In this document: in pieces, positions 1 to 64,000 of the stretch | Layout of the letters: each line of letters opens with the position of its first letter | Numbering within the stretch: the stretch's first letter is position 1 | Source of the DNA: a virus | Virus record (IMG/VR): IMGVR_UViG_3300042261_001653 | Location: 3,826 to 67,825 of that record | Length of the DNA: 64,000 bases | Direction: 5' to 3' (one strand) | Notes under the pieces: model-generated | What the model saw: only the letters and a program-made list of their open reading frames with translations | What the model was told of the DNA's origin: nothing | The model's database searches: none | Program-made: the position numbers and the translations under genes

Positions 1-1325
1 TTCGCAGCAACCCGAATGTCGGTTTCAGTTAATTCGTAAGCTATACCGTAAAGATTAAAGGTATGGATTGCTTCTAAAATTAACGTAGCACAACGATTTG
101 ATTTTTCATTTTTAGGTAAAATACCTGTGTAGTCAAAATAACAGTCTTCTTGCATCAGCTTACCTAAATATTTAGAAACGTAATTTAACGGGTAATTTTT
201 AATATGTTCATTTTTAAAATCATAACTTAATAAATTATAAAATAAGTTAGTTAATAATGAATTACCGCAAACAGATGTAGTATAGTTATTTTTTAAAGGA
301 GCAAAATTTTTGAGGGTTACGTCAAGAACGTCTTCGTTTGGTTCAGCTTTTAATACTTCGTCAGTTAAGCTACTTGTTGGAATAAGTAATGGTCGCGGAG
401 CGTTTGATTTTACGTCAGTATCGATCTTGTCATTTTCCGCCCGTGCGGCAGCACACGAGAGATTTGAAGGACCTGCGGAGCCGTCCTCGGCGAAGCGAGG
501 TCTTTTATCTCCGTAACGGAATTCCACTTTAGTCTCCATACTAGATTTATTACTAGAATATAAACGCATCGCATCATTTGTTATAGAGTATGCATAATCT
601 GTTATAGCATTATTTTTTTTGTGACCACAGTTGCTTTGATTGGTACCTATAACATTTAGCGCAGTTCCCGTATAAATTGGTACTATATCTGCTTTATTTG
701 GTACTGCGTTTTCTTCGCTTTGTTGGCCTGCTAAGCAGTACCTTGGATCGCGTGCACTGCCTATGCGCTGAATGTATTTCCCCTCAATTAACGCACCAAT
801 TGCTCGCCATATGGTCATCTTAGCTAGGAACGGTAAATCCTGTGCTATGTACCCGGGACTAGCATAAGCTGATGTGTCTTTTTTATTTTTTAATTGTCGC
901 ATTTTAATAACCTGAACAAACCAAGCGTAAACAATAGCCACATTTTCTCCGCACTGCCCAAACTTCTTAGCTATTTCGACATCGAAATATATTTTATTTA
1001 ATAACGCTTCTTTTAATACTTCTTCGTTATTAAATGTGTAGTAACAAACGTTATGCGTATAAGGAAAATGCTTTTTAAGTAATACTCCTTTTTTTACGAG
1101 CTTGTCGACCACGGTTCTTACGTTCTTACAAAACGGCAAGGCTTCTAAAAGTTGGTCTTCGGTATGGTAAAACCACCGCTTACCTTCTTCTTCGATTCCT
1201 TGGAACGTGCGGTCCTTTGAAATGACATAGGCTAAATATTGCAATACCGCTGCTTCGCGCACCGAATACTGCATAGCCAATACCTTACTAAAGCTAATCA
1301 ATTTAACGTTATCTTGTTCTATCAT
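1..1325 (-). CDS. Phage replisome-organizer/replication-initiator-like protein with two tandem winged-helix modules; runs off the window edge
   Basis: Not in the ORF track. Hand translation from ATG at 1325: MIEQDNVKLISFSKVLAMQYSVREAAVLQYLAYVISKD...WFYHTEDQLLEALPF...YFDVEIAKKFGQCGENVAIVYAWF...; frame also open at the left edge (...AYELTETDIRVAA). The F-x-x-x-LA-x-x-Y/FG...A-x-L/V motif occurs twice. TTGACA-N16-TATGTT promoter upstream. Confidence 0.6.
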   Translation of the reverse strand, partial: MIEQDNVKLISFSKVLAMQYSVREAAVLQYLAYVISKDRTFQGIEEEGKRWFYHTEDQLLEALPFCKNVRTVVDKLVKKGVLLKKHFPYTHNVCYYTFNNEEVLKEALLNKIYFDVEIAKKFGQCGENVAIVYAWFVQVIKMRQLKNKKDTSAYASPGYIAQDLPFLAKMTIWRAIGALIEGKYIQRIGSARDPRYCLAGQQSEENAVPNKADIVPIYTGTALNVIGTNQSNCGHKKNNAITDYAYSITNDAMRLYSSNKSSMETKVEFRYGDKRPRFAEDGSAGPSNLSCAAARAENDKIDTDVKSNAPRPLLIPTSSLTDEVLKAEPNEDVLDVTLKNFAPLKNNYTTSVCGNSLLTNLFYNLLSYDFKNEHIKNYPLNYVSKYLGKLMQEDCYFDYTGILPKNEKSNRCATLILEAIHTFNLYGIAYELTETDIRVAA

Positions 1326-1332
1326 ATGGTAT

Positions 1333-1403
1333 AACATACTACTCTTTGGTATCTTGTCAAATAATACCCCGCTACTTGACAATCTTTAGGCCTAGCGTAT
1401 GTT
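1333..1403. promoter_or_regulatory. Back-to-back divergent sigma70-type promoters
   Basis: Minus: TTGACA 1360-1355, N16, TATGTT 1338-1333, ATG 7 nt later. Plus: TTGACA 1376-1381, N16, TATGTT 1398-1403, ATG 6 nt later. Confidence 0.7.
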
Positions 1404-1409
1404 AGAAGG

Positions 1410-1640
1410 ATGAAAGATATTGCAGACTTTAAGAGTTTTTGTGGCTTAACCTCCACTGGATGGAAAAAGCTAAGTCCACGTACACAGCGCGATTTAAAGG
1501 CCTTGTATGCTGACAAGGTTAATTACCGGTGTATCTGCGGAGAATATCCAAAGATTAACAACGATTGGCTGTGGACCGGTAACAGCTGGGAGCACACTCA
1601 TCAAGGCGGAATAACGATTGTGTGTGTTAAAAAAAGTTAA
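1410..1640 (+). CDS. Hypothetical protein (CxC motif)
   Basis: ORF directly downstream of a clear promoter. Confidence 0.55.
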   Translation: MKDIADFKSFCGLTSTGWKKLSPRTQRDLKALYADKVNYRCICGEYPKINNDWLWTGNSWEHTHQGGITIVCVKKS

Positions 1641-1693
1641 AATAAAGAAATATTAAAACTACTTCACCGAGTTGTCAAGCAGGTGAATACGAA

Positions 1694-2176
1694 ATGAAGC
1701 ACATTACAATCTACGCCGATGGATCAGGAAATAGCACTACAGCCACCAGTGGTTGTGGTTCTCTAATTAAATATCCAGATGGCAAAGAAAAACGGTTGCA
1801 TGACGCCTTTATCGGTGCGACCAATAACCAGATGGAATTATTCGCGGTTATCCAGGCCTTTGATTACCTTGCCAATACGGAAGAATTAAAGGATATCTGT
1901 GTGCAGGTATTTTCAGATTCAGAATACGTTGTAAAGGGTTGTACCGAATGGCTGCCCAAATGGATAGCTCGAGGCTGGAAAACCGCCAAGGGACCATTAA
2001 AGAATAAAATAATTTGGCAGACCATGAATACGTTTATTAATGCCATGGATGTTAAATTTACCTGGGTACGTGGGCATAACGGAAATAAAGGAAATGAAGA
2101 AGTAGACAAGATTGCCGGTGAAGCCCGGCTTAATTTGGAACAATGTATTTTAAAACGCGAACAAGCAGCAGCCTAA
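1694..2176 (+). CDS. rnhA: Ribonuclease HI
   Basis: IYADGS, TNNQMEL, SDSEYV, WVRGHNG..GNEEVD motifs. Confidence 0.95.
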   Translation: MKHITIYADGSGNSTTATSGCGSLIKYPDGKEKRLHDAFIGATNNQMELFAVIQAFDYLANTEELKDICVQVFSDSEYVVKGCTEWLPKWIARGWKTAKGPLKNKIIWQTMNTFINAMDVKFTWVRGHNGNKGNEEVDKIAGEARLNLEQCILKREQAAA

Positions 2177-2183
2177 TTTAAAT

Positions 2184-2744
2184 ATGGACCAAACAACATT
2201 ATTAACCGCAACCGGACAACTACGATTCGACACGTTCGAAAAAACTATAAGACTGGCTAAGAATCGTCAGCTGCAAAACATTATTGAAACTGGTACCATG
2301 CGTACCCATGTGAATTGTCAGGACGGTAGTTCGACTCTAGTATTTTCCTGGTTGGCTGACGATATAAACGGCCAGTTTATCAGCGTAGATATAAATAAGG
2401 TAAACCAAGATCTAACTGCAGATTTCCTTAAACAACGAGGAACAGGTACACGTACAACTTTGGTTAATTTGGATTCTGTTGAGTTTTTAAGTAAATATGC
2501 AGGTCGCATAGATTTACTTTATTTAGATTCTTACGACTATGTGCAATCCGACTATATGCCTTGTCAGTTACACCAATTGGCCGAATTAGGTGGTGCGTAT
2601 GGAAAGCTTACAGACAATGCGTTAATTCTAATAGATGACTGCGCTTTGCCCTTCGGTGGTAAAGCGGGTTTAAGTTCTGCCTTCTTAAAGTGTCGTGGTT
2701 GGAAATTACTACAGGCCGAATACCAGCAATTGTGGAGCCGTTAA
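2184..2744 (+). CDS. Class I SAM-dependent methyltransferase (Methyltransf_24-like)
   Basis: IIETGT, SVDI, IDLLYLDS, ILIDD motifs. Confidence 0.75.
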   Translation: MDQTTLLTATGQLRFDTFEKTIRLAKNRQLQNIIETGTMRTHVNCQDGSSTLVFSWLADDINGQFISVDINKVNQDLTADFLKQRGTGTRTTLVNLDSVEFLSKYAGRIDLLYLDSYDYVQSDYMPCQLHQLAELGGAYGKLTDNALILIDDCALPFGGKAGLSSAFLKCRGWKLLQAEYQQLWSR

Positions 2745-2751
2745 AACTACA

Positions 2752-3324
2752 ATGAAAAATAAATATTTTAGCATAAATCGGCTAAACTTTCCTTACGTGG
2801 ACCACCAGTATAACCGTACATATTTTAATGAGCGCTGTGTGGAGGTTGCGCTGGGTGCATGGTTCGTAAATCGGTGTAAAAACGATTGCGTTGAGGTTGG
2901 AGCGGTTATGCCTTATTACGGCGTAGCCTGTCCGGTTGTAATAGATATCTCTGATCCACATCCTAAAGTATTGAAAATGAATGCTTTGGATTACAGTTAT
3001 AAAGATAAGAACGTATTGTCCATTTCCACTGTTGAGCATTTTAAAACCAGTGAGTATTTAAATCGTACAGATAGCGATAGCTCTGCGTTTATGCAGAAAA
3101 TAGCAAAAGAAAGTAAAAATTATTTGATAACTTGGGGGTTAGGGTATAACTTGTTTCTGGATGCATGGCTGGAGCTTTCCAGGTTGCGCTATAACGTGTT
3201 GACGAAGGTAGCTGGCGAGAACTGGTGTGTGGCTGAAAGTAAAAGGCTGAGTCATATTTACGACTATACCAGATGCAGCGCAACGGCTATCTGTGTGGTA
3301 ACGAATTTAACTGAATTACTATAA
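2752..3324 (+). CDS. Putative methyltransferase-fold protein
   Basis: NERCVEV, VEVGAV, LSISTVEHF motifs; start moved to ATG 2752. Confidence 0.55.
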   Translation: MKNKYFSINRLNFPYVDHQYNRTYFNERCVEVALGAWFVNRCKNDCVEVGAVMPYYGVACPVVIDISDPHPKVLKMNALDYSYKDKNVLSISTVEHFKTSEYLNRTDSDSSAFMQKIAKESKNYLITWGLGYNLFLDAWLELSRLRYNVLTKVAGENWCVAESKRLSHIYDYTRCSATAICVVTNLTELL

Positions 3325-4037
3325 TGGAAGAAATTAAAGGTCAAAAAATACAAGTATTGGATTTAGGCTATGTGCGCTTGGTTGATTTCTACGGAAACGA
3401 TCAGCGCATTGTGGAAGCGGCGAGAGTTTCATACGACTCATCCTCTAAGGGAGAAGAACAGGACAAGAAATTGTTGCAGTATTTATATAAGAATTTCCAT
3501 ACCAGTCCATTTGAACAAGTCGCAATAACCTACGAGATTAAGTTGCCACTCTTTGTGCAAGCGCAATTAAAGCGCAATCGTACACAGCGACTTAACGAGC
3601 AGAGTTATCGTTATACAGAACCGGAAGAACATTTTTATATTCCCAACGAATGGCGCCGCCAAGATACCAAGAATAAACAAGGTAGCTGCGTTGAAGCCGG
3701 ATGGGATCCAATAATTGCGAATGACAAGCTAGTCTCGGTAGCCTTACAGGAGCACTGCGATAAAGCCTATGATTTATATATTGCCATGTTGGATGCTGGA
3801 ATTGCTCGTGAAATGGCTAGGATGGTATTGCCACAAAATCTATATACAAAAATCTATACCAACTGGGATTTAAATAATTTAACCAAGTTCTTTACTCTGC
3901 GCTTGGATGCACATGCGCAATTGGAAATCCAAGAATACGCCAAAGCTATGTATACTTTTGCCAAGCAATTGTTTCCGTGGACTATTGAAGCCTTTGATAA
4001 ATATAAATTGGCGCACGCAGAACAGAGTGGCAGTTGA
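3324..4037 (+). CDS. thyX: FAD-dependent thymidylate synthase
   Basis: AARVSY, HTSPFE, NEQSYRY, REMARMVLP, HAQLEI; RHR motif reads RNR. Confidence 0.93.
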   Translation: MEEIKGQKIQVLDLGYVRLVDFYGNDQRIVEAARVSYDSSSKGEEQDKKLLQYLYKNFHTSPFEQVAITYEIKLPLFVQAQLKRNRTQRLNEQSYRYTEPEEHFYIPNEWRRQDTKNKQGSCVEAGWDPIIANDKLVSVALQEHCDKAYDLYIAMLDAGIAREMARMVLPQNLYTKIYTNWDLNNLTKFFTLRLDAHAQLEIQEYAKAMYTFAKQLFPWTIEAFDKYKLAHAEQSGS

Positions 4038-4067
4038 CAGATTGTAAACCTGTGATATCTTGTATTT

Positions 4068-4292
4068 ATGAAGTTACGAGCAACGTCAATTTTATATCGG
4101 GCAATATGCGAAGGAGTGGCGGCGGGATTTAGCGCAGCCACCAATAACAAAGAAAAGGTGGAGGATACGTCTATTTTATTGGAGTTGATTGCCGCGCAAG
4201 TGTTGCGAAGTTTAAACGATGTTTTAGATTTTGAAGATGATCGGGTGGAAATGAAAGAAGATCAAAATGGAACAACTAGTGAACAGCAATAG
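4068..4292 (+). CDS. Hypothetical protein
   Basis: ORF preceded by TTGACA-N16-TATCTT-N6-ATG. Confidence 0.6.
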   Translation: MKLRATSILYRAICEGVAAGFSAATNNKEKVEDTSILLELIAAQVLRSLNDVLDFEDDRVEMKEDQNGTTSEQQ

Positions 4293-4728
4293 TGTTAGTT
4301 TACCAATGATGAATACAACTTTTCATCCTTCAAATATGTTGATTAACGAAAATAAGACTGTGGATTTAGGTCAGATTAAAATTAAATTAAACAGCTCAGT
4401 GGATGGCGGAAATAAACCAACCAATGGGGCTGTCGTAGATAAAGTAGATCAATTAGTAAACGTAGAGCGTCAAGCGGTCTATGGTTGTCCTTCTGAAGAT
4501 TTTACAAGGACGGCCAATATGATGACTGCGCTTGGCTTTCGGTTTATGTCGACCGATGGCCAGCTTAAAGATGTACAACCTGAGCATATACCCATGTTCA
4601 TGATTTTAATTAAGTTATCCAGAATCGCCAACTGTGAACATGCTTTTCATGCGGATTCCTGGCTGGATGTAAAAGGCTACGCTAAGACAGCCGAGATCGT
4701 TAATGAAAAATTGTACGCTGATCAATAA
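4267..4728 (+). CDS. DUF6378-like phage protein (nucleotide-metabolism-associated family)
   Basis: ERQAVYG.P.EDF.R.A, MILIKLSR, H.DSWLD..GYA. Confidence 0.7.
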   Translation: MEQLVNSNSVSLPMMNTTFHPSNMLINENKTVDLGQIKIKLNSSVDGGNKPTNGAVVDKVDQLVNVERQAVYGCPSEDFTRTANMMTALGFRFMSTDGQLKDVQPEHIPMFMILIKLSRIANCEHAFHADSWLDVKGYAKTAEIVNEKLYADQ

Positions 4729-4776
4729 ACAAGAAAGTCGAAGCTTTACGTCGGCGCCTACTGGCAATAGTAAGTC

Positions 4777-5007
4777 ATGACTAATTTTATGTCTAAACCA
4801 ATAACTGACTTTATCCGTAAGATAAAGCATGAAGCATGCGACTGCTGCGATATCCTTGAGTATTTAAAGCGCATGCCAGATACAACACCATTAAAAGACG
4901 TAGGAACACAATTTGATAAACTCGGAGACTCCTTGGAGCGCATGGGGAAAGCCTTATTGCTCGCAGCTAAACACTATGAACAACACGAAGAAAGCGGATC
5001 TGATTGA
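4777..5007 (+). CDS. Hypothetical protein
   Basis: ORF in tightly packed co-oriented run. Confidence 0.5.
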   Translation: MTNFMSKPITDFIRKIKHEACDCCDILEYLKRMPDTTPLKDVGTQFDKLGDSLERMGKALLLAAKHYEQHEESGSD

Positions 5008-5266
5008 TGCCCTCCAGGCTGAATTAAATGCCATTGAATATACACCGATCAGTTCTAAATCATTAGCCAACTTTGGATGTAAATTTACTGGGGAAAAAAT
5101 AGAAATAAGAACAAGTAACGACGAATTTGTAATTTATGAACTACAAGCAGAAGATGAAATACCTAGGCGAGTGCTGGCCTTCTGCTACATCTCATCAAAA
5201 TTAAACAAGGCTGGCTTTATATTAGCCAATCCATTCGAGAAGTATAAAAGACTCGCTGCGTATTAA
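4976..5266 (+). CDS. Hypothetical protein
   Basis: ATG 4976 (MNNTKKAD...) preferred over the TTG start. Confidence 0.5.
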   Translation: MNNTKKADLIDALQAELNAIEYTPISSKSLANFGCKFTGEKIEIRTSNDEFVIYELQAEDEIPRRVLAFCYISSKLNKAGFILANPFEKYKRLAAY

Positions 5267-5286
5267 TTAATAGTTTAACTTGTTGG

Positions 5287-5315
5287 TGCCCTTGGTGGTT
5301 TATCTGCCAAGGGCA
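5287..5315. terminator. Hairpin between convergent genes
   Basis: TGCCCTTGGTGG-TTTAT-CTGCCAAGGGCA inverted repeat. Confidence 0.5.
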
Positions 5316-5361
5316 TAATGTTTAGTAAGCCTCTAGCTGACAATAATAAATTAAGCGCCGT

Positions 5362-5637
5362 TTAAAGTATATTCTTCAGCCTATCATAAATACTTTTACC
5401 GCCAGTAGCTAAGGCGGTTATCGGATTATTTATGTTATGCTTAAATGCTTCCCAATTGCTTGTGCCGATATTCGCTTTATCACTATCCTTAACAGTTTTA
5501 GCCCAAGCGTCAGACCAGGTATTGCCACGATTGCTAATGTTTTTAGCTTCCAGTAGCAAGCCCGGTAATAAGCCTAGCGGACTCTTGATTGCCTTACCCA
5601 AAGTGCCTGCACTTGGTTTTACTTTAGCTAATAATTT
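5362..5637 (-). pseudogene. Small gene separated from its likely ATG (6197) by an IS200/IS605 insertion
   Basis: Frame KLLAKVKPSAGTLGKAIKSPLGLL... is open right up to the IS right end; an ATG lies at the opposite IS junction. Confidence 0.5.
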
Positions 5638-6192
5638 TTGATACTCCCAGAATTAATTCTGGGATTCTGGTTATTTTGCATAAATACTAATTTTGCACTT
5701 TCTCATAATGCTTTAGGATAAAGTGCCTCAAGAATATGCGTAAGAGAATTGGTAAGCTTGAATTTGACTGTGGCAGCCATTGTATTTACCATTTGACCGT
5801 CCACGTCGTTTTTTTTGTATTAAATTTCGCAAGCATATGCTCACCTTAGAAAAGCGAGACTTTCTATATACTACATTACGAGAACTTGCAAAATCGGTCA
5901 ACTGCGAAATTTTAGAAATAAATGGAGAAGAAGACCATGTGCATTTCTTATTAAAACATCCACCAACAACCGCGTTATCTGAAATAGTTGGAAAGCTTAA
6001 GAGTAAAAGCTCAAAAGCTTTATTAGACAAATTTGGCTCTTTCTTATACGGCAAGTTGAATCGCACTGTTTGGAGCAGTGGATTCTTTTTATGTTCCGTT
6101 GGTGGAGCCATGATTGATATATTAAAACAATATATTTCTAACCAAGGTTCTTAACCCACCGTAAACGGAGGGATTGCAGAACCTGCTGTTTG
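5638..6192 (-). mobile_element. IS200/IS605-family element lacking tnpB
   Basis: Minus strand LE: TGAA|CAAACAGCAGGTTCTG-CAAT-CCCTCCGTTTACGGTGGG hairpin; RE: GAAT-CCCAGAATTAATTCTGGG-AGTA-TCAA. Guide/cleavage pairs CAAT/TGAA and GAAT/TCAA follow the IS608 pairing rule. Confidence 0.8.
5736..6154 (+). pseudogene. tnpA: Y1 (HUH) transposase with a frameshift in a T8 run (5809-5816)
   Basis: MRKRIGKLEFDCGSHCIYHLTVHVVF in one frame joins CIKFRK...EEDHVHFL...KSKSS...WSSGFFLCSVG...YISNQ in another. Confidence 0.85.
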
Positions 6193-6193
6193 T

Positions 6194-6391
6194 TCATGCC
6201 GTTGGTACTTTTGGTTTTCCTAAATCGTGACCAGTTAACAGCATGGGTGCTGTGGTATTGTAATTTGGACTTATTTCACCGACAGTTACCGGCTTATTTT
6301 TTCCAGGATGTGAAGGCGCAACAAGGTTGGTGCCTTGCATCACATCAGCTATTTTTTCTGCGCAACCTCTTAAAAATGCTTCTTTGTTCAT
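6194..6391 (-). CDS. Small MNKEAF-family protein (putative virion core)
   Basis: MNKEAFLRGCAEKIAD N-terminus shared with 6409-6642 and 22168-22686. Confidence 0.7.
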   Translation of the reverse strand: MNKEAFLRGCAEKIADVMQGTNLVAPSHPGKNKPVTVGEISPNYNTTAPMLLTGHDLGKPKVPTA

Positions 6392-6408
6392 TTAAAGTAA
6401 TCTTGTAT

Positions 6409-6642
6409 TTAACGGGTAATTTGTAATTGGGCTTGCGGCTTTGGTTTAATTTGTGGACTGATATTAAACATATTCTTTAACTTATCCATCGGGGGCACTT
6501 TAGAAAAAGCGCCGGTTGGCGTTGGCTTGGTAAAAATAGTTTTAAGCACACCGCTCATAGGATTGTTGCCTAGCTGTTTTAACCAGCCAAGCATATCCGA
6601 TTGCTTTTCCAAAAAGCCACGTATAAACGCTTCCTTATTCAT
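6409..6642 (-). CDS. Small MNKEAF-family protein (putative virion core)
   Basis: MNKEAFIRGFLEKQSD. Confidence 0.7.
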   Translation of the reverse strand: MNKEAFIRGFLEKQSDMLGWLKQLGNNPMSGVLKTIFTKPTPTGAFSKVPPMDKLKNMFNISPQIKPKPQAQLQITR

Positions 6643-8071
6643 AATTCTTCAATTGTTCTTGAGCCAGCAATTGTTCCACTTGTTTATTAAGCTGTTCTTT
6701 TTGCTGGGCCAGATTATAGATATACTCGTCGGTTCCACGTCTAGTTTTAGTCCCAAACAACTGAGCGAGTCGACCAGCCTTAGGTTCAGCTAAATATCTT
6801 TGCACCAATACGTTTTGTTTCTCAGGTGGTAAAGCCGCATGCGATTTATATCTAGCCGCACGACCAATTACTTGTTTTTCACGTGCTTGCTGCCAATGCG
6901 GTTCCAGCAATTGTACCAATCTAGTACCACGAAGATCGAGACCTTCGGCACCAGCACTGCTGATCAGCAACGCTTTAATCTTGTCGGCATTGTATAGCTT
7001 AACCATTTCATTGCGTAACTTGTCAGGAATGTCACCAGTAAATACACCGTGAGGAATTTTACTTTTTTCCAATAGCTGTCGGTAAGGTTCCACACCGGAA
7101 TTTAAATAGTTGGAATAAACTACGGCTTTATAACTGGGATCTTTTTTATTCTGTTCCTTAAAATAATCGAAGGCAGCTTGAGCTTTAGCTGACTCTAAAT
7201 TTTTCTTATTGGTAATGTATTCGAGATTAGAGTCAGATGCTTGACGAGGTCCAGTAAGAAAAAACCGCATACGATCTAATTCGGCCTTGTTTGCTGGTAG
7301 ATTGTATTTTATTTTCATCCTCGTGATCCAGTCAGCTTTGTGCATCAACGTGTTGTACAAATCCGTCTGCTTTTGGCCCATCGGTATTTTATGTACTTCT
7401 TCAGTAACAGCCGGATATTGCTCTTTGGACGCGGGATGGAAATCGACGTATTGATTTAATACTTTTTTAAGCTCTTCGGTATTTTTTAAGGTGGGTACTT
7501 CACCAGGTGTAAACCCTCTAAATTTTTGCCACCAAGTCAATGGGACTTGTTTAGTTCCAGTGTATTGTTTTTCAAATTCGATCTTATCCTTGGGTAATAC
7601 TTCTTTGCCAGCCGCCAGATTAATTAAATTCGCCATGTCGTGTGGATTATTAACGACTGGCGTACCTGATAAGAGTAACCGCTTCTTGGCTTGGGTTTTT
7701 GCTAATTCTTGTTGTAGTCGATTTTCCCGTGTTCGACTACGTTGCGCTTCGTCTACAACCAATAAGCCACCGGGGCTGTCATAATTACCTAGGCCTTGTC
7801 GGGCTACCAGCTCTTGGGATACTAACTTTATATCTTCTGGATGCTTACCTAGCCATTTCTGCATTTCTTTTTCGTAGTTCTTCTTGAGTGCAGCTGGAGC
7901 AACTACGGTGGTTGGCAAGCCTAGTGCTTTATATGCCGCAAGGCTGGCGAGTGATTTACCCGATCCGGTAGAATGACTAGCCACTAAACCTGGTTGGTTT
8001 TCATTCAGCAACTTATCGACCAACCGTTGCTGATGCGGCTGAAGATTAAAATCAATGTTCTGAGTTGGCAT
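6635..8071 (-). CDS. SNF2/SF2 helicase-like ATPase
   Basis: GSGKS (I), DEAQ (II), LLLSGTP (III), GAEGLDL (V), QVIGRAAR (VI). Confidence 0.92.
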   Translation of the reverse strand: MPTQNIDFNLQPHQQRLVDKLLNENQPGLVASHSTGSGKSLASLAAYKALGLPTTVVAPAALKKNYEKEMQKWLGKHPEDIKLVSQELVARQGLGNYDSPGGLLVVDEAQRSRTRENRLQQELAKTQAKKRLLLSGTPVVNNPHDMANLINLAAGKEVLPKDKIEFEKQYTGTKQVPLTWWQKFRGFTPGEVPTLKNTEELKKVLNQYVDFHPASKEQYPAVTEEVHKIPMGQKQTDLYNTLMHKADWITRMKIKYNLPANKAELDRMRFFLTGPRQASDSNLEYITNKKNLESAKAQAAFDYFKEQNKKDPSYKAVVYSNYLNSGVEPYRQLLEKSKIPHGVFTGDIPDKLRNEMVKLYNADKIKALLISSAGAEGLDLRGTRLVQLLEPHWQQAREKQVIGRAARYKSHAALPPEKQNVLVQRYLAEPKAGRLAQLFGTKTRRGTDEYIYNLAQQKEQLNKQVEQLLAQEQLKNYE

Positions 8072-8131
8072 TTATTTTAGTTTAACCCATTACATTCTTG
8101 CTTTAAAGGGAATTGTGGTTAATCTGTGGAT

Positions 8132-9499
8132 ATGGCATTACAAAAGATCAACGAAGCATTACTACAGGAAATTATAGCCAAGTATCAGTCAGATGAAAAT
8201 TTAAGCCTACTTAAGTTAGGGCAGATGTACAACGTCAATGTTGGAACCATAGAATACCAATTTAAAAAACGAAAAATAGTGACACATGCGAAGTTTAAAC
8301 GAAGCAAAAAATTTACAGAAGAAAAAATACAAGAAGCAATTAAGCTTTATCAAGAAGACGAAACATTAAATTTAACTAATCTTGGTAAACGTATAGGATT
8401 AAATAGAAAAATACTGCGTCATCATTTTTATATTCGCGGCATACCGATTCGGCAATTGCCATACGGCTATAACCGTAGAGAAATGCCTGAAGAGTTAATT
8501 CAAAAAATGATTCGTAATTATACGGAAAACAAGCAATTAACTTTAACGGCATTAGCTAAAAGCTTTGATCTTCCGACTTCTTATGTGTGTAAAGCCTTTA
8601 AAGAAAAAGGAGTAGAACTAGACTTAAAACGTGCCACGCATCCCAGACTAGCTGAAGACGAGCAAAAAGAAGTATGTCGGTTATACATGACAGGTGTAGG
8701 CGCACCTGAGTTATCAAAGAATTTCGATATAGGTCAAGATACGGTTATGAACTATGTTAAGAAACATGGCGGCGTAGGTCGAACTAGATCACAGCGTATG
8801 ACCAAATACAGTGTAGATACTTCTTATTTTGAAAAAATAGATACGCATAACAAAGCTTATTTTTTAGGTATGCTGATTACTGATGGATATTTAACAAGTA
8901 CTTCAAGTATAGGTATACAGCTACAAGCGCAAGATCATAACGTACTAGAATTCTTAAGAAACGACATTCAACTTGAACGGCCGTTGACTTATACAATACG
9001 AAAAAACCGTTGGGCTAAAGAAAGAAACGACCAAGGAGTAGCTATGTGTTATTCCTATATATTATCGATAATGAATGCAGAGTTATATCAGCAGCTATTA
9101 AAATTAGGAATTACACCAAGAAAAAGTTTAACATGTAAATTTCCTTCTTGTGTACCGAAAAAATATCTCATGAGTTTTTTATGCGGTGTATTCGATGGTG
9201 ATGGTTCGCTGCCGAAAGAGTATAAGCGTGCAAAGTATAATTTAGTTTTCTATGTTAGCACCGCTTTTGCAGTGGATTTAAAAAAAGTACTAGATGCCAC
9301 TTTTAATATATCTGCGACCGTTAGACAAGTAGGCAAAATCAGCACAGTGTCAGTGTACCGAGAATGTAGCATATATCAAATATTGAAGCAGTGCTATGCT
9401 AACCTAGACCCTAAAAATTGCGTTCAACGTAAATATTTACGCTTTCTCGAACTACGTAAAAAGCTAATTGAAAAAGGCCGAATTGCTTCAACCGATTAA
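8132..9499 (+). CDS. LAGLIDADG homing endonuclease with four N-terminal HTH repeats
   Basis: AYFLGMLITDG and SFLCGVFDGDGS; four ~57-aa helical repeats (I..Y.....L..L...F/Y.V/L). Confidence 0.85.
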   Translation: MALQKINEALLQEIIAKYQSDENLSLLKLGQMYNVNVGTIEYQFKKRKIVTHAKFKRSKKFTEEKIQEAIKLYQEDETLNLTNLGKRIGLNRKILRHHFYIRGIPIRQLPYGYNRREMPEELIQKMIRNYTENKQLTLTALAKSFDLPTSYVCKAFKEKGVELDLKRATHPRLAEDEQKEVCRLYMTGVGAPELSKNFDIGQDTVMNYVKKHGGVGRTRSQRMTKYSVDTSYFEKIDTHNKAYFLGMLITDGYLTSTSSIGIQLQAQDHNVLEFLRNDIQLERPLTYTIRKNRWAKERNDQGVAMCYSYILSIMNAELYQQLLKLGITPRKSLTCKFPSCVPKKYLMSFLCGVFDGDGSLPKEYKRAKYNLVFYVSTAFAVDLKKVLDATFNISATVRQVGKISTVSVYRECSIYQILKQCYANLDPKNCVQRKYLRFLELRKKLIEKGRIASTD

Positions 9500-12491
9500 C
9501 GTTGATATACTTAGACAAATGGATAATACCTATTTAGTCAATTCAGAGTTAAAGTTTGGAAAGCATAAGCACGACCTTGAGTTTCCAAAGAGCAACGACT
9601 TCTTTTCATTAACCTCGTCACTTATCCCAGGAATAGGTGGCGTTAATGCGGTTAGAGTTTTACTCGGTTCGAAATCAGCGGCCCAAGCAATAACTCTAAC
9701 CAATCGTGAAGCTCCATTGGTGCAAGCCAATGCTGGTGGTGATTCTGAGTCAGCGGTTAAGAAATACGGTAAGTGGTTATGCATACATGCCGCTGATGAC
9801 GGGGAAGTAGCGAGCATTACACCCGATGAATTGATTTGTAAGGAAAAAGGCAAGACCAAGGTATACGAGCTGTACAACAACTACAACGTGGGTCGCAAAA
9901 CCTACATGAGTAACTATCCTAAGGTGGCTATCGGGCAACGTTATAAGAAAGGGGATTTGCTCGCCACGTCCAACTATACAGACGACAAAGGTCAGCTAGC
10001 CCTAGGTATAAATTTAACAACAGCAATCGGTACGGGAAGAAAAGGCGCGGGCTTTGAAGACGCGATAATTTTATCTACTTCAGGTAGTCGCAAACTACAG
10101 TCTGAGCAACAAATTCGGCTGAGTGTAGAAAAAAAGTTTGGAGTCGACGTCAACAAGGGTAGGTACATCTCGCTGTTTCCCAACCGCTTCTTTAACAAGC
10201 AGTTAGATAAAATCGATAGCGACGGAGTAATTAAGGTTGGATCGAAAGTAGAACATGGCGATCCACTAGTCTTAGCGTTCACTCCTAAGGCCGTAAAAGC
10301 CACAGACTTGGCTCTGGGAAAATTGAGTAGCCTATTAAAGAATGCCTATACTGACCACGTAGTAATCTGGGATCACGAAGCGCCAGGTGAAATAGTTGAT
10401 GCTGTAAAAGCTGGCGAGCTTATTTCGGTTAACGTTAGATTCAACAACGCCATGATGGAAGGCGACAAACTCAGTAATCCCTTCGGCGCCAAAGGAACCG
10501 TGAGAATAATTCCAGACGCACAGATGGTTCAGCTTCCAGACGGCACAGTTCCAGATGTATTGCTCAATTCCATGTCAATTACCTCGCGCGTTGCGCCAGC
10601 CCTTGTATTGTCAATGGGCCTAGGTAAGGTTGCGCAAAAGACAGGCAAGCCGCAAATGTTTCCGCAATTTTCGAAAACTCCAAATTTGGCAGAAGTGGAG
10701 AAAACGCTCGAGAAACACGGCGTCAGTGAATTGGAAGAGGTTTACGATCCAATTTCCAATACGCATTTAAAGATGACTGTAGGCCCATTGTATTTTACAA
10801 GGTTAGTTCACAACGCAGAAGATAAGGTTAGCTATAAATCACAAGGGAGTGGCTATACGCTAGACGCCACGCCAGGTAAAACAAATGAAGAGGCAACCAA
10901 AAGAATAGGTAATTTAGGAACCACGGCATTACTTAGTCATGGCAGTGAAGAGGTACTAAAAGATTTCACATTAATTAAATCGCAAAAGAATGATGACTTT
11001 TGGCGGGCTATGAAATTAGGCCAGCCTCTTCCTGTACCTAAAGTGCCGCAAATATTTGAAAAGTTTATTGCTTCGTTACAAGGCGCAGGAATTAAGGTTA
11101 CGCAGCGAAATAATAAATTTCAACTGCTGCCGATGACCAATCAAGATATTGGTAAGATTTCCAAGCACGCCATTGACAATCCACTTACCTACAAGGTTAA
11201 AGAAGATCAGTTGATTCCTGAACCGGGCGGCTTATTTGATCCTGAAAAAACAGGTGTATTCGGTAAGGAGTACAACCACATTGATTTAAACTTCGCTATT
11301 CCTAACCCAATCTCGGAAGACTATTTGCGCAAGGTGTTCAAGGTAACTAAGTCGCAATATGAAAAGATGGTTACTTCGGGTGAGATTAAACAAAAACTAG
11401 AGGCATTGGATTTAACCAAAGAAATAACCAAGTATAAGGAATATCTCAAGTCTGGTCGTAGAACCGACCGTGACGATGCAGTAAAGATTCTTGGGTTTTT
11501 GCAGACCCTTAAGAAAAATAATATAACACCTAAAGATTTGCTATTGAACAAGTTGCCGGTTATTCCTGCTATTTTTAGACCAGTGGTTGCGCAAGGTGAC
11601 ATGACATTATCTGCTGATGTGAACTATCTGTACAAGGACATGATGCTGAATAATAATGCTTTGAAAGATACAGCTAATGTGCCTGAGCACGTGGTCGAGG
11701 AATTGAAGAAGAAGCAATATGAAGGTGCCAAAGCAATTTACGGCTTAGGTGATCCAATCAGCGTTAAAAATCAGGAAAAAGGGTTCAAAGGATTGCTGGC
11801 AAAAGTAATAGGGCTAAAAGGTGTCAGTCCTAAAACTTCAATGTTTCAAACCAGCGTAGTTAATCATTCGTTGGATTTGGTTGGCCGTGGTGTTGCGACT
11901 ACAGATGCCACGTTGCATATGGATGAAGCTGGGATGCCTCAAAACTTAATTTGGAGTCTATACAAGCCGTTCATTATGCGCAGGTTGGTTCAACGAGGGA
12001 TACCGGCAACCAAGGCTACGGAGTATATTGATTCGCGCAATCCATTGGCTGTTGAGGCGCTGCATGAAGAATTAAAAATTCGGCCTGGCATTATTAGTCG
12101 AGATCCAGCGTTGCATAAATTTAATCTTATGGGATTTTATTTAAAACCACACGCAGATCCTAAAAATAGTACTATAGCATTAAATCCATTAGTATTCAAG
12201 GGATTTAGTTTGGACACCGACGGTGATCAAGTTAATACTAATATTCCGGTATTAGAATCAGCACGCCAAGAGGTTATAGATAAGATGCTTCCTTCAAAAT
12301 GCATCGTGCACCATAAGACCATGAGCTTTGCACAAACACCTCAAAATGAAGGAGCTTTAGGGTTATACACGCTCTCTAAGCCATCCAAAAAAACCAAGGT
12401 GCACAAGTTTGCAAATGAAGCAGAGGTAATTAAAGCTTACAATTCTGGTTTGTTGCAACCCGACGATCAGGTAGAATTGGCGAATAAATGA
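9468..12491 (+). CDS. rpoBC: RNA polymerase beta C-terminal part fused to beta' N-terminal part (catalytic subunit)
   Basis: beta: SLTSSLIP..VRVLLG..QA, GFEDAI, GDKLSNPFGAKG, PDVLLN..ITSR, VGPLY..LVHNAEDK. beta': EPGGLFD, HIDL, LPVIPAIFRP, DVNYLY, LYKPFI, SRDPALH, LNPLV..FSLDTDGDQ. Confidence 0.95.
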   Translation: MKKAELLQPINVDILRQMDNTYLVNSELKFGKHKHDLEFPKSNDFFSLTSSLIPGIGGVNAVRVLLGSKSAAQAITLTNREAPLVQANAGGDSESAVKKYGKWLCIHAADDGEVASITPDELICKEKGKTKVYELYNNYNVGRKTYMSNYPKVAIGQRYKKGDLLATSNYTDDKGQLALGINLTTAIGTGRKGAGFEDAIILSTSGSRKLQSEQQIRLSVEKKFGVDVNKGRYISLFPNRFFNKQLDKIDSDGVIKVGSKVEHGDPLVLAFTPKAVKATDLALGKLSSLLKNAYTDHVVIWDHEAPGEIVDAVKAGELISVNVRFNNAMMEGDKLSNPFGAKGTVRIIPDAQMVQLPDGTVPDVLLNSMSITSRVAPALVLSMGLGKVAQKTGKPQMFPQFSKTPNLAEVEKTLEKHGVSELEEVYDPISNTHLKMTVGPLYFTRLVHNAEDKVSYKSQGSGYTLDATPGKTNEEATKRIGNLGTTALLSHGSEEVLKDFTLIKSQKNDDFWRAMKLGQPLPVPKVPQIFEKFIASLQGAGIKVTQRNNKFQLLPMTNQDIGKISKHAIDNPLTYKVKEDQLIPEPGGLFDPEKTGVFGKEYNHIDLNFAIPNPISEDYLRKVFKVTKSQYEKMVTSGEIKQKLEALDLTKEITKYKEYLKSGRRTDRDDAVKILGFLQTLKKNNITPKDLLLNKLPVIPAIFRPVVAQGDMTLSADVNYLYKDMMLNNNALKDTANVPEHVVEELKKKQYEGAKAIYGLGDPISVKNQEKGFKGLLAKVIGLKGVSPKTSMFQTSVVNHSLDLVGRGVATTDATLHMDEAGMPQNLIWSLYKPFIMRRLVQRGIPATKATEYIDSRNPLAVEALHEELKIRPGIISRDPALHKFNLMGFYLKPHADPKNSTIALNPLVFKGFSLDTDGDQVNTNIPVLESARQEVIDKMLPSKCIVHHKTMSFAQTPQNEGALGLYTLSKPSKKTKVHKFANEAEVIKAYNSGLLQPDDQVELANK

Positions 12492-13477
12492 ATTATTTAA
12501 CTGAACAAGATAAACAATACATTATAGAAAATGAAACGAAAATATCCGCCAAAGAATTAGCAGTTAAGTTTAATAAAAAAGTAGGAGCTATCCATCGAGT
12601 ATGGCGAAATAAAAACGAACCACGAAAAAGCAACTGGGGAAAGTTTATAAATTTAGATCCAGCGCCAATAATTGAGACTTATTGCGATGAAGGCTTATCT
12701 AAGCTTGAAACAGGTAAAAAACACGGCGTACCTGAGGGAGTAGTTACACGTATATTAAAACAACAGAACATCCCAATCCGAGATTTAACTGATTCGCATA
12801 AAAAGTACGATCTAAACGTAGACACATTTAAAGAGATCGACACACAAGAAAAAGCTTATTGGTTGGGGTTTTTATACGCAGACGGTTATGTGCACAAAGA
12901 ACGAGGAGAAGTAAAGTTATGTCTAGCAGATAAAGATTATGGGCATTTAGTTAAATATCAAAAATTCCTGCAATCGAATATTCCTATTAAATCAGATAAA
13001 GGTCCAACCAAAATTTTACATCCTTCCAGCAGACTAACCGTGTGCAACCGCAAATTCACAGATCATTTAATCGATAAGGGCTGTACGCAGGCTAAGAGTT
13101 TTACCACAGTTTTTCCAACGTGGCTAAAAGAGGAACTAATACCCGCGTTTATTTTAGGCTTAATGGATGGCGATGGCTGTGTGCGGGTAGCCCAACGGCG
13201 CTGTGCCGTGCAGTTTCTTGGAACATATAAAATAGTCCAACCAATCCACGACTATTTGTTAAAGCACGCAATTATTAAAACACCAAAACGAGTAATGTTT
13301 GACACACAATGTCCTAAGATATATACCGTAAATGTGTATGCCATCGCTGACATCTATGCACTATACGATCACCTCTATTCACAATGCCCTGTTTGGTTGG
13401 ATCGCAAGAAAGCTAGGTTCGAAGAGTTTTTTAAGATGCGTGAGAGTTTAGACATTGAGAAAGCAAAGCGTAAATAG
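12488..13477 (+). CDS. LAGLIDADG homing endonuclease with N-terminal HTH
   Basis: AYWLGFLYADG and AFILGLMDGDG. Confidence 0.88.
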   Translation: MNYLTEQDKQYIIENETKISAKELAVKFNKKVGAIHRVWRNKNEPRKSNWGKFINLDPAPIIETYCDEGLSKLETGKKHGVPEGVVTRILKQQNIPIRDLTDSHKKYDLNVDTFKEIDTQEKAYWLGFLYADGYVHKERGEVKLCLADKDYGHLVKYQKFLQSNIPIKSDKGPTKILHPSSRLTVCNRKFTDHLIDKGCTQAKSFTTVFPTWLKEELIPAFILGLMDGDGCVRVAQRRCAVQFLGTYKIVQPIHDYLLKHAIIKTPKRVMFDTQCPKIYTVNVYAIADIYALYDHLYSQCPVWLDRKKARFEEFFKMRESLDIEKAKRK

Positions 13478-13481
13478 TATT

Positions 13482-13688
13482 ATGGTTACTAGGGAAGAAT
13501 ATTTTGCGGCTTCGCCATTGCAGCAAAGGTTGTGGTTGCTGGAAGCTTTACGGACGTTGGAACAGATATATAAAGGTGAGCATCCTTTAACGGGTACACG
13601 ACAAGCTGGTCGAATAGCTTATATACGAAATCAGATGACTCAATTTGTGTTGAACGTAGCTGAATGGACTGAAAATGAATTGGCTTGA
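13482..13688 (+). CDS. Hypothetical protein
   Basis: Short ORF filling the gap between nucleases; ATG 13482. Confidence 0.45.
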   Translation: MVTREEYFAASPLQQRLWLLEALRTLEQIYKGEHPLTGTRQAGRIAYIRNQMTQFVLNVAEWTENELA

Positions 13689-14409
13689 AAAGATTAACGC
13701 CGATTTAAAGAAGGCGAATCGACAAGAATATAATCGAAAATGGCGGGAAGAGCACAAAGACCATATTAGGCGCACTTGGGCGGTTTACAAAGAAAAGCAC
13801 AAAGAGAGGCTCAAACAACAGCGCAGAGCTAAAAATGAAGCTAGGGCTATCGCTGAAGGGCGGGTCTTCAAAACCAAAGAACAAGGCCAAGCGAATAAAA
13901 AAAGAAAACTAGAGCAAAAAGCAGAACGCGCCAGATTGAAAGCGTTAGAAACACCAGAAATAAAACTCGCACGTAGGTTGCAGCAACTTAAAGATTACAG
14001 AGAACGAAACAAAGAACGCATAAAATTACGCGAAAAGCAAAGCCGGCAACGCAGGCGGGAAAAACTTAAAAACGATCCAGCGTTTAAATTAAATCATGGC
14101 ATTTCTAATGGCATACTAAAGGCGTTAAAAAGAAGTAAAAATAGGTATCATTGGGAAAAATTAGTACCATATACTTTAGACCAATTAAAAGTGCATTTAG
14201 AAAACCAATTTGTGGAAGGTATGACGTGGGAAAATCATGGTAAGATTTGGCATATCGACCATATCAAACCTAGATGCTCTTTTAATTTTTCTTCGCCGCA
14301 AGATGAAGAATTTCAAAAATGCTGGGCTTTAGATAACCTACGCCCTCTTTGGGCCGTAGATAATCTTAAAAAAGCCATTGAAGATAGAAAACTTAAAGTA
14401 AAAAAATAA
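13675..14409 (+). CDS. HNH-family endonuclease with basic coiled-coil N-terminus
   Basis: GMTWEN.G..WHIDHIKP...C..L.NLRPLWA.DN..K. Confidence 0.8.
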   Translation: MNWLEKINADLKKANRQEYNRKWREEHKDHIRRTWAVYKEKHKERLKQQRRAKNEARAIAEGRVFKTKEQGQANKKRKLEQKAERARLKALETPEIKLARRLQQLKDYRERNKERIKLREKQSRQRRREKLKNDPAFKLNHGISNGILKALKRSKNRYHWEKLVPYTLDQLKVHLENQFVEGMTWENHGKIWHIDHIKPRCSFNFSSPQDEEFQKCWALDNLRPLWAVDNLKKAIEDRKLKVKK

Positions 14410-14411
14410 TC

Positions 14412-15053
14412 ATGAATAAGATCGGTTCCATTTTAGAAGATATCGACCAACTTGTTAAACAGGCTTTCATACCTGCTTCGTCTGGCAGCCAAGGTGGAGG
14501 TCAGCTAGGCCAAGCACCACAAGGAGGATCGGATCCGCAACTCCAACAGCTATTACAGCAATTGCCACCTGAAATCGCGCAACAGATATCTAGCCTTCCA
14601 GCCAACCAACAAATGCAAGCGTTACAGCTGATGATGGCTGGCGCTGCACCAGCCCAAGCGCAACAAGATCCAAGCCAGGGTGGCACACAAGCTCCACAAG
14701 ATCCCAATAAGCAGCAAGGACCACTAGAAAGTAAAGGTGAAGTTATTGGGAATCCTCCAACTGATCTAAATGAATCTACAATTAGTATTCGTATTCGTGA
14801 TTTACTTGATCTCGTATCCGGTGGTTCGGCAACGAAGTCTACGTTAAAAGTACAAGAACATGTAGATAAGAATAACATCCGGCAGCAACAACTACAGGCT
14901 AAGCTTAAGCAGGACCAAGAGAAAATGAAAGCTAAGCAGGAAGCGGAAAAAGCTCAAGCAACCATGGCCAGCCAAGGAGGCATGATGGGGCCTGGAGGTA
15001 TTTATGGTCAGGACCCAAGCCAAGGTAATGCACAACCTCAGCAAATGCTCTAA
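14412..15053 (+). CDS. Gln/Gly/Pro-rich low-complexity protein (putative virion core)
   Basis: LVKQA motif followed by QG/QP-rich disordered segments and a coiled coil. Confidence 0.7.
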   Translation: MNKIGSILEDIDQLVKQAFIPASSGSQGGGQLGQAPQGGSDPQLQQLLQQLPPEIAQQISSLPANQQMQALQLMMAGAAPAQAQQDPSQGGTQAPQDPNKQQGPLESKGEVIGNPPTDLNESTISIRIRDLLDLVSGGSATKSTLKVQEHVDKNNIRQQQLQAKLKQDQEKMKAKQEAEKAQATMASQGGMMGPGGIYGQDPSQGNAQPQQML

Positions 15054-15064
15054 ACAAACTAAAT

Positions 15065-15397
15065 ATGGATTTTAACGTGCTTAAATCGTTTCTGGAAAAA
15101 GCGGCTGCGGCTACCCCAGAATTACAAGATACTGTCGGTCAACTTCAGTCTATGCTGGCTGGACAAAACAAAAATCAGCCTACGCCTGAAGGTAAGTCCG
15201 TATTGAACCCGGAATTGAAAAAGAAAAAAGAAATTGAAGACATATTTCTTGGAAGCACGTTAAAAGATCTAGATAAGAAAGAGCAAACGTTATTTGGTCG
15301 CCGCCCCAAGATCAAAACTTCCATGCTGCAGATCATTTGCAAAAAGGCTGCAGATAAAGAATCATTGTTACGCATTCTATGCAAAAAACTACGGTAG
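15065..15397 (+). CDS. Hypothetical protein with K-x-A motifs
   Basis: SFLEKAA, CKKAA; overlaps start of beta'-C. Confidence 0.65.
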   Translation: MDFNVLKSFLEKAAAATPELQDTVGQLQSMLAGQNKNQPTPEGKSVLNPELKKKKEIEDIFLGSTLKDLDKKEQTLFGRRPKIKTSMLQIICKKAADKESLLRILCKKLR

Positions 15398-17277
15398 GTA
15401 AAATACTTCTTAAGTCTCACCTACCCGCCGACCTGCATCCACTCATTGATGAACTGGAGTTGGATAAAAGCGGCACAGGTAAATTGCTATCTGCGCTTTA
15501 CGAGAAGCATCCCAATGACTATGCGACGATTCTATCTAAGTTGCATTTGTTAGGCTTCGATACTTCCGCTAGATTAGGTTCAACAGTATCCATCGCAGAT
15601 TTACATTCACCAATCGACAAAGAAAAAGAATTTGCAGCACTTGAAAAAGAGTTGCAAACGGCCGAAAAGCTAGAAGGTAAGGCCAACCAGGATCGAGAAA
15701 AATTAAAGATATTTGGTCAGTTCAACGATCGCATAAATAAAGCCTTGGTTGACGTTGGTGTAGCTAAAGATCAAACGCTGTCTAAGATTGTAAAAGCTGG
15801 CGCCCGAGGATCACCGACTCAATTAAGGCAGACTATTTTCGCTCCGGTATTGGTAGCGGATCAACAAGGCCACCCAATTCTAGATAAGCCGATTAAAGCC
15901 AGTTATGCTGAAGGCTTAAGTTTACCTGAATATTTACTGTCAGCTTTTTCTGGGCGTGCCGGTTGGGTAGGAACTAAACTATCCATTGCTGATTCAGGTT
16001 TCCTGTCCAAGCAGTTAGCTAGAGGTATCATGCAGCTGCAAGTGGAGGAAACAGATTGCAACACACCTAATGGAATTTCAATTAGTGTAGACGATAAAGA
16101 ATATATAGGTACATTTTTAGCTAAGCCCGCAGGTTCATATAATCGCAACAACGAAGTGACGGCTAAAGTATTGGCGGATCTACGAAATAAAGGCGTATCT
16201 TTTATTGTAGTCCGCAGTCCGATTACTTGCACAGCCAGCAGACATTATCACACAGGGGCTGTTTGTGCCATGTGTTGTGGTAAGCGTGAAAAAGGATTAC
16301 CTAAGATTGGTGACTATGTAGGGCTTACTGCAGCCACTGGAATTAGCGAAGGGTTGTCGCAGGGTAGCTTAAGTTCAAAGCATTCAGCGGGCTCCGTAGC
16401 AACCGCAAATGTGGCTTCTGGTTATGACCTAGCTAAACAGTTGCTTGAAATACCTGAAACATTTAAAGGTAAAGCTGCAACAGCTGCGCATGAAGGTGCA
16501 GTAAAAAATATACATACCAATCCTCAAGGTGGTTCAACTATAACCGTAGCCCAGACTGACGGTAAACAAGCTGATTATTATGTGCCTACTGGTTTGGCTG
16601 CTAAGGTTAAAGTTGGTGACCAAGTTGAAGCTGGAGACGTCATGTCGGAAGGTATTCCCAATCCTTACGAAATAGTAAAGTATAAAGGAATAGGTGAAGG
16701 TCGCAAACATCTAGCCAATGCTCTGCGTGAAGCTGCTGAATCAGGTGGTATATCTGGCGTAAGTAAAAAGAATTACGACATTGCTGCTAGAGGCTTATTA
16801 GACCACGTATTAATTACTCACCCAGAGGGTTTAGGCGACCATGTTCCAAACTCAATAGTTTCTTATCAAGCTATTGAAAAAAATTATACGCCTAGGGAAA
16901 CAGCTAGGAAAACCTTAGTAGACGCAGCCGTAGGTATGTATCTGGAAGAACCAGTACTGCATTTAACCATTGGCACCAAAATTACTCGTAAACTAGCCGA
17001 CTTCTTAAAGAGCCACGGAGTACAATCCGTCATTGCTCATCCGCAGTCACCTGGGTTTGAACCTGAAATGATTAGGTTAGGCGCATTGCCTGAACACGTT
17101 GATGATTGGATGACTGGCTTATATAGTACACATTTGGAACGTAAATTGATGCATGCCGTAAATAATGGAATGACTTCAGACGTAGAAGGTTATCATCCAG
17201 TACCTAGAATTGCTTTTGGGTCTATTGGTGCCAAACGCGCAGAGGAGATAGATCAAGCCCCTTCTTATACGCTCTAA
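15379..17277 (+). CDS. rpoC: RNA polymerase beta' C-terminal part (bridge helix, trigger loop)
   Basis: TTVGKIL, GARGS..QLRQ, SYAEGLSLPEY..S..GRAG...T..SIADSGFLSKQL, DC.T..G, RSPITC..VCAMCCG, GDYVGL.AA.GISEG.SQ.SLSSKH. Confidence 0.95.
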   Translation: MQKTTVGKILLKSHLPADLHPLIDELELDKSGTGKLLSALYEKHPNDYATILSKLHLLGFDTSARLGSTVSIADLHSPIDKEKEFAALEKELQTAEKLEGKANQDREKLKIFGQFNDRINKALVDVGVAKDQTLSKIVKAGARGSPTQLRQTIFAPVLVADQQGHPILDKPIKASYAEGLSLPEYLLSAFSGRAGWVGTKLSIADSGFLSKQLARGIMQLQVEETDCNTPNGISISVDDKEYIGTFLAKPAGSYNRNNEVTAKVLADLRNKGVSFIVVRSPITCTASRHYHTGAVCAMCCGKREKGLPKIGDYVGLTAATGISEGLSQGSLSSKHSAGSVATANVASGYDLAKQLLEIPETFKGKAATAAHEGAVKNIHTNPQGGSTITVAQTDGKQADYYVPTGLAAKVKVGDQVEAGDVMSEGIPNPYEIVKYKGIGEGRKHLANALREAAESGGISGVSKKNYDIAARGLLDHVLITHPEGLGDHVPNSIVSYQAIEKNYTPRETARKTLVDAAVGMYLEEPVLHLTIGTKITRKLADFLKSHGVQSVIAHPQSPGFEPEMIRLGALPEHVDDWMTGLYSTHLERKLMHAVNNGMTSDVEGYHPVPRIAFGSIGAKRAEEIDQAPSYTL

Positions 17278-17347
17278 TTATCTTTTCAAATTAAATAAGA
17301 CCTAGCAAATCAGCCCTTTATATTGTAAGATTATTTAAGAAGTATTT

Positions 17348-19549
17348 ATGAACGACACCATTAAGACTGCCGCTGCCGATCAAGAGTTTGAGTCAGCATT
17401 TTTCCAATTAGCTTACGACAAACTGCAATCAAAACTTTTCAATCTTCTACCTTATCTCGTTGGATTTGAGACAGTTACAAAGTCAGACGACAACGCTAAA
17501 GCCGTAGGTGTCTTCGGCTTTAAGAGTCAGAATGACCAAGTATTGTTGGTGCCTGTATTCTTCATTAACGGTAAAGTAAAAGAACCTGAGTTGTTGTATT
17601 CTAAAAACAATAACCAGTATTACCCGCTGAATGAAGATTTTGCCAACATGTTTTTGCAGGACGACGTTACCGGTTTAGGTCGCGTGTCAAATGAGAAAAG
17701 GCAGGCGCTAGAGCAAAGCTTAGGTGGCGTAGACTATCGCGATTTAGTATTTCCTCCTCGTACCGGCCGTATCTCTTATGCTTCGGTTATCGATTACATT
17801 AAAGAGGAAGACAATAACGTAAAGCAAGCGGCTTGGGATTGCATGGCTGAAAATCCTGACTTTCTTGAATCGATGCTTAGGTTTTATTCTGAAGGAGAAA
17901 TTGCTTCCGCTTTAGTACCTAAGGTGGCTGCTGAGAAAGTAGCCAAGGTTACTGTGGTTAGTCCTAAGGATGGCAATAAGATTCCAGCGGAAAAGAAATT
18001 GGAAGTAGCTAAAAAAGGCTACGGCATTGTTGACAATCGGCTGGACGTTGAAAAGAGTAAATGGGGACCGTTCCAATATCCTACTAAGTTTGCCAGTCCT
18101 TCAGAATCAGGTTTCTATTCGTATTTAACTCATTGTGGTACTCTACGCTATGGGTTGATTTTATTGAAGCCGTTTAAGTTAACTTCTCAGCTAGGTACGG
18201 AAGATGCCTATGTGATTGACTTATCGGCGGACAACCTAGGCTATACATATCAGACTCCAGCTAATTCAATTTTTATTCGTGAGCAAGTTAAAGTCGAGGA
18301 TTTCTCTCAGATATATAAGATGATGCAGGATCCGGCAGAAGGAAATCCCGATTTCAATAAGAAATACATCTTGATTAACGAAAAGCTTAAATGTTCTGAA
18401 GCCTTTACCATTATTCAGAATTTTAAAGATCAGCACGGCTTACGGCGATTAGTGGTGCGCCGTGAGCATGATCTTTGCAACTACAGTGACTATCACGACG
18501 ACAAGAATAACCAAGATCTAAAAACCTCCAAGCCTTGCGTTACTCGGTTTTATAAAGAGCCTAGCTATGATACGGTTACTGTTGTATTTACCAAGCTAGA
18601 AGGTGAAAGCGCAGATTTCAAAGGGCCGATCGTTTATCTACCTAAAGGATTCAAGTTACTACAGGTAAGCACAAATATTTGGGTTGATGAAAAAATCAAT
18701 TGGTCCGAAGATAGTGAAGAGACCCGGGAAAAGAAACGGCAAAAAGCCGAAGAACGCGAAGCTAAATTAAAAGAAGGTAAGCCTGGTGGCTTGTATTGCT
18801 TAACGGCGTCATTACGGGAACAACATATTTTCCCGATGTCTGTACGTACCAACGGTAGCGAATTCTTTGCCAAGATTAAGGACGTTACCAAGAAATACGA
18901 CAATGCACTGGCAGCTAAAATTGGTATGGTTATAGATTTCGGCCTGGATGAAAAGGTCGGCGAAGAATTAATTGATTCAGTTAAAATAGACCAGACTTTG
19001 AATGGAGAATTGAAGCTGGCATATACGGGTGATTATTATCCCCAGATGGTTGAGGAAGCCGGCCAAGCAGGTGAATTAGGTATTCCTACTACTTATGGTA
19101 TTCCACATTTTAACGTAGCCCCAACCAGCGGCAATACTTATACTGGTGATCCTACTCGCCGTAACATGGCGGCTAAAGATGAAGCCGGTAGCCAAGGTGG
19201 GCCTGGGAGCGCTATTCAGCAAGCTATAGGTATGGCTCAAGCCGGACAAAAGCAAATCTTCGATACCCAGTCCATCGCTGCGTTAGCTAAGTATATCAAT
19301 CCTAGCGATAAGGTTATTTCTTATATTCCAGATTTCGTAGGTACGGTAGATAAATTAGGGCGTATCTTATTTATGGTTCATTGGGACATTGATAAGTTTC
19401 AAAAGATGTACGGCTACGATGAACTACCAGAGTTAATTGAACTCGTTAAAAACGTATTTAAGAACTTAGGTGATTTAATTATTTTCTTGAAACGTAAGTT
19501 CCCAGATATCAGTATCAATAGTAACGAGAGCATGCCGGACAAACTGTAA
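17348..19549 (+). CDS. Large hypothetical protein (putative virion/core protein)
   Basis: 733-aa ORF with several K-x-A motifs (IKTAA, VKQAA, EKVA, LKLAY). Confidence 0.75.
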   Translation: MNDTIKTAAADQEFESAFFQLAYDKLQSKLFNLLPYLVGFETVTKSDDNAKAVGVFGFKSQNDQVLLVPVFFINGKVKEPELLYSKNNNQYYPLNEDFANMFLQDDVTGLGRVSNEKRQALEQSLGGVDYRDLVFPPRTGRISYASVIDYIKEEDNNVKQAAWDCMAENPDFLESMLRFYSEGEIASALVPKVAAEKVAKVTVVSPKDGNKIPAEKKLEVAKKGYGIVDNRLDVEKSKWGPFQYPTKFASPSESGFYSYLTHCGTLRYGLILLKPFKLTSQLGTEDAYVIDLSADNLGYTYQTPANSIFIREQVKVEDFSQIYKMMQDPAEGNPDFNKKYILINEKLKCSEAFTIIQNFKDQHGLRRLVVRREHDLCNYSDYHDDKNNQDLKTSKPCVTRFYKEPSYDTVTVVFTKLEGESADFKGPIVYLPKGFKLLQVSTNIWVDEKINWSEDSEETREKKRQKAEEREAKLKEGKPGGLYCLTASLREQHIFPMSVRTNGSEFFAKIKDVTKKYDNALAAKIGMVIDFGLDEKVGEELIDSVKIDQTLNGELKLAYTGDYYPQMVEEAGQAGELGIPTTYGIPHFNVAPTSGNTYTGDPTRRNMAAKDEAGSQGGPGSAIQQAIGMAQAGQKQIFDTQSIAALAKYINPSDKVISYIPDFVGTVDKLGRILFMVHWDIDKFQKMYGYDELPELIELVKNVFKNLGDLIIFLKRKFPDISINSNESMPDKL

Positions 19550-19550
19550 T

Positions 19551-20324
19551 ATGGCTTTATATTTGGACGAGCTGCAAGCAGGGATAGACGGGTTTACCAA
19601 GCAGGCTGATATATTTTCAGCTGGTAATGTGAATCTATTCCCAATGATCACTTCGCAGCAAAAATGGCGTTACGCTAAAGATGGCGATAAGCTGCATTTA
19701 CATGATGGCCAACGGGTGTATTCGTTTACTGCGCCTGAGCCTTCAACTGAATTAGACTTTGAGCTGCATCGCCATGGAGACGCTACGGATGAAGTATTTG
19801 AATCAGCGACTACTAAAGGAACAGCCCAAGTACATCGTGCGGATCCGGGTTCAATTTATTTAACTTTGCACGAAGGTAAGGAAAATCCGACTTACACGTT
19901 AAAACATGTATTCGGAACTCAATGGCGTGGAATACCTAAAAAAAAGAAAGCAGTCAAGCTGGCTGATATTAATCCATCGGTAGTAGCTGAAGGCTTTGTT
20001 TCTGCCCTTACTAAAAAAGCAATCGACTTACCCGGTATATTGAATCGCGTCTTTCATGCTGGTATGCGGCCCGGCACGTCACAGTCGGTATTAATGAATG
20101 GCTTACTAGGCGCAGGCGCTGGTGGGCTATACCATGGATTAAGACAGTCTATTTATAACACACCAGAAGAAAATGCCGAAGAGAATGATGATCCTCGCAC
20201 ACTGTTGCGTAGGGTATTATTACCTGGTGTTGGTTTAGCTGGTTTAGGCGCATTACAGCAAAATATGTTTCCAAACTATTATAAGGCTTTGGAAAAGGGT
20301 CAAAAGCTAGATCCATTTAATTGA
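19551..20324 (+). CDS. Putative virion core protein, Gly-rich hydrophobic C-terminus
   Basis: IDGFTKQAD; AEGFVSALTKKAI; GLLGAGAGG helices. Confidence 0.7.
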   Translation: MALYLDELQAGIDGFTKQADIFSAGNVNLFPMITSQQKWRYAKDGDKLHLHDGQRVYSFTAPEPSTELDFELHRHGDATDEVFESATTKGTAQVHRADPGSIYLTLHEGKENPTYTLKHVFGTQWRGIPKKKKAVKLADINPSVVAEGFVSALTKKAIDLPGILNRVFHAGMRPGTSQSVLMNGLLGAGAGGLYHGLRQSIYNTPEENAEENDDPRTLLRRVLLPGVGLAGLGALQQNMFPNYYKALEKGQKLDPFN

Positions 20325-20328
20325 AGTT

Positions 20329-20649
20329 ATGTCGGATTTGGTAAGCAAACAACCCAATACCCAGATAAACCTAAATGACTTATCTGCGGCAATTAGAACT
20401 GATCCATTACTACAACCACCTCAGAAACAGAAGATTCTGGATTTTATCCGTATTCCTAACTTCGTTGACCTTCTGAAAGGTGGGGCTTTTGGGGCTGGCT
20501 TAGCTTATGCAATTTCTAAATTTTTAGGCTTAAGTAAGAAGGCTCAACTATTATTAGCGACGGCGGGTTTAGGTATAGGCAACGCTTTACTAACTGCGCA
20601 TGATCGAGTTTTTAAATATAACGCTGAACAAAAAACATACGAAGTATGA
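20329..20649 (+). CDS. Small Gly-zipper protein
   Basis: GGAFGAGLAY and AGLGIG segments. Confidence 0.65.
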   Translation: MSDLVSKQPNTQINLNDLSAAIRTDPLLQPPQKQKILDFIRIPNFVDLLKGGAFGAGLAYAISKFLGLSKKAQLLLATAGLGIGNALLTAHDRVFKYNAEQKTYEV

Positions 20650-21005
20650 CGAAGGACGATATTAAATTAGCGATTGGTACTTTGCTTAATAAAGAAGGCA
20701 AATCACTGGAAGATTTAGAATTGGCGTTGAGCAAACAGGCACAGGAAAAAAGCGCAGCTAGTGCTGCTGATATATTAACCAAGCTGTTAGGTTTTGGTGG
20801 TAATGCTTTAATGTCCTTGATTAAATGGCCTATGGCTGCCGGTGCCTTTGCTTCCATTCCTGCTGCTTATAGTGGGTATAAAATGTACGCAGCTAATCAG
20901 AATAGCGATAAAAAGATACTGGAAGCTATGGAAGAAAAGCGTAAGATCGAGGAAGCTAAAGCCGAAATCGATTCTCGTAAATTACAACAGAACTATGTTC
21001 AATAG
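20646..21005 (+). CDS. Putative virion core/membrane-inserting protein
   Basis: LSKQAQEKSAA, hydrophobic segment, coiled coil. Confidence 0.65.
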   Translation: MTKDDIKLAIGTLLNKEGKSLEDLELALSKQAQEKSAASAADILTKLLGFGGNALMSLIKWPMAAGAFASIPAAYSGYKMYAANQNSDKKILEAMEEKRKIEEAKAEIDSRKLQQNYVQ

Positions 21006-21351
21006 CGAATTTTCAGTATCTGATGTTTCTAGTCATAGCGTCCCTGATCCGGCCGGTGATTTGGAAGCAAAGCTATTTGGTCGTAAAACAGTTAAAGACA
21101 CTATCGACCAATTTGAGCGCGAGATTGGGATTGCTCCCATGCGCAAAAAAGTTAACAGCAGAATTAAATCTTGCGTGTTAGCTCCAGCCAACAACGAAGA
21201 TAACGAACTGCTGGAAACAATTTTAAATAATCGCGAAAAGTATACGATTATTGGTTCCGATAAAACATGGACTGCTCATGGAGATTATCGGTTGTTTTTA
21301 ATATACGAAGAAGTGCTTGATAAAAAAGAAGAGGTAAAAAATGGCCGTTAA
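20995..21351 (+). CDS. Hypothetical protein
   Basis: ATG 20995 (MFNSEFSV...) overlapping the upstream stop. Confidence 0.6.
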   Translation: MFNSEFSVSDVSSHSVPDPAGDLEAKLFGRKTVKDTIDQFEREIGIAPMRKKVNSRIKSCVLAPANNEDNELLETILNNREKYTIIGSDKTWTAHGDYRLFLIYEEVLDKKEEVKNGR

Positions 21352-22171
21352 TAAAATTGCAAATCCTACATTTAAAGAAAGTAATCCACAGCTAGCGTCA
21401 TTGCTTCAGTACCTGTTGTTGGGTGCTGGTGCATTTGGTGGCTTACGGTTAGGGTCGGATATTCATAACGCCCAGATGTACGGTAATGAAAAGGCTAAGG
21501 ATAAAAGCACCTTGGTTATTGATTTACCTGAAAATCGTAATCCTTATTTTAATCAGCAAAAGCAAGCAATTGAAAAAGCTGCACTTTCGTTCGATATTTT
21601 AAAAAGGCTGTTAGCCGATTACGCTATGCCGGTTGCGGCAACTGGTGCTGGATTTGTAGGTACCAAAGCACTTTATGACGCTTATCAAAAGCATAAGCTA
21701 AAGAAAGAAATCGATACGGCCAAGGCGGACTATATGAACAGCCTAGCTAATTTTAAACAAGCTTCTGAACATGTACCTACGCCAAACGTAGATAGCTTTT
21801 GTGAAGCATTGGCGACTGAAATGCATAAGCAAGCAGGTTGGAAATTACCGGCGGCTTTAGCTGGTGGTGTAGCCGGAACTAAAGCTATTGAAGCGCTGCG
21901 CAGTAATCCTTCTAATCCAAATAGCGTGCCGCAATCAGTACTGGAGAAGCTTTATCAAAAAATAGATGAAGGGTTGAGCAAGCAACGGCCTGGTTTAAAC
22001 TCTTTGCCAGGCAGTGGGCTGGCTAAGGATAGTTTTAATATTGGTTTTGGTGGCGCCGGTTTAATGGGATTATACATGCTGATTAAAGCCAACATGAAAC
22101 GCAGGGAAAAAGAGCAGAAGCGTATTTTACCCAGTTCGGTTGCATTGGATTATCAACCTACTAACGTATGA
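21341..22171 (+). CDS. Putative virion core protein with repeated K-x-A motifs and Gly-rich helices
   Basis: NKIAN, QKQA, EKAA, FKQAS, SFCEALATEMHKQAG. Confidence 0.7.
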   Translation: MAVNKIANPTFKESNPQLASLLQYLLLGAGAFGGLRLGSDIHNAQMYGNEKAKDKSTLVIDLPENRNPYFNQQKQAIEKAALSFDILKRLLADYAMPVAATGAGFVGTKALYDAYQKHKLKKEIDTAKADYMNSLANFKQASEHVPTPNVDSFCEALATEMHKQAGWKLPAALAGGVAGTKAIEALRSNPSNPNSVPQSVLEKLYQKIDEGLSKQRPGLNSLPGSGLAKDSFNIGFGGAGLMGLYMLIKANMKRREKEQKRILPSSVALDYQPTNV

Positions 22172-22686
22172 ACAAAGACGCATTCATTGACGGGTTTGTA
22201 AAAGCGGCAACACCTATTGGTTTTTGGGGTGGCCTTTATAATACTATGGCTACCCCATTTGAATGGGCTGGTAAATACTTTTCAGGCACTAAACCATTAT
22301 CTGCAACACATCCTAGCGTTCCTAAAGTTGAAGTAGCGCCGGTAAGGCTTCCAGGTGTGGGGGATTGGTGGAGAAACAAAAGCAGCTTTTTTCCTGTAAA
22401 TACAGAAGGTGAAAAAGAATGGGGTGGTTTAGGACATGCCGCAGGAATTATACAGCAACATCCTGTAGTAAAAGACTTAGCTAAATCCTGGGGAGCTTTA
22501 CCTAACCTAGCTAAATGGCTTATTCCTATGGGCGGTATGGCTTTACTTGGCGGTGCATTTCGTGGTGGTGGCGGGTCACCTAATATCACAGTAAATGTTC
22601 CTCCTGCTGGTGGTGGCAGTATTCCATCTCAAGCTATGTTTAGGACGCCTACAGCAGGTTCAGGGTTTTTCAATACTACCCAGTAA
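22168..22686 (+). CDS. MNKDAF-family protein (putative virion core)
   Basis: MNKDAFIDGFVKAAT. Confidence 0.7.
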   Translation: MNKDAFIDGFVKAATPIGFWGGLYNTMATPFEWAGKYFSGTKPLSATHPSVPKVEVAPVRLPGVGDWWRNKSSFFPVNTEGEKEWGGLGHAAGIIQQHPVVKDLAKSWGALPNLAKWLIPMGGMALLGGAFRGGGGSPNITVNVPPAGGGSIPSQAMFRTPTAGSGFFNTTQ

Positions 22687-23381
22687 TGAACACGGACATT
22701 TCACATTTACACGATTTACCTTTGCCGGACCATCTTCGTGGTTTTCATGACCCGGATAAAACTAGGCAGTGGATGCGCGAGAATGTGGTAAATGCGTTCA
22801 ACGAACATTTAAATAAAATTGAGACGCCGGACTTTAAATTAAGAGTAAAGAATATCCAAGTAGAGGATCCAAATAAACGGTTTACTCTAAAAGAGCAAAA
22901 GCAAGCGGTATTGGAACGTAAGAGTTTAACCAATACCATTAAAGGTGACATTGATTTGCTTAATAAAAAAACCGGCGAAGTAACAGGCACCAAGAAAAAT
23001 ACAGTCATTGCGCACCTACCTTGGCTTACGGATAGAAATACAGTTATTCAGGGTGGCAATGAATATCAGCTGCAAAATCAGCAACGATTAAAGCCCGGCA
23101 TTTTTACTAGGTTAAAAGAGACCGGTGAAGTAGAAGCGCACTTTAGCCCTGAAGCTGGTTCTGGTTTAGGTGGTAAGCTTATTATGGATCCAGCTAAAGC
23201 TACTTTCGTATATGAAATTGGCTCAGCGCAAGTAGGCTTATACGGCTTCTTAAAAGATATGGGTGTATCTGACGAGGAGATGAAACAAGCTTGGGGTGAC
23301 GAAATCTGGCTGGCGAATAAAAAGACTTACAAGGGCAATGAAGTTGACAAGTTCTACGCCAAAGTGTTTTCTTACGATTAG
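22686..23381 (+). CDS. rpoB: RNA polymerase beta N-terminal fragment
   Basis: IAHLPWLTDRNTVIQGGNEYQLQNQQRLKPGIF resembles beta [33 protein letters not shown]; ends GFLKDMGVSDEEM. Confidence 0.85.
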   Translation: MNTDISHLHDLPLPDHLRGFHDPDKTRQWMRENVVNAFNEHLNKIETPDFKLRVKNIQVEDPNKRFTLKEQKQAVLERKSLTNTIKGDIDLLNKKTGEVTGTKKNTVIAHLPWLTDRNTVIQGGNEYQLQNQQRLKPGIFTRLKETGEVEAHFSPEAGSGLGGKLIMDPAKATFVYEIGSAQVGLYGFLKDMGVSDEEMKQAWGDEIWLANKKTYKGNEVDKFYAKVFSYD

Positions 23382-23421
23382 CCAAATTTGACAAACACAT
23401 AGGGTTGGGTTAGTGTGACCA

Positions 23422-23778
23422 ATGTTAAAATTAATGACATTGGTCTTCTCGTTTATGGTTGCAACATTATCAGCGAATGAGGTAAATTTACCAAAGCTGG
23501 TTGACGCTATCTATATCGTAGAAGGTGGGACTAAAGCGAGTGTGCCTTATGGGATGCTAAAATATAAAGGAATGTCAAAAGAACAATTAACACCGAAATG
23601 CCTTGCATGTGTGACGCGTTACCATAAGCTGTGGAAAGCGCAAGGAAGCCAAGTTGATTTTATTGATTATCTTGGCAGTCACTATGCACCAACCAGCGGC
23701 AAAGGCGTTACAGCCTACGCAGCTAAAATAAATAAAAATTGGTCTAAAGTAGTTAAAAAAGTTTATGCAAGCCGATAA
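23422..23778 (+). CDS. Secreted lysozyme-fold/lytic transglycosylase-like protein
   Basis: Signal peptide; DAIYIVEGG..PYG; FIDYLGSHYAP; NKNW.K.V. Confidence 0.5.
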   Translation: MLKLMTLVFSFMVATLSANEVNLPKLVDAIYIVEGGTKASVPYGMLKYKGMSKEQLTPKCLACVTRYHKLWKAQGSQVDFIDYLGSHYAPTSGKGVTAYAAKINKNWSKVVKKVYASR

Positions 23779-23998
23779 CCAGGAAACTCCAGTATTACCA
23801 GCGTCACAAACTGAATTTTTAAAAAACTTGTTCGACAGTTACTCCAACAGTATCAAAGAAGCCGAAACAGCAACTGAGCAAGCCATCGCCAAAGTAGAAC
23901 AAAATATGACGACCCTACGTGGAAATAAAATTGCTCTTGCCGCACAGAAACAAGTATTGCAGGCTTTAGAGAAAGATTTAAAGAAACTGCCAGCTTGA
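23765..23998 (+). CDS. Coiled-coil hypothetical protein
   Basis: Heptad-like composition; overlapping ORF chain. Confidence 0.55.
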   Translation: MQADNQETPVLPASQTEFLKNLFDSYSNSIKEAETATEQAIAKVEQNMTTLRGNKIALAAQKQVLQALEKDLKKLPA

Positions 23999-24339
23999 TT
24001 GTTTTAGTCTTAGCTTGTTCCTGGGCCTCTGTGTGTTTTATCCTTTTACATACAGAGGCCCTTATTGAATATATAAAGGTCTTTCAATTATCTCGTTTTT
24101 TCTTCTTATCCGACTTCGACGAAATTAAGCAAACCTCGCCGAGCATGACTTATATTTCGTTCCTACTGGAATACCACAACAACTTCTTTACCCGTTTATT
24201 AGCCTGTCCAGCTTGTTTGGCGTTCTGGTTAAACCTGTTAGGCTGTGTAGCGATGCCTTGGTATTATTTAGGTTGTAGCTACTTTTTCACACTGATATTT
24301 TATTTCACCTTGGTTATACTGAGTAAATGGCACAATTAA
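23995..24339 (+). CDS. Membrane protein, DUF1360-like
   Basis: Hydrophobic helices and LLACPACLAFW motif. Confidence 0.55.
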   Translation: MIVLVLACSWASVCFILLHTEALIEYIKVFQLSRFFFLSDFDEIKQTSPSMTYISFLLEYHNNFFTRLLACPACLAFWLNLLGCVAMPWYYLGCSYFFTLIFYFTLVILSKWHN

Positions 24340-26174
24340 TTAACGATACGCTCGGCAAGATAATCAACATTACGAGCGAGGCAACGCATCAAGCCGAGTA
24401 TAAACCGGCAGCCGACGCCAATGGTCAACCAGCTCCTAAGCCCAGCCACTGTAATCTTCCCGATCTACTGGATATTAGCTTAACCTTGGATTTGCCCACA
24501 ATCACACCGATTAAAACTTGTGATTTAGACTTTGTGCCATTTCCGGTTATTCCACAATTGTTTATTCCCGACGATTTAACTTCACCTTGTGCTGATCATG
24601 GTATGACGGTGGAGATGACCTATATTCCAACCGATGGCCAAACAGTAGGTATTAATGCCAGTACCGCTTCAATGGTAACCGGTACATCGGTTGATTTTAA
24701 AACGGTTATTCCAACTACCGAGGGTTACCCGTTACCTAACATAACTGTCGATTTTCCGCTGACCGCAGACATTGTTAGCAACAATTTTACAATTATTCAC
24801 GGTGAGCAGTATCAGGTTTATGCCACTGGAGAAAATCCAGTAGAAGCTGATGACTATATTACTTATGAAAGTAAGCCCTACCATGTGGGTGATGTATTCT
24901 ACGGCAAAACCAATACGGTTGCTTCTAAATCAAGCGGCTTGGTTGGATTAAAACAAATTCAAACTCGGCGAGTAACCGATGTAAATACTTCTACTGTAAA
25001 TGTAGCCACCCCATTTTCAATTGCCGAAAACAAATCAGATTTAAGTTGGACATTGAATCGGTTCGTGGTGCAAGTAGACGATACCCGGCCGGTAAACGCA
25101 AATTTACATTTTAGACAAGTAGATCCAAACGGCTGTGACTATCAGCTATTGGGTGAACTTAACTTAAATACTCCTTGTCCCGAAGGATTTGCTTTTGATT
25201 CGCAGTACAATAGTACGGCTACAGAATATTTAACTTCAAATGGCACAGGAACGGTTACGCGTAAAGCGGGTAACACATTGACTGATTTTTCAACATTAAT
25301 TCCGCACGCTGTAGGCCAACCGTTACCTATATTGGAACTGCACGGCGAGGAAGCGACTACGCTTACGGCTAGTACGCAATATAAAGTAACCAGTGGTACC
25401 GTTACAGTAACAGGAGGTAATACTTATAATGAAGGAGAGTATATCAACCTGGCGGCTGGAGGAACAGTAACCGGCACTGGTATAGTGCGCAGAGCTTATC
25501 AAAATTACGTATCTTCAGTAACTGAAGACGCTGTAACTGTTTTGCCATTGCCTGACGGAGCTTATCCAGCTAGCGGATTAGAATCTAATAGTTGGCTATT
25601 AAATCGATTAGTGGTTAAAAATGATTCAGGCCCAAGTACATTTTTATACGTTAAGGATACGGATGACTCTTGTAGTGGAAAATTATTAGCTGAAATTAAT
25701 TTACCAGCATTAACGGTACCTTGCAAAGATGGCACAGCGGTAACATGGAAAGTTCAAGGTGGAGAGCAACTAAATCCGGTTTTTAACTATGGTTATTCCG
25801 ATTTAAATCCGTACACCAATCAGGAAATATTGACACACGAAAGTCCAATAAACCTTGGTAATGGAACTACAACCTATGACGGGTTAGCTAGTCAGTTAAA
25901 CTCCACAAATAACTCTGGTTGGACAAACAACCTGGCCAAAGCTCCACTTGTTTTTGAAGCAGATAATTCAGTGCCATGCCAGACCGCTTTGACCGTACCT
26001 AACATGACAATGTATCCGCAAATACCTTTGTTTATTCCGGGTGCCAATATAAACATGAAATTTGGTTTCATAAGTAACCGGCCAGCTATTCAAATTATTG
26101 GAACAGGCACTAGCGACAGTGGAGGAGGCAGTACATCAGCTCCATCTTGCCAAAATTGCTGCCTTTGGGCTTAA
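24327..26174 (+). CDS. Putative virion structural protein with internal repeat
   Basis: Thr/Val-rich; duplicated DF.T.IP...G.PLP...SW.LNR.VV module. Confidence 0.7.
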   Translation: MAQLINDTLGKIINITSEATHQAEYKPAADANGQPAPKPSHCNLPDLLDISLTLDLPTITPIKTCDLDFVPFPVIPQLFIPDDLTSPCADHGMTVEMTYIPTDGQTVGINASTASMVTGTSVDFKTVIPTTEGYPLPNITVDFPLTADIVSNNFTIIHGEQYQVYATGENPVEADDYITYESKPYHVGDVFYGKTNTVASKSSGLVGLKQIQTRRVTDVNTSTVNVATPFSIAENKSDLSWTLNRFVVQVDDTRPVNANLHFRQVDPNGCDYQLLGELNLNTPCPEGFAFDSQYNSTATEYLTSNGTGTVTRKAGNTLTDFSTLIPHAVGQPLPILELHGEEATTLTASTQYKVTSGTVTVTGGNTYNEGEYINLAAGGTVTGTGIVRRAYQNYVSSVTEDAVTVLPLPDGAYPASGLESNSWLLNRLVVKNDSGPSTFLYVKDTDDSCSGKLLAEINLPALTVPCKDGTAVTWKVQGGEQLNPVFNYGYSDLNPYTNQEILTHESPINLGNGTTTYDGLASQLNSTNNSGWTNNLAKAPLVFEADNSVPCQTALTVPNMTMYPQIPLFIPGANINMKFGFISNRPAIQIIGTGTSDSGGGSTSAPSCQNCCLWA

Positions 26175-26180
26175 TAATCT

Positions 26181-29100
26181 ATGGCTACTTTAACATACAC
26201 AAAAGCACCGCAAGTTAACATAGGCGATAAAATACTCAGCCACCAATATAATGCGCTTGCGAAAGCTTTTAATGACCGCATAAATGGCGGTGCTGCCGAT
26301 GTAGCTTACCGTATTTGGTGGTATGCACATTCATTGGTTAGAGGTATTAGGCTACCAATGGACGAATATAATTGGCCAGCTACAGATGAATGGTGGAAGG
26401 TGTTTGGCCCTTTAAATCCATTAGGATCCGAACAGTATATGTGGCCGGCTGAAGCGGGGCCTGGAGAACCTGGAGGAGCGAATGTATCCAATCCATTGGC
26501 CGGCTTTGTATTCGGACAAGAAACAAGTAAATTACTCAGTGAGGCCGACCGTATTTACATTAATAAATTAGACGATAATGTAATTCCGACTAACGAGTAT
26601 ACTGGGGATTTCCTTAAAGTTTGGAATCACGCCAAAGATCAACGCGGCTACATAAATTCCAAACCGAGTTTTCAAACAAATGCACCTATTTACCAAATGT
26701 CGAGGTATCTAGGTAACGTGCAATACAGCCAATTATCGCCATTTTTAAAATCGTATTCTACATTTAGACCAACACCATATAGCAATAAAAATGTAAAATG
26801 TACCAAGACTAATAGGCTAAAATACTCTTACAAGTTTATGCCCTTGGTTCCGGGTAAGCCAATACTCGAAGCAGGTACCTGCCAAGGAGAAAACGGGCAT
26901 ATCCAATATATTCATTACAGCGAAAATGCGTATATATTGTATTTCAGTGGCGCAAGCCCCTTTAACGATCCTTATAGTATTCCACCAAAACCAGCTGCGA
27001 TAGTTAGCTTACTTTATTCTGACTATTTGGAAACCGGCTCAACTGGTGGCGGAGTATTTACTAAAGTTAAAAGTGAGCATTTTGATCAAATCGTAAACAA
27101 CTATATTTGCGATGCTAGAGGTACCGAAACGGAATTAATAGCCAATAGCTTTGATATCCGTCGCACTGGTTTCAATTTCGAAAAATTCTTCACCACGCAA
27201 TTTCGGTTATCTCCGGCGGTGGGTACGTATAAAAAAGTTAACGGCACTTATATTGCGACGGAAGATATGACGTCGTACCCAGCCTTTGCGATATTGCCTG
27301 TTCTTAAAAATACGGAGTATATTTCCGAATACACCACCAATGAGCTAAATAAAAAAACATTTAAAAGAATAGACGCCACAGGCTACCGATGTAACAACGA
27401 GGTGGTGGCTATTTGTGGTTATCCTTACGGAACACCCAAGTATGTCACAAGTTCTAACACAACTACGGGCTATGACGTACAGTTCGAGACTATAGGTTGC
27501 TTAGGCGGTTACATGGTCGCTTATGAAGGTCTAACAAAACAAATAGCTATAGATATCGTGGATTGCCCACCAGCGGTTAATGGTGTGGAACAACCTGAAG
27601 TATCACTGATACCTGACAGTGCAAAAAACGATACAATACGCGGAATTAAAGCGCTTTGGTTACGGGCTGGCAGACGACAAGAAGCAACAACAACAAGCTC
27701 ATTGCCTTTTAGTCTAATTCATTATTTTGATAGTCCAACAAGACCCGCAGATAGAGTAAAAGTAAAAATTATTGCTATTGATGATGACGATCAAGACGCA
27801 AAAATAACGTTTACGACATCAGTTGGTTTTGTACATGTCGAACTGTTACAGCAACTATATTATCTACCGGATATTTTGGATGCCTACACCGTATTACGTT
27901 TAGGTTCAACTAATGGACTTCCTAGCTCCACTGGTTTCGATACGTTTATGTATGGCGTCAACGGTACAGCTGTGCAAACTATTTACGATAATTATTATAA
28001 GTACGGCGTGGTGCATAACAGCGTGGCGTCTATTGGTGTAGCGGATGATCACTTAAATGTAAATTCAACCTACGAATCTACACGTAAATTCATCAATGAT
28101 AACTTACGTATGATTCCAAGAGCGCAGCTGACCGGATACGGCGTAATAACGGATCCAAATACAAACGTAGAAAAATCGGTACTATACTTCCGCAAAACAA
28201 TTGCGAATAGATATAACGGCATAGCTGGTGCAGAATTTACAGATATATTGTATCCCTTAGTTACAAGTGATATTACTTCTTTAGTGAAAATACCGGCTAA
28301 AACGGATTTAATTGCCGGGCAGCCTTACATTGTATCTCAAACTACTTCTGACTTATGGATGCCATATAGAGCATACACCAACGAGACTGTACCAGCACCG
28401 TACTATAAAGTTAAATTAAGCTACGAACCTGGCGATTATGTAATTTATGCTAATCAAACTTATGCTCCACGGTCGGTTATAACTGGTGCGTCACAAACAG
28501 AACGTGCGTCTGCATCTTTTTCGCCTACAGTAAATGTACCTATAACTTTGCTTTTTAACCAAAACGGGCTAATGGTTAAAAATAAAGACATTACTGCTAT
28601 TATCGCAGCACAAGAAGATGCGGGCATGATCCTTCCATTAAAGCTGACTTACGACTGGTACACCATACCTGAAGACAAACCAGCGTCTGAACAAGCCAAT
28701 CCTAACGCAGAAGTTAATAACGGTTACAATTACTTTATATATCGCGATGCTGTATTGCGTAATGGTGGGGCGGTAGAAACTGATACTGTTGCTTCACCCA
28801 ACAGTGTTGATATGAAGTCTGGACGTTATGCCATTCAGTATAAATATGAAGGTGGAGCTATATACGGATATTATTACTTCAATGATACACAAGCAAATCA
28901 AGCGGACTTCATTAATAAATATTCGCAAGTAACTTATCGATTACAAGTAGTACCTAAGGTTATTGCCAGCTCAAGTAAAGTAAAGGTGCTGCCACAATAT
29001 AACGTGTTGCCGTTAACTTTAAATATCACTGGTTACGCGGCTAATAAAAAATATAAGATTGTACGCTTAACTGGTCCAGCCTCAGCCATAGTTGAAAAAG

Positions 29101-32100
29101 TACTCGTGGCCTACTATCAAGCACAGCAGTACACTGATGCATTAAACGATGTAGATGTTTATACAAGCAACGTAGCTGGACAAATACCAGGTATAACAAA
29201 AGATTCTGAAACTCAACAATGGCACAGGGTATACTGGACTACTGACAATGGGACCACTTGGACTAAGGGAAGTTTTACTTATGCTGAAAGGCATGCTACT
29301 GTTTGGTATGACTCAGTAGAAAAACAGTATCTCGGTGAATCTCAATTAGTTCCGTATGCCACAACTTATACAGTTGGCACTACGGATTATAAGGCTGTTG
29401 TTGCATATCGCGTAACAGGTGAAAATGTCGAAGGCAACGGTGTAAGTTATCAAGAGTTCACCTATTACCAAGACATACCTAGTATTTGGACTACGATTAG
29501 TAAATCGGTCAATGCTCGGTTTGTTTGGGGCAGCGCTACCATGGCCGAGCTATTAAAGATGGTCTCTTTGACTAATAAAGATTTACGAACAACAGGTAAT
29601 GTAAAAATAGAGCAATACTTTGCTGGTTTATTTTCAGAGCAATACGACATAGATGCAATACTCGGCGATAATCCCGCGAATTACAAAAATTACAATGTAC
29701 TGCACAAAGAAATATCCACGTATAGCTGGGCTGGGCCTGGAAACGCCATAGGAGGCTCGCTTCAAGCTTCCATACCGGTTGAAAATCAAATCGGAACAGC
29801 CTTACCTACAGCATTAAGCGTATATAAATTATACTCAGGAAAAGAGCGGGTAGCTTTTTCAAACGGAACCGGTATTGTAGAAAACAGCAACTACTTGGTT
29901 AAAAGCAATAACACCGCGAATTACGTAACGTATAATAATCAAAAATACTGCGCTGGTGAAACGTTTATAGGTGGAACTGCAACTACGTACGATGTGTCAG
30001 ACCCCAGTGTAGTGATATTTTTAGTTGAATCAAATCTTACAGGTTCTTCTAATTTCGAAATATTCGGAGGCATGTTAGGTAAAACGGTAATGGATGGTAC
30101 GGCTACAGAGTCGGGTGATACTTATGCCGATCATTCAGATCATTTGCTTACTTCTGACGATTATACTGATTCTGTGGTATACGCCGTAACCACTGGTAGT
30201 GTTACTTACAAAGAAGCAGGCGCCACGAAAACGGTAGGAGCGGGAGGTACCTTTGTTTGGAATAAAGATTGTAGCTTATTTAAACGAGTTAACGGCACTG
30301 AGCCAGTCGTAATACAGATAAACGGGATAATTAAAAAAGCGCCTAGGAACGGCACATCCAATGAATGGTCCATGTTTGCGGGATTCAATCATTACAATCC
30401 ATCAAATAGTTCAGTTTGGAAAACCGATAATTATGGTGATATTTTACCGGTACTACACAATCGCTGTCATGTCGACTCGTACAATTTAGGCTATAAGGAG
30501 AAGTACGAAACTTTACGTAATCAATTTGCGTATGGTAACGCGCCAATCATGGTTTCAGAAGCTTCACCTGGTTATACTTATCTAGATGGTGTAATCGGCA
30601 CAAATGCGAGTAGAGATTTTTTCAGCAGTTGCCAGATTTATACTCCACCTGCGCAATTGGAATCAGTCAAACTACTTCCAGCTCAGAGTACGGACAGTAT
30701 TTGTACCGGTGGTATGGATTACGACCAAGTGGTGATGACTTTTACCGGCCGGTTGCAACATGCAAAAATTACCACTTCTTCTACTAGAGCTATAAACGCG
30801 CATATTGGCGCTGGAACTACGGCTAGTTGGACAGCATTAAAAAAAGATCTGGAATTAGAAACATATCGCACAGATGAAAATGGCATTAGAGAGTATTTAT
30901 GCGGCATTATAGGCAATGGCTTACATAATCAATTTCCAGACAATCTCGCTACGCCGGGCTATGAATGTCGACGAGGCTTAATAGGTGATCAAGCTCCAGA
31001 CGGTGATCTTTATCATTCAGGTGATTCACCATTTGGTTGCTGCCATCCTAGGTTTTATTTTATTAGGAATGTTAGGAAAGTTTATCAAGATAATAACGAC
31101 ACTGTGGATCTAAACATAGATTCACATATGTTAGCTTATGACTTTCGAGTAATGGAGTTTTATTTAAGAGCTATGTGCGGAGGGTTCTTAAATTTAGCAG
31201 CAACCAAGGTCAGCGATTACTGCGTTGAAGGATACGAAGACTCGTTTTACGCTGACTATACTTTTGAAGAATTATGCTACCAAGGCATGCAGCAACTAGC
31301 AGTTCCTAAATGGGTTTGTGGCGAGGATGCGGAATGTACAGTAGAAGTAAATAAGCCACCGAATGAATTTGCAGTATCTGCCGTGGGTGTACGATTCCAA
31401 TTTAGTGTACCTGCAACGTTACATGGCACAAGTAAACCGGTAGCCCTTTACGCTAATTCAGTTACATTTGTTACCGTAGACGAAGAGACTTCTGTGAGTT
31501 TTGAAGATGGAGGTTGGCGAACAGTTGAGGCTGCGTTTTTAACTAATCCAGCTGGAACGCAGTTAGAATTTACAACTACGTTAACGTGGGAAGGGAAACA
31601 GGCCTATTATACTATTTTCCAACTCAAGTACGACGACGACGTTACAATAGACATAACAGGGTATGTGATAGGTCAAAAGCATATTCTGTATTTCCCATTT
31701 TTAGCGTCAGAAACATTAAATACACAACGCTACGGTTATTCGTATCAAACTACTGTGGTTAGTGCCAATACCGGACAAATTACAATAAATAACTGGACAG
31801 CAACTACGACCACCTTTTTTGATAAAGAGCATGCTTGTAAGGATGGCTGCACGTATTACACAGACTATTGTAAAACATTGCCAGATAGTTGCGCACCTAC
31901 CGGTAACATCGGCTGCGCGAACGTAAATTGTAGTTATACGATAGAATCGGTTAATGCCAAAGGTTTGCTGGGTACAGAAATGCTGGATAAACCAGGGTTT
32001 ATTGCTTGTGCCGTAAGCTACAACGTAATCGACACGATAGACGTTGAGTCCAACATTGTAGGTAGTGAGTCAAATCCAACGTACACGTTAAATTGGCCGA

Positions 32101-34256
32101 TGTCCTATGGCTCTGTTTATGACGTATACGTAAGTTTTGCTACTACCACTCCAGTGCCACCCGGTGATTGGGCAAAATTAACAGCTGACGCCAAAAGTCC
32201 AATCACCTATCGTAAAAGTGATCTTATTGAGACTACCACTGAAGATGTAACCGATTATGTTGAATATGGTGGGTTGGTTCTTGTACCAAATAGAACCAAC
32301 AATCCGACGTTGGTATTTCCAAAGTTTACGCCGAATATTCAATCTGACGTAGACACTAACGGTGTCACCTATTATTACATCGCAGGCGAGGAGCTAATTC
32401 CAGATGTTGCGACTCCTGGTGCTGGGTTAGAAAAAGCCCCAAGTGTGGCCTTGATTGTAGAGCCTGCAGATAGGGGTGAAACAACTAAAACTATTATTTC
32501 TCAACCGAGATTTAATAATGCTTCGCCTGCTGTGGTTGGTGGAGCCTTTGTGGGTGCTAGGATACTTTCTGGCGGTGTATTCACAGCTATCAATGTGAAG
32601 GCGCGGTTGGTTCTAGGTTTACCGTTAAATGTAACGTTTAACGATTTGACAGCTGGTGAAGCCTACGTTGTTACCCGTACAGACACAATTGAAACTGTTG
32701 AAAACAATCAAACAACAAGCATAGCAACGACCATAACTGTAGGAGAAATTTATGCACCTGCCGGTAACACCTCTGCAAGTATAGTGGACCCTTTTGACTA
32801 TGATCCTCGAGTGACTAAAATGGAATGGGCCATAAATACCAGAGATGGCGTAAGTGTTGGTTGGCATACAGCAGAAGAAATAAATAAAACGGGTATCAAA
32901 TATTATGCTTATTTATTAGATACTTCAAAACCGGAATCTGACGCTGAGCCATATAATCCAAAAAAGTTAATAGCTGCCGGCGAAACAACGTCTGACGTTA
33001 ATTTAAAAACTTTTACATCACCAACAACTTTTCCGGCAACGCTTAATTCAGTTATCAATTCAACAAATCCTGAATACCGGCAAGTATATATGCAGGCGGA
33101 ATGGACTAAAAATACAGGTGAACCTAAATTTCAAATTAGGGTTAGACCAGCTTTATTGAAAAACCGAAGATTTTCACCATTAACCATGGCACTAAGATAT
33201 GACCGGCCTAAAGGATTTGGTATGGTGCCGTATACTTGTGCATATGCTGAAATGTTTAATTACTACAGTGGTTGCATAAACCTATTAACTAAATGCCGCG
33301 TAGATCTTCCAGTAACTTACCAATATCGGTTAACTGAAAAAACTAGTTGTAAGACTGTACCAAAAATAACTACAGGTGTGGTAGTGGGCGCCGGTGATGA
33401 GTCAACATACTGGTTTGATAGGGTTTATCGTGGAGTTGGAGAACAAACAGGTTGGACTTCAAATTATGTGTACACACAAACAGAGCATTCCAACTGGACT
33501 AGTATTGTTTTAAACGCAACTTTTGCAGAATTAATTGGCGCCAATAAACGGGGTGTGCATGAATCCAATACATACGCCACTAGGCTTCGAGAAGTTAACA
33601 ATGAGATTTTAGAATCGGAGTTGTTAAATATCACCACAAAGCAATTTATTGAATTCAAGGTAGTATTGGGAGAGGTAGTTAAAGCAATACCGGACATCTT
33701 GCAAAACCTAGTAGGAAAGAATGTGTTAATCACTATTGCTGAAGGTCATAACCCCGATAATCTAAGTAGTACCGTAACACAAAAAATTTCAGAAGCAAGT
33801 GACGATGATCCAAATTGCTATGTGCGTAACTCTGATGGAACCTATAATTATGGTGAACCCCCAGCTGAGGTTATAACAACAATAGACGATCCGAGTAATC
33901 CGAGCGTAAAGCGTATAACAAAAAGAATCAAATACCGATATCTAACCGATATAACTAAAAGCATTCCTTCTCCAATGGTTTGGCAACAGGTTATTAAAGA
34001 TGGAAAAGATCGGAGTAAAAAGGTGTTGCTAACCACTACAGAAATTTACAGCCCGGCAAAATGCACTACGTTTTTAAATAAAATTGCGCTTCCACCGACA
34101 CCAGCTGGAGATTTATTATATTACACAGCTGTACCGGTTAATGGAAGTGTGTTTACAGTTGATGCTGCGAATATTTCAGGTCTAAGTTACACTCGCGCAG
34201 ACCTTTCATCTATATTGTTTTATATCGACGTACCCTTTACTGCTTACACGCCATGA
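26181..34256 (+). CDS. Very large (2691 aa) putative tail/baseplate structural protein
   Basis: Uninterrupted 8-kb ORF, Thr/Tyr/Val-rich beta composition. Confidence 0.75.
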   Translation: MATLTYTKAPQVNIGDKILSHQYNALAKAFNDRINGGAADVAYRIWWYAHSLVRGIRLPMDEYNWPATDEWWKVFGPLNPLGSEQYMWPAEAGPGEPGGANVSNPLAGFVFGQETSKLLSEADRIYINKLDDNVIPTNEYTGDFLKVWNHAKDQRGYINSKPSFQTNAPIYQMSRYLGNVQYSQLSPFLKSYSTFRPTPYSNKNVKCTKTNRLKYSYKFMPLVPGKPILEAGTCQGENGHIQYIHYSENAYILYFSGASPFNDPYSIPPKPAAIVSLLYSDYLETGSTGGGVFTKVKSEHFDQIVNNYICDARGTETELIANSFDIRRTGFNFEKFFTTQFRLSPAVGTYKKVNGTYIATEDMTSYPAFAILPVLKNTEYISEYTTNELNKKTFKRIDATGYRCNNEVVAICGYPYGTPKYVTSSNTTTGYDVQFETIGCLGGYMVAYEGLTKQIAIDIVDCPPAVNGVEQPEVSLIPDSAKNDTIRGIKALWLRAGRRQEATTTSSLPFSLIHYFDSPTRPADRVKVKIIAIDDDDQDAKITFTTSVGFVHVELLQQLYYLPDILDAYTVLRLGSTNGLPSSTGFDTFMYGVNGTAVQTIYDNYYKYGVVHNSVASIGVADDHLNVNSTYESTRKFINDNLRMIPRAQLTGYGVITDPNTNVEKSVLYFRKTIANRYNGIAGAEFTDILYPLVTSDITSLVKIPAKTDLIAGQPYIVSQTTSDLWMPYRAYTNETVPAPYYKVKLSYEPGDYVIYANQTYAPRSVITGASQTERASASFSPTVNVPITLLFNQNGLMVKNKDITAIIAAQEDAGMILPLKLTYDWYTIPEDKPASEQANPNAEVNNGYNYFIYRDAVLRNGGAVETDTVASPNSVDMKSGRYAIQYKYEGGAIYGYYYFNDTQANQADFINKYSQVTYRLQVVPKVIASSSKVKVLPQYNVLPLTLNITGYAANKKYKIVRLTGPASAIVEKVLVAYYQAQQYTDALNDVDVYTSNVAGQIPGITKDSETQQWHRVYWTTDNGTTWTKGSFTYAERHATVWYDSVEKQYLGESQLVPYATTYTVGTTDYKAVVAYRVTGENVEGNGVSYQEFTYYQDIPSIWTTISKSVNARFVWGSATMAELLKMVSLTNKDLRTTGNVKIEQYFAGLFSEQYDIDAILGDNPANYKNYNVLHKEISTYSWAGPGNAIGGSLQASIPVENQIGTALPTALSVYKLYSGKERVAFSNGTGIVENSNYLVKSNNTANYVTYNNQKYCAGETFIGGTATTYDVSDPSVVIFLVESNLTGSSNFEIFGGMLGKTVMDGTATESGDTYADHSDHLLTSDDYTDSVVYAVTTGSVTYKEAGATKTVGAGGTFVWNKDCSLFKRVNGTEPVVIQINGIIKKAPRNGTSNEWSMFAGFNHYNPSNSSVWKTDNYGDILPVLHNRCHVDSYNLGYKEKYETLRNQFAYGNAPIMVSEASPGYTYLDGVIGTNASRDFFSSCQIYTPPAQLESVKLLPAQSTDSICTGGMDYDQVVMTFTGRLQHAKITTSSTRAINAHIGAGTTASWTALKKDLELETYRTDENGIREYLCGIIGNGLHNQFPDNLATPGYECRRGLIGDQAPDGDLYHSGDSPFGCCHPRFYFIRNVRKVYQDNNDTVDLNIDSHMLAYDFRVMEFYLRAMCGGFLNLAATKVSDYCVEGYEDSFYADYTFEELCYQGMQQLAVPKWVCGEDAECTVEVNKPPNEFAVSAVGVRFQFSVPATLHGTSKPVALYANSVTFVTVDEETSVSFEDGGWRTVEAAFLTNPAGTQLEFTTTLTWEGKQAYYTIFQLKYDDDVTIDITGYVIGQKHILYFPFLASETLNTQRYGYSYQTTVVSANTGQITINNWTATTTTFFDKEHACKDGCTYYTDYCKTLPDSCAPTGNIGCANVNCSYTIESVNAKGLLGTEMLDKPGFIACAVSYNVIDTIDVESNIVGSESNPTYTLNWPMSYGSVYDVYVSFATTTPVPPGDWAKLTADAKSPITYRKSDLIETTTEDVTDYVEYGGLVLVPNRTNNPTLVFPKFTPNIQSDVDTNGVTYYYIAGEELIPDVATPGAGLEKAPSVALIVEPADRGETTKTIISQPRFNNASPAVVGGAFVGARILSGGVFTAINVKARLVLGLPLNVTFNDLTAGEAYVVTRTDTIETVENNQTTSIATTITVGEIYAPAGNTSASIVDPFDYDPRVTKMEWAINTRDGVSVGWHTAEEINKTGIKYYAYLLDTSKPESDAEPYNPKKLIAAGETTSDVNLKTFTSPTTFPATLNSVINSTNPEYRQVYMQAEWTKNTGEPKFQIRVRPALLKNRRFSPLTMALRYDRPKGFGMVPYTCAYAEMFNYYSGCINLLTKCRVDLPVTYQYRLTEKTSCKTVPKITTGVVVGAGDESTYWFDRVYRGVGEQTGWTSNYVYTQTEHSNWTSIVLNATFAELIGANKRGVHESNTYATRLREVNNEILESELLNITTKQFIEFKVVLGEVVKAIPDILQNLVGKNVLITIAEGHNPDNLSSTVTQKISEASDDDPNCYVRNSDGTYNYGEPPAEVITTIDDPSNPSVKRITKRIKYRYLTDITKSIPSPMVWQQVIKDGKDRSKKVLLTTTEIYSPAKCTTFLNKIALPPTPAGDLLYYTAVPVNGSVFTVDAANISGLSYTRADLSSILFYIDVPFTAYTP

Positions 34257-34636
34257 GAATACCTATAGCTATTCCGCCTTCCAGGAAGCAACCCGTAGCT
34301 CGGTTACTCACAGTTGCCGAATATACAGCTAAAGAACCAATCAGTGTTGAGCCTATTGTGCCTCAAGTTGTTGAAGAAGTTAAGCAGCCTGAATTGCCGT
34401 CTAAATTCGAGATGGCTAAAAATATAACTAAATCTGCTCTGGCCGTAGCCAAAGGAATATTACAAGGTCAACCAATAAAAGAAACAACCAGCGAATCACA
34501 ACGACGGCTGGAAATATGTGGAAGATGCGAATTCTTTAGGAAAGCAGATCAACGGTGTTCCAAGTGTGGTTGCTATATGGCAGTAAAAACATATCTTAAA
34601 GCTTCTAGGTGTCCTTTGCCCGTACCTAGGTGGTAG
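34253..34636 (+). CDS. Cys-rich DUF6171-like protein
   Basis: RRLEICGRCEFF...RCSKCGCY...KT.L...CP...W. Confidence 0.65.
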   Translation: MRIPIAIPPSRKQPVARLLTVAEYTAKEPISVEPIVPQVVEEVKQPELPSKFEMAKNITKSALAVAKGILQGQPIKETTSESQRRLEICGRCEFFRKADQRCSKCGCYMAVKTYLKASRCPLPVPRW

Positions 34637-34669
34637 CTAAAAAAAAAGGGGATAACCCCCTTGTTTTTT

Positions 34670-34855
34670 TTATTTTTTTTTTCTTCGCCTAATCCGAACC
34701 GTGAACTTCCGGTTCGGATAATCCACCAATTGGTGGATGATGTCCGCATCCACCTCCAACAACGCCGCCGCCACCGTAATGGGCGGCACATCACAATTGT
34801 AATCATTTTGCATGACTTGCCAGTCATGCAAAATTTCTACTTGTGTTCTTTTCAT
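34670..34855 (-). CDS. Small hypothetical protein
   Basis: GAAAAGGA upstream; bounded by promoter motif and Tn-AGCT terminator. Confidence 0.55.
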   Translation of the reverse strand: MKRTQVEILHDWQVMQNDYNCDVPPITVAAALLEVDADIIHQLVDYPNRKFTVRIRRRKKK

Positions 34856-34881
34856 GTGTCCTTTTCATGTTAGTATTTAAA

Positions 34882-34917
34882 AAAAAGGCTATGAAACACA
34901 TATTTCATAGCCTTTTT
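34882..34917. terminator. Strong hairpin with A/T tails
   Basis: AAAAAGGCTATGAAA-CACATA-TTTCATAGCCTTTTT. Confidence 0.75.
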
Positions 34918-34920
34918 CTA

Positions 34921-34936
34921 TTCAATTAATTATACC
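34921..34936 (-). promoter_or_regulatory. Conserved phage promoter-like motif GGTATAATTAATTGAA (copy 1 of 7)
   Basis: Identical at 42714-42729 and 48601-48616; variants at 41782, 44369, 46611, 48331. Confidence 0.7.
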
Positions 34937-34963
34937 ACTTACGGAGCAGTATAATTACCCGGG

Positions 34964-35653
34964 TTATGCCTCAGGTATTTTAACTGTAGAATTAAGTACC
35001 TTGTCGTGTGAAACCCATTCCAAATCACCGTTGTTATTTTTCATCACGCGATACAGTTTTCTATCCCTACCTTTAGCTACGCCTTGATTAATATAATTCG
35101 TTACACCAATACGCGTAGATTCAACAACCAAAGCTGGATCGAAAAATCCAAACGAGCTACTGCTTAGTTGCCGGGACTCGTCAGGTATCGCCGATTCGGA
35201 TATGCCTCCGGTACCTACCTTCGTCACCTTAGAAGAATCACTAAGAATGGCAATTGGATTGATACCTTCTACGGAACTGCTAAGCGAGTTACCGATAACT
35301 GTAGACCTTAGCTGTGGGGTAAAGAAACCTGAGTGCCACCAGTCCAAATTTCGTTTTTGACGTATTTTAAGCTGGGCTTTCTTTTGCAGCCTCCCAGCAT
35401 CCTTGGCGATGTGCTCATGTAAATAATCTTCAAAACCTAGAAACGACGAGAACTTAAGATTGTCGCGATCATCTGGTTTGGCTTTATTATTGGAGACTGC
35501 GATGATTTTTTTCGAGCTATCCAACATCGATTGCAACGAGATACTGGCGTAAGGATGATTTAAAGTTTGACCTGTAACAGAGGGGTCTAGCCGAGTACCT
35601 GCCAACCACTTCTTCAGTTTTTCTATTTTTTCAGCTTTTGTTAGGGTGGACAT
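34964..35653 (-). CDS. rpoB: RNA polymerase beta middle fragment (fork/Rif region)
   Basis: PDDRDNL (DDIDHL), INPIAILSDSSKVTKVGTGGI ([21 protein letters not shown]), FGFFDPALVVESTRIGV (YGRVCPIETPEGPNIGL). Confidence 0.85.
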   Translation of the reverse strand: MSTLTKAEKIEKLKKWLAGTRLDPSVTGQTLNHPYASISLQSMLDSSKKIIAVSNNKAKPDDRDNLKFSSFLGFEDYLHEHIAKDAGRLQKKAQLKIRQKRNLDWWHSGFFTPQLRSTVIGNSLSSSVEGINPIAILSDSSKVTKVGTGGISESAIPDESRQLSSSSFGFFDPALVVESTRIGVTNYINQGVAKGRDRKLYRVMKNNNGDLEWVSHDKVLNSTVKIPEA

Positions 35654-35719
35654 AAATTTTTCTTGTGCGGACGTGTTAACACCTATAAATTAATTTTAAT
35701 ATATTTAACTACGAATACC

Positions 35720-35914
35720 ATGAATATCAATATCGATATCGACGAAAACGATTCTTCACTAACTATGCTTGTAGACGATCTGCATTTAATTACGGCTTAT
35801 ACCCATCGAGGAACAGTTAAGTTTAAGGGTTTAGCACCGATTATTGACGATCCATTGTACGACGTACTCACCGCGATTGCCCAACAGTTATTGTCTTTGT
35901 GTAAGAAAGATTAA
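35720..35914 (+). CDS. Hypothetical protein
   Basis: ATG 35720 in A/T-rich leader. Confidence 0.45.
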   Translation: MNINIDIDENDSSLTMLVDDLHLITAYTHRGTVKFKGLAPIIDDPLYDVLTAIAQQLLSLCKKD

Positions 35915-37173
35915 TAGTCGTGGATAACCAGTTCAGCTACTTTGCCTTTTTTAAAGGCAAGCCAGTCAGATTCCCAAATGTATTTAACCGCATACCCCAT
36001 TTCTTTTATTTTTTGAAAACGAGCAAATGTGCGGTCATACAATTCTTGAAATGTTTTTTGAGCTATTTTGTTAATACTGGTCATGGTATAACAGCGAGGA
36101 TTTCCGTGGAAGTAGTCACCTAGATATTCTACAACCGTGTTATTTTGTTTGTTTAAGCTGTCCACGGTTAGATCTTTAGTTAGCATTATTTGTCTATCTT
36201 CATCTGGTATTTTTAAATAGTTTAAACATAAAATTTCCTGTTTTGAAATACGTATACATTTTCTAGAAGCCCTAGCACAAAGTGTACAACCATGACCCTT
36301 AAGCAGAGAGCGCACAGCCATTTTAAATCTGTAATTGTGTTTTTTACATGTCACTGTTACCGGATAACTTAATCCTCGATATTCAGTTATTTCTCTAAAA
36401 TCATACTTATCACCGTGGATATTTTTAAAATTATCGAGTATACCTTCCAACGTCCAAGCTAATTGCGCTTTTGTCCTTTTTGCAATATTGCAAATTTTAC
36501 ACCCTGTTGCTTTGGATAATAATTGGTTACCAGTTACATAAAACACACCGTGCGTTTTGCATTTAATAGGTAATTTTACTTTATTGCCAGGCCAATGTGT
36601 AATTAAGCCGTAATCATACACCTCGCCATGTACTTTTTTAATCGCTTCGATAAAAGAATCAAGAGTATGCCTTATTCGTTTCGTACCTTTCATCGATTTA
36701 TGTGGATTTCCACAAGTGGGACAACCATAAGCTGAATTTACGTGTGCTTGTGGGCGAATAAAAAAGTACCCGTGTAATGGACAGCCTATTTCTACTTTAG
36801 TGACCGTGTTTTTATACTCGGTACGACTATAATCAAACTTTGTGCCATGCTTTAATTTTGCTCGTTGGATGTATTCTTCGTTAGTAACTTTTCGACAATT
36901 TCTTAATTTTCCTTCTCGTGATAATTTAGGTATTTCTTTTATTGCTGATAAATCTATTTTTGTTAAATGTGACATATACCGACACCGTGGACAACCTGTG
37001 CGGCGTCCATCTATATGCTTTTTAGGCAGTATAAAAAAAGGACCGTGAGCAGGGCATTGAATTTCGATTTTTGTTTTGCTGTCTACTATGTTTACTTTAT
37101 TATACAAATAACGATCTCCGTATATTGCTTTAGCTGTAGCGACGAACTCTTCGGTACTTAATAACTTAGCCAT
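35911..37173 (-). CDS. Putative homing endonuclease: four DUF723-like Zn-repeat modules plus C-terminal PD-(D/E)xK/Vsr-like nuclease
   Basis: Repeated HG..YDY....K..I.C..HG.F....GC..C; C-terminal VD....VEYLGDYFHG...YIWESDW. Confidence 0.8.
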   Translation of the reverse strand: MAKLLSTEEFVATAKAIYGDRYLYNKVNIVDSKTKIEIQCPAHGPFFILPKKHIDGRRTGCPRCRYMSHLTKIDLSAIKEIPKLSREGKLRNCRKVTNEEYIQRAKLKHGTKFDYSRTEYKNTVTKVEIGCPLHGYFFIRPQAHVNSAYGCPTCGNPHKSMKGTKRIRHTLDSFIEAIKKVHGEVYDYGLITHWPGNKVKLPIKCKTHGVFYVTGNQLLSKATGCKICNIAKRTKAQLAWTLEGILDNFKNIHGDKYDFREITEYRGLSYPVTVTCKKHNYRFKMAVRSLLKGHGCTLCARASRKCIRISKQEILCLNYLKIPDEDRQIMLTKDLTVDSLNKQNNTVVEYLGDYFHGNPRCYTMTSINKIAQKTFQELYDRTFARFQKIKEMGYAVKYIWESDWLAFKKGKVAELVIHDY

Positions 37174-37175
37174 AC

Positions 37176-37328
37176 CTATTTCCCTCCATCTCCCCGATCT
37201 TTACCTTTAAAATACCGCTCAAGATTTTTGCGATTTATTTCGTCCTTATGCTTTTCATAATAGCGTCGAGCACGTAAGCGTTTGGTTTCTTTTACTTCTT
37301 CAATTGTTTTATAAGGTTTTCTTCCCAT
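37176..37328 (-). CDS. Small basic protein (50 aa) upstream of the endonuclease
   Basis: Hand translation MGRKPYKTIEEVKETKRLRARRYYEKHKDEINRKNLERYFKGKDRGDGGK; TTGACT-N17-TAAGCT promoter. Confidence 0.55.
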   Translation of the reverse strand: MGRKPYKTIEEVKETKRLRARRYYEKHKDEINRKNLERYFKGKDRGDGGK

Positions 37329-37414
37329 TCTTTAAGCTTATGGGTCAGCCTATAATTAGTCAACATAAAAACAGCAATTTGACAATTCTGTCTTTAGCGC
37401 TATATTTAAAGCCT

Positions 37415-37846
37415 ATGACAGAAAGACCGAGTTGGGAAGAGTATGCGTTACAATTAGCCGAAGTTGCCGCAAAAAGATCCAAGGATCCTTGGGTAAAAGT
37501 TGGTTGTTGCTTATTGCGGCACGATAACAGTGTGGCGTCATTAGGATATAACGGTATGCCTGCTGGAGTTGTGGAAGACTGGATAGATAGAGACGCACGC
37601 CGATTGACAGTGATACATAGCGAAATGAACGCCTTACGCTATGTTAGGCCGGGCGAATGCTATTTGGCTGCAATTACTATGACGCCGTGTAACGATTGCT
37701 TAAAAAACCTAGTATCTTATGGCATTAAAAATATCGTATACCGCACAGTATATAGCCGGGATACGTCATGCTTTGCTTTAGCGGATAAATTTGGCGTGCA
37801 ATTAATTCAACTACCCACTGTTACATCTTCGCCATCAATCACTTAA
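37415..37846 (+). CDS. dCMP deaminase
   Basis: RSKDP..KVG, GYNG, HSEMNAL, PCNDC; start moved to ATG 37415. Confidence 0.92.
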   Translation: MTERPSWEEYALQLAEVAAKRSKDPWVKVGCCLLRHDNSVASLGYNGMPAGVVEDWIDRDARRLTVIHSEMNALRYVRPGECYLAAITMTPCNDCLKNLVSYGIKNIVYRTVYSRDTSCFALADKFGVQLIQLPTVTSSPSIT

Positions 37847-37890
37847 GCCAGCTACTTGCAAAATCTAAAGACATGCGCTACCTTTGTAAG

Positions 37891-38313
37891 ATGCGAGTTT
37901 ATTTTAAGAAACTAAATGAATGTGCTCAAGTTCCAACTAAAAAGCCAGGCAACGCCGGTTACGACTTATTTTATGCCGGAGAAGACCGTGAACTCTATCC
38001 GACGCAACGTGCGTTACTGGATACGGCAGTCGCTATTGAACTTCCAGAATGGGCCTACGCTCGCATCGCGGATAGGTCAGGGATGGCGTTAAAGCAGGGA
38101 CTGCATGTATTGGGTGGCGTTATTGATTCTAACTATCGTGGAGCAATTGGAGTTATATTAATTAATCTTGGAGATACTAAAGTAGAGATTAAAAAAGGCG
38201 ATCGTATTGCGCAGATGATTATTGAACAAGCGCATGAAGCAAAGTTTATTGAGGTGTCTGATTTGACAAACACCGAAAGAGGAATTACAGGTTATGGTGC
38301 GTCTGGTCGGTAA
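37891..38313 (+). CDS. dut: dUTPase (trimeric)
   Basis: AGYDL, RSG, GVIDSNYRG, DRIAQ, RG..GYGASG. Confidence 0.95.
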   Translation: MRVYFKKLNECAQVPTKKPGNAGYDLFYAGEDRELYPTQRALLDTAVAIELPEWAYARIADRSGMALKQGLHVLGGVIDSNYRGAIGVILINLGDTKVEIKKGDRIAQMIIEQAHEAKFIEVSDLTNTERGITGYGASGR

Positions 38314-38334
38314 AAAATAAAAAGGAAAAACAAC

Positions 38335-41300
38335 ATGGATAAAAATAAAAATACAGAAGCAGTGTTAGGCGTAAATTTCTTGGCAGAGATGAGCAAATTT
38401 ACCTTCGCTTCCAAATATGCCCGTTACAACCCCGCAGCTGAGCGTAGGGAGACTTGGCTTGAATGTGTGGGTAGAACAGAGGCTATGCATTTGAACAAGT
38501 TTAAGAAGGTTTTAAGCAAGGAGGATCTGAAGCGGGTTGAACGTGCTTTTGATGCCGTAAGGGAAAAACATGTTGTGCCGTCTATGCGCAGTTTACAATA
38601 CGCAGGTCCAGCTATTCAAGCCAACGAACTCCGATTGTATAACTGCTCAATGCGGCATTTAGATTCAATTCGTACTTTTGCGGAGATTATGTTTTTAAGT
38701 ATGAGTGGTTGTGGCATCGGCATTGGGCTGTATAAAAAGTATATTAATCGTCTGCCTGACTTGGTTAACGCTGAGGATAAAACCGGGACTATTATTACTT
38801 ACGTGGTTGAAGATAGCTGTGAGGGTTGGTCCGATTCTTTTGAGGCACTCTTAAACTGCTATATGAAGAATACAGCATATACTGGTCGCAAGATTGTATT
38901 CGATTATAGTCGGGTTAGAAAAGCCGGCACTCCACTTAAAACTAGCGGTGGTAAAGCTCCAGGCCATAAAGGTTTAAAGAATGCCCATGTTAAGATTAAA
39001 GAGCGGCTGGATTATATTATTGAGGAGCTTAATCTCAAGCGTATGCGGTCCATTGATATTTATGATATTTTGATGCACTGCGTAGATGCTACCCTGTCAG
39101 GTGGTTCCAGAAGGTCTGCAACTATTGTGTTGTTCGATAAAGATGATACCGACATGCTGCAGGCTAAGACAAATTTTACAGTATCTAAACATACTCGGTT
39201 TGTATTGGATAAGGATATTCAACGTTGGTGTGGTCGTGTAACCATTAATAAAAAGAAATACGAAGTCGAGCTGACCGACTACGAATACAATGAAATGCTG
39301 CTCAAACATAATCAGATTTCTTGGATTCACATCGAGCCTCAGCGGGCTAGAAGCAATAACACTATTCGTTTAATTAGGGAAGAAACTACACAAGCTGAAG
39401 TAGATGCATTGGTTGAGCATACTAAAATGTATGGTGAGCCGGGTTTCTTCTTTGCCAATAAAGGAGCAGAAGACGCCCTGGTAAATCCTTGTTTACCTGG
39501 CAGTGCGACTTTAATTACTCAAACAGGTGTCACCACTATGAAGGATATTCAAGTAGGCGATAAGATATGGTCAGCGGAAGGATGGACTACGGTTATTCAA
39601 AAGTGGAACAATGGAATTAAACCAGTATTTAAATATAACACTACAGCAGGTACAGTAGTCGCAACGGAAAACCATAAGTTTGTGTCTAAGGGTGAAAAAG
39701 TAGAAATTAAAGATTGTGACAGCTTAGATTTATTAACCAACACAGTTACTGCACCTGTTGTTTGGGATCCTCAAGATGTAATGGATGGCTTGGTTTTTGG
39801 TGACGGTTGTAGAAACGCGAAACAACCATACTTAATTATTGGTAAAAACGACCAAGACTATTTCAATAGCGAAATAACCCATTTAATTAAAAATGGTAAA
39901 AATCTAAATTACACTGTTGCGACAACCGTCACAAACGAAGAGCTTCCACATACATACGATCGCGTAATACCTGATCGCTTTATTTGTGCTTCGCTGTCTA
40001 AGATTGCGGGTTTTCTGCGAGGCCTATTTTCAGCTAACGGTAGCGCACACAGTAAGCGCATTTCTTTTAAAACATCATCCAATAAGTTAAAAGAACAAGT
40101 AATTCTCATGCTATCTTGCTTAGGTATTAAATGCTATAGCACTACAAATAAACCTATTTGGGTAACTTTCAGCAATGGGCGTTATCTATGTAAACAATCT
40201 TACGATATTAACATTTACGACCGAAAAGGTTTTTCAGCGCGTATAGGCTTTCTGCAACGCTATAAAAATGAAATTCTAACTGAAGCAATTGCATTTGCGG
40301 AAACAAGTAAGAAAGCCATTCGCAATAAAACAACTTACGATATATTTGAAACTACCGCATTAGGCGAACAGGAAGTATTTGATATTGCCGTAGATAACCA
40401 ATCACATACTTATTGGTCTGATGGATTTAATGTTTCCAATTGCGCTGAGATCGTAACCATTCCTGTAACCAAGGATGGCGTATGTGGCGTACAGAACTGC
40501 AATCTTACAGAAATAAATGGCAAGGCCTTAACCAATCAGGAAGACTTAATTAAAGCTGCTGAAAATGCCGCGATCATTGGTACCCTTCAAGCGGCCTATA
40601 CCAAGTTTAAATATCTAGGTAATGCTTCTCGTGAGATTACAGAGGAAGAAGCGTTGCTAGGTATCAGTATTACCGGTTTATTGGATAATCCTAAAATCTG
40701 CCTTAACGAGGAATATCTTACTACGGCTGCTCAATGGGCTTGTGCCACTAACGAGTTGTGGGCTAAAAAATTAGGTATTAATCCAGCTGCACGTCTTACC
40801 TGTGTAAAGCCTAGTGGTACAGTGGGTATTGTATTACAGACATCTTCTGGTATTCATCCTCATCACGCTAATAAGTATTTTCGTCGTATTCAGTGCAATA
40901 AGCACGATCCGGTATTCCAATACTTTAAGAAGCATAATCCTCATATGGTAGAGGAAAGCGTATGGTCAGCTAATAAGACCGATGAAGTGGTTACCTTTCC
41001 TATCTACGTGAATGGTGAAACTATTGTCAAAAAGGATCTTACTGCTCTGCAGCATATGGAGATAATTAAGAAAGTGTATAATGCTTGGGTAAAACCTGGG
41101 ACTAGTAAATATAACAAGAAGCCTATTACCCATAATATCTCTTGTACTGTATTGGTTAAGGATGAAGAATGGGCTGACGTAAGTAAATACATGTACGCCA
41201 ATAGAGATGCATTTACGGCTATCTCGTTCTTACCTGCTCTAGGCGATAAGCTCTATAAACAGGCTCCACTTGAGAGCATTGTTACTGAAGAAGACGAAGC

Positions 41301-41421
41301 CAAATATCAGGCTTTAATTGCTGGGTATAAACCAGTCGATTATAAGAAGCTGAAAGAGCTGGAAGATACTACGACAGCCATGGATACGATAGCTTGCAGC
41401 GGTGGGGCTTGTACCATTTAA
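38335..41421 (+). CDS. nrdJ: Class II (B12-dependent) ribonucleotide reductase with intein
   Basis: PSMRSLQ, YNC, GEPGF, NP|CAEI, CNLTEIN, TCVKPSGT, C-terminal ACSGGAC. Confidence 0.92.
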   Translation: MDKNKNTEAVLGVNFLAEMSKFTFASKYARYNPAAERRETWLECVGRTEAMHLNKFKKVLSKEDLKRVERAFDAVREKHVVPSMRSLQYAGPAIQANELRLYNCSMRHLDSIRTFAEIMFLSMSGCGIGIGLYKKYINRLPDLVNAEDKTGTIITYVVEDSCEGWSDSFEALLNCYMKNTAYTGRKIVFDYSRVRKAGTPLKTSGGKAPGHKGLKNAHVKIKERLDYIIEELNLKRMRSIDIYDILMHCVDATLSGGSRRSATIVLFDKDDTDMLQAKTNFTVSKHTRFVLDKDIQRWCGRVTINKKKYEVELTDYEYNEMLLKHNQISWIHIEPQRARSNNTIRLIREETTQAEVDALVEHTKMYGEPGFFFANKGAEDALVNPCLPGSATLITQTGVTTMKDIQVGDKIWSAEGWTTVIQKWNNGIKPVFKYNTTAGTVVATENHKFVSKGEKVEIKDCDSLDLLTNTVTAPVVWDPQDVMDGLVFGDGCRNAKQPYLIIGKNDQDYFNSEITHLIKNGKNLNYTVATTVTNEELPHTYDRVIPDRFICASLSKIAGFLRGLFSANGSAHSKRISFKTSSNKLKEQVILMLSCLGIKCYSTTNKPIWVTFSNGRYLCKQSYDINIYDRKGFSARIGFLQRYKNEILTEAIAFAETSKKAIRNKTTYDIFETTALGEQEVFDIAVDNQSHTYWSDGFNVSNCAEIVTIPVTKDGVCGVQNCNLTEINGKALTNQEDLIKAAENAAIIGTLQAAYTKFKYLGNASREITEEEALLGISITGLLDNPKICLNEEYLTTAAQWACATNELWAKKLGINPAARLTCVKPSGTVGIVLQTSSGIHPHHANKYFRRIQCNKHDPVFQYFKKHNPHMVEESVWSANKTDEVVTFPIYVNGETIVKKDLTALQHMEIIKKVYNAWVKPGTSKYNKKPITHNISCTVLVKDEEWADVSKYMYANRDAFTAISFLPALGDKLYKQAPLESIVTEEDEAKYQALIAGYKPVDYKKLKELEDTTTAMDTIACSGGACTI
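39490..40440 (+). mobile_element. LAGLIDADG-containing intein (317 aa) in nrdJ
   Basis: Starts CLPGSATLI, block B ATENHKF, DGLVFGDG and FLRGLFSANG, ends VFDIAV...FNVSN followed by C. Confidence 0.92.
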
Positions 41422-41468
41422 TAGCTAAAAAAAGAAATTTGTATAGCGCCTCTTTTGGGCGCTTGGGA

Positions 41469-41780
41469 TTATAGTGCGAAGCCTTCGCACCATAATCCCC
41501 CATGTTCTTTTTTAACCACCCTCGCGGGTGATACTAGGTCGCCCCGGGGAGCGACCTTCCGAACTTCTTCCGACACCACGAAGATGGTGTCGGCCTCCAT
41601 CTCCGGCAGGTCAATGACCTCCGGAGCCAATTCAAACAGTCCGATGCCATTTACGGCACCAGACCGTTTTGACCACGGCTTAACCCAGGCCACTTGGCCT
41701 GACTGGGTTAAGACGTATTCGAACTTGCCATCCTCCCCCACAATCCAGAGATCGTGGGGAGTGCAATTAATAATTTTCAT
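41469..41780 (-). CDS. Hypothetical protein, MKIIN(C/L)TPH-type N-terminus
   Basis: IINCTPH, LPE...IFVVS...RGDLVSP; ATG directly after promoter variant GGTATGACTATTTG. Confidence 0.65.
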   Translation of the reverse strand: MKIINCTPHDLWIVGEDGKFEYVLTQSGQVAWVKPWSKRSGAVNGIGLFELAPEVIDLPEMEADTIFVVSEEVRKVAPRGDLVSPARVVKKEHGGLWCEGFAL

Positions 41781-41860
41781 ACAAATAGTCATACCCTTTT
41801 TTAACCGTAAACACAGGAGGGGGGTATAGGCTAAAAAAAGGGCACAAGGCCCTTTTGTAA

Positions 41861-42664
41861 TTACGCTTGCGCGGCCATAACCAACCCTTCCAGCTCAGCT
41901 ATGCGAGACCTGTCTGTCTCTGTTCTATAAGGCTTCCAGTGCAGCTCTCTTAATTCTGCACTGACTCCCAACCCATCGGCTGCGGACCAGAAGGCTTCAT
42001 CAGCCTTGTGTGAGTCTTTAAGCGCCTCATCCCTATCGGTTGTATACAATATTTTCTTCGCCGCAAGCATGGCGGAGTCATCCGCTACCAAGTCCGGCGT
42101 GTCATCGCCGCAGCCGCTTACAGAATCAACCAACTTCCCGTCCTTTATCAGGACAAAGGCAGCCGCCCGCTGGTCTCCCAATTCATATACTATAGAATGG
42201 CAACCATCCTTTAGGTCTGCCCAATAAATAATTTTGTTCCCATTGATGTAGGCCCACCGGTGTTCTTCTGCCGTTACAAAGCACACTGGTTTAGCACAGT
42301 TATGCGCTAGTCTTTTTGTAAAGTATCCCGGCCTGAAATCCGGTACTAGCTTTTCCTGATACCCTTCGAGCCACGCTTGACGAGTTAACCAGCCCTCTGA
42401 TATTTTAGGAGTCTCCGTGTAAGCATTGCACGGAGGCCAATGATACGTATCGGCTTCCCAACCGTGCCGGGTCATAAACTCTTTCGGCACTGTATATGCG
42501 CCGACAAATCCGTTATGCCCGCTGTCCTTCTTCACAGCGTCCAACGCCTTGAAGAATTCTACCGGGGCGGCGGCGGTTGTGCTAGTACGCCGAAACCACG
42601 TTTCAGCACTGCCGATGCCACTGAACCGATAAGTCCCAACTACTACCTGATTATTTTTGTTCAT
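41861..42664 (-). CDS. Hypothetical protein
   Basis: 267-aa ORF, followed by hairpin + T7-AGCC. Confidence 0.65.
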   Translation of the reverse strand: MNKNNQVVVGTYRFSGIGSAETWFRRTSTTAAAPVEFFKALDAVKKDSGHNGFVGAYTVPKEFMTRHGWEADTYHWPPCNAYTETPKISEGWLTRQAWLEGYQEKLVPDFRPGYFTKRLAHNCAKPVCFVTAEEHRWAYINGNKIIYWADLKDGCHSIVYELGDQRAAAFVLIKDGKLVDSVSGCGDDTPDLVADDSAMLAAKKILYTTDRDEALKDSHKADEAFWSAADGLGVSAELRELHWKPYRTETDRSRIAELEGLVMAAQA

Positions 42665-42754
42665 AGCTAAAAAAAAATAAACCGTTAGCGTCTTAATTAA
42701 CGACTAACGATCGTTCAATTAATTATACCTTTTATTAACCCCTAAAAATAAGCA

Positions 42755-42779
42755 GGCCTAGGAAGGTTAATCCTAGGCC
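42755..42779. terminator. GGCCTAG-family hairpin
   Basis: GGCCTAGGA-AGGTTAA-TCCTAGGCC downstream of LRR gene. Confidence 0.65.
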
Positions 42780-42801
42780 CACAATAAAATTACCGTGTAA
42801 A

Positions 42802-43677
42802 TTACTTACACCAGCCAGACAGTGTTCGGCGATTAATTACGGCGCCGCCAACGGTAATATGGGGTAGGCTTTCACAACCAGTAAATGCGTCGTCATCAAA
42901 AGCGGTTACAGTATTAGGAACTATGTATGCTCCGTTTTTGCCAGTAGGATACTGTAGCAGTTTAGTTTGTGCTTTATTGAATAACACGCCATCTAAACTG
43001 CTGTAAGCGGTATTAGCTGCGTCTACGGTAATTGCGGTTAAATTAGGACAACGCTCAAACGCACCATCTAAGATACTGCTTACACCAGCTGGAATATTTA
43101 CAGTAGTTAATGTTTCACACCCGGCAAAGGCAGATTGTCCAATGGTGGTTACGCTGTCAGGAATAGTAATAGCCGTTAATACTTTACATTCGCTAAATGC
43201 TTCCCGTCTAATAGCGGTTAAGCCTTGGTTAAGTGTAACGGTAGTCAACGCCGTACAATTGCCAAAAGCTTTTTCTTTAACTGCCCGTATACCACTGCCT
43301 AAGGTAGCTGTAGTTAGAGCATAGCAGCCGTAGAAGGCCAGTTGGCCTAAAGTATTAACACTGGCTGGAATGGTAATGGATAATAAATTAAAACAATCCC
43401 AGAAGCAGTAATCACCTAACGCAACCAAAGCAGCAGGTAATGTAACCGTCTGCAGTAAAGAGCAACCAGCAAATGCACGGTCTCCAATGTGCGTTAACGT
43501 AGCTGGGAATGAAACGCTACGAATAAATGGACAGCCATAAAATGCAGTTACACCGATTTTAGTTACGGGTTTTCCTTCAAGCGTATCCGGGATGACCAAA
43601 TCAGTGCCTGGAATTTTGTCGTTGTATTTATCAATCGTTACTTCGTTTTTAATTATCGTATAATCGTAGGTAGCCAT
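42802..43677 (-). CDS. BspA-type leucine-rich repeat (LRR_5) protein
   Basis: Repeats of L..I.IP.SV..IG..AF.GC; DGVLFNK...LLQYP. Confidence 0.92.
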   Translation of the reverse strand: MATYDYTIIKNEVTIDKYNDKIPGTDLVIPDTLEGKPVTKIGVTAFYGCPFIRSVSFPATLTHIGDRAFAGCSLLQTVTLPAALVALGDYCFWDCFNLLSITIPASVNTLGQLAFYGCYALTTATLGSGIRAVKEKAFGNCTALTTVTLNQGLTAIRREAFSECKVLTAITIPDSVTTIGQSAFAGCETLTTVNIPAGVSSILDGAFERCPNLTAITVDAANTAYSSLDGVLFNKAQTKLLQYPTGKNGAYIVPNTVTAFDDDAFTGCESLPHITVGGAVINRRTLSGWCK

Positions 43678-43754
43678 ATAACGTTAGTATACTGCTTGAG
43701 GTTAAAAAAAGAAAGAGGGCATTTTAAGTGCCCTCAATGCTTAGTTTATTTATA

Positions 43755-44018
43755 TTACTTAGCGGGAGGCATTGGACCACGGGGACCTTTACCTTGAGGA
43801 CCCATTCCTCTTGGACCTTTTCCATCCCTAGGGCCTTTACCAAATTTAGGACCGTTAGGACGCATCTGGGGATTACAACATAGGCACTTACAGATTACTT
43901 GTATCTGTACTACTTGCGCCTTTGGTTCTTTACGTGGAGCAGGAGCATCTGTCGCTTGGGCTAGCGCAGCACATCCAAAGAAAGCGATGGTTGCGATTAA
44001 TACTTTTAGTTTATTCAT
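43755..44018 (-). CDS. Small secreted protein with CxCxCC and GPR repeats
   Basis: Signal peptide, AGAAAGG upstream, KGPR repeats. Confidence 0.65.
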   Translation of the reverse strand: MNKLKVLIATIAFFGCAALAQATDAPAPRKEPKAQVVQIQVICKCLCCNPQMRPNGPKFGKGPRDGKGPRGMGPQGKGPRGPMPPAK

Positions 44019-44075
44019 AGTTTGACCTTTCTGATTTCACTTTAACATAAAGAACCTGAAGAATAGCTTAAGGCT

Positions 44076-44370
44076 AAAAAAAAGTTTTCACTTTTTCCCA
44101 AGAGCAGACAATTCAGTCTGTTTGTTATTGGGTTCCCACACCCAACCTCACCATAGTTTTGCTATGGTTAGCGTAGCTCAGGACTTAGCCCTGAATTTTA
44201 TACTACGCGGCACGCCCGTATATAGGCTTATTGAACCCTATTTCAATAAGTCTACCTATAAAGTATACTGGCTCAGTCAATATACTTTACCTTAGCCTGT
44301 GTGCATCAGGCCAGCGGTCATAGATCTTAGTCCCCTCGCCCCAGTATTGCACCTGGAGCGACGATCTATT
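44076..44370 (-). ncRNA. Unassigned ~295-nt multi-hairpin structured RNA
   Basis: Promoter motif at 44369-44384, about 8 consecutive stems, GAAA-tetraloop hairpin and T8-AGCC at the end, no credible ORF. Confidence 0.65.
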
Positions 44371-44518
44371 CAAATAGTTATACCTCAATATATTGTAATA
44401 ACCAAGGGGGGTAGATGCAAGCTATCCACCTTTAAGCCGTTCAGCCCTCAGTTCCAACTTTGCCAATTTTTTAATAATGCTATCGTTAGTTATAGGTTTA
44501 TTTTTTTTTAGTTAGCCA

Positions 44519-45604
44519 TTATTCCATACCGGGCATCCAACGAGTGTCGGTGCCGTTTTTATATACATCTACAAACTCCGCTTTTTCATCTTTCATAAAC
44601 TCAAGTAATTCTGATTTACGAGATAAACCATGAATCACTAGCCGACCGTTAAGTTTACGAACACGCCAACCCCAAGAATAGGCGTATGCCGAATAGTTTA
44701 CCAACACCAACTGCCTTGTAACCCCTTTTCCATCGTCGTCGTCGACGTCCATTCGATATACGGTATTATCACTGATAGTTTTATACTCCGGCACTATCAT
44801 TTCTCTTATCCGTTCCGTAAACGTAATGGCAGTGCGAGAACATTGCGATTGATTCTCAATTAACGTCAACTCCGCCTCGTTGAATTCCGTGAAACAATTA
44901 GCGAAATAAAACTTGGATTCAGGACAATGACGTAACAACCAGTATAACGCAATATTCCCTTCGTTATCCTTTTCCAAAAATACTTGCTTGGTCAATCTTC
45001 CCTGTTTCTCCCATGTTGCCCAATCTAAGCTAGCCCAATCCCGTTTACGCGCCTTATCACATATGATTGCGGCCAACAATGATTGATCGTCTGCGCGACT
45101 TATCACTTCTTCAAAAGATGCACCCGGTGTCTCTCCGCTTTTCAAGGCCAAGCCGTATAATTTCTGTAATACTGAACTTTTTGCTAACTCCTTCTTTAAT
45201 GTTTTAATTTCAGTATTAATTATTTGCAACTTACCTCGAAGCTTCTGCTGTTCCTCTTCTCGAAACAGCAGCAAATCTCGTTTGGCGATGAGGTTTTTTG
45301 TGGTCTGCTCTGTTATATCTTGAACAACCTTGGCGGTCTCAGTTGGCTTAGGATCGACTTGAGTAACAACAGTTTCAGACTTAGTTTCCGGCTTAATAAC
45401 CGGTTTAATCTTAACCTCCACTGCTTTGTTAGTCTTCGTGAGCTTATTAGTAATTTGCACCGCCTCTTCGACGGTGAGCTTGATTGGCGAATTAAACATC
45501 AATACCGTAGTTTTGTTTTTATGGATGGTGTTCATTTTTTTTGTGTTTTCGTTTGCAGCCGTTGACAAACGAGGAATAGTTGCTAAATTGTCTCGATATG
45601 ACAA
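44519..45604 (-). CDS. Hypothetical protein with coiled coil (true start probably 45535)
   Basis: Long ORF; ATG 45535 follows an A-run and avoids overlap with the tmk promoter. Confidence 0.6.
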   Translation of the reverse strand: MSYRDNLATIPRLSTAANENTKKMNTIHKNKTTVLMFNSPIKLTVEEAVQITNKLTKTNKAVEVKIKPVIKPETKSETVVTQVDPKPTETAKVVQDITEQTTKNLIAKRDLLLFREEEQQKLRGKLQIINTEIKTLKKELAKSSVLQKLYGLALKSGETPGASFEEVISRADDQSLLAAIICDKARKRDWASLDWATWEKQGRLTKQVFLEKDNEGNIALYWLLRHCPESKFYFANCFTEFNEAELTLIENQSQCSRTAITFTERIREMIVPEYKTISDNTVYRMDVDDDDGKGVTRQLVLVNYSAYAYSWGWRVRKLNGRLVIHGLSRKSELLEFMKDEKAEFVDVYKNGTDTRWMPGME

Positions 45605-46212
45605 ATATGCTTATTTCTTTTGAAGGCAACGATGGCAGCGGCAAATCAACCGCAGCCAACCACCTCCACGACTGGTTAACTAAAGAAGGATATGAATCAG
45701 TGCTCTTTCGCGAGCCTGGCTCTACCCTGTTAGGCGAGGAACTTCGCTCTCTCTTAGTAAAGGAGACCATGGGTCTGTGTGAGGAAGCGGAGTTGTTTTT
45801 ATTTCAAGCGGCTAGAATACAGCTGATTAAAGAAAGAATTAAACCAGCTTTAGCCGCAGGAAAGATTGTAATACTCGATCGATTCTACGATTCAACTTGG
45901 GTCTATCAAGGCTACTGCCGAGGACTCGTATTAGTTGACGTAGAATTCTGTAATCGCTTAGCATCCGCGTATATTGAACCAGTGGCAACCTTCTTTTTAG
46001 ATACTCCACCTGCCCGTTGTTTGGAACGAATTAAACAACGCGGTAAAGCACCTAAAGATGAGTTGGATATTAACTGGTTAACCAAGATACACGCAGGCTA
46101 CCAAGAACTTGTGAAGCTTCATCCCAAAAGAATTAAGGTTATTAACGGAGAACAACCATTCAGTGCCGTAGACGCACAGATTCAATTGGAAGTGAAGAAG
46201 CTGATTAGCTAA
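45598..46212 (+). CDS. tmk: Thymidylate kinase
   Basis: ISFEGNDGSGKST, REPG, LFQAAR, DRFYDS..YQG. Confidence 0.95.
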   Translation: MTNMLISFEGNDGSGKSTAANHLHDWLTKEGYESVLFREPGSTLLGEELRSLLVKETMGLCEEAELFLFQAARIQLIKERIKPALAAGKIVILDRFYDSTWVYQGYCRGLVLVDVEFCNRLASAYIEPVATFFLDTPPARCLERIKQRGKAPKDELDINWLTKIHAGYQELVKLHPKRIKVINGEQPFSAVDAQIQLEVKKLIS

Positions 46213-46248
46213 AAAGAGAATCTAGTGATTCTCTGTGTAGCTGGAGGT

Positions 46249-46509
46249 CTAAGCCTCCAACAGGCAACACCTTACCTGTTTAAGGTGTTGGCGCCAAAGT
46301 ACCTCGAAGGGCTTGGCGATGATAGCCGGGGTTTTAATGCCCCGGCTTTTTATTTCAGGTAATTGCTCCGGCTTTAACCGGACTACAATTACCTTCGTAC
46401 TTTTCTTGGCTCCGTAGTCATTACGGAAGCCAGAAAAAATTAATGAAGGCCGAGGAACCTCGTGGGTTTTCACGAAGTCCTCGACCTCCACCTCTCCGGG
46501 GAGGCACAT
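46249..46509 (-). CDS. Hypothetical protein
   Basis: Follows small TM ORF; ends before hairpin + T5-AGCT. Confidence 0.5.
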   Translation of the reverse strand: MCLPGEVEVEDFVKTHEVPRPSLIFSGFRNDYGAKKSTKVIVVRLKPEQLPEIKSRGIKTPAIIAKPFEVLWRQHLKQVRCCLLEA

Positions 46510-46510
46510 A

Positions 46511-46609
46511 TTAAAAGGCCGCCAAAAGCAGCCAAATGATGCACACCCCGCCGAGGGTTAACCCCATACCAATGAGGTCAACCACCGTAGTAGATAAGCT
46601 ATTTTTCAT
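46511..46609 (-). CDS. 32-aa single-TM protein (leaderless)
   Basis: MKNSLSTTVVDLIGMGLTLGGVCIIWLLLAAF just after GGTATAATAATACGC. Confidence 0.5.
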   Translation of the reverse strand: MKNSLSTTVVDLIGMGLTLGGVCIIWLLLAAF

Positions 46610-46734
46610 GGCGTATTATTATACCAACCAATACGCTTCAATATTCGCCCGGGCCTTAATCCATATCGAATGGCTTACTCCTTAGGCTAATCAATAGCAT
46701 TAACAAAAATACTATTGCCACCACCAGCTTGGGA

Positions 46735-47400
46735 TCAACTGACATTTGCGGGTCCTTTAACTACATCTAGTCCAACCCCAATTGAGGCTGTACCACCCGC
46801 AGCAGCTACAGATGCGGCAGCTGCACGAGCAACCACATCGAGTAGATTGTTGAGCTGTAAGAAAAGGTACTTACATGCCTCCTCTTTACCCATGCCAGGA
46901 TTAGCTTCCTGTATGATAGAAACCAACTTAGGCATATCTTCAATTGGAACATTTTTGCACGCTTGTTCCAACTCATCCGCCAACCCCAACTTCACTGTTT
47001 CTTCAAACACTTCAGACCTTTCTTCACAATGGTTGATTATGTCCATGATCGGACTTTTTACGCTGCGCAATTCCTTGATCAATTTGGTCAAGGCACAGCC
47101 AATGCCCACATACCTACAGAATGCATCGTTGCGACTACAATTTGCTGTAGCTGCCGCAACGAAGTTATCTTTTGGATCGAACAACTCTAATGTTGTACTG
47201 CCACCTTTGCACAGCAGATTTGACAAATCTACATCTGCTGTTTCATATTTGGCCCTGAGTACGTACTGTACTTGGCCGTTTACCAGTTTCGCATAACATC
47301 TCCTATGAGTTATGCGAATATTGTACCCTTCGAGTTTCAACGCCTCGAACCGAGGTTGAACGTAATCTAACACTGATTTCTTTTTCTCTTGGGCATCCAT
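46735..47400 (-). CDS. Hypothetical protein; N-terminal domain resembles small phage A.C...D.F...G...AL family
   Basis: KGGSTT....ATANCSRNDAFCRYVGIGCAL. Confidence 0.6.
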   Translation of the reverse strand: MDAQEKKKSVLDYVQPRFEALKLEGYNIRITHRRCYAKLVNGQVQYVLRAKYETADVDLSNLLCKGGSTTLELFDPKDNFVAAATANCSRNDAFCRYVGIGCALTKLIKELRSVKSPIMDIINHCEERSEVFEETVKLGLADELEQACKNVPIEDMPKLVSIIQEANPGMGKEEACKYLFLQLNNLLDVVARAAAASVAAAGGTASIGVGLDVVKGPANVS

Positions 47401-47501
47401 TTTTTTTTAACTATGTTTGACATGTGAGTCCAACGTGAAATTGGGTGTCAGCACAATTCCACTTTTGCGCCATTGGACTGGAATAACCGCGACCCCAGCA
47501 A

Positions 47502-47535
47502 AAATAAAAAAGGAGACCTTACTCAAGGGTCTCCC
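47502..47535 (-). terminator. Intrinsic terminator after tmRNA
   Basis: GGGAGACCCTTGAGTAAGGTCTCC-TTTTTTATTTT. Confidence 0.8.
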
Positions 47536-47556
47536 AAAACAACTACACTAACAAAT

Positions 47557-47976
47557 TGGTGGATGCGACCGGGGGTTGCACCCGGTGTCCATACGACTTA
47601 ATCTGCCTTCACTACAATCTTAGTTTATTTTTATCTCGGAAAATCTAGTTAATAAACAAACTGTGTATTTTCCTAGTTGCTTAAGTTTCGGTTAGCCAAT
47701 CACAACACTTAGCACCTACATCTGTTAAAATGACGGAGATAAAAAATAACAGGTACTTTATTATCTACGGGCAGTAACTCAAGCTACTGCGACTTGGGAG
47801 TTTGTTACTTCCTGAGGAAAGAACACGCCGTCTACCTCATGCATCGCAACAAAACTAACCTTCTCTGGATTATAAGAGTTGGCATTTGATTTTCGATCAC
47901 CTTTTAACGAGGCCAAGTGATCAACCTCGGATTGCGAAGTACAAATGCTCATCGTGTGTCGAATCTACACGCACCC
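47557..47976 (-). ncRNA. ssrA: tmRNA (420 nt)
   Basis: 5' GGGTGCG...ATTCGAC; acceptor stem with G3:U; 3' GGAC-ACCGGG-TGCAACC-CCCGGT-CGCATCC-ACCA; resume GCC at 47883, tag ANSYNPEKVSFVAMHEVDGVFFPQEVTNSQVAVA*. Confidence 0.92.
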
Positions 47977-48000
47977 ATAAAAAAGAGTTTAATTAAAGTC

Positions 48001-48147
48001 TCAGAAAAAAGCAACAGCGGCGATTAAAGCTAAAAAAAGAATCGCGATAGCTATTAACGTGTTTCCACCTGTATGGTGATGCTTAGGCTGTATAGTATAA
48101 ATTGGTTGAAAAGCTAACGTGTTAACCCAGAAGTATTTAGACTTCAT
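48001..48147 (-). CDS. 48-aa protein with C-terminal TM helix
   Basis: MKSKYFWVNTLAFQPIYTIQPKHHHTGGNTLIAIAILFLALIAAVAFF; ATGA overlap with upstream stop. Confidence 0.5.
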   Translation of the reverse strand: MKSKYFWVNTLAFQPIYTIQPKHHHTGGNTLIAIAILFLALIAAVAFF

Positions 48148-48266
48148 TTAACCCTCTTGGTTTGGGTTACAGCTAGCTTTGAATCTGTGTAAACAATATA
48201 ACCTATTAGCGTTATATTAATCGCCAATAGGACAATCAGCCATTTTTCGAATTTTGTGAATTTCAT
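48144..48266 (-). CDS. 40-aa single-TM protein
   Basis: MKFTKFEKWLIVLLAINITLIGYIVYTDSKLAVTQTKRVK. Confidence 0.5.
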   Translation of the reverse strand: MKFTKFEKWLIVLLAINITLIGYIVYTDSKLAVTQTKRVK

Positions 48267-48406
48267 TGGTTAAAAAAAAGCTTCGAAATCCTTGGTTTAT
48301 TTTTGAGGTTTACCAAGGGTTAATCTTCTCTCAGTTAATTATACCAATTTCCATAGGTTAAAAAAAGAGGGGAGTATAACAGCTCCCCTGCCTTTAGACC
48401 TCCTTT

Positions 48407-48562
48407 CTAGTTTAAGTATTCCCACTTCCCGTTGGAATACCTATAATAATCCTGGGCGCCGGTTAACCCAGGTTTTTTTACGATATCCCCATTTCTGGGG
48501 CCGGTACTAGTGGGATTACAACCGCATAATCCCACCAAGAAAAACATGATCAACCACCTCAT
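48407..48562 (-). CDS. 51-aa lipoprotein
   Basis: MRWLIMFFLVGLCGC lipobox; bounded by promoter motif 48601-48616 and GGGGAG..CTCCCC-T7-AACC terminator. Confidence 0.55.
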   Translation of the reverse strand: MRWLIMFFLVGLCGCNPTSTGPRNGDIVKKPGLTGAQDYYRYSNGKWEYLN

Positions 48563-48641
48563 TGTGTTCTTTCTACTGCCGAGCTACGAGCCAAGCGGGT
48601 TTCAATTAATTATACCTCTATCTGACTGACAAAAATAAATA

Positions 48642-48667
48642 GGGCCTAGAACGTTAATCCTAGGCCC
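48642..48667. terminator. GGCCTAG-family hairpin
   Basis: GGGCCTAG-AACGTTAATC-CTAGGCCC downstream of Hsp20. Confidence 0.65.
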
Positions 48668-48694
48668 ATCGTAGTTAATAGCTAAAAATAAAGA

Positions 48695-49069
48695 TTATCC
48701 TGAAATAGGGATTTTCCTTATCTGATTGATTTCTTCCTTGGACTTCTTAAACGTAATCGTAAGTACGCCATTTTCCAATTTACAGGTAGCCGTATTTTCA
48801 TCTACCTCGGTTTCAAGCGTTACTGACTTGTTTATCTTACGTGTTTTGCTTTCACCCTTTACCGTAACCGTATTACTGTCCTTATCAAAACTAATCTCGA
48901 TTTGCTCTTTGGTTAAGCCTGGAACATCGAAATTAATTTCCAGATCAGTTTCACGGTATTCGGTGTTAATACCTAGATCCCAGCTTTTGAACGTCGGAAC
49001 GCAAGAAAACAAGCGATCCATGAAGGTGCCGAGATCTTGGTTACGTTGATTGTATTTAACTAATTGCAT
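48695..49069 (-). CDS. Small heat-shock protein (Hsp20)
   Basis: DVPGLTKEQIEI, A..ENGVLTI, C-terminal IPI; TTGACA-N16-TATAAT promoter and AGAAAGGA SD. Confidence 0.9.
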   Translation of the reverse strand: MQLVKYNQRNQDLGTFMDRLFSCVPTFKSWDLGINTEYRETDLEINFDVPGLTKEQIEISFDKDSNTVTVKGESKTRKINKSVTLETEVDENTATCKLENGVLTITFKKSKEEINQIRKIPISG

Positions 49070-49144
49070 CGTTTATTTCCTTTCTATTGTTAAGGGTTCA
49101 AAAAAAATTATAGCAAATTTTAAAAGTGTGTCAATATGTCGCAC

Positions 49145-49405
49145 TTAATATCTGCAACATCCTGCACCGCAATCACAAAGCGCTGGTGGAGGTGTCAGCC
49201 ACTTAACATTTTCTCCCAGTGGCACTCCACTCCGCCTAAACTCCTGGCGTTCGTTAAATCCGTCTTCGTAGCCTTGGCTGTAAGCTTCATTAATCCTGGC
49301 CGCCAATAAATCGAATAATTGCTTATTGCGATCAAGCACTTCTTCTTTTTTAGGCCGTAGCTCTTCCAGCATTTTCTTTAGTTTTTCGATATCGATGTCA
49401 TTCAT
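49145..49405 (-). CDS. Hypothetical protein
   Basis: AYSQGYEDGF, Cys-rich tail; ATG 49405. Confidence 0.5.
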   Translation of the reverse strand: MNDIDIEKLKKMLEELRPKKEEVLDRNKQLFDLLAARINEAYSQGYEDGFNERQEFRRSGVPLGENVKWLTPPPALCDCGAGCCRY

Positions 49406-49409
49406 AGTT

Positions 49410-49598
49410 TTACTTTCCGTTTTCGATACTCTCAAAAGAAATGTCCGGTGGCAAGTCTTTCGATTGAGTAAATTTTACATCGACGATCTGCACTCCTTCA
49501 GCAGCGTCTCCTTCAGTCACCAAACATGGACCAGTAAAAAATCCAGTTTTACCGTTACTCAGCGTTACGTATATTGATTGATAGCGTTTCGTATCCAT
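49410..49598 (-). CDS. Hypothetical protein (leaderless)
   Basis: TTGACA-N16-TATGTT-N6-ATG. Confidence 0.6.
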   Translation of the reverse strand: MDTKRYQSIYVTLSNGKTGFFTGPCLVTEGDAAEGVQIVDVKFTQSKDLPPDISFESIENGK

Positions 49599-49707
49599 GA
49601 AGACAACATACCCGCTAACTTTGCTTTGTCAATGCTGTGCCGTATTTTTTGGAGATTTGTTATTTTGCTGGACTCAAGCGGTACAAAAGCGTAAAACGTA
49701 TTTTGCA

Positions 49708-50904
49708 ATGATCAAAAGCGCAAAAGTAACACTGAAATATTCCAACGCAAATAAATTGGAAAATATCGCGTTATTTGTTGCGGAATACCGTAGAGTATTT
49801 TCTTTTTTTGTGGATGCCTTGTGGCAGGCGACAGATATTCCTGCATTATTGCCTAAAGAATGGACAAGTCGAGTAACTGACAGCTGGCTATCTGCGGCAG
49901 CGATACAATGCGCAGGAAAACAGGCAAGTGGCGTTGTCCGAGGATGTAAGAAAAAACAAGCCAAACGTTTGTGGCAAATAAATAAATTTAAAGCCGAAGG
50001 ACAATTTAAAAAAGCGCGTAAGCTGCAATGTATTTACGCTTCAATTAAACTTTCCAAACCTAGCGTGGTCGTAGTTAATCCTGACTTAGACTCTCGCTTT
50101 ATTATAATTAACACTACCGCCACAAATTCTTTTGATGGCTGGGTTACCTTAAAAGGATTAGGAAATAAACTAAAGATAACTGTTCCATTTAAAAAACATA
50201 AGCATTTCAACAAAATGCTTGCGGCTGGCACTTTAAAAAAAGGACTTAGACTTTCAACAACTGCGTTGATACTGATGTTCGATTTGCCGGACCCAATACA
50301 AAGGACAGACGGAAAACGAATCGGAATAGATATAGGTCAAATAGCCGCCTTAACTTGTTCAGATGGCCAGGCTGTTGAAGCTGATAAACATGGGCACACT
50401 TACCAATCCATTTGCAATAAATTGGCTCGTAAGAAAAGAGGAAGTAAAAATTTTAAACAGACCGAAAGACATAGATCAAATTATCTACGCTGGGCCGTCA
50501 ACCAGTTAGACCTTCAAGGTGTAAAAGAAGTTAACTTGGAGAACATCAAGCAGTTACGAAAAGGTAAACGAACCAATCGCTTGATGTCTCATTGGAATTA
50601 CGCCGAACTTTTTGATGTGTTGGAATCAAAACTTAGTGATGCTGGTGTCCAGATAAACAAAGTTTCTTCCACATATACAAGTCAAAGATGTTCGGTATGT
50701 GGTTGGGTTCGGAAAGGAAACCGTAAAGGAAAGTTGTTCAAATGTGATAAATGCTCGTTTGAGTGTGATGCGGATTTGAACGGTTCCTTGAACATTTCTT
50801 TTGATCTTCCTCCGATAACAAAGGAAGAGCGATTGCGGCAAGCCAATAGGAAAGGCTTCTATTGGAATGCTGCAAGTGAGGCACTTACAGTTCCTCATGC
50901 CTAA
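49708..50904 (+). CDS. tnpB: TnpB-family RNA-guided RuvC nuclease, no adjacent transposase
   Basis: RuvC-I GIDIG, RuvC-II NLEN, YTSQRCSVCG..FKCDKC zinc finger, RuvC-III DADLNGSLNI. Confidence 0.9.
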   Translation: MIKSAKVTLKYSNANKLENIALFVAEYRRVFSFFVDALWQATDIPALLPKEWTSRVTDSWLSAAAIQCAGKQASGVVRGCKKKQAKRLWQINKFKAEGQFKKARKLQCIYASIKLSKPSVVVVNPDLDSRFIIINTTATNSFDGWVTLKGLGNKLKITVPFKKHKHFNKMLAAGTLKKGLRLSTTALILMFDLPDPIQRTDGKRIGIDIGQIAALTCSDGQAVEADKHGHTYQSICNKLARKKRGSKNFKQTERHRSNYLRWAVNQLDLQGVKEVNLENIKQLRKGKRTNRLMSHWNYAELFDVLESKLSDAGVQINKVSSTYTSQRCSVCGWVRKGNRKGKLFKCDKCSFECDADLNGSLNISFDLPPITKEERLRQANRKGFYWNAASEALTVPHA

Positions 50905-51095
50905 AAAAAGCAACGATCAGCCTGTGTGCGTTAAATGCGGACCACGAGGCTTCGTTCTGACTGTGGCGGGTTTCAAAATACCCACACTGACGAGCAACTG
51001 TAAACTTCCAGTCAATTTTAATTTGTCAAACTTGCTTCTAATTAAGCCACATGCTAAGATAAAAACAGAACAAATCACAGAAAGAAAAATAAAAT

Positions 51096-51524
51096 ATGGC
51101 GGGTTTTAAAATGAACGCTTTAATCACCCAGTTGTTTACTCACTGGTCTGGTTCTACACAGCTTCCCAAGGCTTCCGGCGGCACTACCGCACTCTACGTT
51201 GGCTTGATGACCGTGGCTACAGATACGGCTGCCACAATTACGGCCTCGTCAGTTGGTAACGTTTCAGAAGCTACCTATTCAGGGTATGCCCGTATTCAGG
51301 GCGCTTGGACAGCTAATGGAACCACCAATCTACGTAATAATGCTGAAATTTCCTTTACGGCTGTCGCCGGCTCAACCGTATATGTCTGCGGTATTGGCCT
51401 GTATGACGCAGCCACTAACGGCAATCTTCTATACTACGGACCACTAACCGGTGGCAATAAAACTATTCTCGTTGGTGATACTCCTAAGATTTCCGTTAAC
51501 GCCCTTACCTTGGCCGAGACCTAA
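51096..51524 (+). CDS. Phage minor tail/tail-fibre-associated protein
   Basis: LYVGL.T, EA..SGYAR, N...ISF, GLYDAATNGNLL.YG.L..KTI..GD. Confidence 0.7.
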   Translation: MAGFKMNALITQLFTHWSGSTQLPKASGGTTALYVGLMTVATDTAATITASSVGNVSEATYSGYARIQGAWTANGTTNLRNNAEISFTAVAGSTVYVCGIGLYDAATNGNLLYYGPLTGGNKTILVGDTPKISVNALTLAET

Positions 51525-51613
51525 TTCAAGGTAGATGGACGATTCGGTGATTTTAAATAAAAGCGTCAGTAAAGGGCGTGGCATTATCGCGCCCAATTTA
51601 AATATTTCTTAAC

Positions 51614-53449
51614 ATGGCAATTTACTACGTAAGTCCTTACGGCGATGATACAAATACTGGCGCTACGAAACATCCGACCGTTGCCGGAGGTGCTGGACCT
51701 TGGAGAACGGTAAAGAAAGCCTTAGAAACTGGCGCTTTAGCTGCAGGAGATACGGTTTATATTGCACCTGGGGATTATGGTGGGACGATTACCGTAATTT
51801 ACTCCGGAGCTAATGGAAATGTTATAAGTATTCTAGGTGATCCCAGAAATGAACAAGGCTTTACTACAGACGGGACTACGTTAATTAAACCCGGAATTTG
51901 TATGCTAATTCCGGGAACTAGCCGATTCTCCTCTTTTACGGCAACATCTCGGTTAGTAAATCTCGCAGGATACGCCTATATTACATTTAAAAATCTATTT
52001 TTTAACTTTGCTGTTTATAGCACCAGCTATACCACATTTGAAAGTTCGATAGGTGATAGCGTAGGTATAACGCTCGACAATTGCTGTTTCTTTGGAGGAA
52101 GAAATGCTATATCTATAACTTCTACCGCAGCAGCCCCAACAATGAATTGGGAAATAAAAAATTGTATAGTGCACGCTTGTGCTTCCGGTATTAACATAAA
52201 TCCAACACTTCCAACTGCTGATGGGTCTGTAGATATGGGGATCATTATTTCTAACTGTAGAGTATATGGTGGAACAGTAGCAATTACTATTTCTCAATCA
52301 AACAGTACAACAAAAGGAAACGGAGGAGTCACCGTAAATAATTGCACGTTATACGGTGCTATCGCACTTTCAACGCAAACGAATACCTATGTTGGGACGT
52401 ATAAACTCACAGCGAATAATTGTGTCATGTGGCCCACTGGTACAAACTCGGTTATTAGCGCAGCGGCGACAGGACAAATAGTAACAAATAACTGCTACTA
52501 TCAAGGTGCGCTAGCGAACCATACTAAATCAATGAACGACGTTTCACTCAGTGGAGCGTCAATAGCTGCAGATTTATTTATTACCCCAGAACTCGGTCAA
52601 ACACAATTATGGGGTTTGAATATCAAACCTTTTTTGACCCCCTTAGGTTTACCAGGTACCGGCGCCTGCAACACTAATCCAGCAAGTTTAACTACTGACT
52701 TATTAAATAGACCTAGGCCTGCTGGTGGCGGAGTAAAACCATATGTTGGTACCGTGGCAGATACCACCAAAGGCACAGGTGCTTATACAACTGGCACAGT
52801 TTCCAGTGCTACGGCTACAACTTTAACTATAGGCAGTGCAACTTGGACAACTGACGCCTATATAGGTAAAAAAGTAAAAATTCTAACGAGTGCTGCTTCG
52901 CCAACATTAGTAGGCGCTGTTAGATGGATCAGTTCGAATACTTCCACTACATTAACGGTTACGCCTTCCTTTGATTATACGAACGTAGGTGCCGCCGGTT
53001 ATCCACAAGCCAACGATACATTTGAAATTTACGATCCAGCCAAGGATATAGCGGTAGGTTGCTTTGAATTACATGATACTGGTGAAAAAAGCACGACTGT
53101 TAAAGATTCCGATTCCTATTCCATGAAATTAAAAGGACCGGGGGATCAGGAAATAAAAATACCTGTGTTAGCTGGTTATACGGTAATTACGGTTAAAGGT
53201 TATTATGACTCCGGCTATACGGGAAGTTTACCTAAAGCTGAGTTGCTGGTTAATGCCTCAGTAGGTTTGGGTAATTCGTTGACTTCAAATATATATTTAA
53301 CCCGTACTATGACGGCGGCGGCCAATACTTGGGAAACTTTGACATTTAATATTTATCCTACAGCCAACGGATATATTACCCTTAGGTTAACCAATCAATC
53401 AACCACTGGTACTGGTAATGTCTATTTTGACAGCTTAAATATTTCTTAA
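51614..53449 (+). CDS. Parallel beta-helix (pectate-lyase-like) tailspike/appendage, paralog 1
   Basis: YYVS..GDD.N.G...PW.T..KA...L.AGDTVYI.PG.Y; repeated I.NC strands. Confidence 0.75.
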   Translation: MAIYYVSPYGDDTNTGATKHPTVAGGAGPWRTVKKALETGALAAGDTVYIAPGDYGGTITVIYSGANGNVISILGDPRNEQGFTTDGTTLIKPGICMLIPGTSRFSSFTATSRLVNLAGYAYITFKNLFFNFAVYSTSYTTFESSIGDSVGITLDNCCFFGGRNAISITSTAAAPTMNWEIKNCIVHACASGININPTLPTADGSVDMGIIISNCRVYGGTVAITISQSNSTTKGNGGVTVNNCTLYGAIALSTQTNTYVGTYKLTANNCVMWPTGTNSVISAAATGQIVTNNCYYQGALANHTKSMNDVSLSGASIAADLFITPELGQTQLWGLNIKPFLTPLGLPGTGACNTNPASLTTDLLNRPRPAGGGVKPYVGTVADTTKGTGAYTTGTVSSATATTLTIGSATWTTDAYIGKKVKILTSAASPTLVGAVRWISSNTSTTLTVTPSFDYTNVGAAGYPQANDTFEIYDPAKDIAVGCFELHDTGEKSTTVKDSDSYSMKLKGPGDQEIKIPVLAGYTVITVKGYYDSGYTGSLPKAELLVNASVGLGNSLTSNIYLTRTMTAAANTWETLTFNIYPTANGYITLRLTNQSTTGTGNVYFDSLNIS

Positions 53450-53450
53450 C

Positions 53451-55271
53451 ATGGCAATTTACTACGCAAGTCCTTACGGTGACGATACCAACACAGGGTT
53501 AACTAAACACCCTACGGCAGCTGGCGGTGCCGGGCCATGGCGCACACTTAAGAAAGCCCTAGAAACTGGCGGGTTAGCCGCTGGCGATACTGTGTATGTA
53601 GCACCTGGTGATTATGGCGGGACGATTACTGTGGCTTATCAAGGAAATGCGGATAGCGACGCGGGAAGAATTAAGATATACGGCGATCCCAGAAATGAAC
53701 AAGGCCTTACTACAGACGGTACGACTTTAATTAAGCCTGGACAGATAAATATAGTCTCTACAGCAAATAGAACTGCGGCCCCCACCTCCAATGCAGCGCT
53801 ATTAAGCCTATCTACGAAAAACAACTATACATTTAAAAATCTATACTTTTCCAGTGCCACAGATGCAAACGGTATAATATATCACGAAGGAAATAATACA
53901 AACATATCATATATAAATTGTGTATTTGTTTCCTTCAATAACTATAACATTTACACCTACAACAGTAACGTTGCACTCAATTGGCTATTTGATTCGTGTA
54001 TATTTTGGGGTGCTTCCGGTGTATTGTGTATAAACACACGTACGACTTCAGCAGATGTAAATTTGGCTATAACTATTAAAAACAGTTTAATTATCTCTCT
54101 TAATACTTATGCGATAATGTTATATTCAGCGGTTGCCGCCTATATGGCCGGCGGGATGACAATCAACAATTGCACAATAATTGCACCTAATGCAGTTTTT
54201 GATTGTTCGACATCAACCGGAGCTAGTCCAACGTATCCCAATACTATATCAAATTCATATCTGGCTGTAGTAACCTATAATACGGCAATTAGCGCAAGCA
54301 ATAATAATCAAATAATATTAAGTAATAATATTATAACGGGAGGTTTAGTCAATACGACACTGGATAAAAATTCAATACAAATTGGAACTACTAGCATATA
54401 TCCCATTTTTGAAATGGGGCAGTCTCAACTTTGGGGATTACCAGCTAGACCCTTTATGACCCCTTTAGGCCTACCCGGCATTGGGGCATGTAATACAAAT
54501 CCAGGTAATTTAACTACGGACATACTAAGTAGACCTAGGCCTGCTGGTGGATTTACCAAGCCGTATATCCAAGCAAGTATCGGTGTGCAAGCTGGAACAG
54601 GCGCTTATGAAACCGGCACAGTAACTACCGGAAGTACAGCCACTACACTTGTTGTGGCTGGTACGCCTTGGACAGCTAACTCCTTCATTGGTAAAAAGGT
54701 AAAATTACTAACTGCGCCTTCCTCCAGTCCAACGCTAGTTGGTGCGGTTAGATGGATCAGTTCGAATACTACCAACACATTAACGGTTACTCCGTCTTGG
54801 GATTACACAGCTACAGGCACTAATTTCCCACTATCTGGTGACACTTACGAAATCTACGATGCTGCTAAAGATATTGCTGTAGGCTGTTATGAATTACATG
54901 ACACAGGCGAGCAAAGTACGACGTATTCGGCTGACGGTACTCAAGCGTCGATTAAGCTTACTGGCCCTGCTGACCATGAATTCCTGATACCAGTTAAAAA
55001 AGGAAAAACTTACGTATTTAGTATTAAAGGTCAGTTTGATTCAACTTATACTTTTTCTTCTGGAACAAAGCCAGCCGCCACTATTTTAGCCAACGTTAAA
55101 TTAGGTGTAGCCGCTGATTCTGTCAGTACGATGACTGGGGCAGCTGATACGTGGGAACTATTACAATTTTCTCCTATTACTCCAACTAGAAATGGTAAAC
55201 TGGTAATGAGGTTGACCAATAAATCGGATACTCCAACGGCTTCCTGTTATTTTGATTCATTTAGTTTCTAA
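53451..55271 (+). CDS. Parallel beta-helix tailspike/appendage, paralog 2
   Basis: Near-identical N- and C-terminal blocks to 51614-53449. Confidence 0.75.
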   Translation: MAIYYASPYGDDTNTGLTKHPTAAGGAGPWRTLKKALETGGLAAGDTVYVAPGDYGGTITVAYQGNADSDAGRIKIYGDPRNEQGLTTDGTTLIKPGQINIVSTANRTAAPTSNAALLSLSTKNNYTFKNLYFSSATDANGIIYHEGNNTNISYINCVFVSFNNYNIYTYNSNVALNWLFDSCIFWGASGVLCINTRTTSADVNLAITIKNSLIISLNTYAIMLYSAVAAYMAGGMTINNCTIIAPNAVFDCSTSTGASPTYPNTISNSYLAVVTYNTAISASNNNQIILSNNIITGGLVNTTLDKNSIQIGTTSIYPIFEMGQSQLWGLPARPFMTPLGLPGIGACNTNPGNLTTDILSRPRPAGGFTKPYIQASIGVQAGTGAYETGTVTTGSTATTLVVAGTPWTANSFIGKKVKLLTAPSSSPTLVGAVRWISSNTTNTLTVTPSWDYTATGTNFPLSGDTYEIYDAAKDIAVGCYELHDTGEQSTTYSADGTQASIKLTGPADHEFLIPVKKGKTYVFSIKGQFDSTYTFSSGTKPAATILANVKLGVAADSVSTMTGAADTWELLQFSPITPTRNGKLVMRLTNKSDTPTASCYFDSFSF

Positions 55272-55277
55272 TACGAT

Positions 55278-56543
55278 ATGGACTACACAATTTTAAAAAC
55301 TGAGTTAATTAACGATCCACTGGCTTTAGGCTATGCCGGTAAATCATGTGAAGAAATTGTCACACTGCTAAATACGCCTATCAGTCAGCATTCGAAGCGG
55401 AAGCCTAACGGCAAAACTCCACTGTATAAAGTATTAGGTTATTTAGGGGCTACCGGCGTATTGGCCATTTTGGATCGACTATCTAAAGACACATCTTCTT
55501 CCACTCCACAAGCAATTGGCGCCCAATCTGCTGCTTTAGCTGCCATTAATATTTTTTATCTATCTGGCATTGAAAATCTAGATTTAGATGATCCACAGTC
55601 TCAAGCGCTTTATAATGCTTTGGTATCCTTAGGCTTGGTTACGCAGCAAACCATTGATGGGTTATTAGCTTTAGCTGATTATAATATTAGTAGGGCTGAA
55701 TATCTATTAGGGCAAGACGTAAGTTTAAACGATGTGCAATCCCAGTGGCCGATTAAGGTTGTGTTACATTACCCTTATTTTACTACGCAGCCTATGGTGC
55801 AGCAGAAATACGCTGGTGATAGCTTTACTTTAACCGCAGCAGCCACCTGTATAGCTGGTTGTATGCCTATTACCTATCAATGGCAAAAAGATGGTTCAGA
55901 TATACCCGGTGCCACTGAAAGCAGCCTGACAGTTAACAATGCCCAAGTAACCGATTCTGGCGCTTATACATGCAAAGCTACAAACACGGAAGCTTATGCG
56001 TTAAGCAATGCTACAACTGTAACCATACTGGAAGCTACCAATCCTATTATTACCGTTCAGCCTATGTCACAAGAAGTTGATAAAGATAGCTCAGTTACGC
56101 TGTCAGCTCAAGCAACCGGTGGATATTCTTTCACCTATCAATGGGCTAAAGATACAGTACCCATTGAAGGCGCCACTAGTCAGAGCTACGTAATTAATAA
56201 CGCACAAGTAACTGATTCCGGCACTTATACTTGTGTGATTACTAACGTAACTGGATCAACCACCTCAGACAATGCCGTATTGACGGTTAATCTTGTTGCT
56301 CCTAGAATTATGCGAGCATTGAGAAATCGCACTGCAGTTGAAAACAGCCAAGTTGAACTGAATCCGTACGTAGACGGTTCATTGCCTATGACCTACGAAT
56401 GGAAATTAAATGGTGCGGTATTACCTAACGACTCAGAAATTTTAGTTGTTACCGTTAATAGTTCGACGATTGGCACATATACGTTTACAGCTACCAACGA
56501 TGCTGGCTCAGCGAGTACATCTGGAACTTTATCTATTCTCTAA
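55278..56543 (+). CDS. Virion protein with three Ig-like domains
   Basis: P..T.QP, TYQW.KDG..I.GAT, DSG.YTC. Confidence 0.85.
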   Translation: MDYTILKTELINDPLALGYAGKSCEEIVTLLNTPISQHSKRKPNGKTPLYKVLGYLGATGVLAILDRLSKDTSSSTPQAIGAQSAALAAINIFYLSGIENLDLDDPQSQALYNALVSLGLVTQQTIDGLLALADYNISRAEYLLGQDVSLNDVQSQWPIKVVLHYPYFTTQPMVQQKYAGDSFTLTAAATCIAGCMPITYQWQKDGSDIPGATESSLTVNNAQVTDSGAYTCKATNTEAYALSNATTVTILEATNPIITVQPMSQEVDKDSSVTLSAQATGGYSFTYQWAKDTVPIEGATSQSYVINNAQVTDSGTYTCVITNVTGSTTSDNAVLTVNLVAPRIMRALRNRTAVENSQVELNPYVDGSLPMTYEWKLNGAVLPNDSEILVVTVNSSTIGTYTFTATNDAGSASTSGTLSIL

Positions 56544-56546
56544 TTT

Positions 56547-57218
56547 ATGGCTATTATTGTAAGACCTACTTGGACCGATACAGGCACAACGGTAATTTCA
56601 CCTCAGACATTATCCATCGGTAATATTAAACGTGCTACCTTGGATTTATCTACCGCTGTAGGTGCTTATCTATATCTAGGCGTTGCCAAGTCTACCGCTG
56701 AAGCGCCTGCTGGTTTATATGTTGAAGTACGCCGAACATTAAATGCTGGAGCTATTCTGGTGCCTGGTTGTGCTTATTTTTCAACGCAAATGGACGCGGT
56801 TACTCCAGTTGAAATGATGATTAACAATGCCTCTGGCTATGCGGCAGGTACCTCAGTATTTACAGTAGATAGCGTAGCTGTAACCATAGACGATGATTTA
56901 TTTTTCTGGGGTAGCGCTACAACTGCTACACATGCTCACGATTTAACTTCAACTGGAACAGCTTTGCCTAATGCTGAATTTGCTCGTATTTCAACAGCTA
57001 CCGGTACAGTTACTTCAATCACTATTGATAGCGCCAGTAAATATGCTCACACAGATAACGAGTATATTACCAATAAAGCCAATCTGTGGCAGGTATGGCT
57101 GCAAGGCGGTTGTACTTACGAAGTTATTTTTGATTATCTAGCTCAAACAGCAAAGGGTCCATTAGCTATTGCCGCTTGGTCTCAAACTCTTAATTATTAT
57201 TCTCAGCTGAACGCGTAA
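56547..57218 (+). CDS. Putative tail/structural protein
   Basis: Thr/Ala-rich beta protein within tail module. Confidence 0.6.
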   Translation: MAIIVRPTWTDTGTTVISPQTLSIGNIKRATLDLSTAVGAYLYLGVAKSTAEAPAGLYVEVRRTLNAGAILVPGCAYFSTQMDAVTPVEMMINNASGYAAGTSVFTVDSVAVTIDDDLFFWGSATTATHAHDLTSTGTALPNAEFARISTATGTVTSITIDSASKYAHTDNEYITNKANLWQVWLQGGCTYEVIFDYLAQTAKGPLAIAAWSQTLNYYSQLNA

Positions 57219-58030
57219 TGTATTTTCTGCATTCACAAGAATATTGGCGTAATCAGAAGCCTCCAGCTGGCTCTTGGCTCGATAGGACACATCCGTTGTC
57301 TAATGGCTTGGTAGGTTGTTGGCTGTTCAATGAAAATGCTGGTAATGTTGTTTACGACGTAGCGAAAAATTCAAATAGCCTAGTTACATCTCCGGCTCGT
57401 GTGCGCACCACTGGTTTATTTATAAGCGCTAGTTCTGGGTATGTTCAAACTTCAAATTTGACGAATTTTATCGCTTATAACTCGCCATGTACCTTCGTGT
57501 TAAACATGCTATACGCATCTGGAACTACTATTTTTGGAAAAGGCACCGCGACTACTATGCATCCACTGCGAGTTACAACAAACAAATTTGATATATCCCG
57601 TAATTCGTCCAACACAACTTATAAGCGGCTATCAGCAACAGATGTTTCAGTAACACGTTTTCAAACTTGGGGAGCCTCTTGGAATGGTGTATCTGCCGGC
57701 GCTAATTTTCATATTTATTTAAACGGACAATTAAATGACGGCACATCCGCCGGATCAGGAACAATCACGGCAGATGCCACAGCTTGGCGAATTGGCGCCG
57801 GCAATGGCGGCGCGGCAGGAGCATTAATTACCTATTTTTACGCATGGAATAGAGTTTTATCTGCGTCTGAAATTTTTGCAATATCTACTGAGCCGTATCA
57901 GATTGTTCTTCCACCTGAACCAAGCGCAACCGTTATCGACATGGGCAGATATCGTGAAATGACTTCTGAATCACAAATATTTTTCGACAATGGAGAAGTG
58001 GGTAGTACAGCTTTTAACAAAATAATTTAA
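57218..58030 (+). CDS. LamG/concanavalin-A-like domain protein
   Basis: GLVGCWLFNENAG..VYD, IYLNG, WNRVLSASEI. Confidence 0.75.
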   Translation: MYFLHSQEYWRNQKPPAGSWLDRTHPLSNGLVGCWLFNENAGNVVYDVAKNSNSLVTSPARVRTTGLFISASSGYVQTSNLTNFIAYNSPCTFVLNMLYASGTTIFGKGTATTMHPLRVTTNKFDISRNSSNTTYKRLSATDVSVTRFQTWGASWNGVSAGANFHIYLNGQLNDGTSAGSGTITADATAWRIGAGNGGAAGALITYFYAWNRVLSASEIFAISTEPYQIVLPPEPSATVIDMGRYREMTSESQIFFDNGEVGSTAFNKII

Positions 58031-58034
58031 ACAT

Positions 58035-58493
58035 ATGCCATATCAAGTAAAATGGGCCAACCCAATCACCTATACTGCATTAACCTCAGTTTCCGAATTG
58101 GTTAGCTTAGCCAATGATGGGGTTATCTCATTAGGTACTGGAACTATTATTCCTAACCGCACCAATCTGTATCAATATATTCAATTCTGGGTTAAGACCA
58201 AATATCTGACTGGCTCTGCCTCGGCGGCTTTAAATTTATGGTTCATTCAGACCTTGGATGGCACCAACTACGAAGATGGAACTACCGGTACGGCGCCAAA
58301 CAAACTTCCAGATGTGATTATCCCTGTGGGTGCATCAACCAGCCAGTATTCAATTGTTTGGCCACAAACACCGATTATTGCGCCACCAAATGATTTTAAA
58401 GTATTACTACAGAATAAAACTGGTTATGCCTTAAGTGGCAGTAACAGTGAAAATATGGTTTATTACGCCATGTTTAATGATACTGTAGTTTAA
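58035..58493 (+). CDS. Putative structural protein
   Basis: DGTNYED, PP..FKV...N.TG motif; tail-module context. Confidence 0.6.
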   Translation: MPYQVKWANPITYTALTSVSELVSLANDGVISLGTGTIIPNRTNLYQYIQFWVKTKYLTGSASAALNLWFIQTLDGTNYEDGTTGTAPNKLPDVIIPVGASTSQYSIVWPQTPIIAPPNDFKVLLQNKTGYALSGSNSENMVYYAMFNDTVV

Positions 58494-58495
58494 AT

Positions 58496-60787
58496 ATGGT
58501 AATCATCCGAAGTCCGCAATATTGGCAATCTAAGAAACCTCCGTACGGTTCCATGATAAATTGGAATCATCCGTTAAGTAGAGGTTTACAAGGCTGCTTT
58601 TTATTTAACGAGGGCGGCGGAGCTACTTGCTATAATTTAGTTAATCTAGACATTACCAGAAAAATATATAAACCTTACGTAATCGGTACTAATCTTTCTA
58701 GAAGCTACGACGAAAAAGGACCATGTCTTTCCGCTCCTACAACTGCTACGGTTATAACAAATACGAGCGATACGAAGTTTTATCACGGCACATCGCCGTA
58801 TACGTGCTATTGTGGACTTAAGCTTAAATATACCCCTTTAAATGTAAATTGGAACACTATATGGGCAAGGTATTACAATAATTACGATTACTCTTACAGT
58901 ATATCCCAAGGTAAACCTTTTATCTCCGTTGGTGGAGGTACGGATTACAACACGACTACAGCCACGCTAACAGCATATAAATATCACCAAGTGGGCTATC
59001 AAGGTATATCTGGAAGCGGCACAACTCACTATATCGATGGTGTGGCTGATCGTAACGTCGGTTCAAATGTTGACGATTATCCTATTGTTTGCTTTGGTGG
59101 AACAACGTTTGATTTTAGCACCTTAAGAGGAAATCTTTATTTTATCTATTTCTGGGGTAAGTCGTTAATTCCGATGAAGGAAATTAACAAAAACCCCTAT
59201 CAATTTATTACACCAAATAAATTCCGTAAGATCTTTTTAGCGGCGCCAACCAAGATGGCTGATATGGGGCAAATGGGTATTACGATTAATTCAGAATATC
59301 CTACTTATTTTAATTACAATGCTCCCACATTAGGAGATCAGGTTAATTCGTTTTCTTTTAGTAATGACGGTAGTGACATTTTAAGTAGTTTGGCTTCGGA
59401 TGACACTAATTCATTCGAAGTATTCCCTGAAGGTGCAGCATTTCCATTATTACTGCAAACTGAGTTGTCGCCTAGACCCATTATAACAGTTAGTAGTGCT
59501 ACAATTTGGGAATTAGCCTCAGCCATATCTGCAAGCTCTACAGCCGGTAGCGATCTAACTGCAGCTTTAGCTTTAATTAGCAGCATCTTAGGTACATCTG
59601 ATGTAAGCGTTCAAGTAAATGCCTTACAATTGCTAGCTGGCGCAATTACAGGCACAGCTGCAGTAGATGCGACAATACTTAGTGCTAAAGAACTATTAGC
59701 AGCAATTACTGCTAGTGGTTCTATCGAGGCTTCATTAGTTGCCTTACAAGAATTGCAGTCAGCTATCGCAGGTTTAAGCGCCATTGCTCCTGCTGCTTCA
59801 GCAATTAATTTCGTCACATCTGCAGTCGCGGCTTCCAGTGCAATTTCGCCTACCGCTACAGCTATAAACCAAGTGGCTTCAGGCGTTACAGGTACAAGCG
59901 CTGTTTCTCCTACAGCTACTGCGATTAATCAAGTCCTGACAGGCATCACAGGGCTAAGTGCGGTTGCTCCTACAGCTTCAGCAATTAATTTGGTTACTTC
60001 GAATATTGCGGGTTCAAGTGCGGCTGCCGCGAGCTTTGATTTAGTTACATTCCTATTATCAGATATTACCGGGACAGCCGCAGTATCAGTTACTGCTACC
60101 GTTTACGGTAATTTAAATAGCGATGTCGCCGGATCTTGTAACGTAGTTCCAGCACTGAAACTTGATGCTTCATTAACCTGCAATACCAATGGAACATGTT
60201 CAGTTGGTGGTGGATTAAATTCACTGCAGCTATTAACATCGGCTATTAATGCCGGGGCTGCAATTTCAGTAACTCTAACCGGTTCAAATGACTTAGGTAC
60301 AGATATAACTGGAAGTACCAATGTAGGAATAACGTTAAAGTTAGATTCTGCGTTACTGTCTTCTATTTTAGCTTCTGGCTTGGTTACAGCTGAAGCAGCA
60401 TTATATAAAGCTTTAGTTGCAGCTATTGATGGTTTATCTGCAACCGAACTAAGTGACTTAGCTGTATCCACTTCACAACTTCTTCAAGCGATCATTAATG
60501 GTACAGTTGCGGTTGAGGGTACCTTGAAGATGGATGTAGGTATTGCAGCTATTGTAAATGGTTCTGCACAGCTAAGCACATTACTAAAACAGCTGCTTTT
60601 ACTCGAAGCTTCTATTACTGGTTTGAGTAATGTAAATATTATTACTCGCTTCGTATTGCTGAAAGCCTTAATCAGCGGAACCTCTAATGTTGACTTGAAG
60701 AGATTTTTATCGTTCTCTTCGTATGCTAAACCTTTAACTAATATGCAATTTTTACGAGCTGACGATCATCATAAACCTTATAATTAA
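58496..60787 (+). CDS. LamG-domain protein with long Ala/Ser/Thr-rich repeat stalk
   Basis: N-terminus paralogous to 57218 (YW...KPP.GS....HPLS.GL.GC.LFNE); ~20-aa repeats. Confidence 0.7.
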   Translation: MVIIRSPQYWQSKKPPYGSMINWNHPLSRGLQGCFLFNEGGGATCYNLVNLDITRKIYKPYVIGTNLSRSYDEKGPCLSAPTTATVITNTSDTKFYHGTSPYTCYCGLKLKYTPLNVNWNTIWARYYNNYDYSYSISQGKPFISVGGGTDYNTTTATLTAYKYHQVGYQGISGSGTTHYIDGVADRNVGSNVDDYPIVCFGGTTFDFSTLRGNLYFIYFWGKSLIPMKEINKNPYQFITPNKFRKIFLAAPTKMADMGQMGITINSEYPTYFNYNAPTLGDQVNSFSFSNDGSDILSSLASDDTNSFEVFPEGAAFPLLLQTELSPRPIITVSSATIWELASAISASSTAGSDLTAALALISSILGTSDVSVQVNALQLLAGAITGTAAVDATILSAKELLAAITASGSIEASLVALQELQSAIAGLSAIAPAASAINFVTSAVAASSAISPTATAINQVASGVTGTSAVSPTATAINQVLTGITGLSAVAPTASAINLVTSNIAGSSAAAASFDLVTFLLSDITGTAAVSVTATVYGNLNSDVAGSCNVVPALKLDASLTCNTNGTCSVGGGLNSLQLLTSAINAGAAISVTLTGSNDLGTDITGSTNVGITLKLDSALLSSILASGLVTAEAALYKALVAAIDGLSATELSDLAVSTSQLLQAIINGTVAVEGTLKMDVGIAAIVNGSAQLSTLLKQLLLLEASITGLSNVNIITRFVLLKALISGTSNVDLKRFLSFSSYAKPLTNMQFLRADDHHKPYN
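59761..60020 (+). repeat. Degenerate 60-bp coding tandem repeat
   Basis: Successive 60-nt units align (e.g. SAISPTATAINQVASGVTGT / SAVSPTATAINQVLTGITGL). Confidence 0.75.
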
Positions 60788-60792
60788 CCTCT

Positions 60793-61269
60793 ATGAATAA
60801 TACGATTACTGTTTTAGACTTAGATACAGACTACAGCACAACGGCGACTAATTGTGTAATAGCCGCTGCCCAAACTCCAGTAGGATTTGGTACGGGTATT
60901 GATGTAAGCGCACATACTGGTGTGCAATCAACTGCCAAAGGTTCTACTGACTTTTCAGCGGCACTTGAAATTAAGATTAGCGCGGATCATAGTGCTGACG
61001 GTTCTACTAGTCCTGGTCAGAATAAATCCATCGATATTTGGTATGGCTTTTTAAACTCGCAGATTACTCCTGCTGACACTGCTAACATCACCAATTGTTT
61101 ACGTAAAGTGAATATTAAGCTTAATCCCAAAGTGGATACTTCAGGCACCACCGAGACAGATACCTATTATCGGGTGGATATTAAGAAGACCGGCAAATAT
61201 ATTTATGTTGGCCAGAGTCACGCGGCATTAGATGCTCCAGTTAAATTGCTTGTATCATATACTTATTAA
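60793..61269 (+). CDS. Hypothetical (structural?) protein
   Basis: Co-oriented ORF in tail module. Confidence 0.6.
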   Translation: MNNTITVLDLDTDYSTTATNCVIAAAQTPVGFGTGIDVSAHTGVQSTAKGSTDFSAALEIKISADHSADGSTSPGQNKSIDIWYGFLNSQITPADTANITNCLRKVNIKLNPKVDTSGTTETDTYYRVDIKKTGKYIYVGQSHAALDAPVKLLVSYTY

Positions 61270-61270
61270 T

Positions 61271-61519
61271 ATGGCTGAGTTACAGCAAATCCTTCAGTCG
61301 CCCAACGGTAGATACTCCTCTACCAGAGTGTGCATGGTTATGAGCACGTTAATTGTATCTTTAGTTTGGGGCTATTTATCTATTTCTAAAGATACCGTAG
61401 TGGAAATACCGAAAAGTGTATTGGTATTCGTAGGTATGTTTGCCGGCGGTAAAGCAGTTCAAGGCTTCTCCGAGAAAACTACCGCAACTACAGCGATTAC
61501 ACCCACTGTAACTAAGTAA
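61271..61519 (+). CDS. Holin-like two-TM protein
   Basis: GRYSSTR followed by two hydrophobic helices and GGKAVQ.F.E. Confidence 0.55.
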   Translation: MAELQQILQSPNGRYSSTRVCMVMSTLIVSLVWGYLSISKDTVVEIPKSVLVFVGMFAGGKAVQGFSEKTTATTAITPTVTK

Positions 61520-61539
61520 GCTAGCTTTAAGACAAATAA

Positions 61540-61569
61540 AAAAGGCCTAGAAATTAATCTAGGCCTTTT
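61540..61569. terminator. Bidirectional GGCCTAG-family terminator
   Basis: AAAAGGCCTAGA-AATTAA-TCTAGGCCTTTT between convergent genes. Confidence 0.8.
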
Positions 61570-61589
61570 GCGTTTATTCTATTAAAGAA

Positions 61590-62840
61590 TTAAAGATACT
61601 GATAGGCGACAGTTACATTGGAATTAACTACCGCAGTCGCGGTGCCGGTTAATTTAGCACTAATACGCTGACCAGAATTTAATACAGTGTCTGCTACTGT
61701 GGATGACAATGTACCAGCTGTAGTAGTATTAGCTGTGGCTTTAAGATCCAAGGTACTGGTCATAATGTTAGCTGTACCTACACCAGGAGCATCAGTACCG
61801 GTGTCTTTTGTTAGCGTTAAGGTGACAGCAGAACCATCTGTACCGGCAGCCGTTGCGACATGTGCGCCGTAAGCCATTTTAATTCCACGATCAGTTAGCA
61901 TAACAGTACGACTAACTTGATCGGTAACCTGCCGAGAGTTATTAACGGCAAAGTCGTAATTTAGATAAGTGGCTACAGGCCGAATTTCGACACCAACAAC
62001 CAAGCCGGCCAATGAACCAATTGTTCCAGCTAGCTTCAAACTTAAACGCTCACCTAAAGCAAGGTAACGTAAATCAGGATCGCCCATTGTTCCGCTTAAT
62101 ACGCTATTAATTAAACCATTCGCACTGGTTGGTTGTGTAATTGCTGCGCTTAAAATAGCGGTTCCAGCTGCAGCGGCCGTAGTACCTGTTTCACGTGTAA
62201 CTTGAACTGTCGCACTAGTTCCAGCAGTAGTTGCAATAGTACGAACGCCGGTCACATAGCACGGAATAGGTGCAATGAAAATGTTCTGTCCAGTAACGGC
62301 ATCAAATGGTGCATAAATAATCCGTTCTGGCGATTGCTGTTCCATGGACACGACCACAAGCAATCCAGCTAATTCACTTGTAGTGCCAGAATAACTTAAA
62401 GCTAGCTTATCGCCAGTATTAAGAAGCAGTACATCTGTATTGGAAACCAAAGAGCCAGTTTGAACTGTATTTGCTGCACCACCAGCACTAAATCCAGCCG
62501 TCATTACAGGTGTACCAGTAGCAATTGTTTGAGTTCCGGTTACTTTGACTACTTGCACTTTGATCGTAGCTGCAGTGGATTCAGCGGTACTATGAATTTC
62601 TTTAATACCGGTAATACGACAAGGATGAGTGGCAGCAAAGATATACGAATTAACGCAATCACCAGCTATTGTTTGCTTAAACTGCAGGTTGGTGTTATAA
62701 ATAGGTACGAAGTTACTCCAATTATACCCATTAGAAAAAATAGGCTGATTAGTCGTAGTATTAAACCGAACGGAACCACGATTACGCAGCGTCGCGGAAG
62801 GATTTGTTTTAGTCGAACGAATTGAACTGGCGTCTGCCAT
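61590..62840 (-). CDS. Structural (decoration-like) protein with three ~120-aa repeats
   Basis: Repeated I/F.A..P..I/VTG.....TA...V...TGT....GT....L..G.RL/I. Confidence 0.7.
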   Translation of the reverse strand: MADASSIRSTKTNPSATLRNRGSVRFNTTTNQPIFSNGYNWSNFVPIYNTNLQFKQTIAGDCVNSYIFAATHPCRITGIKEIHSTAESTAATIKVQVVKVTGTQTIATGTPVMTAGFSAGGAANTVQTGSLVSNTDVLLLNTGDKLALSYSGTTSELAGLLVVVSMEQQSPERIIYAPFDAVTGQNIFIAPIPCYVTGVRTIATTAGTSATVQVTRETGTTAAAAGTAILSAAITQPTSANGLINSVLSGTMGDPDLRYLALGERLSLKLAGTIGSLAGLVVGVEIRPVATYLNYDFAVNNSRQVTDQVSRTVMLTDRGIKMAYGAHVATAAGTDGSAVTLTLTKDTGTDAPGVGTANIMTSTLDLKATANTTTAGTLSSTVADTVLNSGQRISAKLTGTATAVVNSNVTVAYQYL

Positions 62841-62904
62841 AGTATTATTTCTTTCTGTTTATTGTTACTCTTAGTTTAGTGTATATTATAGCGAATATGC
62901 AAGC

Positions 62905-63552
62905 TTAGACCAAAACTTTCATCTTTTCATGTCCGACGATAATTTTAGGATCAACCAAGATTTTAATATCTTTCTCTCGTAGTAGGTGACAAAAGCCTAC
63001 GTCCTCAGAACAAAAGTCCACAGTGTTACCAATGTTATAGGTAATAGGTCTGAACCAAGGGTAATCAATCTGTTCCACTACGCCGTATTTTAGTGCAATA
63101 AAACCCATTCCAACATAGTCTACTGCTACTGGATTTTTATTATTCTTAAAGGTGTCCTTGGTTAGAAATTCAAATTTTCCGTTCTTCTTGAAATACTCTT
63201 CATCCCAATCTTTAACCGCAGTAAATGATACGTTGTCTTCCTGTAAATATAGCCCAGAGTAAACAGGATGTACGGTAAGTAGTTGATCGATTTGTCGAGG
63301 ATCCCAAACAATGTCACTGTCAATCCACACTAAATAGTCGTATTTAACTTTACCGTCGAAAGGCTTTTGTTTTGGTCCACGTAGATTGTGAGCGCCTAAA
63401 CAACCTGCTCTAGCATAATAAACGTTGGAGCTGTAACAATTGGATAGGCTTACTTGATACCCTTTGCGAATTAAATGGGCCATGGTTGCAGTATAACTCT
63501 GCAAAAAGCGATTACTGAACGTACGGCCTGGAATACACAATATAATATTCAT
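62905..63552 (-). CDS. GT-A fold glycosyltransferase-like protein
   Basis: VYYAR, YDYLVWIDSD, VDYVGMGF, SEDVGFC, DP.I.VGH.K. Confidence 0.7.
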   Translation of the reverse strand: MNIILCIPGRTFSNRFLQSYTATMAHLIRKGYQVSLSNCYSSNVYYARAGCLGAHNLRGPKQKPFDGKVKYDYLVWIDSDIVWDPRQIDQLLTVHPVYSGLYLQEDNVSFTAVKDWDEEYFKKNGKFEFLTKDTFKNNKNPVAVDYVGMGFIALKYGVVEQIDYPWFRPITYNIGNTVDFCSEDVGFCHLLREKDIKILVDPKIIVGHEKMKVLV

Positions 63553-63598
63553 AGTTGGTGCAGCATACTGGGCGTTGCCGATAGCTACAAGCTAAAAA

Positions 63599-63628
63599 AA
63601 AAAGGCTAGATTAACTTCTAGCCTTTTT
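63599..63628. terminator. GGCTAG-family hairpin terminator
   Basis: AAAAAGGCTAGA-TTAACT-TCTAGCCTTTTT, with Tn-AGCT tail on the minus strand. Confidence 0.8.
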
Positions 63629-63632
63629 CATT

Positions 63633-63824
63633 TTATGGGTGACTAAACAAGGGCCTTGGTAGCGGTGCAGGTACTACGACTACTGGTGGCCCAACTACAA
63701 TAGGCGCAGGAGCAATAATTACTGGCGCAGGCCTGGGTGCTACAATAACCGCTGGGGGAGGCGGGTCAACTACGACGGCACAGCCACCCATTAATAACAA
63801 AGCTAACAATATTAATTTACGCAT
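63633..63824 (-). CDS. Proline-rich small lipoprotein
   Basis: MRKLILLALLLMGGC lipobox, P/V repeats. Confidence 0.7.
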   Translation of the reverse strand: MRKLILLALLLMGGCAVVVDPPPPAVIVAPRPAPVIIAPAPIVVGPPVVVVPAPLPRPLFSHP

Positions 63825-64000
63825 ATTGATATTCTACTATTAATTCTTTTTATCCACAATTTGATATGTTTTTATTTTTATAGTTAAAGATGAACATCAA
63901 CTGACTACGAATGACTAACAAAGAGTGTGTAAACCAAAGGTCAGGCGCATTGGTACTGTTAAACCTAGACCAAGACCAGTGCGATCTAAAATACGTCACG

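Follow-up and report, generated by a model that had tools for sequence, protein, structure and literature searches.

Whole rpoB and rpoC are fused in Helicobacter and Wolbachia, where the C-terminus of β is joined to the N-terminus of β′, and engineered split sites exist in β of E. coli. Among phages, multisubunit RNA polymerases (RNAPs) whose β and β′ are cut into several genes, β′ after the barrel, are described for phiKZ and AR9; as far as the accounts available to us go, these enzymes have no alpha and one of them is packaged in the virion (PMC7598289, PMC7824862). They come as two paralogous sets with β and β′ on separate chains, and the accessible part of one account presents phiKZ-type enzymes as lacking alpha, omega and a recognisable sigma, with β cuts that do not coincide with the archaeal one (PMC7598289). 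Genes in pieces are also described for other phage functions, namely the split nrdA of phage Aeh1 and 'fractured genes' with split inteins (excerpts of PMC3045599 and PMC2677866). Closest to the locus reported here is Salmonella phage Arash, whose gp206 (1525 aa), like VPHD69_0261 of Vibrio phage D69, is the whole of β fused to the N-terminal part of β′, with the C-terminal part of β′ on a separate chain. In Arash virions gp206 gave the most spectra (3516), and gp216 (1210), the helicase gp217 and the sigma factor Gp10 were found as well; the paper names gp206 'subunit beta', and its accessible text holds no remark on a fusion (PMC10585845).

Here we report a phage in which the same core is encoded by four genes. 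The four-piece layout is a real, conserved and new variant of phage multisubunit RNAP. Our literature search, to which supplementary contig lists such as that of the mReC study did not belong, brought up no paper that had already described either the fusion or the four-piece arrangement. The mReC phages were selected, according to the part of that work available, by matches to β and β′ of at least 800 aa each and by NADxDGD in β′ (Weinheimer & Aylward 2020). The source phage fails this filter, as its β′ is cut at ~569, the N-terminal part of β′ lies in a fusion and the motif reads SLDTDGD, the family consensus being GADxDGD.

Results

Four genes tile one β/β′ core

We analysed a window of 64,000 nucleotides from IMG/VR record IMGVR_UViG_3300042261_001653 (67.8 kb, estimated completeness 33%). 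It contains four intact ORFs, named A to D by their order along β and β′, that tile one β/β′ core without overlap, and each is present once in the whole record (Table 1). A preliminary description made from the letters alone had read four genes as tiling RpoB and RpoC and had placed them by eye on E. coli coordinates. The tiling was borne out by Pfam, BLASTP and hhalign, and the coordinates held against Salmonella rpoB and rpoC (hhalign, BLASTP), which are identical in length to those of E. coli (1342 and 1407 aa).

Table 1. RNAP genes and neighbouring features, in window coordinates.
Feature	Coordinates	Strand	Length (aa)	Evidence and position
SNF2-family helicase	6635..8071	-		Pfam SNF2-rel_dom, Helicase_C; divergent from C
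LAGLIDADG homing endonuclease, free-standing	8126..9499	+		Pfam LAGLIDADG_3; phrog_4645 E 7e-45
C, β C-terminal fused to β′ N-terminal	9519..12491	+	990	Pfam, BLASTP, hhalign
LAGLIDADG homing endonuclease, second	12488..13477	+		Pfam LAGLIDADG_3; phrog_4645 E 5e-47
D, β′ C-terminal	15379..17277	+	632	Pfam Rpb1_5, BLASTP
Context marker after D	17348..19549	+	733	42% identity to post-D ORF in relative G001
A, β N-terminal	22686..23381	+	231	BLASTP, phmmer, hhalign, predicted fold
B, β middle	34964..35653	-	229	Pfam Rpb2_3, BLASTP, hhalign
HNH/DUF723-type endonuclease	35911..37173	-		phrog_681 E 1.5e-53; phrog_559 HNH E 3e-41; Pfam DUF723

The largest piece, C, contains both double-psi β-barrels in a single chain, in which Pfam finds Rpb2_6 (124.4 bits), Rpb1_1 (46.7) and Rpb1_2 (49.4). 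Its reading frame is open from TTG 9468, where the preliminary description had placed the start; ATG 9519 is the more likely start on the evidence of the sequence, because the resulting protein equals the database gene call P0003 in length and the TTG overlaps the upstream endonuclease gene. C aligns with aa 482-1525 of Arash gp206 (BLASTP E 1e-123). Its residue 13, counted from ATG 9519, corresponds to β 645 and the β portion extends up to ~1337, after which the end of β passes without a linker into β′ at about residue 7, and the β′ portion includes the equivalent of Salmonella β′ 160-549 (hhalign E 5.6e-27). The β′ N-terminal zinc ribbon, earlier described as deleted, is indeed missing: '...GLF...KEY', equivalent to β′ ~50-68, runs directly into NHIDL, and aa 516-625 of C are free of Cys. 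The metal-binding DxDGD motif of the β′ barrel (D916, D918, G919, D920) and the two active-site lysines of the β barrel, K334 and K342 (numbered from the TTG), are invariant in 21/21 C sequences; S-L-D-T-D-G-D-Q is aligned with NADFDGDQ of Salmonella β′ and GDKL...GAKG with GDKM...GNKG of β.

Piece D continues β′ from ~569 to its end. Its first residue corresponds to β′ 569, BLASTP aligns it with Salmonella β′ 569-1028 and 1170-1286, including the bridge-helix and trigger-loop stretches, and with the whole of Arash gp216 (E 4e-65), and Rpb1_5 matches at 58 bits. Piece B covers β ~385-620, that is the fork, or Rpb2 domain 3, with its GxGG loop. It scores 22.0 bits with Rpb2_3 (cut-off 21) and aligns with gp206 aa 240-470 (BLASTP E 2e-18) and, through its aa 17-206, with Salmonella β 400-597 (hhalign E 3.6e-11, probability 97.2%); modelled alone it folds poorly (mean pLDDT 52.5). 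Piece A corresponds to E. coli/Salmonella β ~1-250, part of the β1/β2 lobes, and is the only one of the four with no match in the Pfam search. It is identified by BLASTP against the N-terminus of gp206 (aa 20-210, E 8e-21), by phmmer against cyanobacterial β 71-211 (E 1.9e-4) and by hhalign of its aa 82-205 against Salmonella β 93-226, at E 6.9e-4 and a probability of only 26.7%. In a fold search with its AlphaFold2 model (mean pLDDT 71.5), every PDB match listed in the top 50 is a bacterial RNAP β chain (E 1e-10 to 3e-8, TMq 0.31-0.38), and the crystal structure of the Mtb β1-β2 domain is among them.

Aligned with gp206 and gp216 by BLASTP, the four pieces show neither overlap nor unexplained terminal extension. 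Together they cover β 93-226, 400-597 and 645-1337 and β′ ~7-68, 160-549, 569-1028 and 1170-1286, and between them account for lobes, fork, flap, clamp, bridge helix and trigger loop. We take the uncovered stretches to be the sites of E. coli lineage-specific insertions and the β′ zinc ribbon, and the A-B cut presumably falls at the site of a dispensable insertion in E. coli β. The B-C cut, at β ~620-633, separates the fork domain (Rpb2_3) from the domains that follow; we take this to be about the position of the B''/B' cut in the archaeal homologue of β. A predicted complex of C aa 1-540 with B and A, A being the partner, scored 0.85 in three runs, and a control with chain 1 replaced scored 0.77, a result that counts neither for nor against binding.

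The genes for A and B, each of about 230 codons, are separated from C by 10 and 22 kb, the one on the plus and the other on the minus strand. Gene order in the source phage is C, D, A(+), B(-), and in all 15 of the other four-piece records it is B(+), A(-), C(+), which, if the record is assembled correctly, implies that the A-B block is inverted with respect to C and D.

The four-piece layout is conserved among relatives

We searched 30 virus records with gp206 as query. In sixteen of them A, B and C (~1000 aa) each have an ORF of their own; four carry a full β::β′-N fusion and four a three-piece type ([A::B], C and D); three carry C and A only and three C only, all six being fragmentary or having C at a contig end. 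Judged by identical scores some records are near-duplicates (G007 = G016; G010 = G011 = G017 = G018), so that there are fewer than 16 independent four-piece lineages. The split points that the preliminary description had proposed to look for in related contigs thus recur, and in 10/10 relatives fetched A and B are stand-alone ORFs with conserved ends, at identities of 44-50% for A and 47-54% for B. In B, residues G147, G149, G150, R161, D172, E178 and G183 are invariant (n=16 sequences). D is single-copy and located 1.5-3 kb downstream of C in all 12 relatives searched. Exactly one set of A, B, C and D is present in each of the five genomes that are at least 90% complete, and in none of them is there an intact β N-terminus elsewhere. 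These genomes measure 182-204 kb, which makes the term 'jumbo' of the preliminary description a borderline one for a phage known from a 67.8-kb record.

The 120 best database hits to C all have Rpb2_6 plus one or more N-terminal domains of Rpb1 (120/120); 111 of them measure 916-1032 aa, and the contigs that carry these hits reach 233 kb. The closest relative, P0004, is 76% identical. Among the 150 best-matching cluster representatives for B, by comparison, most (92) contain it as an internal part of a protein of at least 1380 aa, and the long ones tested are fusions with inteins. Fused forms thus predominate among environmental relatives, and the suggestion that a chain with both barrels has no precedent does not stand as far as sequence databases go, given these proteins and those of Arash and D69. 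One long protein with an N-terminal B-like part, P0266, suggests an 'A / B::C' layout; it has no related loci in IMG/VR, and the layout may come from truncated gene calls.

Four-piece sequences form one branch with SH-aLRT 100, both in the larger tree (12/12 rows) and in the reduced one (6/6). Holding the three-piece and four-piece types together gave a borderline p-AU of 0.0445 for a group chosen with the tree already at hand (18 of 32 tree rows, LG+G4), and the B-C cut may have been made once or independently in the two clades.

Alpha and sigma factors

Alpha (PF01000, PF01193) was found in 0/5 near-complete relatives, with controls positive in 14/14 genomes, and could be borrowed from the host. 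PF00940, the profile of T7-like single-subunit RNAPs, had no match in these five relatives, nor in any control genome. The preliminary description had proposed a possible independence of both alpha and sigma, and the first half of this agrees with the search. An enzyme working with neither alpha nor a sigma-70-type factor, and with another specificity subunit or none, would resemble the non-virion RNAPs of phiKZ and AR9, which belong to a type without alpha, omega or recognisable sigma in the part of PMC7598289 available; it would also fit the missing β′ zinc ribbon and the lack of a sigma gene in both the window and the 67.8-kb record.

That record, however, is just about one third of a genome, and four-piece relatives do encode such factors. 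ECF-type sigma genes score 71 bits in G022 and 58.7 in G012, above the NCBIfam cut-off of 42.9, while that of G015 stays below it (37.2) and G007 has a sub-threshold RpoD-like ORF, which gives two of the five near-complete relatives above cut-off and two sub-threshold. The β flap region is kept in the alignments of C, and the clamp helices presumably fall within the aligned stretch β′ 160-549 (E. coli numbering). Because of the ECF-type genes in four-piece relatives, and because Arash is annotated with sigma factors of which one was detected in virions, sigma-independence is unlikely on present sequence evidence, and we hold a specificity mechanism of the phiKZ/AR9 kind to be rather improbable. 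The relatives' sigma factors may serve the phage enzyme or, alternatively, that of the host.

Neighbouring genes, homing endonucleases and inteins

The SNF2-family helicase next to C is 36% identical to Arash gp217, adjoins C also in relative G001 and is likely a transcription accessory. The 733-aa protein after D is weakly similar, in its N-terminal (E 5e-8) and its C-terminal part (E 6e-5), to Arash gp218, which is annotated as structural. Three endonuclease genes accompany the RNAP genes: one LAGLIDADG gene lies between helicase and C and is missing there in G001/L008, the second overlaps the stop codon of C, and the HNH/DUF723 gene is directly upstream of B. Inspection by eye of the 60 nt upstream of 42 genes revealed no obvious shared promoter motif and no clear Shine-Dalgarno sequence. 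By Rfam the window also contains a full-length tmRNA, where ARAGORN finds neither tRNA nor tmRNA.

Inteins are frequent in the RNAP genes of relatives, and in L027 one lies within DxDGD and is itself broken into two ORFs. These inteins, together with the LAGLIDADG genes on both sides of C, might suggest that the pieces are covalently rejoined by split-intein trans-splicing or RNA splicing, giving fewer mature chains than genes. Against this, no intein or Hint family matches A-D up to an E-value of 0.01, their ends are flush on the fused homologue and leave no space for intein halves, no group I or II intron family of Rfam reaches its gathering score in the source window or in L027, and A, B and C are kilobases apart on differing strands; such rejoining is highly improbable.

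Just as little weight falls to the idea that the small genes are decaying remnants, or that the four belong to two polymerases with partners outside the window, which would suit a window of about a third of a genome and the two paralogous split sets that phiKZ-like phages carry in the available text of PMC7598289, since the reading frames are unbroken, keep their ends and their invariant motifs in 10/10 relatives at an identity of 44-54%, do not overlap, and are present in one copy per piece with no other intact β N-terminus in 5/5 near-complete genomes.

Comparison with described polymerases

The source phage shares with Arash gp206 and gp216, and with Vibrio phages D69, D181 and D148, the joining of the end of β to the start of β′ in one chain. 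The β′ cut near residue 569 is shared as well (gp216 aa 4 = D aa 2), as are a short zinc-ribbon stretch that is Cys-free in the aligned segment and a helicase homologue nearby (gp217). Identity is 28-30% across the full lengths, and the difference lies in the β N-terminus, which is contained whole in the 1525-aa chain of Arash and is encoded by two small separate genes in the source phage.

The phiKZ and AR9 enzymes are likewise multisubunit and without alpha, and the four-piece RNAP differs from them in its single set (5/5 near-complete relatives), its β::β′ join and the sigma-70-family genes of its relatives. Its proteins are also nearer to cellular ones: the chains listed in the best 60 PDB sequence matches for C, and likewise for D, all belong to cellular RNAPs, and the PHROG families annotated 'RNA polymerase beta subunit' are matched at E 2e-9 to 3e-21, with the unnamed phrog_25354 at 6e-41 and 7e-42. 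Cyanobacteria cut β′ within ~15 residues of the same position (RpoC2 10-14 = D 23-28), but their β is whole and apart from β′, and in Helicobacter and Wolbachia all of β and all of β′ are in the chain, whereas C holds the barrel-bearing halves only. The layout is thus unlike all three, as had been noted at the outset. The distinct lineage proposed at the same time is better placed as a derived sub-branch of the Arash-type family, itself seemingly undescribed, members of which are already sequenced.

Discussion

We consider it very probable, on the strength of the comparisons above, that A-D make up one catalytically competent bacterial-type two-barrel RNAP core of four non-covalent chains, derived from the two-gene Arash-type family. 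That the genes belong to one polymerase, as first suggested, agrees with their fit to the Arash fusion and their single occurrence in the record and in the near-complete relatives. The chains would comprise β ~1-250 (A), ~385-620 (B), ~633 to the end followed by β′ ~7-550 (C) and β′ ~569 to the end (D). The ancestral, and still usual, layout would have been of two genes, one for the whole of β fused to β′-N and one for β′-C. The β N-terminus would then have been cut off the fusion at two surface-permissive points, yielding A and B, whose genes would have moved several kilobases off and onto opposite strands. The four chains may associate like the matching segments of bacterial RNAP, and the enzyme may be the sole RNAP of the phage. 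By likeness to Arash, at ~29% identity, it might be packaged in the virion and injected for early transcription, and its promoter specificity might come from the ECF-like sigma factors of the phage.

Homing-endonuclease and intein traffic may have supplied the breaks by which the genes were fragmented and moved. Genes in pieces of the Aeh1 type, in the excerpts available, are likewise parts of an essential phage enzyme translated separately in an endonuclease- and intein-rich setting (PMC3045599, PMC2677866). The link to endonucleases is circumstantial, since unlike there the pieces of the source phage lie far apart and no endonuclease gene is found at the cut sites of relatives.

A wider reading is that the family represents a third, undescribed lineage of phage RNAPs, alpha-less, dependent on ECF sigma, virion-carried, minimal and repeatedly re-cut, with fragmentation possibly selected by packaging and ejection. 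We regard this as doubtful; if it were true, smaller chains would be favoured for ejection through the tail, and the heavily split virion RNAP of phiKZ would be a parallel case.

Phage multisubunit RNAPs serve as a probe of what is indispensable in the universal transcription enzyme and of the way in which it is put together. In the present family, which is abundant in public metagenomes (hundreds of sequence clusters), a single enzyme far nearer to bacterial RNAP than the phiKZ type occurs naturally in two, three or four pieces. With no detectable alpha gene, no β′ zinc ribbon and sigma-70-type factors available, it allows direct tests of how a core assembles without alpha, of the fewest contacts that sigma needs with the core and of where the chains tolerate a cut, all on proteins that can be aligned to solved bacterial structures. 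Arash and the Vibrio phages are in culture and thereby open to genetics and virion biochemistry. The family may also provide a case of an essential gene remodelled by homing endonucleases and inteins, one of them inside the catalytic DxDGD.

One polymerase core divided among four genes

The window comes from a 67,825-bp IMG/VR virus record estimated to be 33% complete; the whole genome would be roughly 200 kb. The four ORFs named in the preliminary description all exist as described there, and their positions are listed in the table with those of other features. The Pfam check of the four pieces succeeded for three of them: piece C carried RNA_pol_Rpb2_6 (124.4 bits), Rpb1_1 (46.7) and Rpb1_2 (49.4) in one chain, piece D carried Rpb1_5 (58 bits) and piece B matched Rpb2_3 at 22.0 bits, barely over the cut-off of 21, but piece A had no Pfam match. 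The top PHROGs matches were phrog_24349 and phrog_25354, two families without a name and each about 1200 positions long (E 3e-37 to 7e-42); families annotated 'RNA polymerase beta subunit' matched less strongly. Piece C most likely starts at the ATG at 9519, 20 nt beyond the stop codon of the preceding endonuclease gene; the resulting 990 aa equal the length given by the gene call in the database.

Features of the window, with pairwise BLASTP matches of pieces A to D to Salmonella phage Arash
Feature	Coordinates	Strand	Match or position
Piece A	22686-23381	+	gp206 aa20-210, E 8e-21
Piece B	34964-35653	-	gp206 aa240-470, E 2e-18
Piece C (ORF)	9468-12491	+	gp206 aa482-1525, E 1e-123
Piece D	15379-17277	+	gp216, whole length, E 4e-65
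LAGLIDADG endonuclease gene	8126-9499		one side of C
LAGLIDADG endonuclease gene	12488-13477		other side of C
HNH/DUF723 endonuclease gene			upstream of B
Ribonucleotide reductase, 1028 aa	38335-41421	+	LAGLIDADG_3 at aa556-618
ORF, 615 aa	24327-26174	+	
ORF, 2691 aa	26181-34256	+	
tmRNA, full-length	47557-47976	-	Rfam RF00023, 111.7 bits, model positions 1-374 of 374

A tblastn search of a phage collection with piece C gave single-stretch matches (94-98% coverage) in four cultured phages, Salmonella phage Arash (180.8 kb) and Vibrio phages D69, D181 and D148 (about 187 kb). Although annotated 'RNA polymerase subunit beta', the Arash gene, gp206 (1525 aa), encodes a whole beta fused to beta'-N; gp216 (606 aa), the separate beta'-C, lies 4.8 kb downstream, and D69 has the same pair. 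A chain keeping both barrels had been thought to match nothing known, but GenBank already contains such chains and metagenomes commonly do, which makes the find less exceptional than first held. The four pieces, each single-copy in the window's record, tile the two-gene Arash enzyme without overlap, and their ends meet within a dozen residues, so that neither intein halves nor extra docking domains would fit between them.

As bacterial reference we used Salmonella rpoB and rpoC (1342 and 1407 aa, lengths equal to those of E. coli). Residues 82-205 of piece A aligned weakly to about beta 93-226 (hhalign E 6.9e-4, probability 26.7%). Residues 17-206 of piece B matched about beta 400-597 (E 3.6e-11). 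From ATG 9519, piece C begins at beta ~633 (aa13 corresponds to beta 645), reaches beta ~1337, passes directly, without a linker, to beta' ~residue 7, and covers beta' 160-549 (E 5.6e-27); the first residue of piece D corresponds to beta' ~569. These alignments agree with the coordinates earlier read by eye against E. coli. The reported deletion of the beta' N-terminal zinc-binding domain was likewise borne out, as the zinc-ribbon stretch is missing from C: a '...GLF...KEY' segment corresponding to beta' ~50-68 is followed at once by NHIDL, and aa516-625 contain no cysteine. The beta' cut is at most about 15 residues away from the gamma/beta' cut of cyanobacteria, judging by RpoC2 residues 10-14, which align to D residues 23-28. 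For piece A, an AlphaFold2 model (mean pLDDT 71.5) gave only bacterial RNAP beta chains among the best 50 PDB matches listed (E 1e-10 to 3e-8, TMq 0.31-0.38), including isolated beta1-beta2 domains of M. tuberculosis.

Conservation of the pieces and of their order

We searched 30 virus records with gp206, among which G007 and G016, and G010, G011, G017 and G018, are near-duplicates with identical scores. Pieces A, B and a C of ~1000 aa were separate ORFs in 16 records (the window's own, G001 and 14 of a further set of 21). Three fragments held C and A only, and three held C only, adjoining the contig end; four records carried the full fusion (1457-2553 aa) and four were of the three-piece type. 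The same split points recurred in related contigs, where A and B were stand-alone ORFs in 10/10 relatives fetched, aligning end to end with the window proteins at 44-54% identity. All five records with a completeness of 90% or more (182-204 kb, one with terminal repeats) contained exactly one copy of each piece. The DxDGD motif and two beta-barrel lysines were invariant across 21 C sequences, and in D the stretches of the bridge helix and the trigger loop could be aligned to beta'. Such conserved, intact, single-copy pieces led us to set aside decay, misassembly and the possibility that the pieces belong to two different polymerases.

The family of C is abundant in public data. All of the best 120 database matches carried Rpb2_6 and at least one Rpb1 N-terminal domain, on contigs of up to 233 kb; 111 measured 916-1032 aa and nine 1328-1689 aa, four of the latter with LAGLIDADG marks. 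None of the eight NCBI-sourced C clusters looked up had an informative name, two being labelled 'hypothetical protein'.

In the other 15 four-piece records B(+) is followed by A(-) 5-14 kb on, C(+) 7-22 kb further, and D(+). The window has the order C(+), D(+), A(+), B(-), and is the only one of the 16 with A and B downstream of C and D and their orientation inverted (9519-35653). As the window and G001 share the local order helicase, C, D and a 733-aa gene, a single inversion of that segment would give the window's order. The plus-strand run of C, D and A also holds the 615-aa and 2691-aa ORFs, neither of which matched a Pfam or PHROGs family at E up to 0.001.

Two-, three- and four-piece forms

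A full scan with piece B (E up to 1e-3) retrieved 994 cluster representatives, and the best 150 were sorted into classes that truncated metagenomic gene calls blur: the B-like stretch was internal to a protein of at least 1380 aa in 92, N-terminal in a longer protein in nine, and within 50 aa of the protein's end in 15, while 11 proteins were of at most 300 aa, three were B with insertions and 20 were of middle length. Insertions, probably inteins, appear to lie within piece B of some phages (P0127, P0129 and P0131, of 371-573 aa, match the query in two stretches reaching both its ends). Three of four long B-containing representatives scanned with Pfam were fusions with inteins, and the fourth combined beta domains with an intein but lacked an Rpb1 domain; Rpb1_5 was found in none of the four. 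It is thus the fused form that is diverse and common.

In the three-piece form (G026 and G028), A and B are joined in a 502-aa ORF corresponding to gp206 aa~19-505, and the separate C begins at gp206 aa~478. In an unrooted tree built from the C region of 32 rows by a quick IQ-TREE search, the four-piece rows formed one branch (SH-aLRT 100), and the two three-piece rows formed their own (100), grouping with ten two-piece rows (97) and not with the four-piece rows; an 18-row repeat gave the same picture. On this evidence the four-piece layout arose only once. When the three-piece and four-piece rows were placed together in one clade, an AU test on the 18 rows gave a borderline and post hoc p = 0.0445; the cut between B and C may have arisen once or twice. 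The simplest reading is that the cuts are derived, since every cellular beta is contiguous.

Endonuclease genes and inteins

The endonuclease genes flanking C are absent from the corresponding places in G001; they are thus recent arrivals and did not make the cuts in the first place. By analogy, they illustrate the kind of traffic that can break and move genes, the split nrdA of phage Aeh1 being the comparison case (accessible text of PMC3045599). The LAGLIDADG domain of the ribonucleotide reductase is probably an intein. Relatives carry inteins in B, in C and probably in D. In G017 (C1:50825-53146, minus strand) D lies in a 783-aa ORF whose matching halves stand ~140 aa apart at D residue ~333, an insertion that may be a mini-intein. 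In G004, a 2553-aa ORF (L011, 8561-16219) holds the full fusion with an in-frame insertion of ~480-520 aa near DHDGD, and about 570 further residues past the usual beta'-N end.

One intein sits inside DxDGD, after the D and before the T, its putative +1 residue. In locus L027 of G010 it is interrupted 13 codons in, past the first Asp, where the first ORF (2896-5691) ends; after a 32-nt gap it continues in a second (5723-7444, 573 aa) with an intein splicing match of 27.7 bits, below the cut-off, a LAGLIDADG domain and the last ~100 aa of beta'-N. The same type of interruption recurs in G011, G017 and G018. The L027 intein has either decayed or is a candidate for a split intein whose N-fragment is very short.

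Partners, virion and host

The suggestion that the enzyme might be independent of alpha and sigma gained support in its first part: alpha (PF01000, PF01193) was found in none of five near-complete relatives, the controls being positive in 14/14 genomes, though host alpha may be borrowed. Sigma genes in relatives speak against the second part. No sigma gene was found in the window's record, 33% complete, but ORFs of 175 aa in G022 (71 bits) and 213 aa in G012 (58.7 bits) exceeded the NCBIfam sigma70-ECF cut-off of 42.9; a G015 ORF (37.2 bits) fell under it, and G007 has a sub-threshold RpoD-like ORF. The top-scoring ECF sub-families are of Bacteroidota type, and a clear Shine-Dalgarno was absent before most genes in the upstream regions of 42 window genes; together these hint at a possible Bacteroidota host. 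Several relatives (L062-L071) have a short TATA-like stretch 8-12 nt ahead of the piece B start, and one also precedes the window's C. The tmRNA placed by Rfam was not reported by ARAGORN, which listed neither tmRNA nor tRNA for the window.

An SNF2 helicase gene adjoining C is 36% identical to Arash gp217. According to the accessible text of PMC10585845, gp206 gave the most spectra (3516) of all Arash virion proteins, and the proteins detected also included gp216, gp217 and the sigma factor Gp10. By homology with Arash, the window's enzyme would be carried in the virion and start early transcription; it may later be used with phage sigma factors, as its genes are the only RNAP set found.

Comparison with known polymerases

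The window's enzyme shares all features of the Arash-type fused family except the contiguous beta N-terminus. As proposed earlier, it is not of the phiKZ/AR9 type: it has one set instead of two, a beta::beta' join and sigma genes in relatives, and it is much closer to cellular RNAPs. The mReC phages were filtered for separate subunits of at least 800 aa each and an NADxDGD motif (Weinheimer & Aylward 2020, accessible text); the window's enzyme does not pass this filter. In the accessible text of the literature searched, whose supplementary lists might hold such contigs, we found no description of the beta::beta'-N fusion or of the four-piece layout.

The enzyme is predicted to work as a bacterial RNAP core does. 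Natural versions of this near-bacterial core without alpha, in two, three and four pieces and with relatives in culture, make the family of interest to specialists in transcription and in phages.

What the first reader, a model, noticed from the sequence alone, without database searches (positions are those of the whole stretch)
44076..44384. Stand-alone ~295-nt highly structured non-coding RNA with its own promoter and terminator
Seen on the minus strand: GGTATAACTATTTGA, then ATAGATC/GATCTAT enclosing TCGCTCCAG-GTGCAATA-CTGGGGCGA; GCCTG/CAGGC; TAAAGTATATTG/CAGTATACTTTA; CTTATTGAA/TTCAATAAG; GCGTAG/CTACGC enclosing TTCAGGGC/GTCCTGAG; ACCATAG/CTATGGT; GTTGGGT/ACCCAAT; CAGAC/GTCTG; AAAAAGT-GAAA-ACTTTTTTTT-AGCC. 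Most G-U pairs and the GNRA loop favour the minus strand. No credible ORF. I do not recognise tRNA, RNase P, SRP or 6S hallmarks. The first loop shares TGCAA with the tmRNA T-loop. Inference: an undescribed phage ncRNA (decoy/sponge or RNAP cofactor).
Basis: partly seen in the sequence, partly recalled or inferred. Interest (0 to 1): 0.75.

Follow-up and report, generated by a model that had tools for sequence, protein, structure and literature searches.

The report
Orphan hairpin-rich non-coding phage transcription unit
A roughly 295-base stretch of an uncultivated freshwater jumbo phage has no gene in it, folds into nine neat hairpins and sits between the phage's own recurring start and stop signals, so it is probably a non-coding RNA, but it has no known relatives and its job is unknown.

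Summary
The minus strand folds at -117 kcal/mol, z -5.75, against a mean z of -0.45 (sd 1.18) for 20 mid-gene control windows.

The promoter is one of 6 copies of GGTATRAYTAWYTG, all on the minus strand (0.00 expected). The 3' end is one of 9 copies of TTTTTTAGCY (1.27 expected). No frame is coding-like. Rfam finds nothing here.

Three caveats:
- The terminator stem is the weakest of its family, and the two downstream genes have no recognisable promoter, so the RNA may also, or only, be their 5' leader.
- Three neighbouring cassettes of similar size fold even better (z -9.5 to -12) yet encode proteins, so structure alone does not mark an ncRNA in this phage.
- No homologue was found anywhere, so covariation could not be tested. 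No RNA data exist.

Verdict: a plausible orphan phage non-coding RNA or leader, moderately supported, of modest interest.

The parts
44371..44384 (-). Promoter motif GGTATAACTATTTG, containing a -10-like TATAAC. The inferred transcription start is about 44370-44369.
   Evidence: One of 6 exact matches to GGTATRAYTAWYTG, all on the minus strand and all intergenic, at 34936, 41795, 42729, 44384, 48345 and 48616. The shuffle expectation is 0.00. The generic sigma-70 scan did not flag it. The start site is inferred from the usual -10-to-start spacing and is not measured.
44076..44370 (-). Predicted non-coding RNA body, about 295 nt.
   Evidence: MFE -117.3 kcal/mol, z -5.75. No ORF and no coding-like frame. 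No Rfam match. It lies in one of the longest non-coding gaps of the window, 44019-44518, 500 nt.
44320..44369 (-). Domain 1: a 7-bp outer stem (AUAGAUC/GAUCUAU) enclosing a 9-bp hairpin (44336-44361, loop GUGCAAUA) and a 9-nt single strand GGGGACUAA.
   Evidence: The inner hairpin has dG -15.8 and 1 G-U pair.
44289..44318 (-). Hairpin 2: 3-bp plus 7-bp stem, 7-nt loop AUGCACA.
   Evidence: dG -12.2, 1 G-U.
44260..44288 (-). Hairpin 3: 11-bp stem, loop ACUGAGC.
   Evidence: dG -8.9, 1 G-U.
44222..44255 (-). Hairpin 4: 9-bp stem CUUAUUGAA/UUCAAUAAG extended by 4 outer pairs, loop AUAGGG.
   Evidence: dG -10.4.
44171..44208 (-). Hairpin 5, two tiers: GCGUAGU/GCUACGC outside, a 7-nt bulge, then UCAGGGC-UAA-GUCCUGA inside (44178-44194).
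44150..44168 (-). Hairpin 6: ACCAUAG-CAAAA-CUAUGGU.
   Evidence: dG -7.0.
44127..44146 (-). Hairpin 7: GUUGGGU-GUGGGA-ACCCAAU.
   Evidence: dG -8.8. This is the only loop that contains GGA.
44105..44120 (-). Hairpin 8: CAGAC-UGAAUU-GUCUG.
   Evidence: dG -5.5.
44072..44101 (-). Terminator-like element: a weak stem of A-U and G-U pairs with one G-C, a GAAA loop, a run of 8 U, then AGCC.
   Evidence: A member of the 'hairpin + TTTTTTAGCY' family: 9 matches against 1.27 expected, all on the minus strand. It is the weakest stem of the family. The generic terminator scan did not flag it.
43755..44018 (-). orf87, a small protein with an N-terminal signal-like segment and a Gly/Pro/Lys-rich tail. It starts 55 nt after the terminator and has no recognisable promoter, so it is a likely read-through target.
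   Evidence: (codon score 0.26).

Best explanation
This is a genuine non-coding transcription cassette of the phage.

How it is made (inferred):
- A conserved -10-type promoter, one of six copies and probably read early by the host polymerase, starts transcription at about 44370.
- The transcript folds co-transcriptionally into nine independent hairpins.
- Part of it ends at a weak U-tract terminator at about 44076, giving a stable RNA of about 295 nt.
- The rest reads through and carries the hairpin array as the 5' leader of the orf87 and BspA-LRR messages.

What is selected: the hairpins themselves. They are intact although nothing of a reading frame is left.

Most likely mode of action (inference only): a stable, nuclease-resistant multi-hairpin RNA that works by being bound, either by a host or phage RNA-binding protein or by a nuclease, and not by base-pairing to a target.

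Shown: the anatomy, the motif families, the lack of coding capacity, and folding beyond shuffles and gene controls.
Inferred: transcription, the two ends, read-through and function.
For: - All pairings are present, with z -5.75 and 0 of 100 shuffles as stable. Control genes average z -0.45, minimum -2.81, over 20 windows.
- The promoter motif occurs 6 times, all minus strand and all intergenic, against 0.00 expected.
- The terminator motif occurs 9 times, all minus strand, against 1.27 expected. Three copies end convergent units and so act as true 3' ends.
- The other five promoter copies each head a small cassette, 245-358 nt where measured. This unit therefore has the layout of a gene.
- Stops number 7, 10 and 13 in the three minus frames. 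No frame has a coding-like codon score.
- The stems carry only G-U wobbles, 10 in all, and no mismatches in the nine hairpins.
- The 500-nt gap is among the longest non-coding gaps in a window that is 90% coding.
- In the sister cassette U4, 11 of 51 predicted pairs show compensatory changes in a relative. RNA structure is therefore under selection in this class of units.
Against: - There is no homologue, so no covariation for this RNA itself.
- There is no transcript evidence of any kind.
- The generic promoter and terminator scans flag neither end, and both motif patterns were derived post hoc from this same window.
- The terminator stem is very weak.
- The plus strand folds with an equal z-score.
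- Cassettes U1, U2 and U4 are more structured and are coding, so strong folding is not specific to non-coding function here.
- The closest large relative, G005, lacks the whole island, so the element is dispensable for the lineage.
Confidence: 0.4

Rival explanations
1. It is only a cis-acting 5' leader. The hairpin array is the long structured 5' UTR of the orf87/BspA-LRR message. Its last hairpin plus U-tract acts as a leaky or regulated attenuator, and there is no trans-acting RNA.
For: - orf87 begins 55 nt after the U-tract, and no sigma-70-like site or GGTATAAT motif lies between them, or before BspA.
- The terminator stem is the weakest in its family.
- Other copies of the same promoter are followed by a hairpin plus U-run before the ORF. 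At 42729 it is -13.8 kcal/mol with 9 U, 2 nt before the ATG. The copies at 34936 and 48345 are similar. Promoter-proximal attenuation therefore seems to be a theme in this phage.
Against: - The other leaders are about 45-60 nt with one hairpin, not 295 nt with nine.
- BspA also follows a strong terminator (-12.2 kcal/mol) without a recognised promoter. Unrecognised promoter classes probably exist, and the phage encodes its own RNA polymerase subunits. 'No promoter' is therefore a weak argument.
- No alternative antiterminator pairing was noticed by eye; this was not computed.
Confidence: 0.3
2. It is a functionless remnant: an emptied or decayed cassette, or spacer DNA, that keeps a promoter, a terminator and hairpins by inertia.
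For: - The unit sits in a variable accessory island that is absent from relative G005.
- It has no homologues anywhere.
- Its neighbour orf361 is an orphan, matching only itself among 2,166 candidates scored, out of a library of about 5.8 billion proteins.
- The sister cassettes are coding.
Against: Decay long enough to scatter 7-13 stops through every frame should also have broken stems. Yet nine hairpins remain without a mismatch, and the fold is far beyond shuffles.
Confidence: 0.15
3. It is a DNA-level element, such as an origin, a packaging or recombination site, or single-strand hairpins, and not an RNA.
For: Both strands fold with similar z-scores, and most stems are palindromes at the DNA level.
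Against: - Ten stem positions are G-U on the minus strand, which makes them A-C mismatches on the other strand.
- There are no repeats or iterons, and no copies of the hairpins elsewhere in the window.
- The element is framed by oriented transcription signals.
Confidence: 0.05
4. It is protein-coding on the plus strand. Frame 1 is open for about 155 codons apart from one TAG, so it could be a gene with a read-through or recoded TAG.
For: Plus frame 1 has only 4 stops. Shuffles reach so few in 4.3% of cases and reach the longest open run in 7.5%. TAG ends only 2 of 41 long ORFs.
Against: - Codon scores are -0.19 and 0.06 for the two halves, against 0.30 for true frames.
- Neither half has a Pfam or PHROG hit at E up to 1.
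- The 57-aa half had no candidate in the library of about 5.8 billion proteins, not even a called copy of itself.
- There is no ATG start with a ribosome-binding site.
- The window is already 90% coding under code 11.
Confidence: 0.03

Closest known systems
Short promoter-proximal terminated transcripts of lambdoid phages (lambda PR'-tR' '6S' transcript, with Q antitermination). Recalled from general knowledge, not from a call.
   Same: A promoter is followed within a few hundred bases by an intrinsic terminator, with promoter-less genes beyond it. A short structured RNA is made unless the terminator is read through.
   Different: No antiterminator gene or qut/put-like site was identified. This unit has nine hairpins and lies in an accessory island, not ahead of the late operon. 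There is no sequence relation.
Non-coding RNAs reported in jumbo phages (phiKZ; PA5oct with four ncRNAs).
   Same: They are phage-encoded non-coding transcripts of unknown function in large phages. For PA5oct I saw only the abstract start in the search listing (PMC7318152). For phiKZ I saw one passage of the review PMC13282480.
   Different: Those were found by RNA-seq in cultured systems. There is no sequence or Rfam link to this element, and this one has no expression data.
T4 stable RNAs C and D (species 1 and 2) of the tRNA gene cluster. Recalled.
   Same: They are small stable structured phage RNAs without a known function, encoded near other RNA genes. Here a tmRNA gene lies 3.2 kb away.
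   Different: The T4 RNAs are processed out of a tRNA precursor. This window has no tRNA gene, and this unit has its own promoter and terminator.
CsrB/RsmZ-type protein sponges (Rfam clan CL00106).
   Same: They have a multi-hairpin architecture and end at an intrinsic terminator.
   Different: The defining repeated GGA in loops is missing: 1 of 9 loops has it. There is no Rfam hit at the locus. The only weak PrrB_RsmZ hit in the window (26.2 bits against a gathering score of 44) lies at 34638-34754, in another cassette.
RNA anti-CRISPRs (solitary CRISPR-repeat mimics). Recalled.
   Same: They are small phage-encoded hairpin RNAs that act as decoys.
   Different: Two of the nine hairpins were searched as exact 20-mers in 185,579 species genomes. 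One gave no match. The other gave a single hit inside what read by eye like coding sequence of an archaeal MAG contig. No repeat array was found.

Membership tests
Any Rfam 15 family (tRNA, tmRNA, RNase P, SRP, 6S, T-box, Y RNA, pRNA, riboswitches and others) | A covariance-model match at or near the family's gathering score. | tested here: not met
   The gathering scan of the whole window returns only tmRNA at 47557-47976. The E<=10 scan of 43500-45000 returns two chance hits outside the element. The E<=5 scan of 34000-51500 returns nothing at the locus. ARAGORN finds 0 genes.
Independent bacterial/phage sRNA gene | Its own promoter. | tested here: met
   The element has an exact member of a 6-copy, strand-specific, intergenic motif that contains TATAAY, against 0.00 expected. 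The generic scan did not flag it. Promoter activity was not tested.
Independent bacterial/phage sRNA gene | An efficient intrinsic terminator that defines a discrete 3' end. | tested here: inconclusive
   It shares the family tail of U8 plus AGCC. However, its stem is the weakest of the family, made of A-U and G-U pairs apart from one G-C, and it is not flagged.
Independent bacterial/phage sRNA gene | No translated ORF. | tested here: met
Independent bacterial/phage sRNA gene | A discrete transcript is observed. | not testable with these tools
   Only DNA runs hold the region. The RNA runs of the same study hold next to none of its words.
Conserved structured RNA family | Homologues with compensatory base-pair changes. 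| tested here: inconclusive
   No homologue was found, so there was nothing to count. The tools may hide near-identical records. The one close relative found, L019 with Tmk 83% identical, is a 1,056-nt contig that does not reach this locus.
CsrB/RsmZ sponge | Many GGA motifs in hairpin loops. | tested here: not met
   One of 9 loops contains GGA.
6S RNA | A long helix with a large central bubble that mimics an open promoter. | tested here: not met
   The MFE and centroid structures are strings of short independent hairpins, and there is no RF00013 hit.
RNA anti-CRISPR / solitary repeat unit | A hairpin near-identical to a host CRISPR repeat. | tested here: inconclusive
   Only 2 of 9 hairpins were tested, by exact 20-mers. 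They gave 0 hits and 1 chance hit. The host is unknown.

The most novel reading that the evidence does not exclude
The element is the purely non-coding member of a lineage-specific class of hyper-structured early cassettes, U1-U4. Each is about 290-360 nt. U1-U3 have the conserved promoter and all four have the terminator tail. About two-thirds of bases are paired, in 7-10 hairpins. In this reading the RNA structure is the selected payload and the coding content is secondary: U4 keeps its hairpins by compensatory change in a relative. The array could serve, for example, as a decoy for a host RNA-sensing defence or nuclease.
Probability: 0.12. Interest if true: 0.65.

Novelty: new member of a known kind. 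Interest (0 to 1): 0.33.

Why it matters
If it is transcribed and functional, it adds one more orphan structured RNA to the small list known from jumbo phages, this time in an uncultivated freshwater lineage that also carries its own tmRNA.

The wider point is that several small accessory cassettes of this phage, coding ones included, are folded far beyond chance, and one keeps its hairpins through compensatory change. That hints at RNA-level selection on phage early transcripts, for stability, processing or evasion of host RNA-targeting systems. Metatranscriptomes or a cultured relative could test this.

As it stands there is no homologue, no expression data and no host, so the practical value is as a flagged candidate.

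Tried and rejected
Homologue searches, all negative for this element:
- blastn of 901 nt against 50,697 phage records.
- Exact patterns in viral contigs. The promoter-plus-start pattern gave one hit, in a giant-virus MAG contig, with no model match.
- Anchoring on neighbouring proteins:
  - orf361 gave no loci and only itself among 2,166 candidates scored.
  - RNR gave 4 loci.
  - An RNA polymerase subunit gave 4 loci.
  - Tmk gave 9 metagenome loci and none in viral contigs.
- nhmmer on 4 loci.
- BLAST on 5 relative records gave only a 15-nt match at E 0.109.
- The single-sequence covariance model R1 hit 0 of 8 relative records and 0 of 12 loci, and found only the element itself in the window.
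- There are no paralogues in the window beyond the promoter and terminator motifs.
- The tools state that records of the same or a very near genome may be left out.

Expression:
- No RNA holder is listed for the region.
- Laid contigs of two DNA runs are identical to the window, with no variants. The RNA run touched only a 35-nt conserved part of the tmRNA gene.

Other ideas tested without result:
- Pairing with the phage tmRNA: the duplex energy was no better than shuffles, and 83% of shuffles were as good.
- Antisense pairing to the start regions of 52 genes: best -44.6 against -44.2 (sd 3.7) for shuffles. The method is crude.
- CRISPR-repeat mimicry.
- Host identification from the tmRNA 3' end: 0 hits in species genomes (after a busy-machine failure).
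- Stop-codon recoding: no frame has a single stop type.
- Plus-strand ORFs.
- A tmRNA in relatives: none over the cut-off in 8 distinct relative records.
- RNA-linked partner genes such as Ro60, reverse transcriptase or Cas. The Pfam summary of 36 further ORFs, which lists only the 25 most-matched families, showed mainly nucleotide-metabolism, helicase and RNase H families.

Tools and literature:
- Literature searches (listings only) turned up no description of such an element.

Full report
**Context.** The window is 64,000 of the 67,825 bases of an IMG/VR virus record that CheckV rates 33% complete, which points to a genome of roughly 200 kb.
- It encodes split multisubunit RNA-polymerase beta-like proteins.
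- It carries a nucleotide-metabolism module: an intein-bearing ribonucleotide reductase, ThyX, dUTPase, dCMP deaminase and Tmk.
- It has a TnpB-like transposase and a full-length tmRNA gene at 47557-47976 on the minus strand (111.7 bits), but no tRNA.
- The DNA is held by lake and freshwater metagenome runs from two studies, which may be its source.

**The observation.**
- Folding recovers a 7-bp outer stem around a 9-bp hairpin, seven further hairpins, and a terminal A/U-rich hairpin with a GAAA loop, eight U and AGCC.
- About 67% of bases are paired.
- The 321-nt stretch has MFE -117.3 kcal/mol and z -5.75, with 0 of 100 dinucleotide shuffles as stable.
- Twenty 300-nt windows from the middle of long genes gave mean z -0.45, sd 1.18, minimum -2.81.
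- The plus strand has an equal z-score of -6.28. Imposing the minus structure on it costs about 20 kcal/mol, and the minus stems hold 10 G-U pairs.
- Folding therefore favours the minus strand only modestly. The oriented signals decide the strand.

**Transcription signals.**
All six are on the minus strand between 34.9 and 48.6 kb and all are intergenic, against 0.00 expected in shuffles.
- The 3' end is one of nine matches to TTTTTTAGCY, all on the minus strand, against 1.27 expected.
- Seven of the related TTTTTAGC sites follow a hairpin. Three of them (34643, 41431, 46215) end units that converge on plus-strand genes, so the family does act as terminators.
- Both patterns were derived from this window after looking at it, which inflates their significance.
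- The generic sigma-70 and terminator scan reported neither end of the element.
- The terminator stem here is the weakest of the family.

**Not coding.**
- The three minus frames hold 7, 10 and 13 stops. The longest minus ORF is 33 aa with a TTG start upstream of the inferred transcription start.
- Codon-usage scores are 0.04-0.06 on minus and about -0.08 on plus. True frames score 0.30 (sd 0.09) and wrong frames -0.14 (sd 0.10).
- Plus frame 1 is unusually open, with 4 stops. Shuffles reach this in 4.3% of cases.
- Its two ORFs score -0.19 and 0.06, have no Pfam or PHROG hit, and the 57-aa one has no candidate in the large protein library.

**Not a known RNA.** Rfam at gathering scores finds only the tmRNA. 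Permissive scans find nothing at the locus.

**No relatives.** Every route failed: phage GenBank records, IMG/VR patterns, protein-anchored loci, a single-sequence covariance model over eight relative records and twelve loci, and patterns in species genomes.
- The closest large relative, G005 (RNA polymerase 51% identical), is syntenic around RNR and Tmk. There it packs ORFs tightly and lacks the whole 41.4-45.6 kb island that holds this element.
- A closer relative exists (L019, Tmk 83% identical), but its contig is only 1,056 nt and stops short of the locus.

**What the neighbours teach.** A sliding-window scan showed that this element is not the best-folding stretch in the window. Other promoter-to-terminator units of similar size on the same strand fold even better:

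| Unit | Coordinates | z-score |
|---|---|---|
| U1 | 34925-34630 | -9.5 |
| U2 | 41785-41420 | -10.5 |
| U4 | 46520-46205 | -12.0 |

- All three are coding. U2's 107-aa ORF hits phrog_21731 at 1.5e-11.
- U4's 86-aa ORF is conserved as protein in L019 (43% identity, blastp 2e-22, no stops). U1 carries a 61-aa ORF picked by its codon score; I translated it by eye, and a helix-turn-helix reading of it is only my impression, tested by no call.
- In U4, 11 of 51 predicted pairs nevertheless changed on both sides and stayed paired between the two phages.
- Larger genes of the same island fold normally: BspA z 0.26, orf361 z 0.66, orf267 z -0.49.

This cuts two ways. Strong folding does not by itself mark an ncRNA in this phage. 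But RNA structure is evidently selected in this class of small cassettes, and the element under study is the one cassette with intact stems and no trace of a reading frame. That combination argues against simple decay.

**Stand-alone or leader?**
- orf87 starts 55 nt after the U-tract. Neither it nor the following BspA-type LRR gene has a recognisable promoter.
- Three other copies of the promoter are followed by a hairpin plus U-run before their ORF. The one at 42729 is a strong terminator-like hairpin 2 nt before the ATG.
- Read-through, perhaps regulated, is therefore likely, and the hairpin array would then also be a 5' leader.
- On the other side, the promoter and terminator directly flank the element just as they flank the coding cassettes, and the other leaders are only 45-60 nt.
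- BspA follows a strong terminator without a visible promoter, so some promoter classes, for instance those of the phage's own polymerase, are probably going unseen.

**Function.** Nothing tested points to a mechanism.
- There is no GGA-loop pattern (1 of 9 loops), and no 6S-like bubble.
- Pairing with the tmRNA is no better than chance, as is pairing with 52 translation-start regions.
- Two hairpins tested gave no CRISPR-repeat match.
- The Pfam summary of 36 further ORFs listed no RNA-partner gene such as Ro60 or a reverse transcriptase among its top families.
- My preferred reading, a stable protein-bound multi-hairpin RNA that doubles as a leader, is inference.

**Literature.** Three full-text searches (listings only) and one passage of a jumbo-phage review (PMC13282480) show that jumbo phages are known to express ncRNAs of unknown role. 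I found no description of an element like this one. Supplementary files were not consulted.

**Verdict.**
- The interpretation as a stand-alone novel phage ncRNA is partly supported.
- The proposed functions are untested.
- The element is an orphan candidate of a known kind, and of modest interest.
- The more intriguing lead is the family of hyper-structured small cassettes around it.

Noticed in passing
window 46205-46520 (-), 41420-41785 (-), 34630-34925 (-): Three small promoter-to-terminator cassettes fold far beyond chance (z -12.0, -10.5 and -9.5) although they encode proteins of 86, 107 and 61 aa. In the 86-aa unit, 11 of 51 predicted pairs changed on both sides and stayed paired in a relative (L019), while the protein frame is also conserved.
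   Followed up: partly
window 47557-47976 (-): There is a full-length phage-encoded tmRNA (111.7 bits) with an unusual T-loop, GGGUGCAACCCC. Read by eye, the tag frame is long, about 35 codons. ARAGORN missed it. None of 8 distinct relative records has a tmRNA over the cut-off.
   Followed up: partly
window 34936, 41795, 42729, 44384, 48345, 48616 (-): Six copies of the promoter-like motif GGTATRAYTAWYTG lie on one strand. Those at 34936, 42729 and 48345 are followed by a hairpin plus U-run before the ORF, which suggests promoter-proximal attenuation or antitermination control.
   Followed up: partly
window 42750-42790 and 48640-48680 (-): A near-identical block of about 75 nt, made of a terminator hairpin (GGGCCTAGGATTAAC...CTAGGCC) and then the promoter motif, occurs twice. 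It looks like a reused terminator-promoter junction between cassettes.
   Followed up: no
window 49597-50904 (+) and 50500-50900 (+): A TnpB-like transposase ORF (phrog_506, 2.3e-25) has a strongly folding 3' end on its own strand, where a guide (omega) RNA would be expected.
   Followed up: no
window 46511-46606 (-): A short, very hydrophobic ORF of about 32 aa, seen by eye, lies immediately upstream of the hyper-structured 86-aa unit. It could be a small membrane peptide, toxin-like or holin-like.
   Followed up: no
window 38335-41421 (+): The ribonucleotide reductase is interrupted by a LAGLIDADG domain (intein-like). An HNH endonuclease gene lies nearby at 35911-37173.
   Followed up: no
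L013 about 18150-18500 (G005:C1:38150-38500, minus strand): Relative phage G005 has its own unannotated, strongly folding stretch of about 250 nt with no ORF, after a small membrane-protein ORF. It includes a multi-branch domain closed by a 12-bp stem. It has no Rfam match and no match to model R1.
   Followed up: partly
window 45540-45580 (+): Tmk is preceded by a canonical TTGACA-17-TAAATT promoter that is conserved in relative L019. The host polymerase therefore reads standard -35/-10 promoters, unlike the -35-less motif family of the cassettes.
   Followed up: no
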